DNA from: Chthoniobacteraceae bacterium
Lineage (GTDB): Bacteria; Verrucomicrobiota; Verrucomicrobiia; Chthoniobacterales; Chthoniobacteraceae
Length of the DNA stretch: 64,000 bases
Direction of reading: 5' to 3'
Assembly: GCA_037190965.1 (NCBI GenBank)
Contig: JBBCKI010000010.1
Span: forward strand, 62,229-126,228
Shown: in pieces, positions 1-64,000 of the stretch
Position numbering within the stretch: position 1 is the stretch's first letter
Layout: each line of letters begins with the position of its first letter
Notes under the pieces: generated by a model
What the model was told of the DNA's origin: nothing
Seen by the model: the letters and a program-made list of their open reading frames with translations, nothing else
Databases searched by the model: none
Made by a program: the position numbers and the translations under genes

Positions 1-93
1 CACCATGGGCCTCCGCCTTGCCCTGAACCAAAAATCCGGCGCTATATGCGTCATTTTCCTTGTTACAAGGTACTAGCCGCAGGGAGGGACATC

Positions 94-975
94 ATGCAGG
101 ACGCCAACCGCATCCTATCCAAAATCCGCCGCCTGGAGCTCAAGACCCGGGGACTGGTTGACGCCGCGTTTGCGGGCCAGTACCGGAGCGTTTTCAAAGG
201 GCGCGGCATGAACTTCGAGGAGGTCCGCGAGTACCAGCCGGGCGACGAGGTGCGTACCATCGACTGGAACGTCACCGCGCGGCTGGGGCACCCTTTCATC
301 AAGAAGTTCACCGAAGAGCGGGAATTGACCGTCATGCTGGTGGTCGATGTCAGCGCCTCCGGGAGCTTTGGGAGCGTCGATCTCTCCAAGCGCGAACTGG
401 CGGCGGAGGTTGCATGCGTCATCGCCTTCAGCGCCATTCGAAACAACGACAAAGTCGGCCTCATTCTTTTTTCCGATCACGTGGAACTCTTCATCCCGCC
501 CAAGAAGGGGCGGCTGCATACGCTGCGGCTCATGCGCGAGATTCTCTTCTTCGAGCCCACGGGGCGCGGCACCGTTCCCGCCGAGGCGCTCCGCTATCTC
601 AACCGCGTGCTCACCCGGCGCTCGGTGGTGTTCCTCATTTCGGACTTCATGGCCGAGGGCTTCGAACGTGAACTCGGGATCACCGCCCGGCGGCACGATC
701 TCATCGCCATGCCGGTGCTCGATCCGCACGAAGAGGCGCTCCCGGATGCCGGGATCGTTACCTTTGAGGACGCCGAGACGGGTGACCAGATCGAGGTCGA
801 TACCGGCGACCCCTCCGTGCGCGCCGCTTACGCGCATCTGGCGCAGCGGCGTCGGCAGGAGCTCGATCTCCGCTTTCGGCGGGACCGGATCGACTCCGTG
901 CCGATCCAGACTCACCGCGACTATCTCCCGGCGTTGCGGACGTTTTTCCGTAATCGCGAAAGGAGGGCTCGATGA
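94..975 (+). CDS. DUF58 domain protein (MoxR/Bat-associated)
   Basis: GQYRSVFKGRGMNFEEVREYQPGDEVRTIDWNVTAR and DVSASG motifs typical of DUF58; first gene of the vWA/TPR operon; ATG at 94 chosen. Confidence 0.9.
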   Translation: MQDANRILSKIRRLELKTRGLVDAAFAGQYRSVFKGRGMNFEEVREYQPGDEVRTIDWNVTARLGHPFIKKFTEERELTVMLVVDVSASGSFGSVDLSKRELAAEVACVIAFSAIRNNDKVGLILFSDHVELFIPPKKGRLHTLRLMREILFFEPTGRGTVPAEALRYLNRVLTRRSVVFLISDFMAEGFERELGITARRHDLIAMPVLDPHEEALPDAGIVTFEDAETGDQIEVDTGDPSVRAAYAHLAQRRRQELDLRFRRDRIDSVPIQTHRDYLPALRTFFRNRERRAR

Positions 976-1508
976 TTCGCCTTCTCGCGCAAATCGGGCT
1001 TCCGGAGCCCGCTCCAGATGTGCCGGATATTCGTCCCCTCGCGCCTCCCGTGCCGGTGTTGCCGTACCCGATGTGGATGATTGTGGCGGCAGCCGTCGGC
1101 GCGGCGCTTCTGCTGGCGCTGCTGGTCTGGGGGCTCGTGCGTTATCTTCGCAGCCGTCCCGCGCCGCCGCCGCCCACCCCTCGCCAGAAGGCGCTCGCGG
1201 GTCTGGAGGCATTGCGGGGTGGTGTTACCGCGACGGAGCCCTACCCCTTCAGCATCGAAGTCTCCAATGTCCTGCGGACTTTCGTCACGGGGGAATTTCG
1301 TGTCAGCGCGACCGCGCAGACTTCCCCTGAATTCCTCGCGGCTGTCGCGAACAGCCCCAGCTTCTCCGAGGCCGACAAGGAACTCCTTGCCGCGTTTCTG
1401 GAGAGGGCTGACCTGATCAAGTTTGCCCGGGTCCACGCCACGGCGGCGGATAGCGAGCATCTGCTGGAGCAGGCGTTCCGGTTCGTGAAGGGGGGCGTCC
1501 AGGCATGA
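972..1508 (+). CDS. Bat-operon single-TM protein (DUF4381-like)
   Basis: DIRP motif, one TM helix, Pro-rich linker, C-terminal ADLIKFA motif; ATGA overlaps with both neighbours. Confidence 0.7.
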   Translation: MIRLLAQIGLPEPAPDVPDIRPLAPPVPVLPYPMWMIVAAAVGAALLLALLVWGLVRYLRSRPAPPPPTPRQKALAGLEALRGGVTATEPYPFSIEVSNVLRTFVTGEFRVSATAQTSPEFLAAVANSPSFSEADKELLAAFLERADLIKFARVHATAADSEHLLEQAFRFVKGGVQA

Positions 1509-2527
1509 ACCCTTTCGCCGATTTCGGGATCTCCTTCGCCAATCCGTGGTTGCTTCTCCTGCTGCTGGTGATTCCCGTGCTGGCGTGGCTGCGCGGGCAG
1601 CGGGGGGCCGCGCCGACGGTGGTTTTTTCCTCCACGACGCAACTCCGCGCTCTTGGGAAACGGGTGACCAGCCGGGCGGGAAACTTTCTGACCGGTCTGA
1701 CTTACCTGGCCCTTGCCTCGCTGATCATCGCCCTCGCGCGGCCGCAGAAGGGGAAGACGCTGACGCATGTCGAAGCCAGCGGCATCGACATCATGCTCGT
1801 GCTCGACGTTTCGCGGTCGATGTTGGCCGAGGACTTCACCATTGGCGGGCGAAGGGCCAACCGCCTCAATGTGGTCAAGCAGGTAACCGAAAAATTCATC
1901 GAGCAACGCCCCAATGACCGGATCGGCATCGTCGCCTTTGCCGGGCGGCCTTACCTGGTCAGCCCATTGACGCTCGACCATGACTGGCTGTTGCAGAACA
2001 TGGACCGGGTGCAGATCGGACTGGTGGAGGATGGTACTGCGATCGGCTCCGCCATTGCCTCGGCCGCCAACCGGCTTCGGGGGGATCGCACCGCCAAGAG
2101 CCGCGTCATCATCCTCCTGACCGATGGCGACAACAACGCGGGCAAGATTTCTCCCTCCACCGCCGCGGAGGCAGCGCGTTCCCTGGGCCTCAAGATTTAT
2201 GCCATCGGCGCGGGGACGGAAGGCGATGCCCCATTCCCCATGCAGGATATGTTTGGGCGGACCGTTTATCAAAGGGTTCGATTTCCGCTCGATGTCGCCA
2301 CCCTCAAACAGGTGGCGGAGATTGGCAATGGCGAGTTCTACCGCGCCACCGACACGCAATCGCTGGAGGCCATTTACGGGCAGATCGACAAACTGGAAAA
2401 AAGCACGTTTGAACTCAAAAAATTCAGCCAGTATCGCGATCTCTTCCCCTGGTTTGCCGGGGTGGGAGGCGGCCTGTTGCTGCTTCAGATGATTCTTTCG
2501 CAAACGATTTGGAGGAGGGTGCCCTGA
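1505..2527 (+). CDS. batA: BatA-like vWA domain membrane protein
   Basis: FANPWLL N-terminus, ALARPQ, MIDAS DVSRSM, GTAIG, LLTDG motifs, C-terminal TM. Confidence 0.85.
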   Translation: MNPFADFGISFANPWLLLLLLVIPVLAWLRGQRGAAPTVVFSSTTQLRALGKRVTSRAGNFLTGLTYLALASLIIALARPQKGKTLTHVEASGIDIMLVLDVSRSMLAEDFTIGGRRANRLNVVKQVTEKFIEQRPNDRIGIVAFAGRPYLVSPLTLDHDWLLQNMDRVQIGLVEDGTAIGSAIASAANRLRGDRTAKSRVIILLTDGDNNAGKISPSTAAEAARSLGLKIYAIGAGTEGDAPFPMQDMFGRTVYQRVRFPLDVATLKQVAEIGNGEFYRATDTQSLEAIYGQIDKLEKSTFELKKFSQYRDLFPWFAGVGGGLLLLQMILSQTIWRRVP

Positions 2528-4785
2528 TGAACGAGTTGAACGAGTTTACTCTGGGCAAGACCCTTATCTGGGGAGAGCCGCTCTGGTTCTGGGGCTTGTT
2601 GATTCTGCCGCTCGCCTTGGGGCTGTTTGTCTGGGCGGAACGCCGCCGCTCGCTGAGCCTGCAACGCCTCGTGGCCGCCCGGCTGCAATCCACCCTTGCG
2701 GGGAGCGTGAGCGGTGTGAAACGGCGGGTCCAGTTCGTGCTGATGCTCGCTGCGCTGGGGTGTTTCATCATCACGTTGGCCGCACCGCGCTACGGCTACA
2801 CCTTTGAGGAAGCCAAGCGGAAGGGGCGCGATGTGGTGATCGCCATCGACACCTCCCGCTCCATGCTGGCCACCGATGTCGTTCCAAGCCGCCTTGCAAG
2901 GGCGAAACTGGCCGCGCAGGATCTCATCAATACCCTTGGAGGCGATCGCGTCGGGTTGGTGGCGTTCGCCGGGTCGGCCTTTCTTCAGGCTCCTCTGACC
3001 GTCGATTACAATGCGGTGCTCTCCTCGCTCAACGAACTCGACACCGACATCATTCCCCGGGGCGGCACGAATCTCGCGGAGGCTATCGCCGTCGCGTCGA
3101 AGGCGTTTGGCAAAGGAGAGGGGGAGAGTCGCGCGCTCGTGCTCTTTACCGATGGCGAGGAACTCGACGCGGATGTCCTCGCCACCGCCCGACAGGCCGC
3201 AGGGTCGATCCGGATTTTCACCGTGGGCGTCGGCTCGGGAGATGGCTCGCTCATCCCGGTCCCGGGGGAAAATGGGGGCACGGAGTTTGTCAAAGACCCC
3301 CAGGGGAATTTCGTCAAATCGCGCCTGGATGAAAGCAAGCTCAAGGAAATCGCCGAATTAACGGGCGGTTTTTATGTCCATTTGCAGAATGCTCCCGCCG
3401 AGATGCGGCGCATTGTGGACGACGGCCTGAACGTCATGAAGGAATCGGAGACCGATGCCCGGATGTCGCGCAAGCCGATCGAGCGGTTCCAATGGCCGCT
3501 GGGGGCGGGGCTCGCGTTGCTGGTTGCTTCCATGCTCATCAACGACCGGCGGAGCGTGGCGAATGGGGGATCCCGTAAAACCGGAAAAGGCGCGCCGGGT
3601 GCGGCGGTGGCTGGAGCATTCATCCTTGCCGCTTCGCTTGCGGCGACCGCGAGAACGGAGGCGGCGGATGGGAATGAGCTTTTTGCGCAAAAGAGATACG
3701 AGGAAGCGGGCAAGGCGTTTGAGGAGGCCCAGAAAAGACAGCCGAATCTTCCTGCGCTTCATTACAACAAGGCTGCTGCCGATTACGCCCAAGGCAAATA
3801 CGACGAGGCGGTGGATGGATTTTCCCGCGCGCTCGCGGCAACCAATAGGGAGCTTCGCTCTAAAGCGGAGTATAACCTCGGGACTACGCTGCTCCAGCGT
3901 GCGCTTCGGCGTGATGGAAAAGAACGCGATGCTGACTTGAAAAACGCTATTCAGCACCTTGAAGAGGCAGCCAAATTAGATCCAAAAATTGCCGAAGTTG
4001 CTGCTGCCAATAAGGAAATCGCCAAGAAAAAATTGGAAGAACCAAAGCCTCCAAAGCAGAAAAAGGACGACAGTAAGAAGGATAAAGAAGACAAGAATAA
4101 GAACGACCAGTCGAAGAACGACCAGTCCAAGGACGATCAGTCGAAGAACGACCAGTCGAAGAACGATCAGTCCAAGGACGATCAGTCGAAGGACGACCAG
4201 TCGAAGGACGATCAGTCGAAGAACGATCAGTCGAAGAACGATCAGTCGAAGAACGATCAGTCGAAGGACGATCAGTCGAAGGACGATCAGTCGAAGGACG
4301 ATCAGTCGAAGGACGACCAGTCGAAGAACGATCAGTCGAAGGACGATCAGTCGAAGGACGACCAGTCGAAGAACGATCAGTCGAAGGACGATCAGTCGAA
4401 GAACGATCAATCAAAGGACGACCGGTCGAAGGACGATCAGTCGAAGGACGATCAGTCGAAGGATCAACCCGGCAAGCCTGAGCCTTCGCCGACGCCGAAA
4501 CCGGGCGATGGGTCCGACAACAAGCCGGATAGCTCTAATCGCAATCAACCGCCTGCCGGTGCGCCCACCCCAGCCCCTGATGAGCAAAAACCATCGGGAG
4601 ACATCAAGGCTCAGGAATCGAATGCGCCTGCGGGAGATGCCGCAGCCGCTGCCGAAGAGCCTGCCAATCCGAACGAGATGTCCGAGAATCAGGCGAGGGC
4701 TTTGCTTGACTCTCTCAAGGGTGAGGACGATCAACCTTCCAGGAACGAACAAAGGGGCGCGGCTCCTGTCTTAAAAAATTGGTAA
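2527..4785 (+). CDS. BatB-BatC-like fusion: vWA + TPR + low-complexity K(N/D)DQS repeat
   Basis: DTSRSM MIDAS, FTDGE, TPR-like YNLG segments, C-terminal A..LL..L...KNW tail typical of BatC; ATG overlaps upstream TGA at 2527. Confidence 0.8.
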   Translation: MNELNEFTLGKTLIWGEPLWFWGLLILPLALGLFVWAERRRSLSLQRLVAARLQSTLAGSVSGVKRRVQFVLMLAALGCFIITLAAPRYGYTFEEAKRKGRDVVIAIDTSRSMLATDVVPSRLARAKLAAQDLINTLGGDRVGLVAFAGSAFLQAPLTVDYNAVLSSLNELDTDIIPRGGTNLAEAIAVASKAFGKGEGESRALVLFTDGEELDADVLATARQAAGSIRIFTVGVGSGDGSLIPVPGENGGTEFVKDPQGNFVKSRLDESKLKEIAELTGGFYVHLQNAPAEMRRIVDDGLNVMKESETDARMSRKPIERFQWPLGAGLALLVASMLINDRRSVANGGSRKTGKGAPGAAVAGAFILAASLAATARTEAADGNELFAQKRYEEAGKAFEEAQKRQPNLPALHYNKAAADYAQGKYDEAVDGFSRALAATNRELRSKAEYNLGTTLLQRALRRDGKERDADLKNAIQHLEEAAKLDPKIAEVAAANKEIAKKKLEEPKPPKQKKDDSKKDKEDKNKNDQSKNDQSKDDQSKNDQSKNDQSKDDQSKDDQSKDDQSKNDQSKNDQSKNDQSKDDQSKDDQSKDDQSKDDQSKNDQSKDDQSKDDQSKNDQSKDDQSKNDQSKDDRSKDDQSKDDQSKDQPGKPEPSPTPKPGDGSDNKPDSSNRNQPPAGAPTPAPDEQKPSGDIKAQESNAPAGDAAAAAEEPANPNEMSENQARALLDSLKGEDDQPSRNEQRGAAPVLKNW
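4099..4458 (+). repeat. 24 x 15-bp in-frame tandem repeat AAG(A/G)ACGA(C/T)CAGTC(G/C) encoding K(N/D)DQS
   Basis: Counted directly in DNA and protein; 360 bp; one KDDRS variant unit. Confidence 0.95.
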
Positions 4786-6620
4786 TGGAAACCCGAATTT
4801 ACAGCATCCGATGGTTCGCGGCGCTACTGCTGACTCTGATCGTTTTGGGCCAGCCTGCTTTCGCGAAGGAAGTCTCCGCTTCGGCGTCGCTCTCTTATGA
4901 AGAGACGGCCGTGGGGGAGGCGGTGGAGTTGACGGTAACGGTGGAGGGCTCCCGCAACAGCAGCTCGCCGGAAATTGCCGTGGACGGGTTGCAGATTCAA
5001 TACGTGGGGCCACAGACCCGGATTGAAATGAACAATTTCGATGTCAGTTCCAGTATTACCCACACCTATGCCGTGATTCCCCAGCGGGAGGGAACCTTCA
5101 CCATTCCGGCGCTGAAGATCGATGTTGGCGGAAGAAAGCTCTCCACGCAGCCGCTCAAGCTGGTGGTGAAGGGTGGCGGTGCCACGAATGTTCCGGGCTC
5201 CGAGGACTCCGGCGAGGCCTCAGATAGCCGCATGGCCTTTGCGGAGTGGGTTGTTCCCAAGACCACCGCGTATATCGGCGAAACGGTTCCGGCAGAACTT
5301 CGGCTTTACGTGGCGTCGCAGGTCCAGATGAGTTTGCAACATCACCCCATCGTGAGCGGCGATGGGTTCACGGTTCAGCCGATGCCGAAGAACCCGAAGA
5401 TCACTCGGATCATCCGCAATGGCCGCTCGTACGAAATGGTCATTTTCAAGACGGCGCTCACCGCCGTGAAAGCCGGGCATTTGAAGCTGGAGCCGACCGA
5501 GATCAATGCCGTGGCGCAGATGCAGCGCCGCCGCGCCCAGCGCCCCCGAGGGTTTCCCGATGTCTTCAATGACCCGTTTTTTGACAATGCTTTCGGAACC
5601 GTCTCGCAGCCGGTGATCATCAAGGCCGACGCGCTGGAGATGGAGATCAAGCCGCTTCCTGTCGCCGGTCGGCCAAAAGGGTTTTCGGGAGCCATCGGGC
5701 AGTTCACTTTCGAAACGCAAGCGAGTCCGCTTCAAGTGAAAGCGGGCGATCCGGTGACGGTGACGGCAACGGTGTCGGGGGTCGGCAGTTTCGACCGGAT
5801 GGGGCCGCCCGTGGCCGAGGAGACGGCGGGCTGGAGGGCTTATCCGCCAAGTTCGAAGTTCAAGAGCGAGGATGACATTGGGATCTCGGGCTCGAAAACG
5901 TTCGAGTTCGCGATGATTGCCGACCGTCCGCAGACCGCGCTTCCGAAGATCGAGTTTTCGTTCTTCGACCCCGCCAAGGAGCAGTACGTCACGCTGACGG
6001 GCGATCCGGCTGCCGTCGTCGTGGAGGGAGCCGCCGCTCCGTCTCCGACGCCCAGTGTGGCCGCTACGTCCACCACCGCGCCGGCAGCGAAACAAGAAGA
6101 GGCGGCCAGGGCGAATGACATTCTGTTCATCCGCTCGGACGCGGGCTCCTGGGGAGCTTCGTTCGCGCCGGTGTGGCGCACCCCGGTGTTCTGGTTTGGC
6201 CAGTTGATCCCGCTGGCGGCGTTATTGTTTGGGGCGGGATGGAGCTGGCGCTCCGCGCGTCTCGGCGATGTCCGCGCCCGGCAAGTGGCGGTGCTTCGCC
6301 AGGAAAAAGCGGCGGCGGTTCGTCTACTTCGTCAGCCCGACACTGCGCCGGACCGCTTTTATGCCGCCGCGGTGCGAGCCCTGCAACTTGAAGCGGCGCT
6401 TCGCGATGCCTCGCTCATTCCGGAGACGCTCGATGCGGAAACGCTCTGCGCCTCCCGTTCGCTGGATGCGGAGACCGCGCGGGAGATCCGCGCCCTCTTT
6501 GCGGCTCATGATGAACTGCATTACGCGGGAGCCGGAGCTTCTTCGGGGGAAGGGGTTCCCGCCGAACGTCGGAGCCACGTATTGCGAACCTTGGAACAGT
6601 TTGAGAAAAGTCATGCGTAA
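4785..6620 (+). CDS. batD: BatD-like protein
   Basis: Signal peptide, Ig-like BatD segments (GTFTIPA, IKPLP..GRPKGFSGAIGQF, FSFFDP), C-terminal TM; operon context. Confidence 0.85.
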   Translation: METRIYSIRWFAALLLTLIVLGQPAFAKEVSASASLSYEETAVGEAVELTVTVEGSRNSSSPEIAVDGLQIQYVGPQTRIEMNNFDVSSSITHTYAVIPQREGTFTIPALKIDVGGRKLSTQPLKLVVKGGGATNVPGSEDSGEASDSRMAFAEWVVPKTTAYIGETVPAELRLYVASQVQMSLQHHPIVSGDGFTVQPMPKNPKITRIIRNGRSYEMVIFKTALTAVKAGHLKLEPTEINAVAQMQRRRAQRPRGFPDVFNDPFFDNAFGTVSQPVIIKADALEMEIKPLPVAGRPKGFSGAIGQFTFETQASPLQVKAGDPVTVTATVSGVGSFDRMGPPVAEETAGWRAYPPSSKFKSEDDIGISGSKTFEFAMIADRPQTALPKIEFSFFDPAKEQYVTLTGDPAAVVVEGAAAPSPTPSVAATSTTAPAAKQEEAARANDILFIRSDAGSWGASFAPVWRTPVFWFGQLIPLAALLFGAGWSWRSARLGDVRARQVAVLRQEKAAAVRLLRQPDTAPDRFYAAAVRALQLEAALRDASLIPETLDAETLCASRSLDAETAREIRALFAAHDELHYAGAGASSGEGVPAERRSHVLRTLEQFEKSHA

Positions 6621-7377
6621 TCTTTTTTTCGCGCGAGTTGCACTGTTTTGCCTGTTGGCGTTGTTTCACACTGTCGGCCCTGTGCATGCACAGGCAGGCT
6701 CCATTCCTAACGGGTTCGAGACTGCCAACCAGGCTTATAGCCAGGGTGATTTCAAGGCTGCCCGCGAGGGCTATGTAGCTCTGATAAAGTCCGGACAGCG
6801 GAACGCCAATCTTTTCTACAATCTTGGCAACGCGGATTACCGCCTCGGTGACAAGGGCGCGGCGATTCTCGCCTACGAGCGCGCTCTGGCGCTGGATCCG
6901 TCGCACCCCGAGGCTCGGGCCAATCTGCAATTGCTCAGGAGCGAGACCGGGGCCAAGGTCGCCGAGCCTCTTTGGTGGCAGCGCGCGCTGGTCTGGCCTC
7001 AGGCCGTCACCCGGCAGAATGCAACCTGGATCGCCGCCGCCGGCTTTTGGGTGATCTGTTTCAGCGTCATTCCGGTGTTCGGGAAACGGCGTGGTATCGC
7101 CTGGATTCCCGCGGTGCTGGGGTTGGTGGCGCTCGCATGGGCAGGCGGCGCGGTGGCTTGGGAGGCCTCGCGGGGAGCCGCGTGGATCGTGACCGCAAAA
7201 GAGGGGCGTGCGCGCACCGCCCCGGCTGATACCTCCAAGTCGGTTGGGGTGCTTCCCACGGGCAGCGTGGTGCGTCTCATTCTGGAGCGCGGAGATTGGC
7301 TTTACGTCTTGCTTCCCGACGATTCGCGGGGGTGGTTCGCGCGGGGGGAGTTGGAGCCGGTTGCTCCTGGGGTTTAA
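6613..7377 (+). CDS. batE: BatE-like TPR + SH3-like protein
   Basis: Signal peptide, LFYNLGNA...AILAYERALALDP TPR, two TMs, C-terminal SH3b-like GW motif. Confidence 0.8.
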   Translation: MRNLFFARVALFCLLALFHTVGPVHAQAGSIPNGFETANQAYSQGDFKAAREGYVALIKSGQRNANLFYNLGNADYRLGDKGAAILAYERALALDPSHPEARANLQLLRSETGAKVAEPLWWQRALVWPQAVTRQNATWIAAAGFWVICFSVIPVFGKRRGIAWIPAVLGLVALAWAGGAVAWEASRGAAWIVTAKEGRARTAPADTSKSVGVLPTGSVVRLILERGDWLYVLLPDDSRGWFARGELEPVAPGV

Positions 7378-7407
7378 CGAAAAGAAGAAAATGGTGCGGC
7401 AGCACCG

Positions 7408-7551
7408 GTAGCCCGCTCGCGCCGTCGAGCGCGGGTATTGGCTTGCGTGGCTTTATGAGGGCTGCGTCCCAATGCCGGCAGGCCGTCCTGCGGGGATGGA
7501 CGCCAAATGCGGCTCTTCATCGATCCCGCGCTGGCGGCGCGAGCGGGCTAC
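7408..7551. repeat. REPIN-like element copy 1 (inverted GTAG-type REP doublet)
   Basis: GTAGCCCGCTCGCGCCGTCGAGCGCGGG ... CCCGCGCTGGCGGCGCGAGCGGGCTAC; homologous copies at 14242, 20097, 23142 and 31326. Confidence 0.85.
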
Positions 7552-7605
7552 CCACTGAAATTTCGGGCCGTTGCAATCTTGCTGATGCCGCTATAAACTC
7601 CTGCT

Positions 7606-8559
7606 GTGAGAATCCCGGCAAAGCTTGTTGCGGTCGGCCTTTCCATTTTGGCGCATGCGGTGGCATTCGGCCAGGCCGGGAACGATTGGCGAAAAGATCT
7701 GACGCCGCTTGCATCCGGAAGCCTCGCACCGATGCCCGAAGGGGAGGCGCAGTATCGTTTTGGCTGGTCGGGTGTGACGGCTGCCCGGACGACGCTCAAG
7801 TTCTCGCAGCCGGTTCCCGGGATCTCGCGGCTTGATGTGTCCGCCAGCACGATAGGCTCGGCGCGGGTGCTCTGGCGGCTGGATGCCACGGCTCTTCTCA
7901 TGAGCGACCTGACTGCTTCCCGGCCTTTGCGGGTGCGACAGTTGGAGCGTTACCGGGGGCGCACCGTCGTTTCTGCGCTGGAGTTTGACCCCGAGAAAGT
8001 TTTCTACACCAAAGCCCGGATGCGTCGCGCCTCGGCCACCGCCCCGTCGGGCCTTTTTTCGGGCGCTCCGGCGGATCGGGATGCCCTTCATGAGCTGACC
8101 GGCGGGAAAGCGAAGCGGTTCAAGTTTCCGGAGATTCTCGACCTTCAGTCGGCCCTGCTTTTTGTGCGCAGCCAGCCGCTGAAAGCGGGCGACGTGCTCA
8201 AGTTCATGGTGTTTCAGGACAACTCCGCGTATCTCGCGGTGGTGCGGGTTGCCAAGCGGGAGACGGTCAAGGTTCCCGCCGGGAGCTACCCCGCGATCAA
8301 GCTCGACCTCAGCCTGAACTGGGTAGATGACAAGCTAGTCCTTCAGCCGCACAAGAATTTCAAGCGCGCGAGCGGATGGATCTCCGACGATCCCAACCGC
8401 CTGCTTTTGAAAGTGGAGTCCGAAGTGTTTATCGGCAGCGTCTGGGGGGAACTTGTTCGGTTTGCCCCTCGTGCATCCCGTGGGGGTGTGGCGGGGGAAA
8501 CACCTCCGGTTGATCCGGTTGGAGCCGTTGCCGAGCGCGGACAATTTCCGCTCCCATAG
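7606..8559 (+). CDS. DUF3108-like exported protein
   Basis: Signal peptide; YRFGWSG..AA and ETVKVPAG..WISDD..RL.LK.E...FIGSV pattern. Confidence 0.65.
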   Translation: MRIPAKLVAVGLSILAHAVAFGQAGNDWRKDLTPLASGSLAPMPEGEAQYRFGWSGVTAARTTLKFSQPVPGISRLDVSASTIGSARVLWRLDATALLMSDLTASRPLRVRQLERYRGRTVVSALEFDPEKVFYTKARMRRASATAPSGLFSGAPADRDALHELTGGKAKRFKFPEILDLQSALLFVRSQPLKAGDVLKFMVFQDNSAYLAVVRVAKRETVKVPAGSYPAIKLDLSLNWVDDKLVLQPHKNFKRASGWISDDPNRLLLKVESEVFIGSVWGELVRFAPRASRGGVAGETPPVDPVGAVAERGQFPLP

Positions 8560-8830
8560 CGCTCCGGCGAGCGCCGTCGTGTTCGGGTTCAAAAGCTGAA
8601 AGATCGGGGAGTTCCCCCGATACCGCTCTGTTTCGTTTTCGTGTTTACTTGCATCCATCAGCCCCGGCCATGGACGGGCACCGTTGCAAGGATCGCAGCG
8701 GAGGGGCTGTTTCGCACCTCGGTGCGGAGTGGGCGGAGAAAACAGGCAGGGATCGCAGGTTTTTCTCCGTCTACTCCACGCGGTTTGCAGAGCTTGCACG
8801 AAGTCGCGTGACCACGCTATAACGCGGGCG

Positions 8831-9562
8831 ATGCCCGCAAAAAAGCACCGTATCCGGCTCGACGCTCTGGACCACAAATGCCTCAAGGAGGAGGATTATA
8901 AGCGTGAGTTGAAGAAGGAGGAGCTTAGGCTGTTGAATCTCCAGCTCAGGTTGGCAGAGAGAAAGTCCAACGTGATCGTCGTTTTCGAGGGCCCTGACGC
9001 CGCGGGGAAGGGGGGCGCGATCAAGCGATTGGGCGAGCGGCTCGATCCCCGGTTGGTCCGGGTCTACTCCATCGTGAAGCCGACCATCGAGGAGTATCAG
9101 CACCATTACCTGTGGCGCTTCTGGAACAAACTCCCGCCGTACGGGCAGATGGCGGTTTTCGATCGCTCCTGGTACGGGCGCGTGCTCGTGGAGCGGGTGG
9201 AGAAGTTCGCGACTCCGGCCGAGTGGAAGAGAGCCTATCAGGAGATCAATGATTTCGAGAAGGCGTTGACCGACGATGGTTCTGTCATCATCAAGTTTTA
9301 CCTGCATATCACCAAGGAGGAACAGCTTGCCCGCTTCACCCGACGGCAGGCGGACCCGTACAAACACTGGAAGATCAATGACGAAGACTGGCGCAACCGG
9401 GCGCATTGGGCCGAGAACAATGCCGCCGCCGAAGAGATGTTCGTCCGCACCTCCTGCCCCAAAGCGCCGTGGTACGTGATCGGCGCCAACTACAAATGGC
9501 ATGCCCGGCTGACCGTGGTGAAAACTGTTGCCGACCGGGTGGAAAAACTTTTGAAGAAATGA
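8831..9562 (+). CDS. ppk2: Polyphosphate kinase 2 family protein
   Basis: FEGPDAAGKGG Walker A, LDPR, FDRSWYGRVLVERV motifs. Confidence 0.92.
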   Translation: MPAKKHRIRLDALDHKCLKEEDYKRELKKEELRLLNLQLRLAERKSNVIVVFEGPDAAGKGGAIKRLGERLDPRLVRVYSIVKPTIEEYQHHYLWRFWNKLPPYGQMAVFDRSWYGRVLVERVEKFATPAEWKRAYQEINDFEKALTDDGSVIIKFYLHITKEEQLARFTRRQADPYKHWKINDEDWRNRAHWAENNAAAEEMFVRTSCPKAPWYVIGANYKWHARLTVVKTVADRVEKLLKK

Positions 9563-10275
9563 GCCCAACCCTTCGACCGACCGGCGCGGGGCTTCTCGCT
9601 CTGTTTTCCCTTTTCTCCTTGTCGGGATGCGAGCAGGTCTACCGCCAGCGCGCCGAACAGCAGCGAGCCGCCGCGGAATCCAAGATCGCCGCCGGGGAAT
9701 ACCAGGCGGGGATCTCTCTTTATGAAGCCTCCCTCGATGAATCCCCCGAGAGCGCTGTGATCCATTACAAGCTGGGGCTCCTCTATGACGAGAAGCTTAG
9801 CCAGCCGATGAGCGCAGTGCATCATTTCCAGCGTTATCTGGTGTTGGCTCCCGATGGGCCCCACGTCAAGGACGTGCAAAACATGATCAAGGAGGACCAG
9901 CTCAAACTCATCACCCGCTACGGCAACGGAGCCACCATTCCGCAGCAGGAAGCCGTTCGCCTCAAGAACGACAACCTTGCGCTTCGCAAGCAGATCCTTG
10001 ACCTGCGCGCCGAACTGGAAGCCTCTTCCAAGGCCCGCGCTCTTGCACTGAAAAATCTCGGGAAAGCAGGCACCGCCTTTCGGCAGGAGCAGGTCCAGAA
10101 GGAACTCGTGCCGGGCGTGCAGACTTATACCGTCATGAAGGGCGACACGCTGGCCTCCATCTCGCGGAAGTTTTACAAGACACCGGGACGCTGGAAACGG
10201 ATTCAGGATGCGAACTTCAATACCATGGAGGGAACCGCCAAGCTCAAGGTGGGCATGGTGCTCATGATTCCGTGA
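9559..10275 (+). CDS. TPR + coiled-coil + LysM lipoprotein
   Basis: Lipobox LSGC, TPR (HYKLGLLY), C-terminal LysM YTVMKGDTLASIS...AN...LKVGMVLMIP. Confidence 0.85.
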   Translation: MSPTLRPTGAGLLALFSLFSLSGCEQVYRQRAEQQRAAAESKIAAGEYQAGISLYEASLDESPESAVIHYKLGLLYDEKLSQPMSAVHHFQRYLVLAPDGPHVKDVQNMIKEDQLKLITRYGNGATIPQQEAVRLKNDNLALRKQILDLRAELEASSKARALALKNLGKAGTAFRQEQVQKELVPGVQTYTVMKGDTLASISRKFYKTPGRWKRIQDANFNTMEGTAKLKVGMVLMIP

Positions 10276-11132
10276 CCGGCCTGGAAAAAATCGCGTTGGG
10301 GACTTGCGCCTGGAGTTATGCCGACTGGCGAGGCGTCTTCTATCCCGAAAAGCTCTCCCAGGCGCGGCTGCTCGATTGGTACTCGCGCACTTTCAAGGCG
10401 GTCGAGGTCGATTCCACCTTTTATCACGCCCCTTCCGCCCGTTCGTCAGAGCATTGGCTGGAGACCACCCCGGAGGACTTCACGTTCACGGTGAAGCTGA
10501 CGCGCGCCATCACGCATGAACACCGGCTGCGCGATAGCGAAGGGCTGCTGGCCAATTTCCTCGAAGGGCTGGAGCCCCTGAGGCCCAAGGTCGGGTGCGT
10601 GCTTATCCAGTTACCCGCCTCGTTCAAACCCGCTCACGACGAAGACGCGCTGCGCCGTTTTGTCGCCGGGCTCCCGCGTGACTGGCGCTTTGCCATTGAA
10701 TTTCGCGACCACGGGTGGCGTCTCCCAAGGGTGGTTCACCGGCTTCAGGACTATGGGGTGGCCTGGGCCTGGACGGACACCGAGCCGTTTTCACACGAGG
10801 CAGAAGGAGCTTTTGAATGGCTGCCGTTGACCGCTGATTTTCTTTACATCCGGCTGTTGGGCGACTTGAAGACGAAGTTCCGATCTGACGGAACCCGGCA
10901 GATTGAGCGATACGATCATCTCCGCTGGCCGCGCGACCGCTCCATTGAAAACTGGAGCGTGAAGATCCGGCATCATCTTGAGGAGAGCCGCCGCGTGTTT
11001 CTCTTTGCGGCCAATCACTTCGAGGGATGTTCTCCGCTGACGGCAGAACGACTGGCGCGTTCGCTGGGGCTGCCTTTGGAACTTCCGTCTTTGGAGACAA
11101 AAGGGAGTGATCCTCAGCTTGATCTTTTTTAA
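10272..11132 (+). CDS. DUF72 (YecE-like) protein
   Basis: GTCAWSYADWRGVFYP, VEVDSTFY, LIQLPASF, AIEFR motifs. Confidence 0.9.
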   Translation: MTGLEKIALGTCAWSYADWRGVFYPEKLSQARLLDWYSRTFKAVEVDSTFYHAPSARSSEHWLETTPEDFTFTVKLTRAITHEHRLRDSEGLLANFLEGLEPLRPKVGCVLIQLPASFKPAHDEDALRRFVAGLPRDWRFAIEFRDHGWRLPRVVHRLQDYGVAWAWTDTEPFSHEAEGAFEWLPLTADFLYIRLLGDLKTKFRSDGTRQIERYDHLRWPRDRSIENWSVKIRHHLEESRRVFLFAANHFEGCSPLTAERLARSLGLPLELPSLETKGSDPQLDLF

Positions 11133-11283
11133 CCTGAATTCCGCAGTTCCTCGCGGCAATTCCGCTTCTCATTTTCCTGTTTCATGTGACGCGGTCGTCC
11201 AGGCGTCTGCCTGATTCGTGACAAAAATTGCCCGGTTTATAAAATTTTTATTTCAAACCCAAATTTGTGTTCCAAACAGGGGG

Positions 11284-12111
11284 ATGCTCAAACGCTTGTT
11301 TCCGAACCTTGTTGGTGCGCTTTGTTTTTGCGTCTCTGTATCCACGCTTTCCGCGGGAGAGATCTTTAGTGATGATTTTTCCGACAACAACCGCACTGGT
11401 TGGTGGAGTTCGTCAACATCGGGCGGAATTGATGCTTCGGGCGGCTTTCTGGCCGTGACCGCCGGTCGCAGTGTGCAGACGTCTTTCGCGCCGGTGGATT
11501 TGAGCCTGGGCCAATCCATTTCCTTGCAGTTCCAGGTTTCGTTTAGCGCGCCTGCCGGTTCAACCAGCGGCGGCTTCCGCTTCGGTCTGTTCGATTCCAA
11601 TGGGGCCACTGCGCCTTCGGAAGATGGCAACACATTTTACCTGGCTTATGACGGCATCATCGTGGCTACGAATCCGGGGGCCACTTCGGGGTCGCCGGCG
11701 TCGTTTCGGTACCGTACCCCGAACCTGGCGGTGAGCGGTTCCAGTGCCCTGATGACGACGACGACAGGCGTTTACACGACCATCGGTTCCAACGGGGCTA
11801 CGGCGGTCACGTTTCCCTCAAGCACTCTTTTGAACGTGGATTTTACGGCGTTGCGAACGGAGACGGGGTTGAACCTTTCCTTTACAATCAAGAATGGGCT
11901 CACGCTGTTGCAAAGTTACTCAATCGCTTACAACTCGCCGACGACTTTTCATTTCGACATGTTAGGGATCAGTGGATCCACTGACTTGGGGGCCTTTAAC
12001 ATCGATAACGTCAGCGTTCAGGCCGTGCCCGAGCCCTCGACGGTGACTTTGATTGCAGGCGGCCTCTGCCTCGCTGCCATCGGTGCACTGCGCCGGTATC
12101 GGCAAGGTTGA
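11284..12111 (+). CDS. PEP-CTERM sorting domain protein
   Basis: Signal peptide, Ser/Thr/Gly-rich beta region, C-terminal VPEPS + TM + RRYR. Confidence 0.9.
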   Translation: MLKRLFPNLVGALCFCVSVSTLSAGEIFSDDFSDNNRTGWWSSSTSGGIDASGGFLAVTAGRSVQTSFAPVDLSLGQSISLQFQVSFSAPAGSTSGGFRFGLFDSNGATAPSEDGNTFYLAYDGIIVATNPGATSGSPASFRYRTPNLAVSGSSALMTTTTGVYTTIGSNGATAVTFPSSTLLNVDFTALRTETGLNLSFTIKNGLTLLQSYSIAYNSPTTFHFDMLGISGSTDLGAFNIDNVSVQAVPEPSTVTLIAGGLCLAAIGALRRYRQG

Positions 12112-12150
12112 CCCGGGTGCCGTGAAGACGCTCCGGCGCGCTGTTCCGTC

Positions 12151-12561
12151 TTATTCCCAGGTCTTCCCCCGGGGGATGAAATCCAGCGACACCGAGTTGA
12201 TGCAATACCGGAGACGCGTCGGCGGAGGGCCGTCCTCGAAGACATGCCCGAGGTGACCGCCGCACCGGGCGCAATGGACTTCCACACGGCGCATCCCGTG
12301 GCTGGTGTCGACTTTTGTGCCGACCTTCGTTTTGTCGATGGCGTCGTAGAAGCTTGGCCAGCCGGTGCCGGAATTGAACTTCGTGTCCGAATCGAACAAA
12401 GGATTTCCACATCCCGAGCAGTGGAAAACGCCTTCGCCGTGGACATCCCAGTATTCCCCCGTAAAGGCGCACTCGGTCGCGCTCTCGCGCAGGACCTTGT
12501 ATTGGTCGGGCGTCAGGATTCTGCGCCACTCTTCCTCGGATTTGACGATTTTTTCGCTCAT
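12151..12561 (-). CDS. msrB: Peptide-methionine (R)-S-oxide reductase
   Basis: SGTGWPSF, two CxxC, HLGHVFEDGP, RYCINS. Confidence 0.97.
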   Translation of the reverse strand: MSEKIVKSEEEWRRILTPDQYKVLRESATECAFTGEYWDVHGEGVFHCSGCGNPLFDSDTKFNSGTGWPSFYDAIDKTKVGTKVDTSHGMRRVEVHCARCGGHLGHVFEDGPPPTRLRYCINSVSLDFIPRGKTWE

Positions 12562-12573
12562 GGCATGAATCGT

Positions 12574-13689
12574 TCAGCGTTTCCCAAGAGCATCCACCGC
12601 ATCGCGGATCTCTTCAAGCGTGATCTCCCGGGAGACAAACGCTTCTCCCAGCCGGGGGCAGAGCACGAAGCGGACTTCGCCCGCCGCGAATTTTTTGTCG
12701 GTTTGCAGGGCTGCCATCACCCGGTCGGTCGGAATCTCCCCATCAAGGGTTAACGGAAGGCCAAAATGTGTCAGGCGGTCGAGAATGAGCTGGTTGTCTT
12801 CGGGCGATAAGCCCGCCTTTGCCATGGAGAGACGGCATGCGGCCACGAGCCCGAGGCTGATGGCTTCCCCATGCAGAAAACGTCCATACCCGGCGGCATT
12901 TTCGATCCCGTGGCCCACCGTGTGGCCGAAGTTGAGCAAGGCCCGTTCTCCAGTCGTCTCGTGTTCGTCAGCCGCCACGATGGCCGCCTTGATCGCGACA
13001 TTGCGCCGGACGATCTCCGCCAGCGGCCCCGGTTGGAATTGCAGGTTTGGCGTCACGATGGCGTCGAGGAGCGAACGGTCGCGGATCGCTCCGTGTTTGA
13101 TGATCTCCGCAAAGCCTTCGTTGAACTCGCGGGGAGGCAGGGAACGGAGCGTCGCCACGTCGGCGAGCACAAGGCGGGGTTGATGGAAGGCCCCGATCAA
13201 GTTTTTTCCATGCGCCGCGTTGACCCCTGTCTTTCCGCCCACGGCGCTGTCCACTTGGGCGATCACCGTGGTCGGGATCTGAACGAAGGGGAGGCCGCGG
13301 TAGTAAATCGCGGCCACAAACCCGGCCAGATCGCCCACGACGCCGCCGCCCAGCGCGACGACCCACGATTTCCGGTCCAACCCGGCGGCGATCATTTCGT
13401 CGCAAACTTTCTCTGCCGTCGCCATGCTCTTGGAACTTTCTCCCGCAGGCACGGTGATCAGGGTGGGGGAGAACCCCGCCCCGCGAAGGGCGGCCAGGAC
13501 CGTCTCGCCATAGAGCGGGCCCACATTGCTGTCGGTCACCACCGCGCAACGCGCTCCGAAGCCAAATCCGGAAACCTGCTCGCCAAGGCTCCCTAGAAGG
13601 CCCTCCCCGACAAGCACCCGGTAGGAACGGTTGCCAAGGGAGACTTCGACGGATTGGGAGACGGGTGCGGAGGGTGCTTGCGAACTCAT
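12574..13689 (-). CDS. aroB: 3-dehydroquinate synthase
   Basis: GGGVVGDLAGF, PTT..AQVDSAVGGKTGVN, KNLIGAFHQP, LNFGHT, HGEA. Confidence 0.96.
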   Translation of the reverse strand: MSSQAPSAPVSQSVEVSLGNRSYRVLVGEGLLGSLGEQVSGFGFGARCAVVTDSNVGPLYGETVLAALRGAGFSPTLITVPAGESSKSMATAEKVCDEMIAAGLDRKSWVVALGGGVVGDLAGFVAAIYYRGLPFVQIPTTVIAQVDSAVGGKTGVNAAHGKNLIGAFHQPRLVLADVATLRSLPPREFNEGFAEIIKHGAIRDRSLLDAIVTPNLQFQPGPLAEIVRRNVAIKAAIVAADEHETTGERALLNFGHTVGHGIENAAGYGRFLHGEAISLGLVAACRLSMAKAGLSPEDNQLILDRLTHFGLPLTLDGEIPTDRVMAALQTDKKFAAGEVRFVLCPRLGEAFVSREITLEEIRDAVDALGKR

Positions 13690-13787
13690 GGGAACGCTCA
13701 GGTATAGAGAACGGTCCGGCGAGGATCGAACCTTTTTTGGACCCCGGAATACTGGACGCCGGGTCCGTAATGCCGTAGTATAACGGC

Positions 13788-14240
13788 ATGCCGGAGACGC
13801 CTGAAAGACCTGGTGATCTGGAAACCCCGGATCCTGCTTCCGGAAAAGCAACCTCCGCTTTCCCGTCTGAGATCGCCGCAGGGATCGCCTGCGTTTTCCC
13901 GCTCGTGGGTGGCGTCGTTATGCTGCTTCTGGAGCGTCGGAACCGGTTCGTCCGTTTTTACTCCATTCAATCCATCCTGCTTGCCACGATATGGATCGTC
14001 AGTTGGGTTGCCGCCGTCATCGCGATGTGGATCTTCCGGACGATTCCTTTTATTGGATCGCCGTTAGCCGGCCTTCTCTGGTTCTTTTGGGGCCTCGTCG
14101 GCCTTGTGTTTTTCGTGGTATGGCTGGTGCAACTCATCAAAGCCTTTACCGGGACGAAATGGGAGATCCCGTACCTCGGCGATATGGCCAATGACTTTTT
14201 GGAGAGCGACGGCCAATCTCATCCGACTGCGGAGCAGTAA
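13788..14240 (+). CDS. DUF4870-like small membrane protein
   Basis: Three TM segments, E...FVRFY..QS and KAF.G..WEIPYLG motifs. Confidence 0.75.
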   Translation: MPETPERPGDLETPDPASGKATSAFPSEIAAGIACVFPLVGGVVMLLLERRNRFVRFYSIQSILLATIWIVSWVAAVIAMWIFRTIPFIGSPLAGLLWFFWGLVGLVFFVVWLVQLIKAFTGTKWEIPYLGDMANDFLESDGQSHPTAEQ

Positions 14241-14241
14241 G

Positions 14242-14383
14242 GTAGTCCGCTCGCGCCGCCGAGCGCGGAGCACGACTCCTGTTGCTTGATAAGGTTACAT
14301 CCCCATACCAGCAGTCTTTCCTGGGGATGAATGTCAACCTCGCCTCGGAATCCTATCCCGCGCTCTCGGCGAGAGCGGGCTAC
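14242..14383. repeat. REPIN-like element copy 2
   Basis: GTAGTCCGCTCGCGCCGCCGAGCGCGG ... CCCGCGCTCTCGGCGAGAGCGGGCTAC. Confidence 0.85.
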
Positions 14384-14471
14384 CGGTGCTGGCGCACCAA
14401 TTTCGTACCCTGTTGGATCGATGTTTCACTGAAGGGTTGAGCCATCGCGCTCTTTTGCCGATGATCTTGGG

Positions 14472-17006
14472 ATGAATCGTCGCGACCTGCCTATTTTTGA
14501 ACTCGAGCCCGCCCTTGTCGACGCCCTGCGGCGCGATTCGGGGGCGCGGGTCGTGCTTCAGGCTCCGACCGGCTCGGGGAAATCGACGCAGACGCCGCAG
14601 ATGCTGCTCGATCACGGTCTGCTCGGCGCGGGCGAGGTGGTGGTGCTTCAGCCCCGGCGGCTTGCGACGCGGATGCTTGCCGCGCGCGTGGCTCAGGAAC
14701 GCGGGTGCCGGTTGGGCGATGAGGTCGGCTTCCAGATCCGCTTTGACAAGGTGACTTCCGCCAAAACGCGCATTCGTTTTGTGACCGAAGGGGTGCTGCT
14801 GCGGCAAATGCTTTCCGACCCCGGCCTGCGCGGTGTTTCCGCCATTCTTTTTGACGAGTTCCACGAACGCCATCTCTACGGCGACATCACGCTGGCGCGC
14901 GCTTTGGACCTTCAGGCCGCGCGGCGGCCCGATCTCAAGCTCGTCGTGATGTCGGCGACCCTTGATACGGCGGCTCTGGAGCGTTATCTCGCGCCGTGCG
15001 AAGTGTTGCAATCCCAGGGGCGCACCTATCCGGTGGAAACCCGCTATCTCGCGCGTCCGGCAAAGCCGGATCAAACCGCCGTCTGGGATCTTGCCGCCGA
15101 GGAGTTGGAGAAACTCGCCCGGGAGACAGAAGGCGACGTGCTCATTTTCATGCCGGGCGCTTATGAAATCTCGCGCACCATCGGGGCAATCCGGCACTCC
15201 CGCGTCGGGAGCGATTTTGTGGTGCTTTCGCTTCATGGCGAGCTTTCCGTGGCGGATCAGGATGCCGCCGTAGCGCGTTATCCAAAGCGGAAAGTCATCG
15301 TCTCGACCAACGTTGCGGAAACATCGCTCACCATCGAGGGCGTCCGCGTGGTGATCGACGCGGGGCTTGCAAAAATCGCCCGGTTCGATCCGTACCGTGG
15401 GATCAACACGCTGCTCGTGGAGAAGATCTCGCGAGCCTCCGCGGATCAGCGAGCCGGTCGCGCGGGCCGCACCGCCTCCGGGGTTGCCCTTCGGCTTTGG
15501 AGCGAACGCGAGCAACTCGACCGATCCGCGCAGGAATTGCCCGAGGTCAAACGCCTCGATCTTGCGGAAGTCGTGTTGACGCTCAAGGCCAGTGGCGTCG
15601 ATGACGTCGCCGCTTTCCGATGGCTTGAGCCGCCTGACACCCGTTCGTTGGAGCGCGCGGAGACGGTTCTGCGGGACCTGGGTGCTTTGGACGTCACCAC
15701 CGGGGAGATCTCCGGGATCGGGCGGCAGATGCTGGCTTTTCCGCTGCACCCGCGCTATGCCCGGATGCTTCTTGCCGCGAAAGACTATGGATGCGTGCGC
15801 GAGGCGGCGCTGGTGGCCGCGTTGACGCAGGGGCGCAATCTTCTGAGGCGCGGCGGCGACAAGGCGACCGACGAAGCGCGGGAGCGGGCGCTGGGCGAGG
15901 AGCATACCTCCGATCTTTTCCTGCTCATGCGCGCGTGGCGTCTGGCGGCGGATAATGGTGAAATTGCCCGCTCCATCGGCGTCAATTCCCTTGCCGCGCG
16001 CGAGGCGGGACAACTGGCCGATCAGTTTCTGCGCATTGCCCGCGCAGAGGGGTTGCCGATCTCGGATCTTCCCGCCGAGCCCGAAGCGGTTGCGAAATGC
16101 GTTCTGGCGGGGTTTCCTGACCAGGTCGCCGTGCGGCTGGATGGCGGGACGCTTCGTTGCGCGCTCGTGCATGGCAGGAAGGGTGTCCTCGCGCGGGAAA
16201 GCGTCGCGCATAAAGCGCCCCTCCTTGTCGTAGGCGAGGTGCGCGAGATCAGCGGCAAGGACGGTGTGCAGACGCTTCTCACTCTTGCCACCGCTATTCA
16301 CGAAGAGTGGTTGCGCGAGTTGTTCCCAGAGGCGTTCTCGCAGCATTTCGAGGTTTTCTACGACAAGACGCTACGACGCGTCATGGCGCGGCGGGAGACG
16401 CGGTTTCACGATCTCGTTCTTAAATCCGAGCTGACCGACAAAACCCCGCCCGGCGAAGCCGCCGCGTATCTTGCCCGCGAAGTGCTGGCGGGAAACTGTC
16501 CGCTCACCCACTGGGATCATGCCGTCGATCAATGGATCGTCCGCCTCAACCGGCTTCGCGAATGGATGCCGGAGTTGGAACTCCCCGCGCTCGGCGACGA
16601 AGATCGCGCCGCTCTCGTCGAACAGATTTGTTACGGGGCCTCGACTTACAAGGAAATCAAGGAGCGGGCCGTCTGGCCGGTGGTCAAATCATGGCTCAGT
16701 CCGCAGCAGGAGGCGATGCTGGAGAAGTACGCCCCTGAGCGGCTTGAGATGCCCAACGGACGGAAGTTCAAGATCGGCTACGAAGAAAAGGGGCAACCTA
16801 CTATCGCCGTGCGTATTCAGGACCTTTACGGCGTCGAGCAGAGCCTCCCCATTGCCGCCGGGCGTGTTCCCGTCACCATTCAGGTGCTCGCGCCCAATCA
16901 TCGACCCATTCAGGTGACCCAGAATCTGGCGACTTTCTGGCGGGAATCCTACCCGGGCATCAAACAGGAATTGCAGCGCAAATACCCGAAGCACCTGTGG
17001 AAATAA
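14472..17006 (+). CDS. hrpB: ATP-dependent RNA helicase HrpB
   Basis: APTGSGKST, DEFHER, MSAT, TNVAETSLTI, QRAGRAGR; HrpB C-terminus LAPNHRPIQVT..L..FW...Y...YPKH.W. Confidence 0.95.
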   Translation: MNRRDLPIFELEPALVDALRRDSGARVVLQAPTGSGKSTQTPQMLLDHGLLGAGEVVVLQPRRLATRMLAARVAQERGCRLGDEVGFQIRFDKVTSAKTRIRFVTEGVLLRQMLSDPGLRGVSAILFDEFHERHLYGDITLARALDLQAARRPDLKLVVMSATLDTAALERYLAPCEVLQSQGRTYPVETRYLARPAKPDQTAVWDLAAEELEKLARETEGDVLIFMPGAYEISRTIGAIRHSRVGSDFVVLSLHGELSVADQDAAVARYPKRKVIVSTNVAETSLTIEGVRVVIDAGLAKIARFDPYRGINTLLVEKISRASADQRAGRAGRTASGVALRLWSEREQLDRSAQELPEVKRLDLAEVVLTLKASGVDDVAAFRWLEPPDTRSLERAETVLRDLGALDVTTGEISGIGRQMLAFPLHPRYARMLLAAKDYGCVREAALVAALTQGRNLLRRGGDKATDEARERALGEEHTSDLFLLMRAWRLAADNGEIARSIGVNSLAAREAGQLADQFLRIARAEGLPISDLPAEPEAVAKCVLAGFPDQVAVRLDGGTLRCALVHGRKGVLARESVAHKAPLLVVGEVREISGKDGVQTLLTLATAIHEEWLRELFPEAFSQHFEVFYDKTLRRVMARRETRFHDLVLKSELTDKTPPGEAAAYLAREVLAGNCPLTHWDHAVDQWIVRLNRLREWMPELELPALGDEDRAALVEQICYGASTYKEIKERAVWPVVKSWLSPQQEAMLEKYAPERLEMPNGRKFKIGYEEKGQPTIAVRIQDLYGVEQSLPIAAGRVPVTIQVLAPNHRPIQVTQNLATFWRESYPGIKQELQRKYPKHLWK

Positions 17007-17021
17007 ACAGGGGCGAAGGGC

Positions 17022-18095
17022 TCACCGCAGGACGCGCGTGCGCACTGCTTGGACCGGTGCTGCGATAGGCACTTCGCGCCATCCCGTGGCATCGAGGAAA
17101 ATAGTCCGTTCGTGCAGCTTCACGAAAACGCGGGAACAGGCCAGCGATGAGGGCATTGGAATCTTGATCGCGACGCAGCGTCCCTGAATCCGGATGGTTG
17201 CGTGACGCAACCTTTTGTCCGTTCCTGTATCGCGCAGCCGAATTTTTGCGGAGAGCGGCGGAATGGGGAGTTGCCAGCGCAGGCTTCCCGATGGGGATTC
17301 CGCCGCCACGAAAATGGAGGAGCCCTTCCAGCGTCCGGGAGGGACAGGGATGGAGAGATGGAGCACGCCCCGTTCAATAAATGCTTCCCGGATCCGGTGG
17401 CCATCCAGCAATTCCAGGGCGGGCGAGGGGGCGTGGTAAAGCTCCACCGCTTTCGCATAGGCCACAAAACGTTTGCGGCTCAGGACCATCTGGGTCTTAT
17501 GGCAAAGAATCGCGTGGCGTTTTGTGAGTCGCTCTTGCTCGGAGAGCGATAATTTCAGCCGCAGTGGAACGAGGTCAGGGCGCCGGCAATGAACCAGGTA
17601 GTGAAGCTGGCGGGGGCGCGGCGACTCCGCGCGGTCCATGGCAATTGAGAAAAGCACATGCAGCGCGTTATGGTCGGGATGTAGATCGTGCGGAGAGGGG
17701 AACACCAGCAGCGTCGGCTTCCAGTCTTCCAGTTCATGGCAGAGCCGCGTAATGACTTCCGGCTCGGCGTTAAGGAGTTTGTCGGTCATCCCCTGGTCGG
17801 GAAAATTCAGGAAACGGGCGGACCCCGGGGGAAGACCGAGACACTTTATCGCCGCGCGCGCCTCCCGCCGGCGCATCGCTCCCCATCGCTTGCGTTCGTT
17901 CACCCCGACACGCCAGCGGCGTTCCACCCAGCGCTGGGGCCACGGGTTATTATCTCCGTTGGTGGCAAAGATGATGCGCACGGCGGCCCCGACCTTGATG
18001 GCGTGAAGAATCAACCCGCCCGTGGCCAGCGCCTCGTCGTCGGGATGCGGCGCGATCACCAGAATACGGTCTTGGCCAGTCAGTTCAACGCTCAT
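17022..18095 (-). CDS. PIG-L/LmbE family deacetylase
   Basis: IAPHPDDE and HPDH zinc motifs, RRREA. Confidence 0.88.
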   Translation of the reverse strand: MSVELTGQDRILVIAPHPDDEALATGGLILHAIKVGAAVRIIFATNGDNNPWPQRWVERRWRVGVNERKRWGAMRRREARAAIKCLGLPPGSARFLNFPDQGMTDKLLNAEPEVITRLCHELEDWKPTLLVFPSPHDLHPDHNALHVLFSIAMDRAESPRPRQLHYLVHCRRPDLVPLRLKLSLSEQERLTKRHAILCHKTQMVLSRKRFVAYAKAVELYHAPSPALELLDGHRIREAFIERGVLHLSIPVPPGRWKGSSIFVAAESPSGSLRWQLPIPPLSAKIRLRDTGTDKRLRHATIRIQGRCVAIKIPMPSSLACSRVFVKLHERTIFLDATGWREVPIAAPVQAVRTRVLR

Positions 18096-18126
18096 CGGGT
18101 ATCGTCGTTCGTAGGATCCCCCGGGG

Positions 18127-19938
18127 TTACTCTTTCGAAGACGGAACCATTTTGTTCCGTCTTTTTGAAGAGTTGAAAGGGTTCGTTGAAATTCTTTTCC
18201 CGCGGATTTTTTGCTTCGGGATATAATTGAAAGGGGAGAAACCGGCTTCCCGGGCTTTCACCCATACCACGGCGACAGGCCCTTGCCCTTCCTCTTCGGG
18301 GATGAATTGATAAGTCCCGGGCTTGAGATAGATAGTCCCTTCGATGGATTTGCCGTCAAGAACGCCTTTCATCGGTCCTTGAGGTGAGACAAACTCATAC
18401 TCGGCGGCAAGTTCCAGGGTAAAGGGACGCGATTGGGAGTCGGTTTTCTCCGGCAGCATCCGGCCCGCTACGAGGATATCTGTGTGGACCCGGATGTAGG
18501 AGGAGTCTTTCAGCCATTTGAGATGCTCTTGGGGGATGCGATTGTCGGAGATCATCAAAGTATTCGTCCTGAGACAATCCTCCTCGATGGTGTTCGCAAT
18601 AAGTCCGCGTTTGAGCCGAATAAGCGTGACGCGCTCCAGTACATGATAAAATGGCCGCCGACGGAAGATCGTTTCTCCTTTGGCGTCCATCACGTAATCG
18701 GAGGGACCTGTCAGCTTGAGCTTTGGGGTCAGATTTTCGGCAAAAGCTTTCAGGGAATTACCCTCAAGCCCCCAGATATCGAGCGAACGGTCTATCTCGT
18801 ATCCGCAAACGGCTAAGGGGATCACCAGGGCCGCGCCGACCAGGCTCGCGCCTGCAAAGCGGGGGCCATTCCGGAGCCGGGCGGTTCCCGCTTTCCTCAG
18901 ACGTCCGGCAATCCCCATTACCAACGGAGCGAGCGAGATGAACAGCGGCGGGGCGATTGAAGCGAAATCCTGGCGTGTCACCAGGGGCCAGTAGGCCATC
19001 AATAAAGCCAGGCTGAAAAATGCCCCCATCAGCGCGATGGCCCGCCTCGTCCCTGTTTCGACGGTGGGGGCCGAGTGATAGAATGCCCAGCCGCAGGCAA
19101 CGACGATGGGAAAAAGCAGCGGAAAGTTCCAGCGGGTGAAGTGCCCCTTGCTTTTGAGGGGAATCATATTGTGCTCGAAGATCCCGTAGCGGAATTCATC
19201 CAACGCGTCATTGAGCGCCAGGTAGCCCGTTAAGATTAACGGGATAACCAGCGCTCCGCCAAGGCCTGCGAGGAGATTCCACCCACTTTCGCGCAGGAGA
19301 GCCCGGTCTCCCGTCAGGATCCGGGCTCCGAGCACCAGCGCCGCCGCCAGTATCAACGAGAGCAGGAGGAGCGAGGTCTTCAGCGAGACGCAAAAGGAAG
19401 CCCCAAGCATCAACCCCGCGACAAACGAGCGGCTGGGAGTGAGTCTCCCGGTCAGCAGCAGCGCCAGGGTGCCGAACCAGCAGAGCGCCCATAAATTATC
19501 GGTGCGAAACTCCGTCGAGATCAGCAGATAGAAAGGGCATAGCCCCGCGAATAGAGCCGCCCAGACGCCCGCGCGATGGGTATAGAGGCGAGCCGTGATC
19601 CAGTAGATGCAACCTAGGCTGGCGGCGGAGATCGGCACCATTGCCAGGCGCATCGGGTATAGAATATCGGCTCGCTCCCCCAGCCATCCCACCAGTGGGG
19701 AAATGAGCATATGGAAAAGCGGCGTGTGATTATCGAAAACGTCCCGGTAATGCACCAGCCCCTGCGTCCAGGCCCACGCCAGATGCAGGTGTTGCGGCTC
19801 ATCCGGGTTGACCGGTAGCGAGGTGAGGTAGCGTGCCTTGAGAAAGATCAGCAATAAAAAGCCAAGCGCCGCCAGGCTCCATTCGGCAATTCTGGCGAAA
19901 TGGGTTCGCTCAACTCGAAGCAAAGGTGCGTGAGGCAT
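18127..19938 (-). CDS. GT-C fold (ArnT/PMT-like) membrane glycosyltransferase
   Basis: DE motif after first TM (NPDEPQH), YRDVFDNHTPL, many TM helices. Confidence 0.7.
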   Translation of the reverse strand: MPHAPLLRVERTHFARIAEWSLAALGFLLLIFLKARYLTSLPVNPDEPQHLHLAWAWTQGLVHYRDVFDNHTPLFHMLISPLVGWLGERADILYPMRLAMVPISAASLGCIYWITARLYTHRAGVWAALFAGLCPFYLLISTEFRTDNLWALCWFGTLALLLTGRLTPSRSFVAGLMLGASFCVSLKTSLLLLSLILAAALVLGARILTGDRALLRESGWNLLAGLGGALVIPLILTGYLALNDALDEFRYGIFEHNMIPLKSKGHFTRWNFPLLFPIVVACGWAFYHSAPTVETGTRRAIALMGAFFSLALLMAYWPLVTRQDFASIAPPLFISLAPLVMGIAGRLRKAGTARLRNGPRFAGASLVGAALVIPLAVCGYEIDRSLDIWGLEGNSLKAFAENLTPKLKLTGPSDYVMDAKGETIFRRRPFYHVLERVTLIRLKRGLIANTIEEDCLRTNTLMISDNRIPQEHLKWLKDSSYIRVHTDILVAGRMLPEKTDSQSRPFTLELAAEYEFVSPQGPMKGVLDGKSIEGTIYLKPGTYQFIPEEEGQGPVAVVWVKAREAGFSPFNYIPKQKIRGKRISTNPFNSSKRRNKMVPSSKE

Positions 19939-20096
19939 CGAAAATCAGAGGGCGTCGTGCCTCGACCATAAGTATAGATAACACCGTGTAATGGGCGCAA
20001 GTGATAAACAGCCTGGGTTTTGTTGCCTGTTTTATGGTTGTAAGCGTATGCGGTGTAGGTGCTTATAACGTATTGAGGGGCCCACGCCATTTTTCT

Positions 20097-20201
20097 GCCG
20101 AGCGCGAGGTTAGGCTCCCGTGGCTTGGCGCGGGCGGTATTCCAACACCAGTAGCCCGTCCGGCGCGGATCGATCCCGCGCTCTCGGTAAGAGCGGGCTA
20201 C
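20097..20201. repeat. Degenerate, internally deleted REPIN-like copy 3
   Basis: Ends CGATCCCGCGCTCTCGGTAAGAGCGGGCTAC; internal CCAACACCAGTAGCCCGTCC matches the spacer of other copies; left arm eroded. Confidence 0.65.
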
Positions 20202-20259
20202 TCTTGCCGTCCCTCAGATCCGATCATTTCTCTTGGCTGCCCTCGGTATTCCCCGCGCG

Positions 20260-21342
20260 TTAGCTCATCGCGCCCTGCGCCTCGCGCAGTCGCACGGCGA
20301 TGTCTTCCGTCTGGAGGGCTCCCACCATCTCGGCGATGTCACCCTCGACGAAGCGATCCAGATTGTAGAGCGTCAGCCCGATGCGGTGATCGGTCACGCG
20401 ATTCTGGGGGAAGTTGTAGGTGCGGATTTTTTCCTCGCGCCCCCCGCCGCCGATGAGGCTCTTGCGATGCGCGGAATATTTTTCGGCCTCCTCCAGTTGC
20501 TTCTTTTCCAGAAGCCGCGAGCGAAGGATGTTGAGCGCCTTCTCCTTGTTCTTCTGCTGGCTGCGCCCGTCCTGACACCGGACAATCGTGCCGGTCGGAA
20601 TGTGCATCACCTGAACGGCGGAGTCGGTTGTGTTGACCCCCTGGCCACCAGGGCCACCGGCGCGGCAGACTTCGATGCGGAGTTCGTCGGGCTTGAGTTC
20701 AAAATCGACCTCCTCTGCTTCCGGCAGCACTGCGACCGTGGCGGTGCTGGTGTGAATACGGCCTTGCGCCTCCGTTGCCGGAACGCGTTGGACGCGATGG
20801 ACACCGCTCTCGTAGCGGAGCTTGCGGAAGACCTCGTTGCCCGAAACGCGGAAAATGACTTCGCGGAAACCGCCCAGCTCCGAAGAGCTTGATTCCATTG
20901 TTTCGATCTTGAGCCCGTTGACCTCCGCGTAGCGTGAATACATCCGGAAAAGATCGGCGGCAAAGAGGGCTGCCTCCGCGCCTCCCGTGCCCGCGCGAAT
21001 TTCCACAATGGCGTCGCGGTCTTCGCCCGGCTCGGGCGGCAGGAGGGCGATTTGGATTTTGACCTCCAGTTCCTTGATCTGTTTCTCCAGGTCCGGAATC
21101 TCCGAAGCCGCCAGTTCGGCCATTTCGGCATCGTCGCCTTTGGCCAGTTCCTGGCTTTCGGCGAGATTGGAAGTTGCCCGCCCAAACGCCTCCCAGGCCG
21201 TCAGAAGCCCCTTGAGTTGCGAGTGCTCCCGCATGACTTCGCGGGCATGCTGGGGGTTGCCAAACACGCTGCCGTCGGCGATCTCCGCTTCGAGTTCGCG
21301 GAAACGTTCGGTCTTTTGTTCGATCAGCGGGGCAAAATCCAT
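20260..21342 (-). CDS. prfA: Peptide chain release factor 1
   Basis: GGQ motif, PAT (PxT) anticodon mimic in VQRVPATE, RTYNFPQNRVTDHRI. Confidence 0.97.
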   Translation of the reverse strand: MDFAPLIEQKTERFRELEAEIADGSVFGNPQHAREVMREHSQLKGLLTAWEAFGRATSNLAESQELAKGDDAEMAELAASEIPDLEKQIKELEVKIQIALLPPEPGEDRDAIVEIRAGTGGAEAALFAADLFRMYSRYAEVNGLKIETMESSSSELGGFREVIFRVSGNEVFRKLRYESGVHRVQRVPATEAQGRIHTSTATVAVLPEAEEVDFELKPDELRIEVCRAGGPGGQGVNTTDSAVQVMHIPTGTIVRCQDGRSQQKNKEKALNILRSRLLEKKQLEEAEKYSAHRKSLIGGGGREEKIRTYNFPQNRVTDHRIGLTLYNLDRFVEGDIAEMVGALQTEDIAVRLREAQGAMS

Positions 21343-21384
21343 AAGGGTAAATCTAGCAGAAATGGGGAGGGAAAAACAGGACCC

Positions 21385-21423
21385 AAAAAAACGGTGACCC
21401 GCTTTGACAGCGTGTCACCGTTT
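21385..21423 (-). terminator. Rho-independent terminator after rpmE
   Basis: Minus strand AAACGGTGAC-loop-GTCACCGTTT followed by a T-run. Confidence 0.7.
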
Positions 21424-21443
21424 GCAAATTTGATGATTGGTAG

Positions 21444-21653
21444 CTACTTCCGACGGGCTGTGCCGTAGCGGCGGGCAAACTTCTCGATGCGGCCGGCGGT
21501 ATCGACGAACTTCTGTTCCCCGGTGAAGAAAGGATGGCAGGAAGCGCAGATGCCGATCTTGATGTCGCGGCGGGTGGACCGAGTGCTATAGACCGTACCG
21601 CAGGCGCACGTAATCGAAGTCTCGTTGTAATTGGGATGAATGTTCTCTTTCAT
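21444..21653 (-). CDS. rpmE: 50S ribosomal protein L31 (Zn-binding type)
   Basis: MKENIHPNY, CACG...CASCHPFFTG...DTAGRIEKF. Confidence 0.97.
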   Translation of the reverse strand: MKENIHPNYNETSITCACGTVYSTRSTRRDIKIGICASCHPFFTGEQKFVDTAGRIEKFARRYGTARRK

Positions 21654-21729
21654 GACCGGAAAAGGGAAAGTGACGATACTCTTAAACCTCTTCTCTGCAA
21701 CCAAAAACTTTGCCATTTTAGAGCTTCCG

Positions 21730-23145
21730 ATGGATTTCACCCCTTCCGCTCTCTCTGATTTGTCTCCTGCCCCCGCGATCCTGAACGCCTGGGAGGAGAC
21801 GGTCGCTCGTCTCGGTCCCGCCCCGGCCATTATCTCCAACCGGGGGGAAGTCCAGCGGACTTTTGACCAGATCGAGTGCGAGGCCCGGGAGTGGGCCGCC
21901 GCCTTCGCCGGGATCGAGCCGGGGAGCGTCATCGGCCTTCAGCCCGGCAATCACCCGGAGTGGCCCGCCCTCTTCCTTGCCTGCCTGCGGAGTCGCCTTG
22001 TCGCGCTGCCTCTGGGGCGGCATATCGGCGAGGCCGAGCGGTCACTCGCCCTGGAGACCTGTTGCGCCTCCGCTCTGCTGGAGAGAGAGGGGGATCGGCT
22101 GCGGTTGGTCCGCCTGCCTCATGTTGCTCCTCAATGGCCGGAGCCCTCGCCCGACCTCCTGAAACTGACCTCCGGGACCACCTCCGCGCCGCGCGCCATC
22201 CGTTTCCGGCAAGCTCAGCTTTTGGAGGATTGCCTTCAGATTTGCGAGACCATGGGGATCGGGGAGGGGGATCTCAACTATGCCGTCATCCCGCTTTCTC
22301 ATTCCTACGGCTTCAGCAATCTCGTCACGCCTCTCCTTTGCCGGGGGGTGCCGATGGTCGTCAGTGAAGACCGGATGCCGCGCGCGATTTTAAGCGGTCT
22401 GGCCTGCACGAGGGCCACCGTTTTTCCCGGCATGCCGATCTTTTTTGACAAGTTCGCCTCCATGGAGAATATCCCGCCGCTCCCAAGGCTGCGCCTGTGC
22501 ATCTCCGCCGGAGCGCCGTTGACCCCTGAGGTGGGCGGGCGTTTTACGGCCCGGTTCGGGCTCAAGATCCATACGTTCTATGGCTCCAGCGAGTGCGGCG
22601 GGATCGCTTACGATGCCGGGGAGGGACGCGATTACCGGGAGGGCTTTGTCGGCCAGCCGATGTCGCGCGTACGGATCGCTGCCGGCGAAGGCGAGACGAT
22701 CGCCGTGGAAAGCGCTGCCGTCGGCGATGGCTACTGGCCTGCGGAGAGCGGGGATTGTTCTTTGTTGCCCGGACGTTTCATCCCCGGAGATCTGGTCCGG
22801 CGCGAGCCGGGGGGGCTCTTTCTTGGGGGCCGCGTCTCCGACATGATCAACATTGCGGGCCGCAAGCTCAACCCTCGCGAGGTGGAGGCGCAGTTACTCC
22901 GTTTCCCCGGGGTGCGTGAAGCCGTGGTTTTCGGTGTTCCCTCGCCCTTGCGGCATGAGGAGGCGGTGGCCTGCGTCGCCGGGGAGGTGGCCGAGCGCGA
23001 GCTTCTTCAATTTGCCCGCGCGACTCTGAGCGGCTGGCAAACCCCTAAGGCGATCTGGGTCGTCCCTGAGATCCCCCGCAGCGAGCGCGGGAAAATCAAT
23101 CGGCGTGATCTTGCGAAGAAGTACGCCGAAGGGAATGCAAGGTAG
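21730..23145 (+). CDS. AMP-binding enzyme / acyl-CoA synthetase
   Basis: LTSGTTSAPR, FYGSSE, GD, GR..DMINIAG.K, PR...GK motifs. Confidence 0.88.
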   Translation: MDFTPSALSDLSPAPAILNAWEETVARLGPAPAIISNRGEVQRTFDQIECEAREWAAAFAGIEPGSVIGLQPGNHPEWPALFLACLRSRLVALPLGRHIGEAERSLALETCCASALLEREGDRLRLVRLPHVAPQWPEPSPDLLKLTSGTTSAPRAIRFRQAQLLEDCLQICETMGIGEGDLNYAVIPLSHSYGFSNLVTPLLCRGVPMVVSEDRMPRAILSGLACTRATVFPGMPIFFDKFASMENIPPLPRLRLCISAGAPLTPEVGGRFTARFGLKIHTFYGSSECGGIAYDAGEGRDYREGFVGQPMSRVRIAAGEGETIAVESAAVGDGYWPAESGDCSLLPGRFIPGDLVRREPGGLFLGGRVSDMINIAGRKLNPREVEAQLLRFPGVREAVVFGVPSPLRHEEAVACVAGEVAERELLQFARATLSGWQTPKAIWVVPEIPRSERGKINRRDLAKKYAEGNAR

Positions 23146-23285
23146 TCCGCTCTCGCCGAGAGCGCGGGAGATGACGGGGATGCTTATTTGACGTCCATCC
23201 CCGGAGGGCGGGCTGGTTCTGTTGGGATGCGCTTCAAAAGAGACGCGGGAGCCGATACCCGCGCTCGGCGGCGCGAGCGGGCTAC
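23142..23285. repeat. REPIN-like element copy 4 (reverse orientation)
   Basis: GTAGTCCGCTCTCGCCGAGAGCGCGGG ... CCCGCGCTCGGCGGCGCGAGCGGGCTAC; fills the gap between two convergent genes. Confidence 0.85.
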
Positions 23286-24341
23286 CTAGATCCCAGCCGA
23301 CGCTGCGGGTGCATCGGGCGGGGTCTGCTTCTCCTTTAAATCCAGCGCGGCGCGGACTTCCTCCACCAGCTTTGCTACGAGATGCCGATGGGCGCGCTCG
23401 AATAGAAAGACCTCTTTGAGACGGCGGTCTACCGAGTAGAGCACGAGGTTTTCGCTCAGGAACTTTGATTCGTGAGTCGTTTTGCAGCCGTTAAGCTCGA
23501 GGGTTTGCGCCGTTGTGCGGAACCAACCCTTGCCGACGAAGTGGAGGCGGTCCGGTTCGTTCTCCAGCGCGACCAGATAGCCCGAGGCATTCGATTTGAG
23601 CCGCTTGGAGCCCGAGGCGACGCACGGTGCCGCCCATCGGATGGCAGGGCTGGCCGAGCCCTTGATCGAGTGAAGCAGGATGTCGGCATCGGCCGGGATG
23701 GTTTTCGGGAAGTCTGCCAAGGGTTGTGTTGCTCCGGCAGGGGCACTGAGCTTCCGCCAGGCCAGCCATGCCTTGGTTCGGACCGATCGCGCGATTTTGG
23801 GGCCAAAGTAGAGAATGGCCGCGACCAGTAGGATGACGATGCAGAGCGCCAGTACGGGATTCGTCTGCAGGAGGACGAGCCCGCCCAGAACGGCGACATC
23901 TTCCCCCACGCTCAAGGCGATGTTCGAGAACGGCTCCGGGGAGCTGTTGGCGACGAGCCGCGCGCCCGCCTTCAGGCTGTGGGTGGAAAAGGCAACGCCG
24001 CCGGCAAGAAGGGCAATGGTGACATCGAACGCAGGGTTGACGCTTCCCAATGCCTTGACGGCCAGAAACGCGCCGCCTACCGGGCGGATGACGCTATGGA
24101 CAAGATCCCAGAGCGAATCGACCCACGGTACCTTGTCCGCAAAAAATTGGAGGCAGTAGAGGACTCCGGCGATCAGGATGATCACGGGGCTCCCGAGGAT
24201 CTGGAGTTCCGCGTACTGTGGCGCGAGGGCGATCCATTGCTGTTGAATGGCCAGCCCGGCGACGAAAACGGTGAGGTAAAGATTGATCCCCGCCAGCGCG
24301 CCGAGCCCCAGGGCGGTACCGAGCAGTTGCAAGGTTTCCAT
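23286..24341 (-). CDS. DUF4126 domain membrane protein
   Basis: GLG.LAGINLY, ADKVPWVDSLWD, SPEPFSN..LS..ED motifs plus a C-terminal extension. Confidence 0.85.
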   Translation of the reverse strand: METLQLLGTALGLGALAGINLYLTVFVAGLAIQQQWIALAPQYAELQILGSPVIILIAGVLYCLQFFADKVPWVDSLWDLVHSVIRPVGGAFLAVKALGSVNPAFDVTIALLAGGVAFSTHSLKAGARLVANSSPEPFSNIALSVGEDVAVLGGLVLLQTNPVLALCIVILLVAAILYFGPKIARSVRTKAWLAWRKLSAPAGATQPLADFPKTIPADADILLHSIKGSASPAIRWAAPCVASGSKRLKSNASGYLVALENEPDRLHFVGKGWFRTTAQTLELNGCKTTHESKFLSENLVLYSVDRRLKEVFLFERAHRHLVAKLVEEVRAALDLKEKQTPPDAPAASAGI

Positions 24342-24421
24342 AAGCGCTCATATAGCACGGATTCGGACCCGTGGGCTATGAAATCTTCGCGGGCTGCCTA
24401 CCGGACGCGGGGGACGATCGG

Positions 24422-27400
24422 TCAGTTGACGAAAATTGGGTCCCGCTCGTGTTTTTCGAACCGCTTCAAGTCTTTGAGCGCGGCGTCCGCCTTCTCCGGG
24501 CAAAGGGCGAGATAGCAGTGGTAACGGCGTGAGAGGAAATCTCTGTCCCATGGGATATGGGGCTCCAGCCCTTCGATGGCATTGAGGGTGAAAAGGGTGA
24601 ATTTTTCTCCATCCAGCACCTGTGCGGTGCGGACGAGCGCCATTAGCCGCTTTTCATTGCTGACACAGACCGAGAAGGGAGCTTTTAGCGCCTCATGAAG
24701 CCGGATGGCGAGGGGCCTGTTCCCGTCGATGCGCGCAAGCTCCACGGCCACGTCGAAGGAGCGCCCGAGGACCGGAGGGTGTACCCAAGGATCCGTTCGG
24801 CAACCGATGAAGCCCGCCTCCAGCGCGTCGGCGGCTTCGTTCATGCGGCCCTGCCGCAATCGAAGCCTCCCGAGAAGCAGCGCGGCTTCGGTGGGGTGGG
24901 TGACTTTCAGTTTGTTGAGGTAGGGGAGCGCCTGTTCGTCGCCTTCGTCGGCGAGCAGTTCGGCCACCATGGCTACTTCGGTGATATCCTCCGGTTCGAA
25001 GACTTCGGCGCGCCATGTTTGCAGCGCCAGTTGTGGTCTTCCTTGCAGGTAATAGCTCAAAGCCTGGGCCCGTTCGCGTTGGGGCTCGGAGAGGTGGGCG
25101 CCGACAGTCGGCGTGACTTCGAAGCCGACCATCATTGAGAGGCGGCGGGTCTCCACTGTGTTCCAGTCGATCTCTCCGTCAACCAGAGAAGGCCGGGCTT
25201 GGCTCTGGCTTTTCGCAAGATCGCGGAGAGAGGCGAGGCTAAAGCCATTGAGTTTCCCGGTGCCGACGCTGCGGGCGAAGGCAAACTCCAGGTGATTGCA
25301 ATTGTCAGTATTGAGCCCGCCGCGATGCTTCCGCGCGAGGGTGTCGGCAAAGGCGGTGTTGGCGACATAGTGAGCCATCAGCCCTTCGAGGTCGGTGACT
25401 CGCCATGCCCAGGCCAGAGCGCTCCGGTAGGGTTCCTGGGTAATCCGGGCGCGTAACTCCGGCAGGCGGTATGACGGGGGAGCCTTGGAGGCAATGAAGA
25501 GCATGTCGCCATTGTTCGTCTGCCAGGTTTCCACGTTCGGGAAGACGGAGTGCAGAGTGGCATAGATGGTTTGCACGGCTTTCGCGTCGATATCATAAGC
25601 CTGCACCCATTGGATGAAGCTGCCATCGTTGCGCAATCGTTGGGATACCGCTTTGTAAAATTCGGCCGTGAACAGGCTGGAGATTCCCGCGCGGTAAGGA
25701 TTCGAGGGCTCGGAAAAGATGATGTCGTAACGTCGTGGCGAGGTAAGGAGCAGTTCGCGGGCGTCCCCAATTTGCACGTGCACCTTGCGGTTTCCAAGGG
25801 CGTTCTGATTGACCGGGGCGCAGAGTTCAGCGACCCGTTCGACGACGGGTTCCAGTTCCATCACGTCCACCCTTTCCATTCCGGGAATGACGCCCAGCCA
25901 CCCGGCGGTGGAGCCTGTTCCGAGGCCGATCACCAGGGACTCCTTCGGGTTCGGGTGCAGAAGCGCGCCGAGAAGGCCGCTCATGATCTGGGTGCTCGCG
26001 TCGGCCCGGGAATTGCCGTCTGCTTTGCCGTTGATGAGGAACGTGACGGCGGATTGAGTGGTGATGCCGACGCAGCTTTCGATCCCGTCTCTCTCCAGAA
26101 GAAGGTTGCGGCGTGTCTGGTTGAACCAGTCGTGCAGATTGTTGCGGGTCATGCTGGCCGGGACGGGCAGGATACCGGCTCCGATCGGCAATTGCCGCCA
26201 GACTGCCGTGGGCCCGGTTGCAAAGAGCAGCGGCAGAGTGGCCAGCGCGATGGCAACCGGTTGCGGGATGGGCCAGAGGGGGCGTTCCAGCTTCCAGGAA
26301 AAAACGGCGAGGCATAGGCTTAGCGCGAGCAGCAAAACGATCACGAGGATCCACGCGCCGGGGGCGGACAAAAGGGGCAGCAGACCGAAGCCTCCGGCCA
26401 GCGCACCGAGAATGGCTCCCAGCGTGTTCGATGCATAACCCAGGCCGGTGTGGCGGCCGACGTTTTTGTGACCCTGCCCCAGCAGGGCGATGAGCAGTGG
26501 AAATTGAAAGCCCGAGACGATGGCTGCGGGAAGCACGAGCAGCAGGGTGACGACGGCCCAGGCGGCGATTCGCCCTGCAAATCCAAAGACACCCAGCGGT
26601 TGCAACAAAAGGGCGAGGAGGGCCAGACGATCTCCAAGCGCATAGGGAATGGCCAGCAGGACGCCTTCCAGGGCAAAGGTAAGGGCCAGATGGTGGAGGG
26701 AAGGGGGGCGGTTTCGCTTGAATGCCGCATAGGCGATTCCCCCAACCCCAATTCCCAGCAGAGCGATGGAGAGGATTAATCCAAACGTGAAAGTTGACCC
26801 TCCAAGCAGCGGGCCAAGCATGCGATACCAAACTAGTTCCATGAGCAGGAATGCAAAGCCCGCTGCCGCCGAAGCGACCAGAATCAGCGGCGAGGGGATT
26901 GCCTTTTCGGAGCCCGGAACGAGTCCGACGCCCGGTTGGGGACCTGAACGATGCTTCTGCTGGCGCGCTTCCGGCGCAAACATGGCTTGGTTTGACAAGG
27001 TCAGCGCGGCAAGACCGGCGAAGGCGTTTAATAGACAACCCAGCCAGAGAGTGAGCCGGTTCCCCAAGAGTTCGAGGAGAAAAAAAGTTGAGAGTGCGAC
27101 GCCAAGAACGGCGCCGAGAGTGTTCATCCCATAGAGTAAGGCCAGATGCCGTCTTCCCTGATCTGTGTCGGTCTCAATTGCTCGGGCTGCGGCAGGAAGA
27201 GTCCCGCCCATCAGGAAGGTGGGCGCCCCCATGACAACCATCGCCAGGGCCGCACGCAGAAGCATGCCAAATCCCGGTCCCACGGTAGTCGTGCTGCAGA
27301 TGGTGATGTAGAGATGCTCCGCTCCCCAGAGAAGCGCGGGGGTCGATATTGTGGTCCCGGCGATGATCAGTTCAATCTTTCCGTAAAAGCGAAGGGGGCG

Positions 27401-27601
27401 TGCCTTTCTATCGACTTTTCTTCCGAGGATGAGGCTTCCCGCTCCCAACCCGCCCATGAAAATGGCTAAAACCGCCGCTGAGGCCGCCGTGGAACTTCCG
27501 AAGATAAGCCTGAACTCTCTGAGCCAGACGGTTTGATAAATAAGGGCACAAAATCCTGTCAGGAATAGGAGAAATGCGACGGAGAGTAACCGGATGTTCA
27601 T
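24422..27601 (-). CDS. Fused MFS-like membrane domain / spermidine synthase-like methyltransferase with helical C-terminus
   Basis: GFCALIYQTVW, FMGGLGAG, LYGMNTLGA; LVIGLGTGST SAM motif, GDARE, YDII.SEPSNP. Confidence 0.88.
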   Translation of the reverse strand: MNIRLLSVAFLLFLTGFCALIYQTVWLREFRLIFGSSTAASAAVLAIFMGGLGAGSLILGRKVDRKARPLRFYGKIELIIAGTTISTPALLWGAEHLYITICSTTTVGPGFGMLLRAALAMVVMGAPTFLMGGTLPAAARAIETDTDQGRRHLALLYGMNTLGAVLGVALSTFFLLELLGNRLTLWLGCLLNAFAGLAALTLSNQAMFAPEARQQKHRSGPQPGVGLVPGSEKAIPSPLILVASAAAGFAFLLMELVWYRMLGPLLGGSTFTFGLILSIALLGIGVGGIAYAAFKRNRPPSLHHLALTFALEGVLLAIPYALGDRLALLALLLQPLGVFGFAGRIAAWAVVTLLLVLPAAIVSGFQFPLLIALLGQGHKNVGRHTGLGYASNTLGAILGALAGGFGLLPLLSAPGAWILVIVLLLALSLCLAVFSWKLERPLWPIPQPVAIALATLPLLFATGPTAVWRQLPIGAGILPVPASMTRNNLHDWFNQTRRNLLLERDGIESCVGITTQSAVTFLINGKADGNSRADASTQIMSGLLGALLHPNPKESLVIGLGTGSTAGWLGVIPGMERVDVMELEPVVERVAELCAPVNQNALGNRKVHVQIGDARELLLTSPRRYDIIFSEPSNPYRAGISSLFTAEFYKAVSQRLRNDGSFIQWVQAYDIDAKAVQTIYATLHSVFPNVETWQTNNGDMLFIASKAPPSYRLPELRARITQEPYRSALAWAWRVTDLEGLMAHYVANTAFADTLARKHRGGLNTDNCNHLEFAFARSVGTGKLNGFSLASLRDLAKSQSQARPSLVDGEIDWNTVETRRLSMMVGFEVTPTVGAHLSEPQRERAQALSYYLQGRPQLALQTWRAEVFEPEDITEVAMVAELLADEGDEQALPYLNKLKVTHPTEAALLLGRLRLRQGRMNEAADALEAGFIGCRTDPWVHPPVLGRSFDVAVELARIDGNRPLAIRLHEALKAPFSVCVSNEKRLMALVRTAQVLDGEKFTLFTLNAIEGLEPHIPWDRDFLSRRYHCYLALCPEKADAALKDLKRFEKHERDPIFVN

Positions 27602-27839
27602 GGAAATGGGGCTCGTACATAGGTTAGTCAACGTTCAAAGCTTGCGATCGCCAAGCCCAAGTCATTAGGGGATCGGCTCGTTGAGTTGATGGGGGGATGC
27701 ATTAGGGGCCCTGAATGATTTTGGTGCTTTCGTTAATGGATTCCCTATCGGGTTGGTCGGGTTGATAGATGCCGAGATTTCCGCCAAAAAGACCTCTCAA
27801 AACCGACAGTTTGGCATCGAGAGGAAAAATTTTAGGCTT

Positions 27840-29936
27840 ATGGAAATGAATTTTAAGAAAATGATGAGGTCAGCAACTGCTGTTGCGCTGGCGATGATGA
27901 CCGTCCAAGCGATGGGCGCGGAGCGGACATGGGATGGATCGCAGAATGCAAACTGGGACCAAAAGAAAAACTGGAGCAATGATTCGCAACCCGGAGCCGC
28001 TGACACGGCACTATTTGCCGCTGTCGGATCGGCTAGTCAGCCTAGTATAAACAGTAGCGCCACCATCGGCGGGCTTGTTTTTACCGGAACCGGCGGCTGG
28101 ACTCTCAGCGGGGGAAGCACTCTCACGATTAATTCCAGCGGCATCGAGAGTACGGCGACCGGCTCCAACACCATCAGTGCAGCGGTAGCTTTGGGTGCGG
28201 CTCAAACCTGGGCGATCAGTTCGGGTACATTGACTGTCAGCGGCGGGGTCAGCGGTGCCAATGCGCTCACGAAGAGTGGCGCGGGTCTTCTCGTCATGAC
28301 TGGCGCTAAAGCCTATACTGGCGCGACCACGATCAGCGGAGGCGTTTTCAGCATCAATACTTTGGCTAACGGCGGTAGCAGCAGTTCCATTGGGGCCTCG
28401 GGGACGAATGCCTCGAACCTCGTCTTCAACGGCGGAACGCTTCGCTATACCGGAGCTGCGGGATCGACCAACCGCTCCTTTACCCTAAACACGGCCGGCG
28501 GCACCATTGAGGCGAACGGCACGGGCGCAGTGACGTTCGGCAATACAGCCGAGATCGGCTACGGCGGGTCGGGCACGCGTCAACTGACATTGAGCGGCAC
28601 TTCACTGGCGGCCAATACCATGACGTCGGTTATCGGCGATGGATCGGGCGGGACGACTAGTCTTGTTAAAAACGGGACGGGGACCTGGGTGCTGGGAGGA
28701 GCCAATACCTTCACTGGGGGCGCTACCGTGGAATCGGGCACGCTCCAATTCGGCTCGGCTAACCGGTTGAGTGCGACGGGGGCCATCACAGTCAACGGGG
28801 GTGTCTTGAACATCAGTAACGGCCAGACGACCTCGGGCAATGTGGTGTTCAACGGCGGAACGGTGACCAGCGGCACGTTGACAAAAAATAACGGCAGCTT
28901 TGATGCGCGTTCCGGCACGGCCGCTTCCATTCTCTCCGGGAGTGCAGGACTGACCAAAACGACGAGCGGCACGATGACGTTGAGCGCGGCAAATACCTAT
29001 AGCGGTGGCACCACAGTGGAGGCCGGAGTTCTCCTCTTTGCGGTCGGGGCCAACCGGTTGAGCACGAGCGGGGATATTACCATCAACGGCGGCACGTTGA
29101 ACCTCGGCGGCTTTACCCAGACCACCACTGGAAACGTGACGATTGCGGGAGGGGTTGTGACCAACGGAACCTTGACCAAGACGGGAGGCAGTCACACGGT
29201 GCAATCCGGAACGATCAACGCCACTATGGCGGGAAGCGCGGGGCTGGAAAAAACGTCAGCCTCAATATTGACCCTTAGCGGTAGCCACACTTACACCGGC
29301 GCGACGAAGGTGAGCGCAGGCACGTTTTTGGTCAACGGTAACATCGCCAGCAGCAGCGGTGTGGAGGTGCTCTCCGGAGCAACCTTTGGCGGCAGCGGCA
29401 TCGTTTCCAAAATCTCCGGCGCGGGAACGGTGGCTCCCGGCAATAGCCCGGGAATTCTGACGTCGGGATCCGTGGACGGCTCGGGAGGGCTCGATTTTAA
29501 TTTCGAGTTCACCAACGCGGCGATAGCCGGACTTAGCCAACCCATTTTCGGGAACGCGACAGCGAGTGGCAACGATGTCCTTCGCCTTACCGGCGCTACT
29601 CCGTTCACCATGGCGCTTGACGCATCCAACGTGATTACGCTGGATTTCAGCGCGGTAACGTTGACTCTTGGAGATCGCTTTCAGGGAGGTTTCTACACCG
29701 ACGCAGGCGATTTCCTGAACGACATCAACGCTGCGACATTCAACTATGTTGGAGCGGGTGCGTATACCATGACGGTCGCCATGGTTCAGGTCTCCACGGA
29801 CTTTGGAGATGGAGTCGTTAACGGGTATGTCACCGAGTTCACGGTGGTTCCCGAACCGGCGACAATGCTTCTCTTCGGCCTTTCCTTGGGCGGCCTGGCG
29901 ATCGCCAACCGGCGCAAGAAGATGGCAAAAGCCTAG
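27840..29936 (+). CDS. Autotransporter-associated beta-strand repeat PEP-CTERM protein
   Basis: Signal peptide; repeated LTKxGxGxLxLxGxNTYxGxTxV; APGNSPG; VPEPA + TM + RRKK. Confidence 0.9.
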   Translation: MEMNFKKMMRSATAVALAMMTVQAMGAERTWDGSQNANWDQKKNWSNDSQPGAADTALFAAVGSASQPSINSSATIGGLVFTGTGGWTLSGGSTLTINSSGIESTATGSNTISAAVALGAAQTWAISSGTLTVSGGVSGANALTKSGAGLLVMTGAKAYTGATTISGGVFSINTLANGGSSSSIGASGTNASNLVFNGGTLRYTGAAGSTNRSFTLNTAGGTIEANGTGAVTFGNTAEIGYGGSGTRQLTLSGTSLAANTMTSVIGDGSGGTTSLVKNGTGTWVLGGANTFTGGATVESGTLQFGSANRLSATGAITVNGGVLNISNGQTTSGNVVFNGGTVTSGTLTKNNGSFDARSGTAASILSGSAGLTKTTSGTMTLSAANTYSGGTTVEAGVLLFAVGANRLSTSGDITINGGTLNLGGFTQTTTGNVTIAGGVVTNGTLTKTGGSHTVQSGTINATMAGSAGLEKTSASILTLSGSHTYTGATKVSAGTFLVNGNIASSSGVEVLSGATFGGSGIVSKISGAGTVAPGNSPGILTSGSVDGSGGLDFNFEFTNAAIAGLSQPIFGNATASGNDVLRLTGATPFTMALDASNVITLDFSAVTLTLGDRFQGGFYTDAGDFLNDINAATFNYVGAGAYTMTVAMVQVSTDFGDGVVNGYVTEFTVVPEPATMLLFGLSLGGLAIANRRKKMAKA

Positions 29937-29966
29937 GCAAGCTTCATAGCGTTAAGTCCCCCCCGG

Positions 29967-29997
29967 CCGGGCGTTCCATTGGAACGCCCGGTTTTTT
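29967..29997 (+). terminator. Rho-independent terminator
   Basis: CCGGGCGTTCC-ATT-GGAACGCCCGG perfect stem followed by TTTTTT. Confidence 0.9.
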
Positions 29998-30059
29998 GCG
30001 TGAGGAAGCTGGCCTTTATCTGGGGATCCGGAGCTCCGAGCGTTTCGGCGTCTCGATTT

Positions 30060-30431
30060 TTACCGCCGGCTGGCAGGAGTAACCGCGTGATTTTCCATGA
30101 ATTCCTTCAACACCACGGCCTCGTTGTGCGTCTCGTCTTTTGCGCCATAGAGCAGGGTCAGCCGCCCCTTGTGCGCAAGAGCCGCGAGTTGCTCGACGGC
30201 CTCGTGGTTTTTCGAGAGTTCCCGGCGATAACGCCGCTGGAATTCGGCCCATCGATCGGGATCGTGCCCAAACCACTTCCGAAGCTCCGAGCTGGGGGCG
30301 ACGTCTTTGAGCCAAAGATCGAGCTGGGCCTCCACTTTGGACACTCCTCGCGGCCAGAGTCTGTCGACAAGAACACGGGTTCCGTCCGATTTTTCAGCCG
30401 CCTCGTAGATTCGTTTGAGTTTGATTTCCAT
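30060..30431 (-). CDS. DUF488 (YeaO-like) protein
   Basis: KRIYE...DGTRVLVDRLWPRGVSK...APSSELRKWFGHDP, HNEAVVL. Confidence 0.92.
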   Translation of the reverse strand: MEIKLKRIYEAAEKSDGTRVLVDRLWPRGVSKVEAQLDLWLKDVAPSSELRKWFGHDPDRWAEFQRRYRRELSKNHEAVEQLAALAHKGRLTLLYGAKDETHNEAVVLKEFMENHAVTPASRR

Positions 30432-30503
30432 GGCTCTGAGACTGCAGGGGGACGACGATGAGGTATCGCCTTTCGCCGACAGGGCGGCGGTGCGTGGCTC
30501 AAT

Positions 30504-31214
30504 TCAAGACTCTGCCTTGGTGGCAGGCGGACGGGTCGCGTCTTGCGCAGGCGCGGGCTTGCGAAGATGCAGGTAGAGGGCGTAGGCCAGTCCCACGGAG
30601 CCGGTCAAGGCAGCCGGGACGTACAAGGCGCGGTAGCTGAATGAGGCGAATGCGAAAGAGCCCGCGACGCCTCCGGTGAAGAAAGAGAAAATCAGATAGA
30701 GGCTGAGGGTGATACGCCGATGATCCACGGGAAGCCCTCGGAAGAATTGGCCGATAAAGATGCCCAGATCGGTGAAAATTCCCGTGACATGGGTGGTGCG
30801 CAGAACGGCTCCGCTGTAGGTGCTCACCATCCCGTTCTGAAGCCCGCAGGCGCACGACGCCAGGTAGTCGCCAGAAACCATCTGCCTGCCCAGCAGCGGA
30901 ACGGCAATGAAGAGCATGGCCGATTCGAGCAGCAGGGCGACCCCATAACGCCTGCCGAGCTTAAGCGCGCCGTCCTGGATGAGGAATCCCCCGAGGATTG
31001 CCCCGGCCACAAATGAGCCGATGATCGCGGCCAGGTGCCACATGCCGGCTCTGTCGCCTGTTGCCGCTGCAACTCCAAGGAGGGTGGTCGTGCCCGTCAA
31101 ATGGGTCACTCCTTGATGTTGAAAGCCCAGAAAGCCGACGGCGTTGATCATGCCCGCGATCAACGCGAGCACGGAGCCGCCAAACCAGACCCACCGGGGT
31201 AGCTTTGAAATCAT
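30504..31214 (-). CDS. YoaK/DUF1275 membrane protein
   Basis: AGMINAVGF, THLTG, GLQN, RTTHVTG..TD motifs. Confidence 0.9.
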   Translation of the reverse strand: MISKLPRWVWFGGSVLALIAGMINAVGFLGFQHQGVTHLTGTTTLLGVAAATGDRAGMWHLAAIIGSFVAGAILGGFLIQDGALKLGRRYGVALLLESAMLFIAVPLLGRQMVSGDYLASCACGLQNGMVSTYSGAVLRTTHVTGIFTDLGIFIGQFFRGLPVDHRRITLSLYLIFSFFTGGVAGSFAFASFSYRALYVPAALTGSVGLAYALYLHLRKPAPAQDATRPPATKAES

Positions 31215-31325
31215 GGCATAAAGAAAGATCGGAATCCCTGAGACTCTTTCGGAAAAAGAGCCCGAGGCCCACTAAAGCGAGAAGGAGAGGGGAGTCAATC
31301 TGATTACTGCCGTTGGAGCGGCAAG

Positions 31326-31467
31326 GTAGCCCGCTCTCGCCGAGAGCGCGGGATCGGTGAAGAGTCGCGTTTGGTGCTCATCCCCGCAGGACGGGCTGCT
31401 GGTATTGGGATGAGTCCCTCATGAAATACCGAGTCGATACCCGCGCTCGACGGCGCGCGCGGGCTAC
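31326..31467. repeat. REPIN-like element copy 5 (reverse orientation)
   Basis: GTAGCCCGCTCTCGCCGAGAGCGCGGG ... CCCGCGCTCGACGGCGCGCGCGGGCTAC. Confidence 0.85.
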
Positions 31468-31495
31468 CGGAGCTGCCGCACGGACTGGCTTAACG

Positions 31496-32950
31496 TTATC
31501 CTCTCCCACCGCCGTTTCTAAGAAGCTCTTGGGTGACGAGTTTGCCGAGGGTTGCCACGGCTTGTTCGATCTTCGAGCTCCAAAGATGGCCGCAACTGAT
31601 CCGAATGTAGTGTTTGAATTCGGCGGCGGGTGAGAAGAGGTGCCCCGGAGCGATGCTGATCTTGAGTTTTCTTGCCTCGTGGAAGAGTGCGAGGGCGTCC
31701 ACTTGCGGGGGGAGTTCGACCCACAGGACGAATCCTCCCGCCGGGTTGGTAATTTTGATTTCTCCAGGCAGCGCGGCGGCAAGCGTTTCGCGCATGGAGA
31801 GCACTTGCTCGCGGAAGGTGCGGCGGAGGGTGCGGAGGTGATGTTCGTAGCCGCCGTTGCGGAGGAACTCGGCAACCGTCAATGCCATCAAGGGGGCGTT
31901 ATAAAAGTTCAGGGCCGTCTTCACCTGCATGATCTTGTCGTGGTAGCGGCCCGCGGAGACGTAACCCACCCGGTAGCCGGGGGCGAGCGTCTTGGAGAAT
32001 GATCCGCAGAGAATCGTGCCCCCGGTTTTATCCAACGCCTTGAGGCATTGCGGGCGCTCTTCTCCAAAATGGAGGTCGCCATAAACGTCGTCTTCGATGA
32101 TGGGGATACCGTGCTCTTCGGCCAATGCCACCAGTTCCGTGCGATTGGCCTCGGGCATGCAACTCCCCAGCGGGTTGCTGAAATTCGGGACAACGACAAT
32201 GGCTGCGACCTTTTCCCGGCCGACCACTTTGCGCGTGGCGGAGATATCCAGGCCGTCCTGTGGGCTGGAAGGGATGGCCACGGCGCGCAAGCCCAACTGG
32301 CTCAGGATATTGAGCACCCCGTGGTGGGTTGGCGACTCGAGGATCACCGTGTCGCCCGGCTTGGCCACGGCCTTCAAGGCCAGGTGGATGGCCTCGGTGG
32401 CTCCTTGGGTAATAATGAAGTCGTCAGGCGTCAGATAGCAGCCCCAATCCAATGACCGGCGGCTGAGTTCCGTGCGGAGCCGTGGGCAGCCGGGCGCGGG
32501 ATCGCAGGTGATGGCAGACTGGGTGTTCAGACGCGAAAGCGACGCCATGACCCGCGCGAGCTTTTTCCCCGGGAGGAGTTCCGCACTCGGGTGCGCGCCG
32601 CCCATTTTCACGAAATCCGGGTTCACCACGTCATGCACCAGGGCCATGAGCGGCGGGAACTTGGAGAGGCTCTTGGCCTGAGGGACGCGCCGGGAGATGG
32701 TGGGGAGTTGAAGCGATCTCGCCAGAAGACTGCGGACGTAAAAGCCTGATTTCGGGCGAGCTTCGATCAATCGCCGGTCTTCCAGCAGCGTATAAGCCTG
32801 AAGTACGGTGGGAACGCTGACCTGATGTTGCTTGCTGGTCTGGCGCACCGAGGGGATCCGGTCGCCGGGGTGGAACATCCCCAAATGGATCATTTCCTCC
32901 ATTTTGTCTGCCAACTTTAGGTAAAGGGGCTGTTCGACGGGTTCGTGCAT
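31496..32950 (-). CDS. MocR/GabR family regulator (GntR wHTH + PLP aminotransferase domain)
   Basis: GDRIPSVR...VS..TV.QAY..LE...IEARPKSGFYV; NPLG, IIEDDVYG, GSFSKTLAPGYRVG. Confidence 0.93.
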   Translation of the reverse strand: MHEPVEQPLYLKLADKMEEMIHLGMFHPGDRIPSVRQTSKQHQVSVPTVLQAYTLLEDRRLIEARPKSGFYVRSLLARSLQLPTISRRVPQAKSLSKFPPLMALVHDVVNPDFVKMGGAHPSAELLPGKKLARVMASLSRLNTQSAITCDPAPGCPRLRTELSRRSLDWGCYLTPDDFIITQGATEAIHLALKAVAKPGDTVILESPTHHGVLNILSQLGLRAVAIPSSPQDGLDISATRKVVGREKVAAIVVVPNFSNPLGSCMPEANRTELVALAEEHGIPIIEDDVYGDLHFGEERPQCLKALDKTGGTILCGSFSKTLAPGYRVGYVSAGRYHDKIMQVKTALNFYNAPLMALTVAEFLRNGGYEHHLRTLRRTFREQVLSMRETLAAALPGEIKITNPAGGFVLWVELPPQVDALALFHEARKLKISIAPGHLFSPAAEFKHYIRISCGHLWSSKIEQAVATLGKLVTQELLRNGGGRG

Positions 32951-32972
32951 GGCGCGGATTTTAGCGATTGAA

Positions 32973-33121
32973 CACCTGCACAGAGGGGTTTGCAACCCGC
33001 ATTTAGGCGATCTGTGCAAGGCGCAGGGGTGCTACCGCACCATTTTCGTCATCGCCTATCGAAGAGTCTGAGCAAAGAAAAGCTAATCTGTGCAGGTGAT
33101 CAAGTCGCTCATCTGTGTCTG
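32973..33121. promoter_or_regulatory. Candidate MocR operator array (TCTGTGCA motif)
   Basis: CACCTGCACAGA (32973-32984) is the exact reverse complement of TCTGTGCAGGTG (33087-33098); related motifs at 33011, 33067 and 33112. Confidence 0.55.
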
Positions 33122-33290
33122 TTAAAGGAGCCGTTTATGACATAGTTTGGCGATGGGCAGTCTTGAAATGCCTTCTCATTATGCTACTTACATGCCTTTT
33201 TCGCCCCGAGGAGGGCTCTTCACGGAGCCGTTTTTGGGGCCGTTTTTAGTTGAGACGCGCCCAGTACCCATCCTTAGGTTTGATTTTGAT

Positions 33291-35048
33291 ATGATTCCCG
33301 ACCATGCACCCTTTTTGCCTCAACAGCGCCAGTCGATTTCGGCTCTGTTAGCAGGCCTTTCTCCCTTGCAGCGTTTCTGGCTGGGTGGGTTTTTGTCTTC
33401 GACTTCGGTCGCCCAATCGGGAGAGGCAGCGCCTCCCAGCGCCTCTGCGGGCAAGTTGACGGTGCTTTACGGAACGGAGTCGGGCAATGCTGAGAAGCTG
33501 GCCGATCTTTCCGCCAAGGAAGCCAAAAAACGCGGCCTTCAAGTCAAGGTGGTGAATATGGCGGACGTCAGCCCTTCGATGCTGGCAAAGGTGGACAACC
33601 TGATCGTGATCGTGAGCACCTGGGGCGAGGGGGATCCTCCCGAGAGCGCCGGGGCTTTTTACAAGGCGTTGCCTTCGACCGAGGTGGACCTCGCAAAACT
33701 GAAGTTCTCGGTCTGCGCGTTGGGAGACACGGCTTACGAGAAGTTTTGCCAAACGGGCAAAGACATCGACGCGTGGCTTGAGGCGCGTGGCGCAACGCGG
33801 GTGGTCCCGCGGGAGGACTGTGACGTCTCCTATCAGGAGCCGCACAAGAAGTGGCTGGAGGCGGTGCTGAACGTTCTGGCGTGTGCTCCGGAATTTTCCG
33901 CAGCCATCACCTCTGGGCTTCCTGCATTTTTCCTGGGGACCGAAAGCGCAGCTGTGGAGTATGGGCGTGACAATCCCTTCAAGGCGACGCTCGCCGAGAA
34001 AGTGCGCCTGACCGATATGCGCAGTGGCAAGGAGACCTGGCACTACGGGCTTTCGATTGAAGATTCCGGAATCTCTTATGAGCCGGGCGACGCCTTGGCG
34101 GTTGTGCCGGAGAATGCGCCTGACGTCGTTGACGGCGTTCTCGCCGCGGCGAAGCTCTCGGACGCGACGCTTCGCACGGCTTTGCTCTCGGAATACGATG
34201 TGACGACCCTTTCCCGCAATATGCTGGAGAAGCTGGCGGCGGTTTCACCCTCGGCGAAGTTGTCGGCCCTGCTGGCCGCGGAGAACAAGGGCGAGTTGAA
34301 GAGCTATCTCTACGGGCGGTGGATCGAAGATGCGCTGCGCGATTTCGCCTCCGACGGGCTTTCCGCAGAACAGCTTCGCTCCTTGCTGCGGCCGTTGCCC
34401 CAGCGGCTTTACTCCATTGCCTCGAGCCTCGCGGCTTTCCCGGACGAAGTCCATCTTACGGTGGCATCGGTCCGCTACGAGTCCAATGGACGCCAGCGCA
34501 AGGGGGTGGCTTCGACGTATCTGGCGGATCTCGTCGATGTCGGCGGTTCCGTGTCGGTCTACGCCCAGGCGAATCGCAATTTCCGCCTGCCGACCTCTTC
34601 CGAAACACCCATCATCATGGTGGGGCCGGGCACGGGGGTCGCTCCGTTCCGCGCGTTTACGCAAGCTCGGGCGGCAGCGGGGGCGACCGGGAAATCGTGG
34701 CTCTTCTTTGGCGATCAGCATTATACCCATGACTTCCTCTATCAGTTGGAGTGGCAGGAGCATCTCGCCAATGGAAGCCTGAGCCGGTTGGACGTGGCAT
34801 TCTCCCGGGATCAACCGGAGAAAGTCTACGTACAGCACAAGATGCTGGACCGCGCCGCTGAGCTTTATGCCTGGCTGCAGGAGGGGGCGCACTTCTATGT
34901 TTGCGGTGACGCCTCGCGGATGGCTCATGATGTGCATGAGACGCTGGTCACCATTTTCGAGAAACAGGGCGGGAAATCCCGCGAAGCTGCCGAAGCGGAA
35001 GTTGAGGAACTTCGTAAGGCCCGCCGTTATCAGAAGGACGTCTATTGA
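33291..35048 (+). CDS. cysJ: Sulfite reductase (NADPH) flavoprotein subunit
   Basis: Flavodoxin YGTESGNA, STWGEGDPP; RLYSIASS, GVAS.YL, GPGTGVAPFR, RYQKDVY. Confidence 0.93.
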   Translation: MIPDHAPFLPQQRQSISALLAGLSPLQRFWLGGFLSSTSVAQSGEAAPPSASAGKLTVLYGTESGNAEKLADLSAKEAKKRGLQVKVVNMADVSPSMLAKVDNLIVIVSTWGEGDPPESAGAFYKALPSTEVDLAKLKFSVCALGDTAYEKFCQTGKDIDAWLEARGATRVVPREDCDVSYQEPHKKWLEAVLNVLACAPEFSAAITSGLPAFFLGTESAAVEYGRDNPFKATLAEKVRLTDMRSGKETWHYGLSIEDSGISYEPGDALAVVPENAPDVVDGVLAAAKLSDATLRTALLSEYDVTTLSRNMLEKLAAVSPSAKLSALLAAENKGELKSYLYGRWIEDALRDFASDGLSAEQLRSLLRPLPQRLYSIASSLAAFPDEVHLTVASVRYESNGRQRKGVASTYLADLVDVGGSVSVYAQANRNFRLPTSSETPIIMVGPGTGVAPFRAFTQARAAAGATGKSWLFFGDQHYTHDFLYQLEWQEHLANGSLSRLDVAFSRDQPEKVYVQHKMLDRAAELYAWLQEGAHFYVCGDASRMAHDVHETLVTIFEKQGGKSREAAEAEVEELRKARRYQKDVY

Positions 35049-35623
35049 GCCCCTACGCCAAAGCTCGCATTCTGATCGACGAAGCCCACGAGGCGGACCC
35101 CAACCGCACGGCGGATGGGGTGTCGGCGGAATTGCGTTATTCCGAGAGAGTGGAGGCGTGGGTGAAAAGACTCTGCCCCGAAGCCTCGGAATTGCTTTGC
35201 CTTGCGGCCAACTGCCAGCATTTGGAGCGTTGGAAGACCCCGCGCCAAACCTATCCAGCGGGAAGAGCCGGTTATCTGGAGTGGCGGCGTCTGCTTTACA
35301 CGAAGCAGGCGTGCCGTGCCGAAGAACTTCTCTTGCAAGCCGGGGTTCCGGCAGGGGAGGCCGCAGAGGCGGCGCTTTGGATTTCCAAAACGGACCTGAA
35401 GACCAACGAAGGAACGCAAGCATTGGAAGACGCCGCCATTCTCGTTTTTCTGGAGAACGAGATTGAGGCGTTTCTTGCAGCGCACGAAGATAAACCCCGG
35501 GAGAAGATGGTGGAGATCCTGCGCAAAAGCTGGCGCAAGCTGACCCCCCGTGGACAAGCCGCCGCGGCCGGGCTCAAGCTGACACCGGCCATCACCAGTT
35601 TGATCCAGGAGGCTGTCGCATAA
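35045..35623 (+). CDS. DUF4202 domain protein
   Basis: IDEAH..DPN, EL.YS, QHLERW..PR..YP.GRAGYL.WR, QALEDA..LVFLE; TTG start overlaps the cysJ TGA. Confidence 0.85.
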   Translation: MSPYAKARILIDEAHEADPNRTADGVSAELRYSERVEAWVKRLCPEASELLCLAANCQHLERWKTPRQTYPAGRAGYLEWRRLLYTKQACRAEELLLQAGVPAGEAAEAALWISKTDLKTNEGTQALEDAAILVFLENEIEAFLAAHEDKPREKMVEILRKSWRKLTPRGQAAAAGLKLTPAITSLIQEAVA

Positions 35624-35684
35624 ATAGCGCCGACGACGCGCACCGCGCAGCCCTATCGCAAACACACAATTTCAAGTAAGTAAC

Positions 35685-37439
35685 ATGAGCAACAAACCAC
35701 TCTCGCCCAATGAGGGCGTCAAAACGCGTTCCCGCTACCTGCGCGGAACTCTCGCGGAAGGATTGGCGGACACCTCGACGGGATCCTTGGCAGAGGATGA
35801 CCAGATTGTGCTGAAGTTTCACGGCACCTATCAGCAAGACGATCGCGACGTCCGGGCCGACCGGCGCAAGCATCGCCTCGAGAGAGCTTTTTCATTCATG
35901 ACGCGCATCCGCCTTCCCGGAGGCGTGATCACGCCGTCGCAATGGCTGGCATCGGATGAGATGTGCACCAATTTTGGCAATGGCACCATCAAGTTGACGA
36001 CTCGCCAGGCCATCCAATTGCACGGCATCATCAAGACCAACCTCAAGCGGACGATCAAACAGATCAACGATGTGGCAATGGATACCATTGCGGCCTGCGG
36101 CGACGTGAACCGCAACGTGATGTGCAATCCGAATCCCTACCTTTCGGCGATTCACGCGGAAGTGTTACGGGACGCGCGGGGGATCTCCACGCACCTGACG
36201 CCGCGCACCCGCGCCTACCATGAAGTCTGGCTGGATGGGGAAAAGGTAAGCAGCTCCGAGCAGGAGGAAGAGCCGATCTACGGGAAGACCTATCTGCCCC
36301 GCAAGTTCAAGATCGCTATCGCCGTGCCGCCGAGCAACGACGTCGATATTTTTGCCAACGACCTTTCCTTCATTGCCATTGTCGAAGAGGGCAAACTGGT
36401 CGGCTATAACGTGGCAGTGGGCGGCGGCATGGCTCTGACCCACGGTAACGAAGCCACTTACCCACGAATCGCCGACGTGATCGGCTTCTGCCCCGTGGAG
36501 AAAATTGTCGATGTGGCCGAGAAAGTCCTGCTCGTGCAGCGCGATTACGGCGACCGCGTCGATCGCAAGCACGCGCGTCTGAAATACACGGTGCATGACC
36601 ACGGGGTGCCATGGTTCCTGGGTAAGCTAAACGAATACCTGGGCTACGAAATCGAAGCGGCCCGCCCTTATCAGTTCGACGATAATGGCGACCGTTTCGG
36701 GTGGGTGGAAGACGCCAACGGCAATAGTCATTTTACCCTCTATGTCTGCGGCGGCCGCGTGGTCGATCGCCCTGACTATGCCTTGCGCACCGGGTTGCGG
36801 GAGATTGCGAAAGTCCACACCGGAGATTTCCGGCTCACCGCGAACCAGAACTTGATGATCGCCAATGTGACTCCTGCTCAGCGCCCGGTTCTCGAGGCGT
36901 TGATGGAAGAGTATGGGATCCATCGCAGTCACCAGCAAAGCGGGATGCGGTTATCCTCCATCGCCTGCGTTGCCTTGCCTACCTGCGGCCTGGCGTTGGC
37001 GGAGTCCGAGCGCTTTCTGCCTGATGTGGTGAGCAAAGTCGAAGAGACCTTGGAGGAAGTCGGTTTGCGGCATGATGCCATCACGATCCGGATGACCGGC
37101 TGCCCCAACGGTTGCGGGCGTCCCTTCATCTCGGAGATCGGCTTGGTCGGGCGCAGTCCCAACCGCTATAATGTCTACCTCGGAGGCGGGCATGCGGGGG
37201 ATCGGTTGAGCAAACTTTTCCGCGACGACGTGCCCGGGGAGGAGATCGCCGGTATTCTGGCTCCCGTCTTGCGTGACTATGCTCAAGCGAGAAATGAGGG
37301 AGAGCATTTCGGGGATTTTGTGATCCGCGCGGGTTACGTGAAAGCCACGATCCAGGGCGATGACTTCCATAAGAACCTTGGCAATGTCAAAGGCGAGGCC
37401 TTGAAGGCCGAGGAAGAACTGATCCCGGCAGGCCGTTGA
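35685..37439 (+). CDS. cysI: Sulfite reductase (NADPH) hemoprotein subunit
   Basis: KFHGTYQQDDRD, YLPRKFKI, CVALPTCGLA, MTGCPNGCGRP siroheme/4Fe-4S ligands. Confidence 0.96.
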   Translation: MSNKPLSPNEGVKTRSRYLRGTLAEGLADTSTGSLAEDDQIVLKFHGTYQQDDRDVRADRRKHRLERAFSFMTRIRLPGGVITPSQWLASDEMCTNFGNGTIKLTTRQAIQLHGIIKTNLKRTIKQINDVAMDTIAACGDVNRNVMCNPNPYLSAIHAEVLRDARGISTHLTPRTRAYHEVWLDGEKVSSSEQEEEPIYGKTYLPRKFKIAIAVPPSNDVDIFANDLSFIAIVEEGKLVGYNVAVGGGMALTHGNEATYPRIADVIGFCPVEKIVDVAEKVLLVQRDYGDRVDRKHARLKYTVHDHGVPWFLGKLNEYLGYEIEAARPYQFDDNGDRFGWVEDANGNSHFTLYVCGGRVVDRPDYALRTGLREIAKVHTGDFRLTANQNLMIANVTPAQRPVLEALMEEYGIHRSHQQSGMRLSSIACVALPTCGLALAESERFLPDVVSKVEETLEEVGLRHDAITIRMTGCPNGCGRPFISEIGLVGRSPNRYNVYLGGGHAGDRLSKLFRDDVPGEEIAGILAPVLRDYAQARNEGEHFGDFVIRAGYVKATIQGDDFHKNLGNVKGEALKAEEELIPAGR

Positions 37440-37478
37440 TGATCTCATGGGGAGACAGTCTCTCCTCCAGTTGTAATT

Positions 37479-37519
37479 GGAAATCCCGTCTCTTCTCCAA
37501 GGGACGGGGTTTTCCTTTT
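37479..37519 (+). terminator. Terminator hairpin between convergent cysI and the dehydrogenase gene
   Basis: GGAAATCCCGTCTCTT-CTCC-AAGGGACGGGGTTTTCC followed by TTTT. Confidence 0.7.
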
Positions 37520-37528
37520 GGAGGGACT

Positions 37529-38845
37529 CTACCGCGTTCCCGGTTTCCAGCTAATCTTCCAGATGCTGTTGTTCCCGTCCTCGCTGACAAAAAGAGCGCC
37601 TTCTTTCGAAACGGCAAGCCCAACCGGGCGCCCCCAAACTTCGCTGTCGGACACGACGAAGCCCGTCAGGAAATCTTCGTACCCTCCTTTTGGTTTTCCA
37701 TTTTCAAGAGGAATGCGCACAACCTTGTAGCCGGTGCGCTTCCGTCGGTTCCAGGAGCCGTGGAAAGCGACGAAGATGTCATTATGATACTCCTTGGGGA
37801 ACTGATCTCCGGTGTAGAAGACGAGATTGAGCGCCGCCGAATGGGATTCGACAAGAAGGTCGGGGACCAAAACGGTCGAAGCCAATTCCGAATGCGGATC
37901 TTTTTTGTGCCGGGGATCGGGATGGTCGCCAAGGTAGAACCAGGGCCATCCGTAAAAGCCGCCATCCTTCACGCGCGTGACGTAGTCGGGAACGAGATCG
38001 TCGCCCAAACCGTCGCGCTCATTGACTGTCGCCCACAGATCGCCTGTCTTGGGATGAACCGCGATCCCAACCGCGTTGCGAAGGCCCGTGGCGTAGTCGC
38101 GCTTGTCCGATCCATCCGGGTTCATCACGAAGATCCGCGCCCGTTCTTTTTCCACGGGATCGGAATCTTCATCGACATTGGTTTTTGAGCCAACCGACGC
38201 GAAAAGCCTGCTTCCATCTGCGGAAAAGGCGATGGACCGTGTCCAATGGCCGCCGCCCTGAAGGCGTCCTCCCGACGAGAGGGGGGTAATCGGCTGGATT
38301 GGTCCCTTTGCCTTCAAGTCGCCGTTTTTATAGGGCAGCCGCACGATGCCGTCCGTATTGGCGATATAGAGGAATTCCGGATTCGGCCCGGGCGGATAAA
38401 ATGCCAATCCGAAAGGCTGCTTTAACCCGGTGATGAAGAGTTCGTTGAGATCCGGCTTTCCGGCTCCGGTGGTATCACGCAAAACGCGGATGGATCCGGT
38501 TTTGCTTTCCGTCACGAAAAGGTCTCCATTGGGAGCCGTCAGCAGAAAACGCGGATTGGCCAATCCGCTCGCGTACTCGCTGACTTGAAAGCCGTCCGGC
38601 ACTCGTAACATCGCTCCTTTGGGGCGATCGACGACTTTTGGCGCATTTCCCACGGAGCGCGTCGCGTAAGGCTGGGGGAGATCGGCGATGGAGACCTGAT
38701 GTCGCACACCCGGTGCATCGATCCGCCAGCTTCCTTTGTCTTCGACTGGTTCCCGGCCTTGAGAGAGCGAGACGACTATTAGAAAGGCAACGATTGAGGT
38801 GGAGGCCAGTCGGTTTCCTTTTGCCGTACGACCATTGGAGATCAT
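37529..38845 (-). CDS. Sorbosone/PQQ-dependent sugar dehydrogenase family
   Basis: HWTR, GLRNAVG, VNERDGLGDDLVPDY, FYGWPW, HGSWNR, GRPVG. Confidence 0.9.
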   Translation of the reverse strand: MISNGRTAKGNRLASTSIVAFLIVVSLSQGREPVEDKGSWRIDAPGVRHQVSIADLPQPYATRSVGNAPKVVDRPKGAMLRVPDGFQVSEYASGLANPRFLLTAPNGDLFVTESKTGSIRVLRDTTGAGKPDLNELFITGLKQPFGLAFYPPGPNPEFLYIANTDGIVRLPYKNGDLKAKGPIQPITPLSSGGRLQGGGHWTRSIAFSADGSRLFASVGSKTNVDEDSDPVEKERARIFVMNPDGSDKRDYATGLRNAVGIAVHPKTGDLWATVNERDGLGDDLVPDYVTRVKDGGFYGWPWFYLGDHPDPRHKKDPHSELASTVLVPDLLVESHSAALNLVFYTGDQFPKEYHNDIFVAFHGSWNRRKRTGYKVVRIPLENGKPKGGYEDFLTGFVVSDSEVWGRPVGLAVSKEGALFVSEDGNNSIWKISWKPGTR

Positions 38846-38926
38846 TTTTCTGTTATGAACCGATTTTTGAAAACCGGCAAGTCCCCCCAATCCCTGAATG
38901 CATCTACAGGAGAATGCCGAAATCCG

Positions 38927-39766
38927 TCAATCTTCAGGTTTGAAGCTGCCGACCCGGCCCCAAAGGCTCTTTGTGCCCCATATCCCCGAGCGTAGGCATT
39001 CCAGTTGTACGATCTGACTGTGATCAACAAAGAGATTGACATCAGGGCCGTAGTTTTTGACATACCATGCGAAGACTTCCGGATCAGCAGCCTCAAACAT
39101 CAGTTTCTCCGGGGGGAGTTCATTCATGAACAATGCCGGCACATCCGTACGCCATGGTTCGGTATTTTCCGTGATTCCTTCAGACTCAATCATGATCATG
39201 TAAGCGCCCGCATCCAGAAAGCGACGCGCCAGGGCCACAGCCCATCGCGGATCACGGGTGCCTTCTGCTTTCAACTCCTGGGCGGCGGTTGCTCCGCCAG
39301 CGCCGAACTGGATGCCAACCTCGGGCTTTGCCTTTAACCCAGCTTTTTGGACAGCGTCAATCAGTCGCAACCAATCCTCCGGCGGGATGGTTATAAAGCC
39401 CGAGGAGACTTCGATGATATCGAAGCCAAGCGATTTGCATTCCTGAATGTATTGCCGGACGGCCTCAACCCTTTGCATGAGGACGTATTCAATAAAGCCG
39501 CCCGTCGAAACGAGCACTTCGTGTCTATGACAGAGGTCAATCAGTTCCTTGAGGGCGGTTCTTGGCAGAAGACTGAACGAACCTCCGGCGAATTTGAGCG
39601 AATCGATATGGTCGCCCATCGTTTCCAGCATGTCTTCAAGATAACGCCGCCCGATCATGGAATAATAGGGTCCGCGAACTTCCGTGATTCGCTGCGAGCG
39701 AGGCTTTCCAGGCGCGCTGTTCATCCGCAAAAAGCGAAATGGATAACGATCTTGGTTATCTGGCAT
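38927..39766 (-). CDS. Phosphosulfolactate synthase (ComA-like)
   Basis: KPR...ITE.RGPY, D.LKF.GG, STGG..E, GFD.IEVSSG, IESEG, FEA, GPDVNL, LECLR.G.WG. Confidence 0.8.
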   Translation of the reverse strand: MPDNQDRYPFRFLRMNSAPGKPRSQRITEVRGPYYSMIGRRYLEDMLETMGDHIDSLKFAGGSFSLLPRTALKELIDLCHRHEVLVSTGGFIEYVLMQRVEAVRQYIQECKSLGFDIIEVSSGFITIPPEDWLRLIDAVQKAGLKAKPEVGIQFGAGGATAAQELKAEGTRDPRWAVALARRFLDAGAYMIMIESEGITENTEPWRTDVPALFMNELPPEKLMFEAADPEVFAWYVKNYGPDVNLFVDHSQIVQLECLRSGIWGTKSLWGRVGSFKPED

Positions 39767-39966
39767 GGCGGAGGCTGAAGGCGGTACGCAGTCTTTTGCG
39801 GCGCGGCGGGAATGAGGGCGAATTGCTGGAGAATTCGAAAATCCCGGTCACTTTGGACGTCCTGGGAGGAAATCGGGGGCCATTTTGCGGATCCTCTGGC
39901 CCATTTTCAAACGGGCGACCGCCGTACGGAACGCTCCTTGCTCTATAATTCCTGCACCCCAGAGCC

Positions 39967-40497
39967 ATGAGCCGACTTTCAAAAACCATCCTCGCAATCG
40001 CCACTGCCTCCTCCATGGGTGGCTGTAGCACAGTTTCCGACCTTGTCGTGTCCAACATTCCGGATCGGCGCAAAGGCAAAGCAAAAATTGTCGTCCAGCT
40101 TCGAGAGCAACGGGCTATTCTTTACAAGGGTAAACATGAAGTCGCAGAATCGAGAGTCTCCACCGGGCGCGAGGGATATGGTACTCCCGTTGGCAATTTC
40201 AAGGTGATCCGCAAACATAAAGATCATCGTTCCGGTCTTTACGGCGACTATGTTGATAAGAGCGGCAGGATCGTTAAAGCGAACGTCGATGTCCGAAAAC
40301 ATCCGCGGCCCCGCGGGGCTGTTTTCGAAGGAGCCCCAATGCCTTATTTCCTGGAATTTAGCCCGAGCTATGGATTTCACGCCGGTGATCTCCCAGGGTA
40401 TCCCGCCTCTCACGGTTGTGTGCGAATGCCCTACTGGAAGGCCCGTCAATTTTTCAACGCAGCCAAGATCGGCACTCCGGTTATCGTTACTCGCTGA
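39967..40497 (+). CDS. L,D-transpeptidase (YkuD) lipoprotein
   Basis: Lipobox-like MGGC; STGR...TP.G.F; HAG...ASHGCVR catalytic motif. Confidence 0.9.
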   Translation: MSRLSKTILAIATASSMGGCSTVSDLVVSNIPDRRKGKAKIVVQLREQRAILYKGKHEVAESRVSTGREGYGTPVGNFKVIRKHKDHRSGLYGDYVDKSGRIVKANVDVRKHPRPRGAVFEGAPMPYFLEFSPSYGFHAGDLPGYPASHGCVRMPYWKARQFFNAAKIGTPVIVTR

Positions 40498-40568
40498 TCT
40501 TTGCTAATTCTGCCAGTGCGACCGGTAAGGCCGATCCCATAGGACAAAACGATCAGTACCGCGGAATC

Positions 40569-40982
40569 ATGAGCAAGCTCACTGGAGTTATTGAAACAGC
40601 CCTTTACGTTGAAGATCTGGAGCGCGCGGTGAAGTTCTACAAAACGCTCTTCGAACTGGAGACGCTCGCCTTCGATGATCGTTTCCATGCATTGAGCGTG
40701 GCCGATCAACACGTGCTGCTGCTCTTTCGCCAAGGAGGTTCGCTTTCCCATACTCCTTTGCCCGGCGGCATCATTCCTCCACACGACGGCTCAGGACCGG
40801 TTCATATTGGGTTCTCCATCCCGCAGGGCAGCATTCAGGAGTGGGAATCACGCCTTGCCGATCATGGGATCGCCATTGAAGGAAAAGTGGATTGGCCGCG
40901 TGGCGGTACAAGCCTCTACTTTCGTGATCCCGACGGGCATCTCCTCGAGGTTCTTACTCCGGGGGTCTGGCGAATCTTCTGA
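40569..40982 (+). CDS. VOC/glyoxalase family protein
   Basis: ETALYVEDLERA..FY, H..F, SLYFRDPDGHLLE. Confidence 0.9.
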   Translation: MSKLTGVIETALYVEDLERAVKFYKTLFELETLAFDDRFHALSVADQHVLLLFRQGGSLSHTPLPGGIIPPHDGSGPVHIGFSIPQGSIQEWESRLADHGIAIEGKVDWPRGGTSLYFRDPDGHLLEVLTPGVWRIF

Positions 40983-41463
40983 GGTCCGTGAAGGGGCTGC
41001 CAAGATTGGGTTCCTCCGGTGGCACCGAATCAAATTGGGGGAAATCCTAAAAGCGCTCCCACCGTCAGAGCAATTCAGCGTTGTGAGATTTCGCTTTCAC
41101 TTTTCCTCAGGACGGGTTGTTCAATCCGCTGGAAGGTGGTTTCCTGCATTGCGCGATTGTATTCATGGCCTGAATCGAAGAAGAGGCTTCCCCAGTTCGC
41201 CCATCAATTCGATGCCTAATGCTGACGAGTGAAGCAGAAATCCAAGCAGCAAACTGATCTCGCCCCCTACTTGGAACCGTCAACAATGGCCTTCCGGGTC
41301 ACTGCGGCACCTTCTTCTCACTCAGCAATGGGACGAACGTATGATAGTCCGTGGCTTTCCATTGTCTGTCGGATGCGGCGGCTCCGGCTTAGAGATGGCG
41401 ATCAGAAGCCCTTGCTGGGTGCACAGCAAGATTGCTGCAAAAGTGATTGTTCGAAATGCTTCA

Positions 41464-42573
41464 TTATTTGACTTGGCGGGTGCGCCCCGATCTTTCGAGC
41501 GTCGGCCGCGTCATCGACTGCCGCCACATAATTTCGCAGGGAAAAACGTGCTCTTCCTCACCCATTTTGGTGCCGCCGATCTGCTCCACAAGAAGATCCA
41601 TGGCTTTTCTACACATGGCTTCAGTGGGGAAGGCAACGGTTGTCAACGGCACCTTGCCTTCGGTGGTATGGGCAAGATTGTCGAATCCACTGAGGGCAAT
41701 CTTCTCCGGGACGTCGATGTTGTTCTGGAGGTAATAGGTCAAAGCTCCGGTCGCGTAGTCGTCATTCGCGAGGAAGAAGGCGTCGACCGATGTTCCCACG
41801 CGTTGGGCGGCTTCCCGGCCCGGAAGGAAGGGCCTGAACGCGATGATGGGTGACTCATCGTGAAGGATGACGGCCGATTTAAATCGAGTCTTCGGTTTTA
41901 CGTCACACAGGTCCAGATTGATGGGCGGTGCCCAACCGGCCTGCTCCAGGGCAGTTTGGAAGCCTTCGCAACGTTCGCGGGTTTGCCAGGCTGTGTAGTT
42001 CTCCTTGCGCACCAGAAGGGCGGGACGTTTGCGTCCCGAAGCGAGACACGATGAAACGAGGGTCGAGATAGCCCCTTTAATCCCATGGCGCACCCAAGGG
42101 GTCTTTGGTAACCCAAGATCGAGGCTGACAAGAGGGATTCCCGCTTCATGAAAACGGGTGAAGTCCATCTCGGTGGTTTGAGGGTTGCCTGAGACGATGA
42201 CTCCTTCGGGCCGCATCGCAATGACCTGATCGATAAGGCCATTGCCATTAACGCCCCACCAGGCATCGATCACCTGGTAGTCATACCCTAGTTCGTGCGT
42301 GAGTAGCCCGATCTGGTAGGCTTGGCGGTTCACCCATTCAGCCAGCACCCCCATGTTGAAAAAAATGATCAGATTGGTTCGTGCCCCGCGCATGATCCGG
42401 GCTGCGCGGTTGGGTTGGTACCCCATCTCCCTCGCCTTCTCCTCAACGCGGCGCACCGTTTCTTTGTTGAGATGCTTTCGAAGGGGCGATTTGTTGTTGC
42501 TCACAACCAGGCCGACCGTTGAGGCGCTAAGGCCCAAGGCTTTTGCGATGTCGGTGAGGGTAACGCGTTGCAT
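41464..42573 (-). CDS. LacI family regulator (paralog 1)
   Basis: TLTDIAKALGLSASTV HTH, GYQPNRAA, ND..A.G, GFDN, LTTV. Confidence 0.92.
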   Translation of the reverse strand: MQRVTLTDIAKALGLSASTVGLVVSNNKSPLRKHLNKETVRRVEEKAREMGYQPNRAARIMRGARTNLIIFFNMGVLAEWVNRQAYQIGLLTHELGYDYQVIDAWWGVNGNGLIDQVIAMRPEGVIVSGNPQTTEMDFTRFHEAGIPLVSLDLGLPKTPWVRHGIKGAISTLVSSCLASGRKRPALLVRKENYTAWQTRERCEGFQTALEQAGWAPPINLDLCDVKPKTRFKSAVILHDESPIIAFRPFLPGREAAQRVGTSVDAFFLANDDYATGALTYYLQNNIDVPEKIALSGFDNLAHTTEGKVPLTTVAFPTEAMCRKAMDLLVEQIGGTKMGEEEHVFPCEIMWRQSMTRPTLERSGRTRQVK

Positions 42574-42581
42574 TTTTTAAA

Positions 42582-42622
42582 GGCTCACAATGAGCCGATG
42601 CTTAGTCAATATTATTTTTGAC
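42582..42622. promoter_or_regulatory. Candidate promoter/operator of LacI paralog 1
   Basis: Palindrome GGCTCA-CAA-TGAGCC (42582-42596) and GTCAA...TTGAC; minus strand TTGAC..ATTGTGA shared with the paralog 2 upstream region. Confidence 0.5.
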
Positions 42623-42687
42623 ACTTTGGTCATCAATCAGTATTGCGGTTCATTGATAATGTAGGCGGCTTTGGAGTAAGTAATTGG

Positions 42688-43710
42688 CTAATCAACAAAG
42701 GAGAACAGGGAGCCTCGTTGAGCTTTTTTTGCCGCGGTAACCAATGTTTTGGCGATCGCGACATCGAGGGCTCCTGTTCCGATCGGAATGCATATGATGC
42801 GCTCTGCTTCGCTCGTGATCGTTTTGTGTCCGCAGGCCAATTCTCCGATAGTGGCGAAAATGTTCGAGGCGGTGATTTTTCCCTCCGCACTGAGTTTCTT
42901 CAGGACTCCGCGGTGAAGAGCCTGCTCTACGTGGTCGACGATGATCTTATCTGAGTTGACGATCAGGGCGTCTTCGCACTCCTGGTACGATCCCATGGGG
43001 AAGACAACAGTTCCGGGCTTGATCCACTCGTTTTTCAAAAATTGATCTTTGGCTTGGGTGACGGTAATCACCACATCGGCCTGGGCCGCCTCTTCCGGTG
43101 ATTCGACGATGATGATCTCTCCATCGACCCGGTTTTTGAGGTTCTCCTTGAATCGAAGAGCCGTTTCCCTGTTGATGTCGTAGACTCTGAGTTCCTTGAT
43201 GGAAAAGATCTCACTGATGGCTTCGACCTGGGTGTGTCCTTGCATCCCCGCGCCATAGATCCCGACGCTGATGGATTTGGGCTTGTTGAGATACATCAAA
43301 GCGACGGCGGTTTGCGCCCCCGTTCGAAGATTGGTAATGTGGGCTCCTTCCAGGATGCCGGTGAAGTTTCCTGTCCTTGGGTCGACCATCACAATCAATC
43401 CCGTGAGGTAGGGGAGCCCCAGCCTTTTTCTTTCTCCCAAAAAGCCGCCTACAAACTTCATTCCTGCTGCATCGAGGTGGCCGACGTAGGCGGGCATTGA
43501 GTTCATGAATCCCTCGTAAGGAGGATAGGCCGCGGTTTCTCCAAGGTCTAGTGTGACTTTTGTAGGGTTGATGGTGGTTCCCGTCCCGAGGCCCTTGAAT
43601 GTCTTATCGCAAATATCGATAACATCCTTCATCGTTATCAATGCCTTGATGTCATTCTGATTCAGGAGGAGGGTCTCTTCTGCGCGTTCGGAAGAATTTG
43701 AACTATTCAT
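42688..43710 (-). CDS. Ornithine cyclodeaminase / mu-crystallin family protein
   Basis: MPAYVG, ITNLRTGA, GAGMQG Rossmann motif, ADVV.T.T, G...LD.A.A. Confidence 0.88.
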   Translation of the reverse strand: MNSSNSSERAEETLLLNQNDIKALITMKDVIDICDKTFKGLGTGTTINPTKVTLDLGETAAYPPYEGFMNSMPAYVGHLDAAGMKFVGGFLGERKRLGLPYLTGLIVMVDPRTGNFTGILEGAHITNLRTGAQTAVALMYLNKPKSISVGIYGAGMQGHTQVEAISEIFSIKELRVYDINRETALRFKENLKNRVDGEIIIVESPEEAAQADVVITVTQAKDQFLKNEWIKPGTVVFPMGSYQECEDALIVNSDKIIVDHVEQALHRGVLKKLSAEGKITASNIFATIGELACGHKTITSEAERIICIPIGTGALDVAIAKTLVTAAKKAQRGSLFSFVD

Positions 43711-43714
43711 AGGG

Positions 43715-45205
43715 TCAAATGGATTCAAAAGGAAATAGGGGGCGGCGACGATGGTGGTAGGGGAGGGATTCCATATCCGCGGAGGTCATTCCGGGGGTGT
43801 TGACGCGGATAAGGGTGGGGCAGATTTCTTCAAAGCCCCCCACAGGGCCGTGGACTCCCTTGAGAATAATGATGTCGAACTCGCACGGGTTGATACCGCA
43901 GGAGAGCAATGGTTGTGCGCTTCCTGAAGTGACGATGCGATTGCTGCTAAGCATGAGAGTCAGACCTCTGTCGGTTTTTGCGACGATGGTTGGCCCCATG
44001 TCGCCGCCTGTTCTCCCGCCATGGATGGGCTTGGTTTCGGTGAACCTGCCATCATGAATGCTGATGACGGTGACTTTTGTTTTGATAGGAGGGGCAGGTG
44101 TCGACGCGAGCTTGCCCCCAATCTTCAGCAATACGCGGGCGCCGATGCCGGCGGTTAGCGCTGTTTTGACGCTCTCGGGATCAGCGAGGAAAAAGATGGT
44201 TCTGAATTGGCCAGACTTTTCGCAGAGCCGCGCGAGGACGGTGGAATCCCCCGGCGCGCCGCCCCCAAGGTTGTCGCCCATGTCGAGTAGGCCGACCGGT
44301 TTTTGGGCGGATTCAACGCGGGCAAAGGCGTCTTTAGGGGAAATCATTATTCCGCGAAAAAGCTCCCGGTTTGCGATCAACCAGGACTCAAGCCGCTCGG
44401 CCTCCCGTTGGGCGAGGTCGGGTTGATTGTCGGTGATCACGATGAATGCCGAGCCCATTTCGGGAACGTCAGCATAGGGAAATCCAAGCGCGACACTGGC
44501 GGATAGCACTCCGGGGATGGACCGGGTGGCCTCCAGTTCGCGTTGAAGGCTGAGCATCGGTTCTGCGCTTGTCAGTTGGCGTTCAATGTTGATCGCGACA
44601 CGGGGGAGTGCTCCTGCCATTACGGGGCGGATGTCTCCGTGCAGGGTTTTGACCATCAGGTTCGCCGCTTCGATCCCGCGCTGCCGCTGGTCAAGATGAG
44701 GGTTCTCCCGGTAGGCAGTGATCGCATTGCAGGCCAGAAGCATTTCCTGGGTAAGATTGGCGTGTGGATCGATGACGGCAATGAGCGGGAGCAAGCTTCC
44801 GATTTCTTCTCGCACCTTGCCGAGCAGCCATCCGTCCATATCCGTCCGTGATTCGCTGACGCCTGCGCCATGGGGGGCGATGAGGACGCCGTCCAGCGGC
44901 CCCGCCTTTTTGAGTTGATCTTCGATCAGCTCCCAAAGGACATCCAAAGTTGCATCGCTCACCTTTCCCCATGGCATTGCGTGAGCCATGATCAACGGCA
45001 CTGCTTCGACATCGGCCTCCTCTAGCGTCTGGAAGAAGCCGCTAACTTCGTGATGGGCATGGCTATACTTTTCCCTGATCTCTTCGCCAAGGAGAAAGAC
45101 ATACTGGCGAAAGTGGTCGAGCGTGGTCGGTTCGGGAATAAAGGTGTTGCTTTCGTGATGGATGTTGATGAGCGCTACGCGAAACTTTTTCGAGTCTGAT
45201 TTCAT
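43715..45205 (-). CDS. M81/MlrC family metallopeptidase (amidase)
   Basis: HESNTF, PHGAG, DPHAN, YR..PH.D, GFPYADVPEMG, DN.GGG.PGDST; no signal peptide. Confidence 0.88.
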   Translation of the reverse strand: MKSDSKKFRVALINIHHESNTFIPEPTTLDHFRQYVFLLGEEIREKYSHAHHEVSGFFQTLEEADVEAVPLIMAHAMPWGKVSDATLDVLWELIEDQLKKAGPLDGVLIAPHGAGVSESRTDMDGWLLGKVREEIGSLLPLIAVIDPHANLTQEMLLACNAITAYRENPHLDQRQRGIEAANLMVKTLHGDIRPVMAGALPRVAINIERQLTSAEPMLSLQRELEATRSIPGVLSASVALGFPYADVPEMGSAFIVITDNQPDLAQREAERLESWLIANRELFRGIMISPKDAFARVESAQKPVGLLDMGDNLGGGAPGDSTVLARLCEKSGQFRTIFFLADPESVKTALTAGIGARVLLKIGGKLASTPAPPIKTKVTVISIHDGRFTETKPIHGGRTGGDMGPTIVAKTDRGLTLMLSSNRIVTSGSAQPLLSCGINPCEFDIIILKGVHGPVGGFEEICPTLIRVNTPGMTSADMESLPYHHRRRPLFPFESI

Positions 45206-45239
45206 CGTATTGAACTGGCACCGTTGAAAGGGCGGCTTT

Positions 45240-46376
45240 TCACCGCTCGCCGATTGGAAGGGCGAGGACCGCCGGGGTGCGCGTGGCCGGGCGAACCTCG
45301 CCGGAAATGACGACACAAGAGTTTTGCCAGATTGTGGCGGCTGCTGCGCAGGTCGGTTCGGGGCCGGGGCTGGCGGTCTTCGTGGAGTCGATGTGACGCA
45401 CACACGGGAAGCTGGGCCCCTGCCGCCATTGCTTTTTGTTGGGGTTATAAATGAAAGTCTCCGAGTCGAAGCCGGGATGGTCTTTCAGTTCCCCGGTAAA
45501 TACATGGGCATACCCGCCAGTGATGAAGACTTCCCGATTCGGCATTGAGAATGCGCACGCTCCGGCTCGGGGAGCCGGGAGGGGAGGCAACAGCTCCCAT
45601 TGCCCTTGGCGGGGATCGAAGCGGTAGACGCTATCGCTTGTTTTGCGGAGGCCGGTTTTTCCGTCTGTGCTTGGCAGAATGGTCAATCCTCCGATGACGT
45701 AGAAGTGCTCGCCATCGGTTGCCCCAGCGGAGGCGAAGAGGCCCGGGCAGGGAAGATCGGCCAGTCTCTCCCACTCCATTGAGGAGGCGGGGCTATCGAG
45801 ATTTATCACCCAGCAGGAGTTGGTCGGCGCTGCCGAAAGCGCAGAGATTCCCCCTGCCAGATAGAGCCGCGAGCCTACCGTCGCGGCGGCGGTGAGGGCG
45901 AGTCGTTTGGGGAGCTTCGGCAATTCCTTTATCACAAGTTGGCCATCCAGCCATTGCAATTGGAGCACCTCATCCAGGCACTCTTTATCGTTCATCCCAC
46001 CGGCAACGATGACGGCGTCCCGGTAGGTCGCCGAAGCCATCAAAGATCTGGGGGTGGGCAGCAATTTATCCAGGCATCTCCATGGGCCGTCAGGCTGTTC
46101 CAGCAGATAGATGCGGGCGCTGTGGACTTTGTCTCCGCCTGCCCACAAAGGCTTGTCGGGGAACTGGCTGCCGCCGCCGGACAGAAGAACGCGCCCCTCG
46201 CCCGATGTCCCTGCAAACATCCCGGCAAATCCAATGGCGTCCGGAATCGGCGTGAACGGTTGCCACTGTTCCGAGGGCGTCGCCTCTGCGGAAGCCGCTG
46301 AGTCGGTGGCGGCGCTGCTCAGTTTGGGCATTGAGATCAAATTCAATGCCAGGAATCCTAAGATCGCGGCCTTCAT
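45240..46376 (-). CDS. Secreted Kelch-repeat beta-propeller (NanM-like)
   Basis: Signal peptide; GFAGMFAG, GG.QFP...GG.K, repeated GG..W..LP Kelch motifs, ISGEVRPATRTP C-terminus like NanM GE.RP. Confidence 0.75.
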   Translation of the reverse strand: MKAAILGFLALNLISMPKLSSAATDSAASAEATPSEQWQPFTPIPDAIGFAGMFAGTSGEGRVLLSGGGSQFPDKPLWAGGDKVHSARIYLLEQPDGPWRCLDKLLPTPRSLMASATYRDAVIVAGGMNDKECLDEVLQLQWLDGQLVIKELPKLPKRLALTAAATVGSRLYLAGGISALSAAPTNSCWVINLDSPASSMEWERLADLPCPGLFASAGATDGEHFYVIGGLTILPSTDGKTGLRKTSDSVYRFDPRQGQWELLPPLPAPRAGACAFSMPNREVFITGGYAHVFTGELKDHPGFDSETFIYNPNKKQWRQGPSFPCVRHIDSTKTASPGPEPTCAAAATIWQNSCVVISGEVRPATRTPAVLALPIGER

Positions 46377-47935
46377 TGCTCCGGCGTACGGGAAGCCGGC
46401 ACCGCTACGTTGGTCGGCGGGAGGGGAACTCTTGATCCTGGCAGGCTGAAGCTTTGCTGCTTTTCGTCGGGCGCTTCGAAAACCAGGCTGGCGAGTGTGC
46501 CGACGATGAAGGTCACCACGAACCCGGTGCACGCATACCACATAAACGAGACGGATGTCAAAAACCCGACGCAGAGGACCGCGATGAACCCTGAGATCGC
46601 GCCGATCAAGGTCCCGGCTCCGTTAGCCCTGCGGGAGCACACCCCGAGGAAGAAGATGCCCAACATCGGCCCGCCGAGAAATCCCGCGATTTTGTTGGAG
46701 GCCTCGACCAACGATCCCAGGCGGCCTACGACGAGAGCGAGGAGCGTCGTCGTCACCCCGAAAAAGACGGTCCAGATTCGCGCCGTGCGTACGCGATTTC
46801 TCTCCGAGGCTTCATCTTCATTGGCGTGAGGGCCTACATAGATGAAGTCCATCAGGGTGGCGGTGGTGAGTGAGTTGATCCCGGCGGAGACAGTGGACAT
46901 GGTTGCCGCGAGGATGGCCGCAACCAACAGGCCCGGCAGCGGGGCGCTAAGCCGGTGGCTCACAAAATGGGGGAGGACGCGATCGGCGCTCGACAGGGTC
47001 GCCAGCATCTCGGGATGCGTCTGGTAAAAGGAATAGAGGACCAACCCGGCGAAGTAGAACATCCCGAGCAGCGGCAACGAGAGGGCCAGCTTCCCCCACA
47101 GCGCGCGCCGCGCCTCTTTGACTGATGAGGCTGTTAGATAGCGCTGGACGGAGACCTGGTCGGTGATCAGCCCGGAAAGGCTAATGATGCAACCGCCAAA
47201 GAATGCGCCCCAGAATGTCATCCTTTTATTCAGGGAGGGGGTGAAATCAAAAAACTGCGTCCTGCCTCCTGCCTCCGCTACTTCCCAGACACCGGCCAAT
47301 CCGCCGGGAACACTCTTGATTGCGACGACCATGATAATGAGCATGGCGACGACAAAGACGGTAAACTGCATCACGTCGGTGTAGATGACGGCACGCATCC
47401 CGCCGATGGTGGTATAGAACAAGGTCGCGGCACCGGCCAATACAATCGACACCCAGAGCGGGAGACCGATCATTTCTGAAATGACCAGCGAGGGAGCATA
47501 GACAGCCAAGGCTAGCCAAAGGCTGCCACGGAAGATGAATGCCGCAGAGGTGATTCGCCGCAAGCGCAGACTGAAGCGGTGTTCCAGGTATTCATAGGCG
47601 GTAAAAAGGTTCTTTTTGAAAAAGAAGGGGATGAAGATGGTCGCAGTGATGGGAGTGGCGACCCAAAGGGCAACAATGCCCCACAGATAGACCAGGTTAT
47701 TCCCATAGATCTCAGCCGGTGCCCCGAGGAAACTGATTCCGCTGAAAAGCGCCGCCAGGATGGAAATCGCGATTAGCGACCAGTGCATTTGATGCCCGGC
47801 CAGCAGGTAGTCTTTGAGATTCTTCTGCTTCCCCCCGGCTTTGAGCCCCAGGTAAATGGAAAGGAAGAGATAGAGGGCGCAAACCAGATAGTCCCATTGC
47901 GAGATCGTGGTCTGGATGGAGGACGGGGAAGTCAT
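46373..47935 (-). CDS. Sodium:solute symporter (sugar/sialic-acid SSS type)
   Basis: About 13 TMs; S.ISFLG.P, AYEYLE.RF, GGMRAVIYTDVMQ, DQ..VQRYL, AATMST.S.GINSL. Confidence 0.9.
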   Translation of the reverse strand: MTSPSSIQTTISQWDYLVCALYLFLSIYLGLKAGGKQKNLKDYLLAGHQMHWSLIAISILAALFSGISFLGAPAEIYGNNLVYLWGIVALWVATPITATIFIPFFFKKNLFTAYEYLEHRFSLRLRRITSAAFIFRGSLWLALAVYAPSLVISEMIGLPLWVSIVLAGAATLFYTTIGGMRAVIYTDVMQFTVFVVAMLIIMVVAIKSVPGGLAGVWEVAEAGGRTQFFDFTPSLNKRMTFWGAFFGGCIISLSGLITDQVSVQRYLTASSVKEARRALWGKLALSLPLLGMFYFAGLVLYSFYQTHPEMLATLSSADRVLPHFVSHRLSAPLPGLLVAAILAATMSTVSAGINSLTTATLMDFIYVGPHANEDEASERNRVRTARIWTVFFGVTTTLLALVVGRLGSLVEASNKIAGFLGGPMLGIFFLGVCSRRANGAGTLIGAISGFIAVLCVGFLTSVSFMWYACTGFVVTFIVGTLASLVFEAPDEKQQSFSLPGSRVPLPPTNVAVPASRTPEQ

Positions 47936-47961
47936 TGGGGCGGGATGGACTGTTTCTCAGG

Positions 47962-50424
47962 CTAGTAGCGCAAAGGTTTGTTTAGGATGACCCGGAATTT
48001 GACGGCTCCGGCATCTTCGTAGCGTTCCACCATGGAGAGCTGGCTGGCCTCACCTTTGGGGATCAGTTTTCCGGTGCTGGTCTGTATGACCCGCTGGCCT
48101 ACGCTGTAGATGGTGAAGATGGAACCGCGGGTGGTTGCGAGATCCAGAATCCCTGAGAGACGGGCTTCGGAGGCTTCCCCTTCATCGCTGATCCCCGCAA
48201 ACTCGACGATATTCCCCGGATACTGGATCAGGCCCGAACCTGCCATTTTTCCTTTTGCGATAGTTGTGTTGGCGAGCGTTTGTTGAATGATTGAGGAAGC
48301 GGCCGTTGTCTTTTGAGCTTCGGTAAACTGGGTGCTGACACCCAGAAGGGACTTGAGCGCTTGAGGACGTTCGACGGTGGAGAATGGCTTCAGAGCGGAA
48401 TTAAGATTAACCAAGCCGCCCTTGCCGTTCATCCTCTCGAGCAGAGCGTTTGTTTCATTGGCGGGGATATTGGGTAAGGCAAATGCGTCGAGAATGATCC
48501 AGTCCGGGACTGAGGCGAGGTGGGCGCTCGCCTGGGGGTGGCGCGGCTGCAAACGAAGGGTGCGCCAAGGTACCGATGGAGTGCCCGGCACGGTGGAGAT
48601 GCCGGTATGAACCCGGCCTAGCTCGGCCAGGGACTCCACGTAACCTGTCAGGTTACCGGGGCTTCCGGCGGGAGCGGGGAGAACCGTGCCTTCATCGGTA
48701 ATGTTCCCGTTAACATCGAGATCCTGCCCCAACTGGTAATTGCTGGGAGGAACACCTAGCCCTATATGAGCCCTCATCTTTGCCGCGTCTGTCAAATCGG
48801 CGAACCGATTTGGGCCCGGAGCGCTCCAGTCGTCCTTTGTCCCTCCGAGGAATGGATCTGTTACTTTGATGGTCTGAATGAGCGTTTCATCAGCGGGCAT
48901 GGAGGGATCACCGCTTGATGGAGCTGAAACAGTTACCGGGAAATCATAGAGTTCGACGTAAGCCCCTTGACCCGATGGATAGACATCAAACATGTCAGCT
49001 AAACCATTTCTATAGAGTCGGAAGTGCCTGGCATAAACAGCCCCCGTGTTAGGAATAGGTGTGATTAGTGGCCGACTCAAAAGAACATATCTACCCGCGT
49101 CAAGCGTCGTATTGGGGAGCCATATGTCTTGCTCGGCAACGTTTCCAGCAGTGACAACCATGCCGCGCCATGAACTCATTGTGTAGCTTTGAAGTCCCGC
49201 GTTTCTAGGAAGCGTGAGTACAAAGTAGATGCGGCCATTCGACGGGTTTGTGCTACTCCTCCAAAAGCCGATCTCAACCATTCTGAATCTTCGGGTAGCG
49301 CCTGCGAAGATTTTTCCTGAAGATCCGACTCCGTGCCTCATCGGTTTGATGACGTCGTCGGCGCTCTCGCGGCACCGGACATATTCCATGATATTAAGAG
49401 CCAATTGATCTAACAGCCCGCTGTTGTTACTGTAGTATTTTGCTTGAAGGCTCCCTTCCAACCCTTCTCCCCAGTCGGCGCGTGATAGGTAATTGCGAAG
49501 GGTTGCTTTTGTGGTATCAATCGCTGCGGATGTAGAGACGTTGATGTAGGGCAGTTGCGTTCCATCCTTGGCCTTGGCTCTCGCCGGTTTGGTGGTCAGG
49601 ACAATCTTTGGGAGTCCGAAGGATGTGAGCTGGGCGTCGGGCGAGGCATTGACATTTGTGGTCCAGAATTTTGATTCCCTTGCGAGGGTACTATAACTCG
49701 CAAAGTTGTTGCCGAAGGCTTTCGAGATGTCTTGGGGGGTATTGAAAAAGTTTCCCCCTGCGCGGAAGTCGCGGATAGATTTTACATCGTCCGGGGTCAT
49801 TGTGGGGAATGCACCTGTGAGCGGAATGCGGCTGGGATGTGCTTGGGAGTTTACGATGTTGATGGCCGGGTCTGCGCTCCAGGCTGTGTTCACGTTGACG
49901 CGTGCGGTGTTGTCGTCCGTCCAGAATGCATAGCGCCCGACAACCTTGTTGGCGGCGTCGTAAGTGGCGTTGGCCGTGCGTACACCGTTCTCGCGAATGT
50001 AGATCCAGGAGAGGGGCATCTTGATGCTCGGGTCATAGGCAATAACTCCTTCGCTAGGGTTCTGGAGCATTGCTGCGTTGAGGTTCACGCCATCGGCCGG
50101 GGTGGCGGCCAGGCCGGAGTGGAGATCGATAAGCTCGGAAGTGACGCTGGTGCCGCTCGCGATCAGTTTTTCGATCCTGCCGGGCTGGGAGATCCAACGC
50201 GCATCGGTCTGGCCGGTGGCGTATTGCAACAAGGCGATGCCTTGGTTCACGCCATCCTGTGCGAATTGATTGGCGGAAAAGTTACCCATGATCGAACTGG
50301 AGGACTGCCGGCTCGACTGGGCCTTCACGAGGGAGGCGAGGATGATCGTCGTAAGAAGGACGAGCAGCATCAACGTGATAATGAGGGCGCTGCCCATTGT
50401 GCGGGGCTTCATGAATGGTATCAT
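47962..50424 (-). CDS. Verru_Chthon cassette protein A-like (large PilX/GspK-like minor pilin)
   Basis: G|SALIITL hydrophobic N-terminus, WISQPG, W.YI, GRYAFW.DD...VNVN.A, G..NLN, TTR...FTIY.VGQ, ER C-terminal pattern. Confidence 0.75.
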   Translation of the reverse strand: MIPFMKPRTMGSALIITLMLLVLLTTIILASLVKAQSSRQSSSSIMGNFSANQFAQDGVNQGIALLQYATGQTDARWISQPGRIEKLIASGTSVTSELIDLHSGLAATPADGVNLNAAMLQNPSEGVIAYDPSIKMPLSWIYIRENGVRTANATYDAANKVVGRYAFWTDDNTARVNVNTAWSADPAINIVNSQAHPSRIPLTGAFPTMTPDDVKSIRDFRAGGNFFNTPQDISKAFGNNFASYSTLARESKFWTTNVNASPDAQLTSFGLPKIVLTTKPARAKAKDGTQLPYINVSTSAAIDTTKATLRNYLSRADWGEGLEGSLQAKYYSNNSGLLDQLALNIMEYVRCRESADDVIKPMRHGVGSSGKIFAGATRRFRMVEIGFWRSSTNPSNGRIYFVLTLPRNAGLQSYTMSSWRGMVVTAGNVAEQDIWLPNTTLDAGRYVLLSRPLITPIPNTGAVYARHFRLYRNGLADMFDVYPSGQGAYVELYDFPVTVSAPSSGDPSMPADETLIQTIKVTDPFLGGTKDDWSAPGPNRFADLTDAAKMRAHIGLGVPPSNYQLGQDLDVNGNITDEGTVLPAPAGSPGNLTGYVESLAELGRVHTGISTVPGTPSVPWRTLRLQPRHPQASAHLASVPDWIILDAFALPNIPANETNALLERMNGKGGLVNLNSALKPFSTVERPQALKSLLGVSTQFTEAQKTTAASSIIQQTLANTTIAKGKMAGSGLIQYPGNIVEFAGISDEGEASEARLSGILDLATTRGSIFTIYSVGQRVIQTSTGKLIPKGEASQLSMVERYEDAGAVKFRVILNKPLRY

Positions 50425-51275
50425 GGCGTTACGCGATAGTTAGTGATGGGGATCACGCTTCTGAATACTCGTGCGCCCTTCTTGATGGGCGGGGGGAGGT
50501 TGCTAAGAAAAGAATCGACGTCGTCATCCATGAGGGAAGCATCGTTTCCGGTCGTGGGGGTGGGGAGCGTGATGACCGCGTCAATCGTTTTTTGGTCGAC
50601 GATCACCAGGACGACTTCCAGCGCTTTGGGGAGGTGGGCCTTGCTGCCGCCTTGAAGCGGCGGAGTGCGGGATGACCATTGGTAGAACGGCTGGTCCTTG
50701 TCATCAATCGCCCGAATCCAGAGGGCTAACGCGCCTTCAATGAGTAACCCTGGGTAGTTCGGAGCGACGGCGGAAGCCTTGGCGTCCAGGACGAGGGTTT
50801 TATCCAGCCATGCGGCGCTTGATTCCACAAGGTAGGCGGGGTCCGATGAATCGACTTGGAGACGGCACAACGTGCTTCGCGGGGGAGTCGAGGTGGTGTC
50901 CCTCCGAATGAAGTAACCCACGGTCGCGATGTCGCCGTTCGACAGTTCGGAGGCTACGGGTGCCTGCCAGAAGACGGAATGCGGGTTTTGCAGATCGGCG
51001 GTGATCCCTTTTGCGGTACTGGGATTGAGAACGAACTCGAGGCTGTTCTGTGTGGTCGGAACCACTGGCAGCAGGGCACCTGCGAGGTCTCGGCGCATCA
51101 TGTCGAAAACGATGCCGACCTTGTCAATGCGGTCGGCATCGGCCCGGGCCAATTGACCCAGCGCGTTGCTCTGCGAGATGGCTTGGAAGAAGAACCCGAC
51201 GAGGACAGAGAGGATGGCGGTTGCCACCAGGATCTCCACCAGGGTGAACCCTCGCTCTTTACGGGTGTTAATCAT
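50421..51275 (-). CDS. Verru_Chthon cassette protein C-like (PilW/GspJ-like prepilin)
   Basis: Class III signal RG|FTLVEILVA; H..FWQAP, .VGYF, LP..LEV....D. Confidence 0.8.
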   Translation of the reverse strand: MINTRKERGFTLVEILVATAILSVLVGFFFQAISQSNALGQLARADADRIDKVGIVFDMMRRDLAGALLPVVPTTQNSLEFVLNPSTAKGITADLQNPHSVFWQAPVASELSNGDIATVGYFIRRDTTSTPPRSTLCRLQVDSSDPAYLVESSAAWLDKTLVLDAKASAVAPNYPGLLIEGALALWIRAIDDKDQPFYQWSSRTPPLQGGSKAHLPKALEVVLVIVDQKTIDAVITLPTPTTGNDASLMDDDVDSFLSNLPPPIKKGARVFRSVIPITNYRVTP

Positions 51276-51711
51276 ATTTGCTAAGCAGCAGAGGAATCAC
51301 GAGTTTGTCTTTGGAGGTTTTCATTCCCATCTCCAGTCGGATGGTCTTTTTGTAGGGGGAACTGCCGGTGGGAGTCCCCGGAAGATCTCCGACGACTTCG
51401 GTTGCTTTACAGGTGTAGATGGCGTCGGTCGAAGTGCTGGCCACGGTCTTCCCATCGGTATCGAAATAGAATTCTTGGGCGGCGAGGGCGGAAGTGTTCC
51501 ACGCGGCGGCCTTCAGTTTCGTTGCGACTTCCTCGGCGAGATTGATCCAGATGACATCGCGTTTGGACTCCCGGGTTTGATCGAGAGTCAGCACGCTCAG
51601 GCCGAGAACGGCGATCACGCAGAAACTGACGATCCCGAGAGCGAGAGTGATTTCGACAAGGCTGAAGCCCCGGTTTGCATTGACGCGTGGTGGTGCAAGC
51701 ATGGCGATCAC
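51268..51711 (-). CDS. Verru_Chthon cassette protein B-like (PilV/GspI-like prepilin)
   Basis: RG|FSLVEITLALGIVSFC...LGL; FYFD.DG. Confidence 0.8.
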   Translation of the reverse strand: MIAMLAPPRVNANRGFSLVEITLALGIVSFCVIAVLGLSVLTLDQTRESKRDVIWINLAEEVATKLKAAAWNTSALAAQEFYFDTDGKTVASTSTDAIYTCKATEVVGDLPGTPTGSSPYKKTIRLEMGMKTSKDKLVIPLLLSKYD

Positions 51712-52391
51712 GGTTGGGAGAACTTCACCTGGCCGGTGGTCCCAATTAGCGAGAGGGTGATATAGTTGGTGGAGGCGCTTGCGCTGTTCTTGAGAATCGC
51801 GCCGTTTTCTAATAGCCCCGGGACGATCTTGAACGTGACGGTGGCCGGGCTCATCAGGCGTCCGTTCGGTTGAAAGACGTGGTAGTGATAGTCATTAGTG
51901 GTCGTCTGCATGACACGGATTTGCGCAGGCAGGGCAGGGGAGGGAAGTAGGAGGGGCGTGTCGAAGAAGGTGCTCGCAGCGTCATCAACCAGGACCCCTT
52001 CCGGAATCTGACGCCACACGGTGATCTGCTTCCAGTCATTCGAGGTGCGCGGAGCGCCATCCTCGGCGGCGCGGAGTTCGAATAGCGCGATCGAGCGAAG
52101 GCCGCGCTTCTCGGGCGCATTTTTTCCGAGGACAACGATAGCGGTGAGAACATTCTGCCCCAGCGAGTTCTGACGGGCCAGGGTTGTCATTCCCGAAATA
52201 AGATCGGCCGCCGTTTGAAGCTTTCGCGACTCGCTGGGTCCCTTGATCGCGGGGATCGTCAGGGCCATCAAGCCGGCCATGATGGCAATGACCGCCAACA
52301 GTTCCACTAACGTAAATGCCCGCCGCCCGGCACTGCGGTTTTGGAGGAAACCGCGTGCCGAAGCGACGTAAGAGAGCGGGATTGCATCCAT
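51708..52391 (-). CDS. Verru_Chthon cassette protein D-like (FimU/GspH-like prepilin)
   Basis: RA|FTLVELLAVIAIM; ARQ..L..N, F.P.G, N......TG pattern. Confidence 0.8.
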   Translation of the reverse strand: MDAIPLSYVASARGFLQNRSAGRRAFTLVELLAVIAIMAGLMALTIPAIKGPSESRKLQTAADLISGMTTLARQNSLGQNVLTAIVVLGKNAPEKRGLRSIALFELRAAEDGAPRTSNDWKQITVWRQIPEGVLVDDAASTFFDTPLLLPSPALPAQIRVMQTTTNDYHYHVFQPNGRLMSPATVTFKIVPGLLENGAILKNSASASTNYITLSLIGTTGQVKFSQP

Positions 52392-52432
52392 CGAGTTAAA
52401 GGGGGAAACGACGATTCAAGGGATCGAAGGCG

Positions 52433-53236
52433 TTACAGCGCTGGACGCCGCTTTCTCGTATAGACGAGGAGCGCGCCCGCACCCCCGCAGAGAAGCGCGA
52501 TGCTGGAGGGCTCGGGGATTACCTCAATATAGCCCGTTATTTCAAAGCCATCAATGGCCAGGTTGCTAGCTCCCGCTATCTGGAAACCGAAGCTGCGGGT
52601 GGCATTCACGCCATCCAACCAGAAATTTTCGGGATTCCAGGTGTATTGCTGATAATTCGGGGCTTTGGTCAGTGCGTTAAGGGCAGCTCCGCCGCCAACG
52701 GTTTTCTTGGCGTTGAAAACCGTGAAGACGTCTGTATGTCCCGCCGTTGTCTCCTTGAGTGCGATGGTCGGCGTCGCAGAGTCCGCAGTGGCGCTGTAGT
52801 AGGTGGCGTAAATTCTGACTGAGGTAATGACGAGCCTGATCTGAACATCATCCAGCGTCACACCGGGGCCAAGGAGGGTTGGGTCTCCGACCCATGAAGC
52901 GCCAATTGAGATGCTGAAGTTATCGGTTTTCCCCGAATAATTGGCGGAGCCATCAGGTGTGCTGATAAGGGTGCTTCCATCGAAATTTGGGCCAAAACCA
53001 GAATAGAATCCTCCGCCAATAGTCGGTTGAAACGTAAAGCCGCCATTCGTCGTAGCGCCGCTCGTCTTTAGTGCCCAGGTATTGGTGGCGGAGTTGGTCT
53101 GCGCCCCGTAACCGAAGGAGAAGTTCTGACTTTGCAGGACGGCGGCCTCCGCGGTCGGGGCAAAGGTGACAACGGCAGCGGCAAACAGGGAACCGATGAG
53201 CTTGGTTGAGCTTTCGAGTCTAATTGGTGTTTTCAT
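52433..53236 (-). CDS. PEP-CTERM sorting domain protein
   Basis: Signal peptide ending AEA; C-terminal IPEPSS + TM + RKRR. Confidence 0.9.
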   Translation of the reverse strand: MKTPIRLESSTKLIGSLFAAAVVTFAPTAEAAVLQSQNFSFGYGAQTNSATNTWALKTSGATTNGGFTFQPTIGGGFYSGFGPNFDGSTLISTPDGSANYSGKTDNFSISIGASWVGDPTLLGPGVTLDDVQIRLVITSVRIYATYYSATADSATPTIALKETTAGHTDVFTVFNAKKTVGGGAALNALTKAPNYQQYTWNPENFWLDGVNATRSFGFQIAGASNLAIDGFEITGYIEVIPEPSSIALLCGGAGALLVYTRKRRPAL

Positions 53237-53266
53237 TGGTCTGTGGGGGTTGATCTTTGGAGCGGT

Positions 53267-55033
53267 CTATTTTTTAGAGAGGGTGGCTTCGATCGCGGTC
53301 AGGCTGTCGAAGGCTTCGAGAACCTTTTTATGGTGGGCCTCATATGCAGCGCTCTCCCGGTTGAAGTCGCGCAGGTTGGGGACCAGGTGATTGACATTGA
53401 GTGCGCTCTTCGCATCGGCCAGCGTGGCTGCTTGTTCGGCGCTCAGGTTGCACTGGCTGAGTTTCTTTACCTTTTCGTCAAGGAGGTAGAGAAGGTCATG
53501 GTCTTCGAAGCCGTCCCGGAGGAGAGCGGCGCGGATCGAAGCAACCGGGACGGCATAGTTTTTCAGGTCGGGGTAGAAGAGGACGCCTTCGCCGACGTGG
53601 GTGTTGGAGGGGCTCATGTAGCCGCCGCGATCACGCCATGAAGTGATGTTCCAATAAAGGAAGCCGTCCAGACGGTTACGCCACGCCAGCGGGCCGAAGC
53701 ACCGCTGCGACGCTCCGGAGCGGTCAATAGGAGCGACATCGGGATAGGCGTGGGTGTGCTCGTGGAAGGTGCGCGTCTCGCAGATATAGGTCCAAGCTTC
53801 TTCGCCCTTCTTTTGGCGCTCCACGAGGAATTCCTCATAGCCGGGGTCGAGGTGGAGGCTTGGGAGATGTGGCACCCAGTTGAAGAGGGGATAGTCACGG
53901 GCCAGCGACCGCTCACGGCAATCGGTTGTCACCATGAACAGGGGGATGTTCGGGGCGTTCTGGTGGACGAAATTTCCGAGATCGCTAATGATCTTTGCGT
54001 TTTCCGGTTCGATGCTGGGTTCGTCGAAGGACTTAAAGGCAAAACGTTTTGTCCATCCGTTCTCCACAAGGTGGGCGTTCAATAGCTGGAGGATCTGCGC
54101 CTGGTCGTCCTCGGTGAGGTCCTGCCTCCAGCGGTGTTGGACCTTCTTGAGAACACGCGTCTCCGGGTCGGGTTGATACCAGTCCAGAGGAAGATAGGAG
54201 ATGTTGAATTGATTCCAGCCCTCTTCCAGCTTCTGTGCAATTTCCTTGTCGAAGGCGCTCCAATCGGCCTCCCATTTTCCGGCACTATTTCTGGTGACGG
54301 AATTTTTGAGAGACCGCACCAACCCGCCGATATCTGTGTTGGTGGGGTTCAAGCGATACCGAAGCATCTCGCGTAGAAGGGCAGTTTCCTTCTCCTGGTT
54401 CCATCGGCTTCCGTAGAACTCAGGCTTGTCGATCTCCCAGTCTCCGTACCCAAATGAAGTTTTGAGAATCCCTTGCTTTGGAACAACGGCGGAGAAGACC
54501 TTGATGGAGACTTTGATCTCCTGGGGGGCCTTGCTCCCCGTGTGAACCAGGATGCGCCCTTCATAGAGACCGGGAACGGCGTCGCGGGGAACCCAGACAG
54601 TGTACCAGACAGACTGTGAGGCTCCCTTCTTAACGTTGAAGGAATCCAGCGGGAGGAGAATATCGGGGTAGTCGCCTTTCTCGCCGAAGCCATCTTTAGA
54701 AGGGTGGTTGACCGGGACGTAGCCGACGAGGTTGACTTCCGGCCTCAATTCGTGGCCCTTGTCGGATTTTAGGTCGGTTGCCTCCACGGTGACCCCTGCA
54801 AGCTCGCCATCCAGCGCCGAGATGATAATCTGGCTGCTCTCCGCATCTCCCCGGGCGGCGAAGAGCTCCAGCCTGCTTGATGCGACGGCTGGTTGCTGGT
54901 CGCTTCTGAACTTGTCCATGGATGAGATCACGGAGACCCGGCTGGTCTCTTTTGCATGGAGAGGAGGAGAGGCGGGGCTGTTGCCGGCAATGGCCGCACT
55001 GGCCAGGATCGGCAGGAGGGAAGGGCGAATCAT
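53267..55033 (-). CDS. Secreted DUF4091 / GH123-like glycoside hydrolase
   Basis: Signal peptide; AARG..ES.Q, PD.L, W..VWVP.DA.PG.Y.G, FDEP, GFLYW, GEG.LFYP, SIR...LRDG.ED. Confidence 0.8.
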   Translation of the reverse strand: MIRPSLLPILASAAIAGNSPASPPLHAKETSRVSVISSMDKFRSDQQPAVASSRLELFAARGDAESSQIIISALDGELAGVTVEATDLKSDKGHELRPEVNLVGYVPVNHPSKDGFGEKGDYPDILLPLDSFNVKKGASQSVWYTVWVPRDAVPGLYEGRILVHTGSKAPQEIKVSIKVFSAVVPKQGILKTSFGYGDWEIDKPEFYGSRWNQEKETALLREMLRYRLNPTNTDIGGLVRSLKNSVTRNSAGKWEADWSAFDKEIAQKLEEGWNQFNISYLPLDWYQPDPETRVLKKVQHRWRQDLTEDDQAQILQLLNAHLVENGWTKRFAFKSFDEPSIEPENAKIISDLGNFVHQNAPNIPLFMVTTDCRERSLARDYPLFNWVPHLPSLHLDPGYEEFLVERQKKGEEAWTYICETRTFHEHTHAYPDVAPIDRSGASQRCFGPLAWRNRLDGFLYWNITSWRDRGGYMSPSNTHVGEGVLFYPDLKNYAVPVASIRAALLRDGFEDHDLLYLLDEKVKKLSQCNLSAEQAATLADAKSALNVNHLVPNLRDFNRESAAYEAHHKKVLEAFDSLTAIEATLSKK

Positions 55034-55098
55034 AAACAGAGATGCGATCGGGGAAGGGCGATGAGGCGGCAGTGAAGTTGCTTTTCAGGCTACCGTCT

Positions 55099-56196
55099 CT
55101 AGGGGAGGCTCCAGTTCACAAGGCCGGTGTGGTAGGATTCCAGGCCCTGTCCCAGGGAAGGGGATTTTTGTGCATAGAACGCTGTCAGAATGCTGCCGTC
55201 GGAGAGCTGAACGCTGTAGGGATAGCCGCCATCGCCTTTGTAGGAAGAGATTTCGAGAGCCGCTCCCCACGAAGCTCCGTTATCCTCGCTCAAACGAGCA
55301 ACGATGGCTCCGTAGGTGCGGATGCTGTAGCTAAGAAGAAGGCGGCCATCCTTGAGTTTGATGAGGCTGGCAGGGTGTTCGTTCCTTTGTGTGACGAGCC
55401 CTTCGTCGACCCAGGTGCTGCCGTCATCGGTGGAGCGGAACTGGCGCAGTTCTCCGCTATTGGGGGAGTCTGCAGGTGCGGTGCGCGCCATCGCGATCCA
55501 CTCGTTGTCGCCCAGGCGAATCAAGATGGTTTCATTCAGGGATTCGCCAATCTTGCTTTGAATGCCCCATGTTTTGCCGCCGTCGCGGCTGCTGAGCATA
55601 TACGATGAGGTGGGCCGATCGGAGGCTTCTCTATGGTAGGCGGCGAAACGCACCGAGCCATCGTGCGCCTGGATCACTGGGCCGAATGGGATGATGGTTT
55701 CCAGCGGTTGCAAGCCCGGATCGAGATCGGCTATCTTACTCCACGACTTGCCGCCGTCGGTCGATGCGCAGACGACTGAGGGAATGAGTGTCCACTTCTC
55801 GGTACTATTGATACCTTGTTTCGTATAACCGCTGATTGCTGCCACGAGGCGGGTGCCGTTGTCAACGAGGCCGATGGCGTGGTTCATCCGATTCGAGACT
55901 TCGTCCGGGCGAGGCTCGATGCTGGCGGAGCGGGTCCACGTCTTGCCTTCATCTTTGCTGATCCAGCCGTCCACCTCTCCTGCGATGGCACCATGTTTCG
56001 GTTTATTAAAGGAAGAGAGGAAAAGTGTGTTATTCGGGCCGTGGATCAGGTTCGGCCAGAGTCCTTCATTCTCGATAACTGCTTTTTGGGACTCGACGGG
56101 AATCGGTCGCGGTGCTCCGGGGGCGACTTCGACGGCCAGACTGGCCATGATGGGAAGCGCGAGGCTTAAGACAAGGGCGGGGAGGATGTTCTTCAT
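55099..56196 (-). CDS. Secreted BNR/Asp-box sialidase-like beta-propeller
   Basis: Signal peptide; five Asp-boxes (SKDEGKTW, STDGGKSW, SRDGGKTW, STDDGSTW, SEDNGASW); NE and DGGYP. Confidence 0.8.
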   Translation of the reverse strand: MKNILPALVLSLALPIMASLAVEVAPGAPRPIPVESQKAVIENEGLWPNLIHGPNNTLFLSSFNKPKHGAIAGEVDGWISKDEGKTWTRSASIEPRPDEVSNRMNHAIGLVDNGTRLVAAISGYTKQGINSTEKWTLIPSVVCASTDGGKSWSKIADLDPGLQPLETIIPFGPVIQAHDGSVRFAAYHREASDRPTSSYMLSSRDGGKTWGIQSKIGESLNETILIRLGDNEWIAMARTAPADSPNSGELRQFRSTDDGSTWVDEGLVTQRNEHPASLIKLKDGRLLLSYSIRTYGAIVARLSEDNGASWGAALEISSYKGDGGYPYSVQLSDGSILTAFYAQKSPSLGQGLESYHTGLVNWSLP

Positions 56197-56271
56197 ATTG
56201 GGGCGCGGGGGAGGGTTTGCTGAGTGGGGGATGGACGCTCTTTCGAGAAGAGGGGGAGAACGTGTTGAGAG

Positions 56272-57390
56272 TCAGAGGCTTAAATTGCGACTTCGTGAGG
56301 TGGAACTCCGGGCCTGTCTTGGTTTGGGCATCGAATTTCGCCAGATGATTTCGCAGGGAAATACGTGGCCCTCCGAGTCGAGTCTGGTACCCTCGATCTG
56401 GATGATGAGAAGCTCCATTGCCTTCTTACACATTGTCGCCACCGGGAAGGCGACAGTGGTAAGAGGCACGCTTCCCTCGGTGGTATAGGCAAGATTGTCA
56501 AATCCGCTGAGGGCGACCTGCTTGGGAATATCGATCTTGTTTCGGAGGTAGTATGTCAGCGCTCCGATGGCGTAAGTGTCGTTCCCCAAAATAAAGGCAT
56601 CCACCATCGTCCCAACTCGCTCCGCGGCTCGATGGCCCAGTTGAAAGGGTTCAAAGTGGCCGCTCGGGTGGGAGTCCTTCAGGATCACCGCCGGAGCGCA
56701 GAGGCTTCCGGGCTTCAGGTCGTTCAAATCGAACGTTTGCGGGACGGTACGACCCGCCGCTTTAAGGGCGTTGATAAATCCCGACACGCGCTCTCTGACC
56801 TGCCAAAGTTCGGGTGTTTCGTCCCGAACGAGCAGGGCAATGCGCTCGCGGCCGTTGCTGATGCAGGAAGTTGTCAGGTCGAAAATGGCACCCGCGACAT
56901 CGTGGCGGACACAAGGTGTTTCGGGGAGTTCGAGATCCAAAGTCACAAGGGGGATTCTGGCCCGGTTCAAGCGAGAGAAATCCATCTCTGCTTGTGGGTT
57001 TCCCGAGATAATGACCCCCTCCGGTCTCATGGCAATGACCTGGTCAATGATGCGATTCCCTTTCATGACCCACCAAAAGGCGTCAATGACCTGGTAGTCA
57101 TAGCCCAGCTCATGGGCAAGCATGCCAACCTGGAAAGCCTGGCGATTGATCCATTCCGCCATCCCGCCCATGTTGAGGAAGACGATCAGGTTTGTTCGTG
57201 ACCCACGCATCGCCTGAGCGGCCCGATTGGGCTGATAGCCGAGTTCCTTCGCCTTCTCCTCGATCCGGCGCACCGTCTCTTTGTTCAGGTGCTTCCGGAG
57301 GGGGGACTTGTTGTTGCCAACGACCAGACCAACGGTCGATGGGCTAAGCCCCAGCGCCTTCGCGATGTCCGTTTGTGTTGCTCGTCGCAT
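56272..57390 (-). CDS. LacI family regulator (paralog 2)
   Basis: TQTDIAKALGLSPSTV HTH; strongly similar to 41464-42573 along its length. Confidence 0.92.
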   Translation of the reverse strand: MRRATQTDIAKALGLSPSTVGLVVGNNKSPLRKHLNKETVRRIEEKAKELGYQPNRAAQAMRGSRTNLIVFLNMGGMAEWINRQAFQVGMLAHELGYDYQVIDAFWWVMKGNRIIDQVIAMRPEGVIISGNPQAEMDFSRLNRARIPLVTLDLELPETPCVRHDVAGAIFDLTTSCISNGRERIALLVRDETPELWQVRERVSGFINALKAAGRTVPQTFDLNDLKPGSLCAPAVILKDSHPSGHFEPFQLGHRAAERVGTMVDAFILGNDTYAIGALTYYLRNKIDIPKQVALSGFDNLAYTTEGSVPLTTVAFPVATMCKKAMELLIIQIEGTRLDSEGHVFPCEIIWRNSMPKPRQARSSTSRSRNLSL

Positions 57391-57402
57391 CTATTACAAG
57401 GT

Positions 57403-57439
57403 CACAATAAACGCCTTGAATCGTCAAGGATTTATTGTG
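57403..57439. promoter_or_regulatory. Candidate operator/promoter of LacI paralog 2
   Basis: Nested inverted repeat CACAATAAA-CG-CCTTGA-ATCG-TCAAGG-A-TTTATTGTG. Confidence 0.55.
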
Positions 57440-57820
57440 GCGTTATAATAAGGAAAATCAGCGAGCCGAAGCCGCCGCCGCGAAAGCGGCAGGGCTTGTC
57501 GGCGGGGCAGAACCGGCCGGAGATGGATGCGCCTTCAAATGAACGCGTTGTCGTTTGTTATCGCGGGGCAGGTTTCTTTGATCCTTTGGTTGAGGATACC
57601 CCTAGCGGGGTCATTCTGTTTCTCCGGGGCTGCGGCCCATTTCCGAGCACCCAACGCTGAGAATCTGGAGCATGTGGCCTTTGTTTCTCGGAGCACCGCA
57701 AGCGCCACCACTCTCGCCTCGCTGGAGAGTTGCATAGATACGAGGCTGGCACGCGGTTGCTCTTTCTCCAGCAGCCTCTGAAGAACGCGGCTCGCGTGCC
57801 GCGGGCAAAGTTTACGAAAC

Positions 57821-58279
57821 CTACGTCCTGCGTCGGCGAGAGAGGGCAAGGAGTGCGGCGCCCGCGCTGGCGGTCAAGCCGCAGGGGGAGGGTTCCGGAA
57901 TAACGGTGAGATCCTGGTAACGGTGATTGCCGGCCCCGTCTAAAATATATATGCGGCCCGAGGCATCGGTGGTGAGGTAGGGTACGCCGTCTGACCCAGT
58001 CGACGTAGGATCCACCGGCAGCATAAAGGCGACGAGAAAATTGCCGTCTGCAGCGTAGGTGGAACCGCCGCCCCCGTCGTCGCCGAGGTAAACGTTTCCG
58101 TTCACGCCGATGGCGAATTGGATGTTGGCGGTTGTGACGCCGGGATTGAGAGCAAACTCTGAGACCTAGGCGAAGCCGTTTTGCGGGTCGAGGACCTGCA
58201 TGCGGTTGTTACCGTAGTCGAGCAGGTAAACGAGGCCGTTGGGCCCGTAGCTGTGGTAGTGCGTATCCAAGCTGAACTC
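57821..58279 (-). pseudogene. NHL-repeat-like PEP-CTERM gene remnant
   Basis: Frame reads YGPNGLVYLLDYGNNRMQVLDPQNGFA*VSEF...IPEPS + TM + RRRR, with an in-frame TAG at 58168-58166 and no signal peptide. Confidence 0.7.
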
Positions 58280-58617
58280 CTTCGGCCCGGAGAGACCCGC
58301 CCGCGTAGTCTTTTTTGGTTTCGCCGTCGCGGCGTTTGGATTCGACTATCTTCTGCTGGTTCCGGGCGAACGGCGGGCGGGACGTTCGAGCTATCGCGGA
58401 CTTGGCTCACGGCCGGAGCTCGCCATCAAGAAGTGGGGACATGAGGTGGAGCGAGTCTTTCGGTTGGGCTGAAATGAACAGATAGAAAGGGGAGACTCCA
58501 AGCTGTCGTAAACTCCTGAAAATCAACGGTGACTCAAAGGCCGTGTTTCGTTTTTTGGAGCAGAAGGATTTGAATCGTGCACGGTCTTTGTTCGACGAAA
58601 GACCACTTCAAGCCAGT

Positions 58618-61600
58618 TCAACTGAGCCCTGGGGGCTGAAAAAGCCAAAATCTCCTCGTGCGTTGGCGGAGGAAAAAGGACGCCGCAAGGAAGGCGCCGA
58701 TGCCGAGGGCGTAGACCGGAGGTTCTGGGATGACGCTTACAATGCCCGTGGAAGCCAACTCGCTGACGTCCCAATAAAGGCCGTTGCCGAGATTGGTCGT
58801 CAGGGTGAAGTCGCCCAAATCGAATCCTGGAGTCGCTCCGTTGAAGAGGGTGAAGGTATCACCGTAAGCAGCCGTGTAGCCATCGAGAATCAGGAGACTG
58901 AGCGTCCCACCAGCCGTGAAGACGCCCCGTACGTCGATCTGATCGTAGAGACTTACATCCGTGCCGCCAAGTTCCATGCGTAGAAACGAGCCGGCGCTCA
59001 GGGTGAGATCGCCCAGAATGGTGAGTTGGCCAGGGCTGTTGCCGGGTGAAAGCGTGCCACCATCCTGGATGGTCACGGAGCCGCCGATGGTGCCGCTGCC
59101 ACCGAGCGTCGCGCCGCTTTCGACGATGGTATCGCTGGCGATGGAGCCATTGACGAGCAACACGCCCCCGCTCACCGTGGTGTCGCCGGTATAGGTGTTG
59201 TCCGCGTCCAGGATGGTGGTTCCGGAGTGATGCTCCACGGCGAGGGCGCCGGTGAGCTTGGGGCTGAAGGTGAGCTGGCTGGTGTGATTGAAGTTGACGA
59301 TCTTCGATCCCGATCCCGACCCGCCATCCACGCGCGCGGCGTTTAGCGTGCCAGCGGCGACGGCGGTGGAGCCCGCTTCCGCGCCGATATTCAGGGTGCC
59401 CGAGGCGGTGCCATATCTGCCGATGAACATGGTGCCGGAAGTGAGGCCCACATTCACCACGCCGCCGTCGGCAATGGTCAGGACGCCGTGGCCGTTTTCC
59501 CCGAGGTCGAAACGGTCGGCCGAAGTCCAGGTAGAGCCCGCCCCGGTGACGCTCGCCGTGCCGCTGGCATTCGCCAAGCCGCCGACAATGGCTTCAAAGT
59601 TGGTGACCTTGGCACCCTTGGAAATGGTAAGCGAGCCGACGCCATCATAGCCGACGACGACGCCTTGGCTATTGTTCCATTCCGAGCCCGTCCCGGTGAC
59701 GACGACGATGCCGGAGCCGCCTGGACGGCCGAGGAGGGCGAAGGTGTTGGATATCGTGGCTCCATCCTCAATGGTGAGGAAACCGTTGCCATAGCTCCCT
59801 ACGAAGAGATCTGAGGAAAGCTTCCAGAACGAGCCACTGCCGCTAACGATGACTGCGGCGGTGGTGGCCGCACCGCCATTGCCGATGCCGCTGGTGGCGG
59901 TGTTGGAGACGCTACCGCCGTCGCTGATTTTGAGCGTGCCTTTGTTAGCAGTCAGCGCGCCGGAGAAATTGCTGGAGCCGGTAAGCGCAGTGGTGCCACT
60001 GCCAAGCTGGACGAACGAGCCATTGCCCGAAATCGCGCCACTGAAGGTATAGGTGTCGCTGCGATTGACGCTCAGGGTCCCGTTATTGAGCACGTCGCCT
60101 GCGATGGAGCCGACGGCGCCGCCATTGCCGATCTGGAGTGCGCCGCTCTCGATGCGGGTGGCAACGGTCTGGCTGACGGTTCCCGTGAGAATGCTCGTGC
60201 CCGTTCCGCCGCGGTTGAAGGTGCCTGAACCGGTGATATTCGCCGCGAATTCCCCAGTGCTGTTGGAAAGATGGAAGGTGGCGGAGGAGAGATTCACCGA
60301 CGAGGAGGCCAGCGAACCGCTTTCAAGCTTGAAGAATCCCCCTTGCACATCGGTCGAGCCGGTGTAGGTCTGCTGGCCAACCAGCGTGAGATAGCCTGTG
60401 CCTATTTTCGACAAGCCGCCGGTGCCCGAGATCGTGTTCAAGACGTTGAGATAGGTTTCGTTGGCAAGGTTGAAAGTGCCGTTCGCAACCAGGTCCATCC
60501 GCCGCATGAGGTCCATGTTGCCGGTCGTTCGGAGCGTGCCGCCCTCCATCGTGAGTGTTCCGGAAACATTGCCGAGATTCACATCCCGCTCGATACTCAC
60601 CGTGCCACTCGAAATGGTGGTGCCGCCGCTATAGGTACTGGAGCCGGTGAGCGTCAGCAGTCCTGCACCGTTTTGGCGTAGTGAGCCGGTGCCGCTGATC
60701 GTCTGCGCGACGCTCACGGCGTCGCTGCGGTTAAACGTCAGGTTGCCGCCATTGATTACCGAGCCGGTGCCGAGCGAACCCACCGTGCCGCCGTTACCGA
60801 TGATCAGGGTGCCCTCCTCGATGGTCGTCGTGCCGGAATAGGTATTCGAGCCGGTGAGGATCAGCGCGCCGCCGCCCAACTTTGCCAGGCTGCCGGTGCC
60901 GCTGATCGTCTGCGCGACGCTCACGGCATCGCTGCGGTTGAACGTCAGGTTGCCGCCATTGACTACCGGACCGGCGCCGAGCGAACCCGTTGTGCCGCCG
61001 TTACCGATGATCAGGGTGCCCTCCTCGATGCTCGTCGTGCCGGAATAGGTATTCGAGCCCGTGAGCAAAAGCGTGCCACCGCCCAGCTTGCTTAGGCCAC
61101 CGGTGCCGCTGAGAGCAGTGGAAATGCCGATGTTGAACCCTTTGCTGTCGATAAACGCGCCGCCGGAGCTGATCGTCACATCACTGGAGGAGAAGCCGGC
61201 GAGAAAACTGCTTTGATTGGACGTGGCACGCAGGATGCCACCATCGAAGCTAAGCGTGCCGCTGCCTGAGCCTTTGGTAACCTGGCCGGTTTCCAGCACA
61301 CCGCGGCTGGACGCGGAACCCGAAAGGGTGAGCGCGCCAGCCGAGCCGCCAGAGAAACCAAGGCGGGTTGCTGCGGCGGTGACCAAGCCGCCTTTGATAT
61401 TCAACGTCCCCGTGCCACTGCTGCCAATGGTGAGATTGCCGGAATTTTGCCAAGTACCGCTGGTGATCGTGGCGGTGCCGCTTGCCCCGGTATTCAGCGC
61501 AACGTTGGCATTTCGATTGGTAACGAGGCCACCGTCGATATTCAATGTTCCCGTGCCACTGTTGCCAACGTAGAGGTCGCTGGAATTTCGCCACGTGCCG

Positions 61601-63069
61601 CTGGTGACTGTGACGGCGCCCCTGGAGTTGGCATTCCGTCCAACGTAGCTGGTTGTGTTCGAGATGAGGCCGCCATTGATATTCAATGTCCCCGTACCAT
61701 TGTTGCCAATGGTGAGATCGCCGGAATTCTGCCATGCGCCGCTAGTGATCGTGACAGTGCCGCTGGAGTTGGAACCCCGTCCAATGTAGCCGGTCGTGTT
61801 CGAGACAAGGCCGCCGTTGATATTCAACGTCCCCGTGCCACTGTTGCCAATGGTGAGATCGCCAGAATTTCGCCACGTGCCGCTAGTGATCGTGGCGGTG
61901 CCGTTCGACCCAGCTACCGATCCAACGTAACCGGTCATGCTGGTGACAAGACCGCCGTTGAGATTCAAGGTCCCTTTGCCATATTGGCCAATGGCGAGAT
62001 CGCCGGAATTTTGCCACGTGCCGCTGGTGATCGTGGCAGTTCCGCTGGAGTTAGCAGAACCTCCTCCAAGGTAGCCGGCCGCGTTCGAGATGAGGCCACC
62101 ATTGATGTTTAGCGTGCCTGCTCCAGTGTAGCCAATGGTGAGATCTCTGGAATTTTGCCACGTTCCACTGGTGATCGTGGCAGTTCCGCTGGCCCCGCCG
62201 CCCCATCCAATGAAGCTGAACTCAGCGGTGACGACGCCGCCCTCGAGGTTCAGTATTCCCGTGCCGATGTTGCCAATGAAGAGCGAGCTTGAATTTTGCC
62301 ACGTGCCACTGGTGACCGTGACGGTTCCGCTCGCCCCGGCATTCCTTCCAACATGGCCATCGGCGTTGACAAGGAGACCGCCATTGACGTTTAGCGTGCC
62401 AGTTCCGTTGTAGCCGACATTTAAAGAGCTTGAGTTTTGCCAGGTGCCGCTGGTGATCATGGCGGTACCGCTTGACCCGGCGTTCACTCCAATGTCGCTA
62501 CTCCAACTGGTGACGTAGCCGCCGGCGACGTTGAGCGTGCCTGTTCCGTCGAAGCCAATGTAGAGGTCGTTCGAATTCTGCCACGTCCCGCTGGTGATCG
62601 TAGCGGTGCCACTTGACCCGGTGTTCACTCCGAGGTAGCCGACATTGCTGGTGACGAGACCACCATTGATTTTCAGCATGCCTGTTCCGTAGAAACCGAT
62701 GTAGAGTTGGCTGGAATTTTGCCACGTTCCGCTGGTAATCGTGGCGGTTCCGCTTACCCCGGATCTATATCCAACGTAGCCGCTCTTGTTGGTGACGAGA
62801 CCGCCGTCGATGTTAAGGGAGCCTGCGCCTGAGTTGCCGATGGTGAGATCACCGGGGACGGACCAAGTCGGAGAAGAGGCCGGAGTGGGATTGACGTCTC
62901 CCGTGATCTGCACCGACTGGGCGTGCGCAGCGAATGAGACGAAGCAAACGCCCAGAAACACTGCAAGACGCCGACAGAGACTGAAACGGGTCGCGGCTGG
63001 CCCATGCCCTCTTCCTCCTGGGAATCGGGCATTACGTCTTGAGCCATCGATCTCTTCCACTTTACGCAT
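58618..63069 (-). CDS. Large T5SS/PEP-CTERM-associated repeat and autotransporter beta-strand repeat protein with PEP-CTERM-like tail
   Basis: Extended signal peptide (AHA|Q); 10 x ~47-aa GTATITSGTWQNS repeats; L.K.G.G.L.L.G.NTY.G.T repeats; SPGNSPG; IPEP + TM + basic residues. Confidence 0.9.
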   Translation of the reverse strand: MRKVEEIDGSRRNARFPGGRGHGPAATRFSLCRRLAVFLGVCFVSFAAHAQSVQITGDVNPTPASSPTWSVPGDLTIGNSGAGSLNIDGGLVTNKSGYVGYRSGVSGTATITSGTWQNSSQLYIGFYGTGMLKINGGLVTSNVGYLGVNTGSSGTATITSGTWQNSNDLYIGFDGTGTLNVAGGYVTSWSSDIGVNAGSSGTAMITSGTWQNSSSLNVGYNGTGTLNVNGGLLVNADGHVGRNAGASGTVTVTSGTWQNSSSLFIGNIGTGILNLEGGVVTAEFSFIGWGGGASGTATITSGTWQNSRDLTIGYTGAGTLNINGGLISNAAGYLGGGSANSSGTATITSGTWQNSGDLAIGQYGKGTLNLNGGLVTSMTGYVGSVAGSNGTATITSGTWRNSGDLTIGNSGTGTLNINGGLVSNTTGYIGRGSNSSGTVTITSGAWQNSGDLTIGNNGTGTLNINGGLISNTTSYVGRNANSRGAVTVTSGTWRNSSDLYVGNSGTGTLNIDGGLVTNRNANVALNTGASGTATITSGTWQNSGNLTIGSSGTGTLNIKGGLVTAAATRLGFSGGSAGALTLSGSASSRGVLETGQVTKGSGSGTLSFDGGILRATSNQSSFLAGFSSSDVTISSGGAFIDSKGFNIGISTALSGTGGLSKLGGGTLLLTGSNTYSGTTSIEEGTLIIGNGGTTGSLGAGPVVNGGNLTFNRSDAVSVAQTISGTGSLAKLGGGALILTGSNTYSGTTTIEEGTLIIGNGGTVGSLGTGSVINGGNLTFNRSDAVSVAQTISGTGSLRQNGAGLLTLTGSSTYSGGTTISSGTVSIERDVNLGNVSGTLTMEGGTLRTTGNMDLMRRMDLVANGTFNLANETYLNVLNTISGTGGLSKIGTGYLTLVGQQTYTGSTDVQGGFFKLESGSLASSSVNLSSATFHLSNSTGEFAANITGSGTFNRGGTGTSILTGTVSQTVATRIESGALQIGNGGAVGSIAGDVLNNGTLSVNRSDTYTFSGAISGNGSFVQLGSGTTALTGSSNFSGALTANKGTLKISDGGSVSNTATSGIGNGGAATTAAVIVSGSGSFWKLSSDLFVGSYGNGFLTIEDGATISNTFALLGRPGGSGIVVVTGTGSEWNNSQGVVVGYDGVGSLTISKGAKVTNFEAIVGGLANASGTASVTGAGSTWTSADRFDLGENGHGVLTIADGGVVNVGLTSGTMFIGRYGTASGTLNIGAEAGSTAVAAGTLNAARVDGGSGSGSKIVNFNHTSQLTFSPKLTGALAVEHHSGTTILDADNTYTGDTTVSGGVLLVNGSIASDTIVESGATLGGSGTIGGSVTIQDGGTLSPGNSPGQLTILGDLTLSAGSFLRMELGGTDVSLYDQIDVRGVFTAGGTLSLLILDGYTAAYGDTFTLFNGATPGFDLGDFTLTTNLGNGLYWDVSELASTGIVSVIPEPPVYALGIGAFLAASFFLRQRTRRFWLFQPPGLS

Positions 63070-63105
63070 GACCTCATTTTATAAGAGGAGCCTGAGAGAG
63101 TGCTA

Positions 63106-63123
63106 TACCCCTAAAAAGGGGTA
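63106..63123. promoter_or_regulatory. NarL/LuxR-like palindromic box
   Basis: TACCCCT-AAAA-AGGGGTA, 37 bp upstream of the 63069 start. Confidence 0.5.
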
Positions 63124-63162
63124 GTGGAGCAGGCCTTCGAAGCGGAGACCATTGCCTTGGGA

Positions 63163-63354
63163 CTAACGCCCGCCCGGTATCCGTGTGGTTTTCACTTGGA
63201 AAGCCGTCACCTCGGAGCCGGATGCCAGGGACCGCACGAGAGCAAGAGCGCGGAGCACGGCGGTGACACGGTTCGAAACGCCCATCTTGATGTAGATGGT
63301 GCGAATGTAGGCGCTCACGGTAAGCTCTTCCTCAAACTTTAGTGAAGATCCCAT
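63163..63354 (-). pseudogene. LuxR-type HTH C-terminal remnant
   Basis: TV.AYIR.IY.KMGVSNR.TAV resembles the GerE/LuxR recognition helix; the N-terminal part of the HTH is missing. Confidence 0.55.
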
Positions 63355-63405
63355 AGCCCCCCCGGTTGGACACGCAAAAATACCGAAGGTGGGCGTCGAG
63401 GTAAG

Positions 63406-63451
63406 AAACTGGAGACAAGGGGATTCGAAGCCCTGACCTGTTCATTGCGAA
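63406..63451 (-). mobile_element. att-like duplicate of the tRNA-Ala(CGC) 3' half
   Basis: Reverse complement matches 63737-63782 at 41/46 nt, starting at the anticodon loop TTCGCAA. Confidence 0.75.
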
Positions 63452-63705
63452 AGATCGGGGCGACCTCCAGAGCGGAAGCCCGGAGAGCTTGGATGCAACA
63501 GGCTCCGCGCAACTTTTGAGGGAATGCCGCGAGGGTGGGAGCCCCCCTGTTTTGCCCCCCTGCTGGTTTTTGAAGGGTGATCCGGAGCCAAAATTCCCGA
63601 CATCCCACGGTTTCTGCCAACTTTTCGCTTGATCTTCGCGACTTTCTCGCCGATTCTTCGCGCCCTCGTTGGATCCGGCATTCGCCGGGTAAAGCGGGAA
63701 GATGT

Positions 63706-63778
63706 GGGGATATAGCTCAGTTGGTAGAGCGCCTCGTTCGCAATGAGGAGGCCAGGGGTTCGAATCCCCTTATCTCCA
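63706..63778 (+). tRNA. tRNA-Ala (anticodon CGC)
   Basis: Cloverleaf: acceptor GGGGATA/TATCTCC with G3:U70, D-arm GCTC/GAGC, anticodon loop TT-CGC-AA, TTCGAAT T-loop; CCA not encoded. Confidence 0.96.
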
Positions 63779-64000
63779 GTTTTTCTCTTTGTCTTTAGGT
63801 TCAAGAATATAGGTCTCTCGCCTTCCAAGGACACTCTTGATCTCCGCTCGACGAGTTAAATTTTGGGTCTACACCAAAGTTTGGGGACTGAAGCGGGATT
63901 AAGTGGTTGATTTTGAGTTGGTTGAGTCCGTTTTGAATTTCAACCGCATTGAGCAATGACTCTGAGGCGGTAATTTTCGAAATTTTTGAAGCCGTAAGCG

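Follow-up and report, generated by a model that had tools for sequence, protein, structure and literature searches.

What do four genes for pilin-like proteins do inside a glycan-utilisation locus? The question is raised by a 64,000-nucleotide stretch of DNA (the window) from a Chthoniobacteraceae bacterium. The host is a soil-type Verrucomicrobium with a genome of 4.2 Mb. Re-reading of the open reading frame coordinates gave a minus-strand run of 13 tightly packed genes (41464..57390), taken as same-strand genes with every gap at most 130 nt. Gaps within the run range from -8 to +114 nt, and the order is LacI-1, BNR, GH123, PEP-CTERM, D, B, C, A, SSS, NanM-like, M81, OCD and LacI-2. The co-oriented, tight run from one LacI gene to the other described in the original prediction was thus borne out.

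Domains of the locus proteins were called by Pfam and NCBIfam profile searches with the curated NCBIfam cut-offs; all genes named below are on the minus strand. The LacI-family regulator LacI-1 (56272..57390; Peripla_BP_3 8e-22 plus a LacI HTH) opens the run and its 66% identical paralogue LacI-2 (41464..42573) closes it. LacI-1 is followed by an exported BNR/Asp-box protein of the sialidase superfamily (55099..56196; BNR_2 3.5e-23), whose N-terminus resembles a signal peptide and whose matches to sialidases among PDB sequences (1e-10 to 1e-3) indicate distant kinship. The next gene encodes a GH123-family beta-N-acetylgalactosaminidase-like hydrolase (53267..55033; GH123_cat 1.7e-15 plus GH123 N-terminal domains; PDB 8k2j, E 9e-24). 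A small PEP-CTERM protein of 267 aa (52433..53236; TIGR02595 22.4 bits, cut-off 16) precedes the pilin-like genes; it has no further domain recognised by Pfam or NCBIfam and one paralogue elsewhere in the genome. Downstream of A, after 26 nt, starts a sodium:solute symporter (SSS, 46373..47935; SSF 5e-44) whose PDB matches include the sialic-acid transporter entry 5nv9 (2.8e-53). The gene originally predicted as Kelch does encode an exported Kelch propeller (45240..46376), which we refine to a NanM/YjhT-like mutarotase (NANM 2.8e-21; TIGR03548 1.2e-30, below cut-off; YjhT 2uvk at 6e-9). The run continues with an M81/MlrC-family metallopeptidase-like protein without a signal peptide (43715..45205; DUF1485 3e-84, MlrC_C 3.6e-37) and an ornithine cyclodeaminase/mu-crystallin family enzyme (OCD, 42688..43710; OCD_Mu_crystall 1.7e-49). 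Among the 13 proteins, Pfam detected no TonB-dependent receptor or SusD-type family, as had been predicted, and the genome carries one TonB-dependent receptor, on another contig. No DHDPS-family (NanA-type lyase) gene was detected among the same 13 proteins by Pfam; one is present in the paralogous K15 locus.

The D, B, C and A genes overlap or abut. D (51708..52391) is GspH-like, with a TIGR02596 match of 1.5e-12 (48 bits, cut-off 70) and weak GspH/GspG matches, and B (51268..51711) is GspI/PilV-like (TIGR02598 61.4 bits, cut-off 51.4; PilV 1.7e-5). C (50421..51275) is GspJ-like (N_methyl 5.6e-8; GspJ models 4.9e-7 and 3.3e-5) and matches TIGR02599 at its N-terminus only (37.9 bits, cut-off 256.5). 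A (47962..50424) encodes a giant cap pilin of 820 aa that matches TIGR02600 at 3.5e-44, with 151.1 bits in four matched stretches of a 1296-position model (cut-off 332.3); five A paralogues elsewhere in the genome pass this cut-off. The profile check thus found the predicted quartet, catalogued in NCBIfam as Verru_Chthon proteins A-D (TIGR02600, TIGR02598, TIGR02599 and TIGR02596), a family without an assigned function. Four adjacent pilin-like genes in the order D-B-C-A, in multiple copies in Verrucomicrobiota, are common to both, but here A is short, C matches at the N-terminus only and D falls below the cut-off. Since B alone exceeds its curated cut-off, we regard this set as a divergent short-cap subfamily of the Verru_Chthon cassette. 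A literature search returned no paper naming this cassette or linking Verrucomicrobia, minor pilins and polysaccharide utilisation.

Prepilin N-termini are evident in D (RRA/FTLVE), B (G/FSLVE) and C (G/FTLVE), all three with N_methyl/TIGR02532 matches, and A begins with a pilin helix that lacks Glu5 (G/SALII). A further comprises a helical insert and, at residues about 351-520, a beta-sandwich that is hypervariable. The sandwich has a majority fraction of 0.36, compared with 0.46-0.50 elsewhere in A, and holds seven of the 11 large insertions. Pfam gave no family for A at E<=0.01, T2SSK models included, and Foldseek gave no match at E<=0.001. VIA-align comparison of the AF2 model of A (pLDDT 89.4) gave middling matches to ComZ (Z 8.0, 121 aligned residues), GspK (Z 6.9, rmsd 14.7) and XcpX (Z 5.8), and the same fold search also gave EpsH (Z 5.2). 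A tblastn scan of 64 related loci detected D in 43, B in 36 and C in 56. Taken together, D-B-C-A looks like a complete GspH/I/J/K-type minor-pilin tip set with a giant, fast-evolving cap, and its four products would be expected to form a tip complex.

The setting of the cassette is conserved. Two other species, in which A is 47-49% identical, retain LacI, GH123, BNR, PEP-CTERM, D-B-C-A and SSS (loci L068 and L069). Their LacI-1 orthologues are 41-50% identical, the PEP-CTERM gene adjoins D in both (37-39% identity), and the SSS orthologue immediately follows A in L069. M81, OCD and the second LacI copy were not kept with the module in these two loci.

At least 15 paralogous tip sets are present in this genome, most of them each in a sugar locus of its own. 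By permutation in this genome, a LacI-family gene lies within seven genes of 7/15 cassettes (random mean 2.5, p 0.006), a PEP-CTERM gene within the same distance of 9/15 (random mean 3.2, p 0.0006), and both near 6/15 (random mean 1.1, p 0.0004). With in-house gene calling, Pfam family names and 100 control genes, CAZyme-type families accounted for 28 of 197 cassette flank genes versus 5 of 100 random genes (odds ratio 3.1, p 0.018). Each of the three gene types is enriched about 3-fold beside cassettes (p 0.0004-0.02). Sugar regulators recur in a second genome, G153, where a Peripla_BP_3 regulator is found at most 15 kb from 8/15 cassettes (random mean 2.0, p 0.00035) and GH/CE/PL/CBM families occur within ~7 kb of 11/15. 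In five loci (K9, K11, L050, L057 and L062) an inner-membrane sugar transporter abuts the cassette with a gap of at most 26 nt. This association is a strong tendency but not a rule. Two of the 15 cassettes here (K12 and K13) sit in housekeeping contexts without sugar genes, five of seven annotated 'blank' loci elsewhere have non-glycan neighbours (phosphatases, efflux pumps, DUF1501/PSCyt genes or TonB-dependent receptors), and genome G123 has only four LacI-type regulators versus about 14 cassettes. The conserved module and the enrichment near LacI, PEP-CTERM and CAZyme genes support a link between the cassette and glycan use, and its membership of a sugar-regulated glycan-utilisation cluster rather than a locus of pilus machinery.

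An imperfect palindrome of 37 nt (57403..57439), a candidate operator, lies close upstream of LacI-1. Its core is a 16-nt perfect palindrome, CCTTGAATCGTCAAGG (57414-57429), and this 16-mer occurs once in the genome. Three quarters of the core recur as the 12-mer CCTTGAATCGTC (52410..52421, minus strand) inside the 41-nt gap between the PEP-CTERM gene and D. The 12-mer has three copies in the 4.2-Mb genome versus ~0.5 expected, two of the three in this locus. We interpret the palindrome and the gap 12-mer as a candidate shared operator. From gene spacing and these motifs, D-B-C-A would be co-transcribed with an operon that targets a glycan of the amino-sugar or sialic type and is probably regulated by the same LacI-type repressors.

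Which machine could such a tip serve? No GspC-G or GspL-M machinery family was detected among the 13 locus proteins or the other 35 window proteins scanned, and no PilY1-type adhesin (as in the type IVa priming complex of FimU-PilVWX plus PilY1) among the locus proteins. Other contigs of this genome carry two complete T2SS loci, both with their own GspH-K, and a PilM-secretin pilus locus without minor pilins. The latter is of the same type as Akkermansia muciniphila MUL2 (Amuc_1098-1102) and encodes an Amuc_1102-like protein (7dsz, E 2.7e-5), PilM_2, an Amuc_1100-like protein (6kny, E 1.7e-9), a secretin and CoaE; MUL2 proteins are unrelated to cassette proteins A-D. The genome also holds an orphan PilB/PilC, again without minor pilins, four PilT-like ATPases and one prepilin peptidase. 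By elimination, we infer that the cassettes work with the MUL2-type machine. Mucin accumulation by Akkermansia is reported to require pilus-associated MUL genes (PMC13174399 and PMC12418764), and Planctomycetes have fibres to which dextran binds (PMC5394234).

Four pilus-tip genes in a sugar-regulated operon suggest a possible route to glycan capture or to export of the digesting enzymes. We consider it probable, at roughly three in four, that the cassette provides a locus-specific tip serving glycan acquisition. The operon would supply the exported sialidase-like BNR protein, the GH123 hydrolase, the putative surface PEP-CTERM protein, a periplasmic NanM-like mutarotase and the SSS importer. 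When substrate is present, the locus would equip a shared, type-IV-pilus-like fibre machine with a tip specific for that substrate. This machine could consist of the MUL2-like PilM-secretin system, the orphan PilB/PilC and the PilT-like ATPases, none of which has its own minor pilins. In A, the variable beta-sandwich may bind the glycan, and retraction may carry the glycan up to the outer membrane or across it; there the exo-hydrolases of the locus would trim it and SSS would import the sugar. This full chain of binding, retraction, trimming and import falls somewhat short of even odds. The hydrolases belong to exo-acting families and their products could pass porins, so that the cell need not import polymer. 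The best structural match to A, ComZ of Thermus thermophilus (PDB 6qvi), is likewise a minor pilin of large size into which a beta-rich domain is inserted, and it works at the tip of a pilus whose retraction draws a linear polymer into the periplasm. Unlike in such DNA-uptake type IV pili, the proposed ligand is a glycan and no competence genes lie nearby; the match covers the pilin core only. In Myxococcus xanthus, alternative minor-pilin/PilY1 clusters are interchangeable tips for one type IVa pilus machine under different conditions; its three tip sets each have a separate PilY1 adhesin and lie outside catabolic operons. The original prediction of a polysaccharide utilisation locus analogue 'instead of SusCD' is supported in part, as regards membership of a sugar locus; glycan capture or import by the tip, alone or together with the PEP-CTERM protein, is a proposal. 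The likeness to Bacteroidota loci lies in a substrate-specific, regulator-controlled cluster of surface proteins, glycoside hydrolases and an importer, but the SusC/SusD pair is missing from the locus, and its replacement is an analogy of logic only.

The same data fit T2SS-like export or surface display of the locus enzymes. The cassette would then be an alternative GspH-I-J-K tip that adapts a T2SS to the BNR, GH123 and PEP-CTERM proteins, with extracellular digestion and entry of sugars via porins and SSS. The H-I-J-K gene order is typical of T2SS, as is the helical insert of A, so a secretion role fits these features equally well. With the T2SS tip GspH-GspI-GspJ-GspK (PDB 3ci0, 5vtm and 4dq9), the cassette has in common the prepilin N-termini on three small proteins, a cap without Glu5, weak family matches to GspH, GspI/PilV and GspJ, and the middling fold matches to GspK, XcpX and EpsH. 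Signal peptides are present on the enzymes of the locus, PEP-CTERM is the most enriched neighbour of the cassettes and adjoins D in the orthologous loci too, and PhoD and phosphodiesterase genes adjoin the cassette at L084. Substrate-dedicated, co-regulated T2SS exist, such as the Pseudomonas Hxc system. A published proteome places an induced pseudopilin within an alginate-induced cluster, for which its authors propose T2SS export of the alginases (PMC13274419). However, both canonical T2SS here already own normal-sized GspK proteins (293 and 303 aa) that match T2SSK_1st; A is 2.7 times as large and misses the T2SSK models. The cassette also differs from a T2SS tip in having no machinery nearby and in occurring as fifteen orphan sets per genome, apparently under sugar regulators, and the caps, at 800-1400 residues and with their hypervariable insert, resemble ligand-binding heads more than piston tips. 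We know of no orphan minor-pseudopilin sets for T2SS. On balance, we regard this secretion role as rather unlikely, although it is the strongest competitor of the chain of glycan capture and uptake.

Two further readings appear much less probable. Substrate-induced pili could serve adhesion only, fixing the cell on particles or surfaces rich in glycan and taking no part in transport or secretion. Large, variable caps would suit this, and alternative minor-pilin/PilY1 sets on one Myxococcus pilus offer a parallel. MUL2 is interpreted as an attachment device of particle-associated Akkermansiaceae in PMC13174399. Adhesion and capture look alike to computation, but cassettes sit inside catabolic operons, which points to a step in a catabolic pathway, and in five loci they are closely coupled to inner-membrane sugar transporters, in some cases with overlap, which also argues against adhesion alone; we consider it improbable. 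Slightly less probable still is that generic pilus genes gathered in flexible, CAZyme-rich regions and that adjacency reflects hitch-hiking. This genome is rich in sugar loci, with 46 LacI-family genes, and at 5 CAZyme-type genes per 100 about half of random 14-gene windows would contain one. Integrase or transposase genes adjoin K2, K4, K10 and L126, and K12, K13 and several loci elsewhere lack sugar genes. Against this stand the ~3-fold enrichments (permutation p 0.0004-0.006) and their replication in G153, the operon-like embedding of K9, K10, K11 and K15 in this genome, the retention of the whole module in two species at ~50% protein identity, and the 12-mer common to the palindrome and the PEP-CTERM-to-D gap.

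Within locus-specific glycan acquisition, a bolder and doubtful extension by analogy is that one retractile MUL2-type machine takes the Verru_Chthon cassettes as interchangeable heads, each specific for a substrate. This machine would reel glycans in, up to the outer-membrane secretin or through it, in the way that competence pili reel DNA, and each sugar locus would bring its own head and its own repressor. If so, the cassettes would define a TonB-independent 'glycan-uptake pilus', which could be the outer-membrane step that is still missing for selfish uptake of polysaccharides by Verrucomicrobiota, and perhaps by other PVC bacteria.

The locus is a single same-strand run of 13 genes on the minus strand (41464-57390), in which gaps range from -8 to 114 nt and every gap is at most 130 nt. 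Pfam and NCBIfam identified, in order, a LacI-family regulator (LacI-1), a sialidase-superfamily protein (BNR_2), a GH123 hydrolase, a PEP-CTERM protein of 267 residues without further domains, the four Verru_Chthon cassette proteins D, B, C and A, a sodium:solute symporter (SSS), a NanM/YjhT-like Kelch propeller, an M81/MlrC-type peptidase-like protein, an ornithine-cyclodeaminase-family (OCD) enzyme and a second regulator, LacI-2, with 66% identity to LacI-1. The gene list of the original prediction was therefore correct. The GH123 protein resembles solved beta-N-acetylgalactosaminidases (8k2j, 9e-24), the PDB matches of the SSS include a bacterial sialic-acid transporter entry (5nv9, 2.8e-53), and a PDB sequence search matched the propeller protein to YjhT. 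Sialidases are only distant relatives of the BNR protein, and no NanA-type lyase was found among the 13 proteins scanned. N-termini resembling signal peptides are carried by the BNR, GH123 and propeller proteins and absent from M81 and OCD. Judging from sequence similarity, that the substrate would be an amino-sugar or sialic-type glycan is a reasonable guess and nothing firmer.

Elsewhere in the window, positions 57821-63069 (minus strand) hold a PATR-repeat protein of 1447-1483 aa ending at 58618, followed by three short ORFs on the same strand but in different frames (58523-58774, 58102-58410 and 57821-58105), the last of which carries a PEP-CTERM-like tail. Together, these may reflect either a frameshift in the C-terminal part or a misassembly. 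The window also contains an aerotolerance-type BatA-D/VWA/DUF58 operon (94-7377) and a stretch of ordinary housekeeping genes (7606-39724) with one PATR/PEP-CTERM protein (27894-29936) and no cassette near.

A 37-nt palindrome (57403-57439; core CCTTGAATCGTCAAGG) lies directly upstream of the LacI-1 start, and 12 bases of its core recur at 52410-52421, in the 41-nt gap before D. About 0.5 copies of this 12-mer would be expected in the genome; three are present, two of them being the palindrome and pre-D sites. The third copy (position 337 of contig C29) was rejected as a related site, as the genes beside it are unrelated. The palindrome and the pre-D 12-mer could possibly be a common operator, a match found post hoc and only a lead. 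Site scans gave 7 promoter-like sites versus 5.5 in shuffled sequences and 24 terminator-like sites versus 20.1, neither above the shuffles.

The gene order of the cassette is like that of GspH-I-J-K in type II secretion systems (T2SS). D, B and C carry class-III signal sequences (A|FTLVE, G|FSLVE and G|FTLVE, respectively) and weakly match models of GspH/GspG, PilV/ComGE and GspJ; A begins with a hydrophobic pilin-type helix in which Glu5 is absent. Only B reached its curated NCBIfam cut-off, with D below it, C matching its model at the N-terminus only, and A, a short form of 820 aa, scoring 151 bits versus a cut-off of 332. By these sequence measures, the D-B-C-A proteins here are best classed as a divergent subfamily of the Verru_Chthon cassette. 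A confident AlphaFold2 model of A from a 60-sequence alignment (pLDDT 89.4, pTM 0.88) has a 64-residue N-terminal helix, beta-sheets at either end, a helical insert and a beta-sandwich. A Foldseek search of this model against the PDB returned nothing at E<=0.001. The top chain from an exhaustive structural aligner was Thermus ComZ (Z 8.0 over 121 aligned residues); GspK scored Z 6.9 but with an rmsd of 14.7, XcpX Z 5.8 and EpsH Z 5.2. These middling fold scores and the H-I-J-K-like order support, but do not prove, the view that D-B-C-A would form a minor-pilin tip set with a giant cap. The A family comprises 1191 cluster representatives at E<=0.001, and its least conserved part is the beta-sandwich (about residues 351-520), which has a majority fraction of 0.36 versus 0.46-0.50 elsewhere and holds 7 of 11 large insertions. 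One related locus (L118:9989-15926) has two tandem A copies (949 and 1007 aa) with near-identical N-termini behind one D-B-C set.

No related locus was found with A alone as the query; an alignment query for A retrieved 64 from many Verrucomicrobiota assemblies. Two of these, in Chthoniobacteraceae and Chthoniobacterales MAGs (A identity 49% and 47%), both keep LacI, GH123, BNR, the small PEP-CTERM protein, D, B, C, A and the SSS, which is directly behind A in one of them. NanM, M81, OCD and the second LacI are missing from this conserved module. No other single observation argues as strongly for joint action of the cassette with the hydrolases and the transporter as the survival of this module at protein identities near 50%. 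In five loci, a sugar transporter of the inner membrane adjoins the cassette at a gap of <=26 nt: at K9 and K11, two cassettes of the source genome, and at loci L050, L057 and L062. The small PEP-CTERM proteins adjacent to cassettes in three genomes were rejected as one family, their BLAST likeness being limited to the C-terminal anchor. The sole paralogue of the PEP-CTERM protein of this locus (C72:25438-26208 in the source genome; jackhmmer E 5e-117) has another LacI-family gene (28223-29260) two genes away, with no cassette detected there.

TIGR02600 matched 16 places in the 4.2-Mb source genome. We dropped one 167-residue open frame without a called gene and counted 15 cassettes (K1-K15), one of them cut by a contig end. 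Within 7 genes of the cassette (own gene caller, 5000 random placements), a LacI-family gene was found for 7/15 cassettes (random mean 2.5, p 0.006), a PEP-CTERM protein (by regex) for 9/15 (3.2, p 0.0006) and both for 6/15 (1.1, p 0.0004). CAZyme-type families (GH, CBM, SASA, BNR_2, DUF4838 and GxGYxYP by Pfam name, not dbCAN) accounted for 28 of 197 flank genes, spread over 12 of the 15 cassettes, versus 5 of 100 genes in 20 random five-gene blocks (odds ratio 3.1, p 0.018). The per-cassette count alone is weak, because a 5% base rate puts one such gene in about half of random 14-gene windows. Enrichment of cassettes beside LacI and CAZyme genes, for which the original prediction had proposed a test, was found, with small controls behind these tests. 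Operon-like runs with sugar genes surround K9, K10, K11 and K15. K12, which has a PilB/GspE-type ATPase at a distance of 5.5 kb, lies in housekeeping surroundings, as does K13, and both count against the glycan reading. K15 sits midway in a second, fuller sialic-type operon (C47:11029-27923; loci L026 and L027), in which genes for an FAD oxidoreductase, a DHDPS/NanA-like protein, an SSS, a LamG protein, two BNR_2 proteins and a nucleoside hydrolase precede D-B-C-A, followed by PfkB, a SASA esterase and then a PEP-CTERM gene. The dropped frame (C38:18782-19033) aligns with the cassette-A model at positions 938-1027 only and, on that sequence match, may be a cassette remnant; a second M81/MlrC paralogue (C38:10014-11531) lies about 7 kb away.

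TIGR02598 proved a poor census tool, exceeding its cut-off in only 4 of 201 sampled genomes of the phylum, with most matches being pilin N-termini; three of the 201 had 13-18 matches each. In G153, a complete 3.76-Mb genome from another family, a Peripla_BP_3 regulator is found no more than 15 kb from 8/15 cassettes (p 0.00035 against a random mean of 2.0), and GH, CE, PL or CBM families occur within about 7 kb of 11/15, a raw count without a random control. At the remaining four, the neighbours are regulators (LacI, GntR-PBP or IclR), PATR/PEP-CTERM proteins or sugar transporters. G123, another Verrucomicrobiota genome, has only 4 Peripla_BP_3-type regulators versus about 14 cassettes; at five sampled loci, ECF sigma or two-component regulators adjoin the cassettes, and GH5, a sulfatase fragment or NagA/NagB-like genes are near three of the five. 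Across 42 related loci of at least 19 kb, tblastn found a sugar regulator in at least 18, a CAZyme homologue in at least 17 and any marker in at least 29, lower bounds from a limited query set, for which a valid background is lacking since some query genes also occur in the control blocks. Of eight loci without a marker, seven were annotated, the eighth being a near-duplicate; two of the seven were glycan loci, and the neighbours of the other five are TonB-dependent receptors, an RND pump, PhoD/phosphodiesterase genes or DUF1501/PSCyt genes. The association thus has exceptions but is strong.

The source genome encodes five long PilB/GspE-type and four PilT-like ATPases, four to five secretins, one exosortase and a single prepilin peptidase adjoining a PilT-like pair. 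Each of its two canonical T2SS loci has its own GspG/H/I/J/K, with GspK proteins of 293 and 303 aa that both match T2SSK_1st. Another locus (C18:14545-22434; L136:1068-8957) has the same layout as MUL2, the pilus-like locus Amuc_1098-1102 of Akkermansia muciniphila, with genes for an Amuc_1102-like protein (7dsz, 2.7e-5), PilM_2, an Amuc_1100-like protein (6kny, 1.7e-9), a 316-aa protein, a secretin and CoaE, and no minor pilin genes. G153 and G123 have one long PilM_2 gene each. As both T2SS are self-sufficient, elimination makes it more likely that the orphan cassettes would serve the MUL2-like machine and orphan ATPase/platform pairs. TonB-dependent receptors number 1 in the source genome, 7 in G153 and 10 in G123, and the lone receptor was judged unlikely as the uptake route for 46 sugar regulons.

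A functional link between the cassette and glycan use is supported. At the outer membrane, either the exported enzymes of the locus would cross outward or the glycan would enter, and the cassette is plausibly the sole locus component able to act there. We favor, at a probability of about 0.4, a mechanism in which glycan would be captured by cassette heads, each specific for its substrate, on a retractile fibre that the cassettes share. Akkermansia mucin accumulation requires MUL genes for pilus-like proteins, according to PMC13174399 and the review PMC12418764. Planctomycetes take dextran into the periplasm and it binds their fibres, for which the authors speculate a role (PMC5394234). Export or display of locus cargo ranks close behind capture, and we consider it somewhat unlikely. 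A PulG-like pseudopilin gene occurs in an alginate-induced cluster for which the authors propose T2SS export (PMC13274419). A complex predicted for residues 45-816 of A and the mature form of the PEP-CTERM protein, computed without controls, scored 0.00, which weighs neither for nor against their association.

Adhesion alone, in which a pilin tip would bind without import or export, ranks below export and seems improbable. The absence of any functional link ranks last and is quite improbable; cassettes in housekeeping surroundings sit on its side, and the neighbourhood statistics and the conserved module on the other. Literature searches returned no paper on 'Verru_Chthon', related phrases or TIGR02600, and none linking Verrucomicrobia, minor pilins and polysaccharide utilisation.

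Members of the Verrucomicrobiota and Planctomycetota play a major part in breaking down complex glycans in soil, water and gut habitats. To our knowledge, both phyla are largely without SusCD/TonB, the route to which uptake in Bacteroidota is attributed. The four-gene family, catalogued but unstudied, is embedded in individual sugar loci, with many such cases per genome and across several lineages. This makes the cassette a concrete, testable candidate for the outer-membrane crossing of glycans or large enzymes and places about 1,200 protein clusters in a functional setting for the first time. Where genomes lack SusCD, the cassette could be used as a practical marker of substrate-specific loci.
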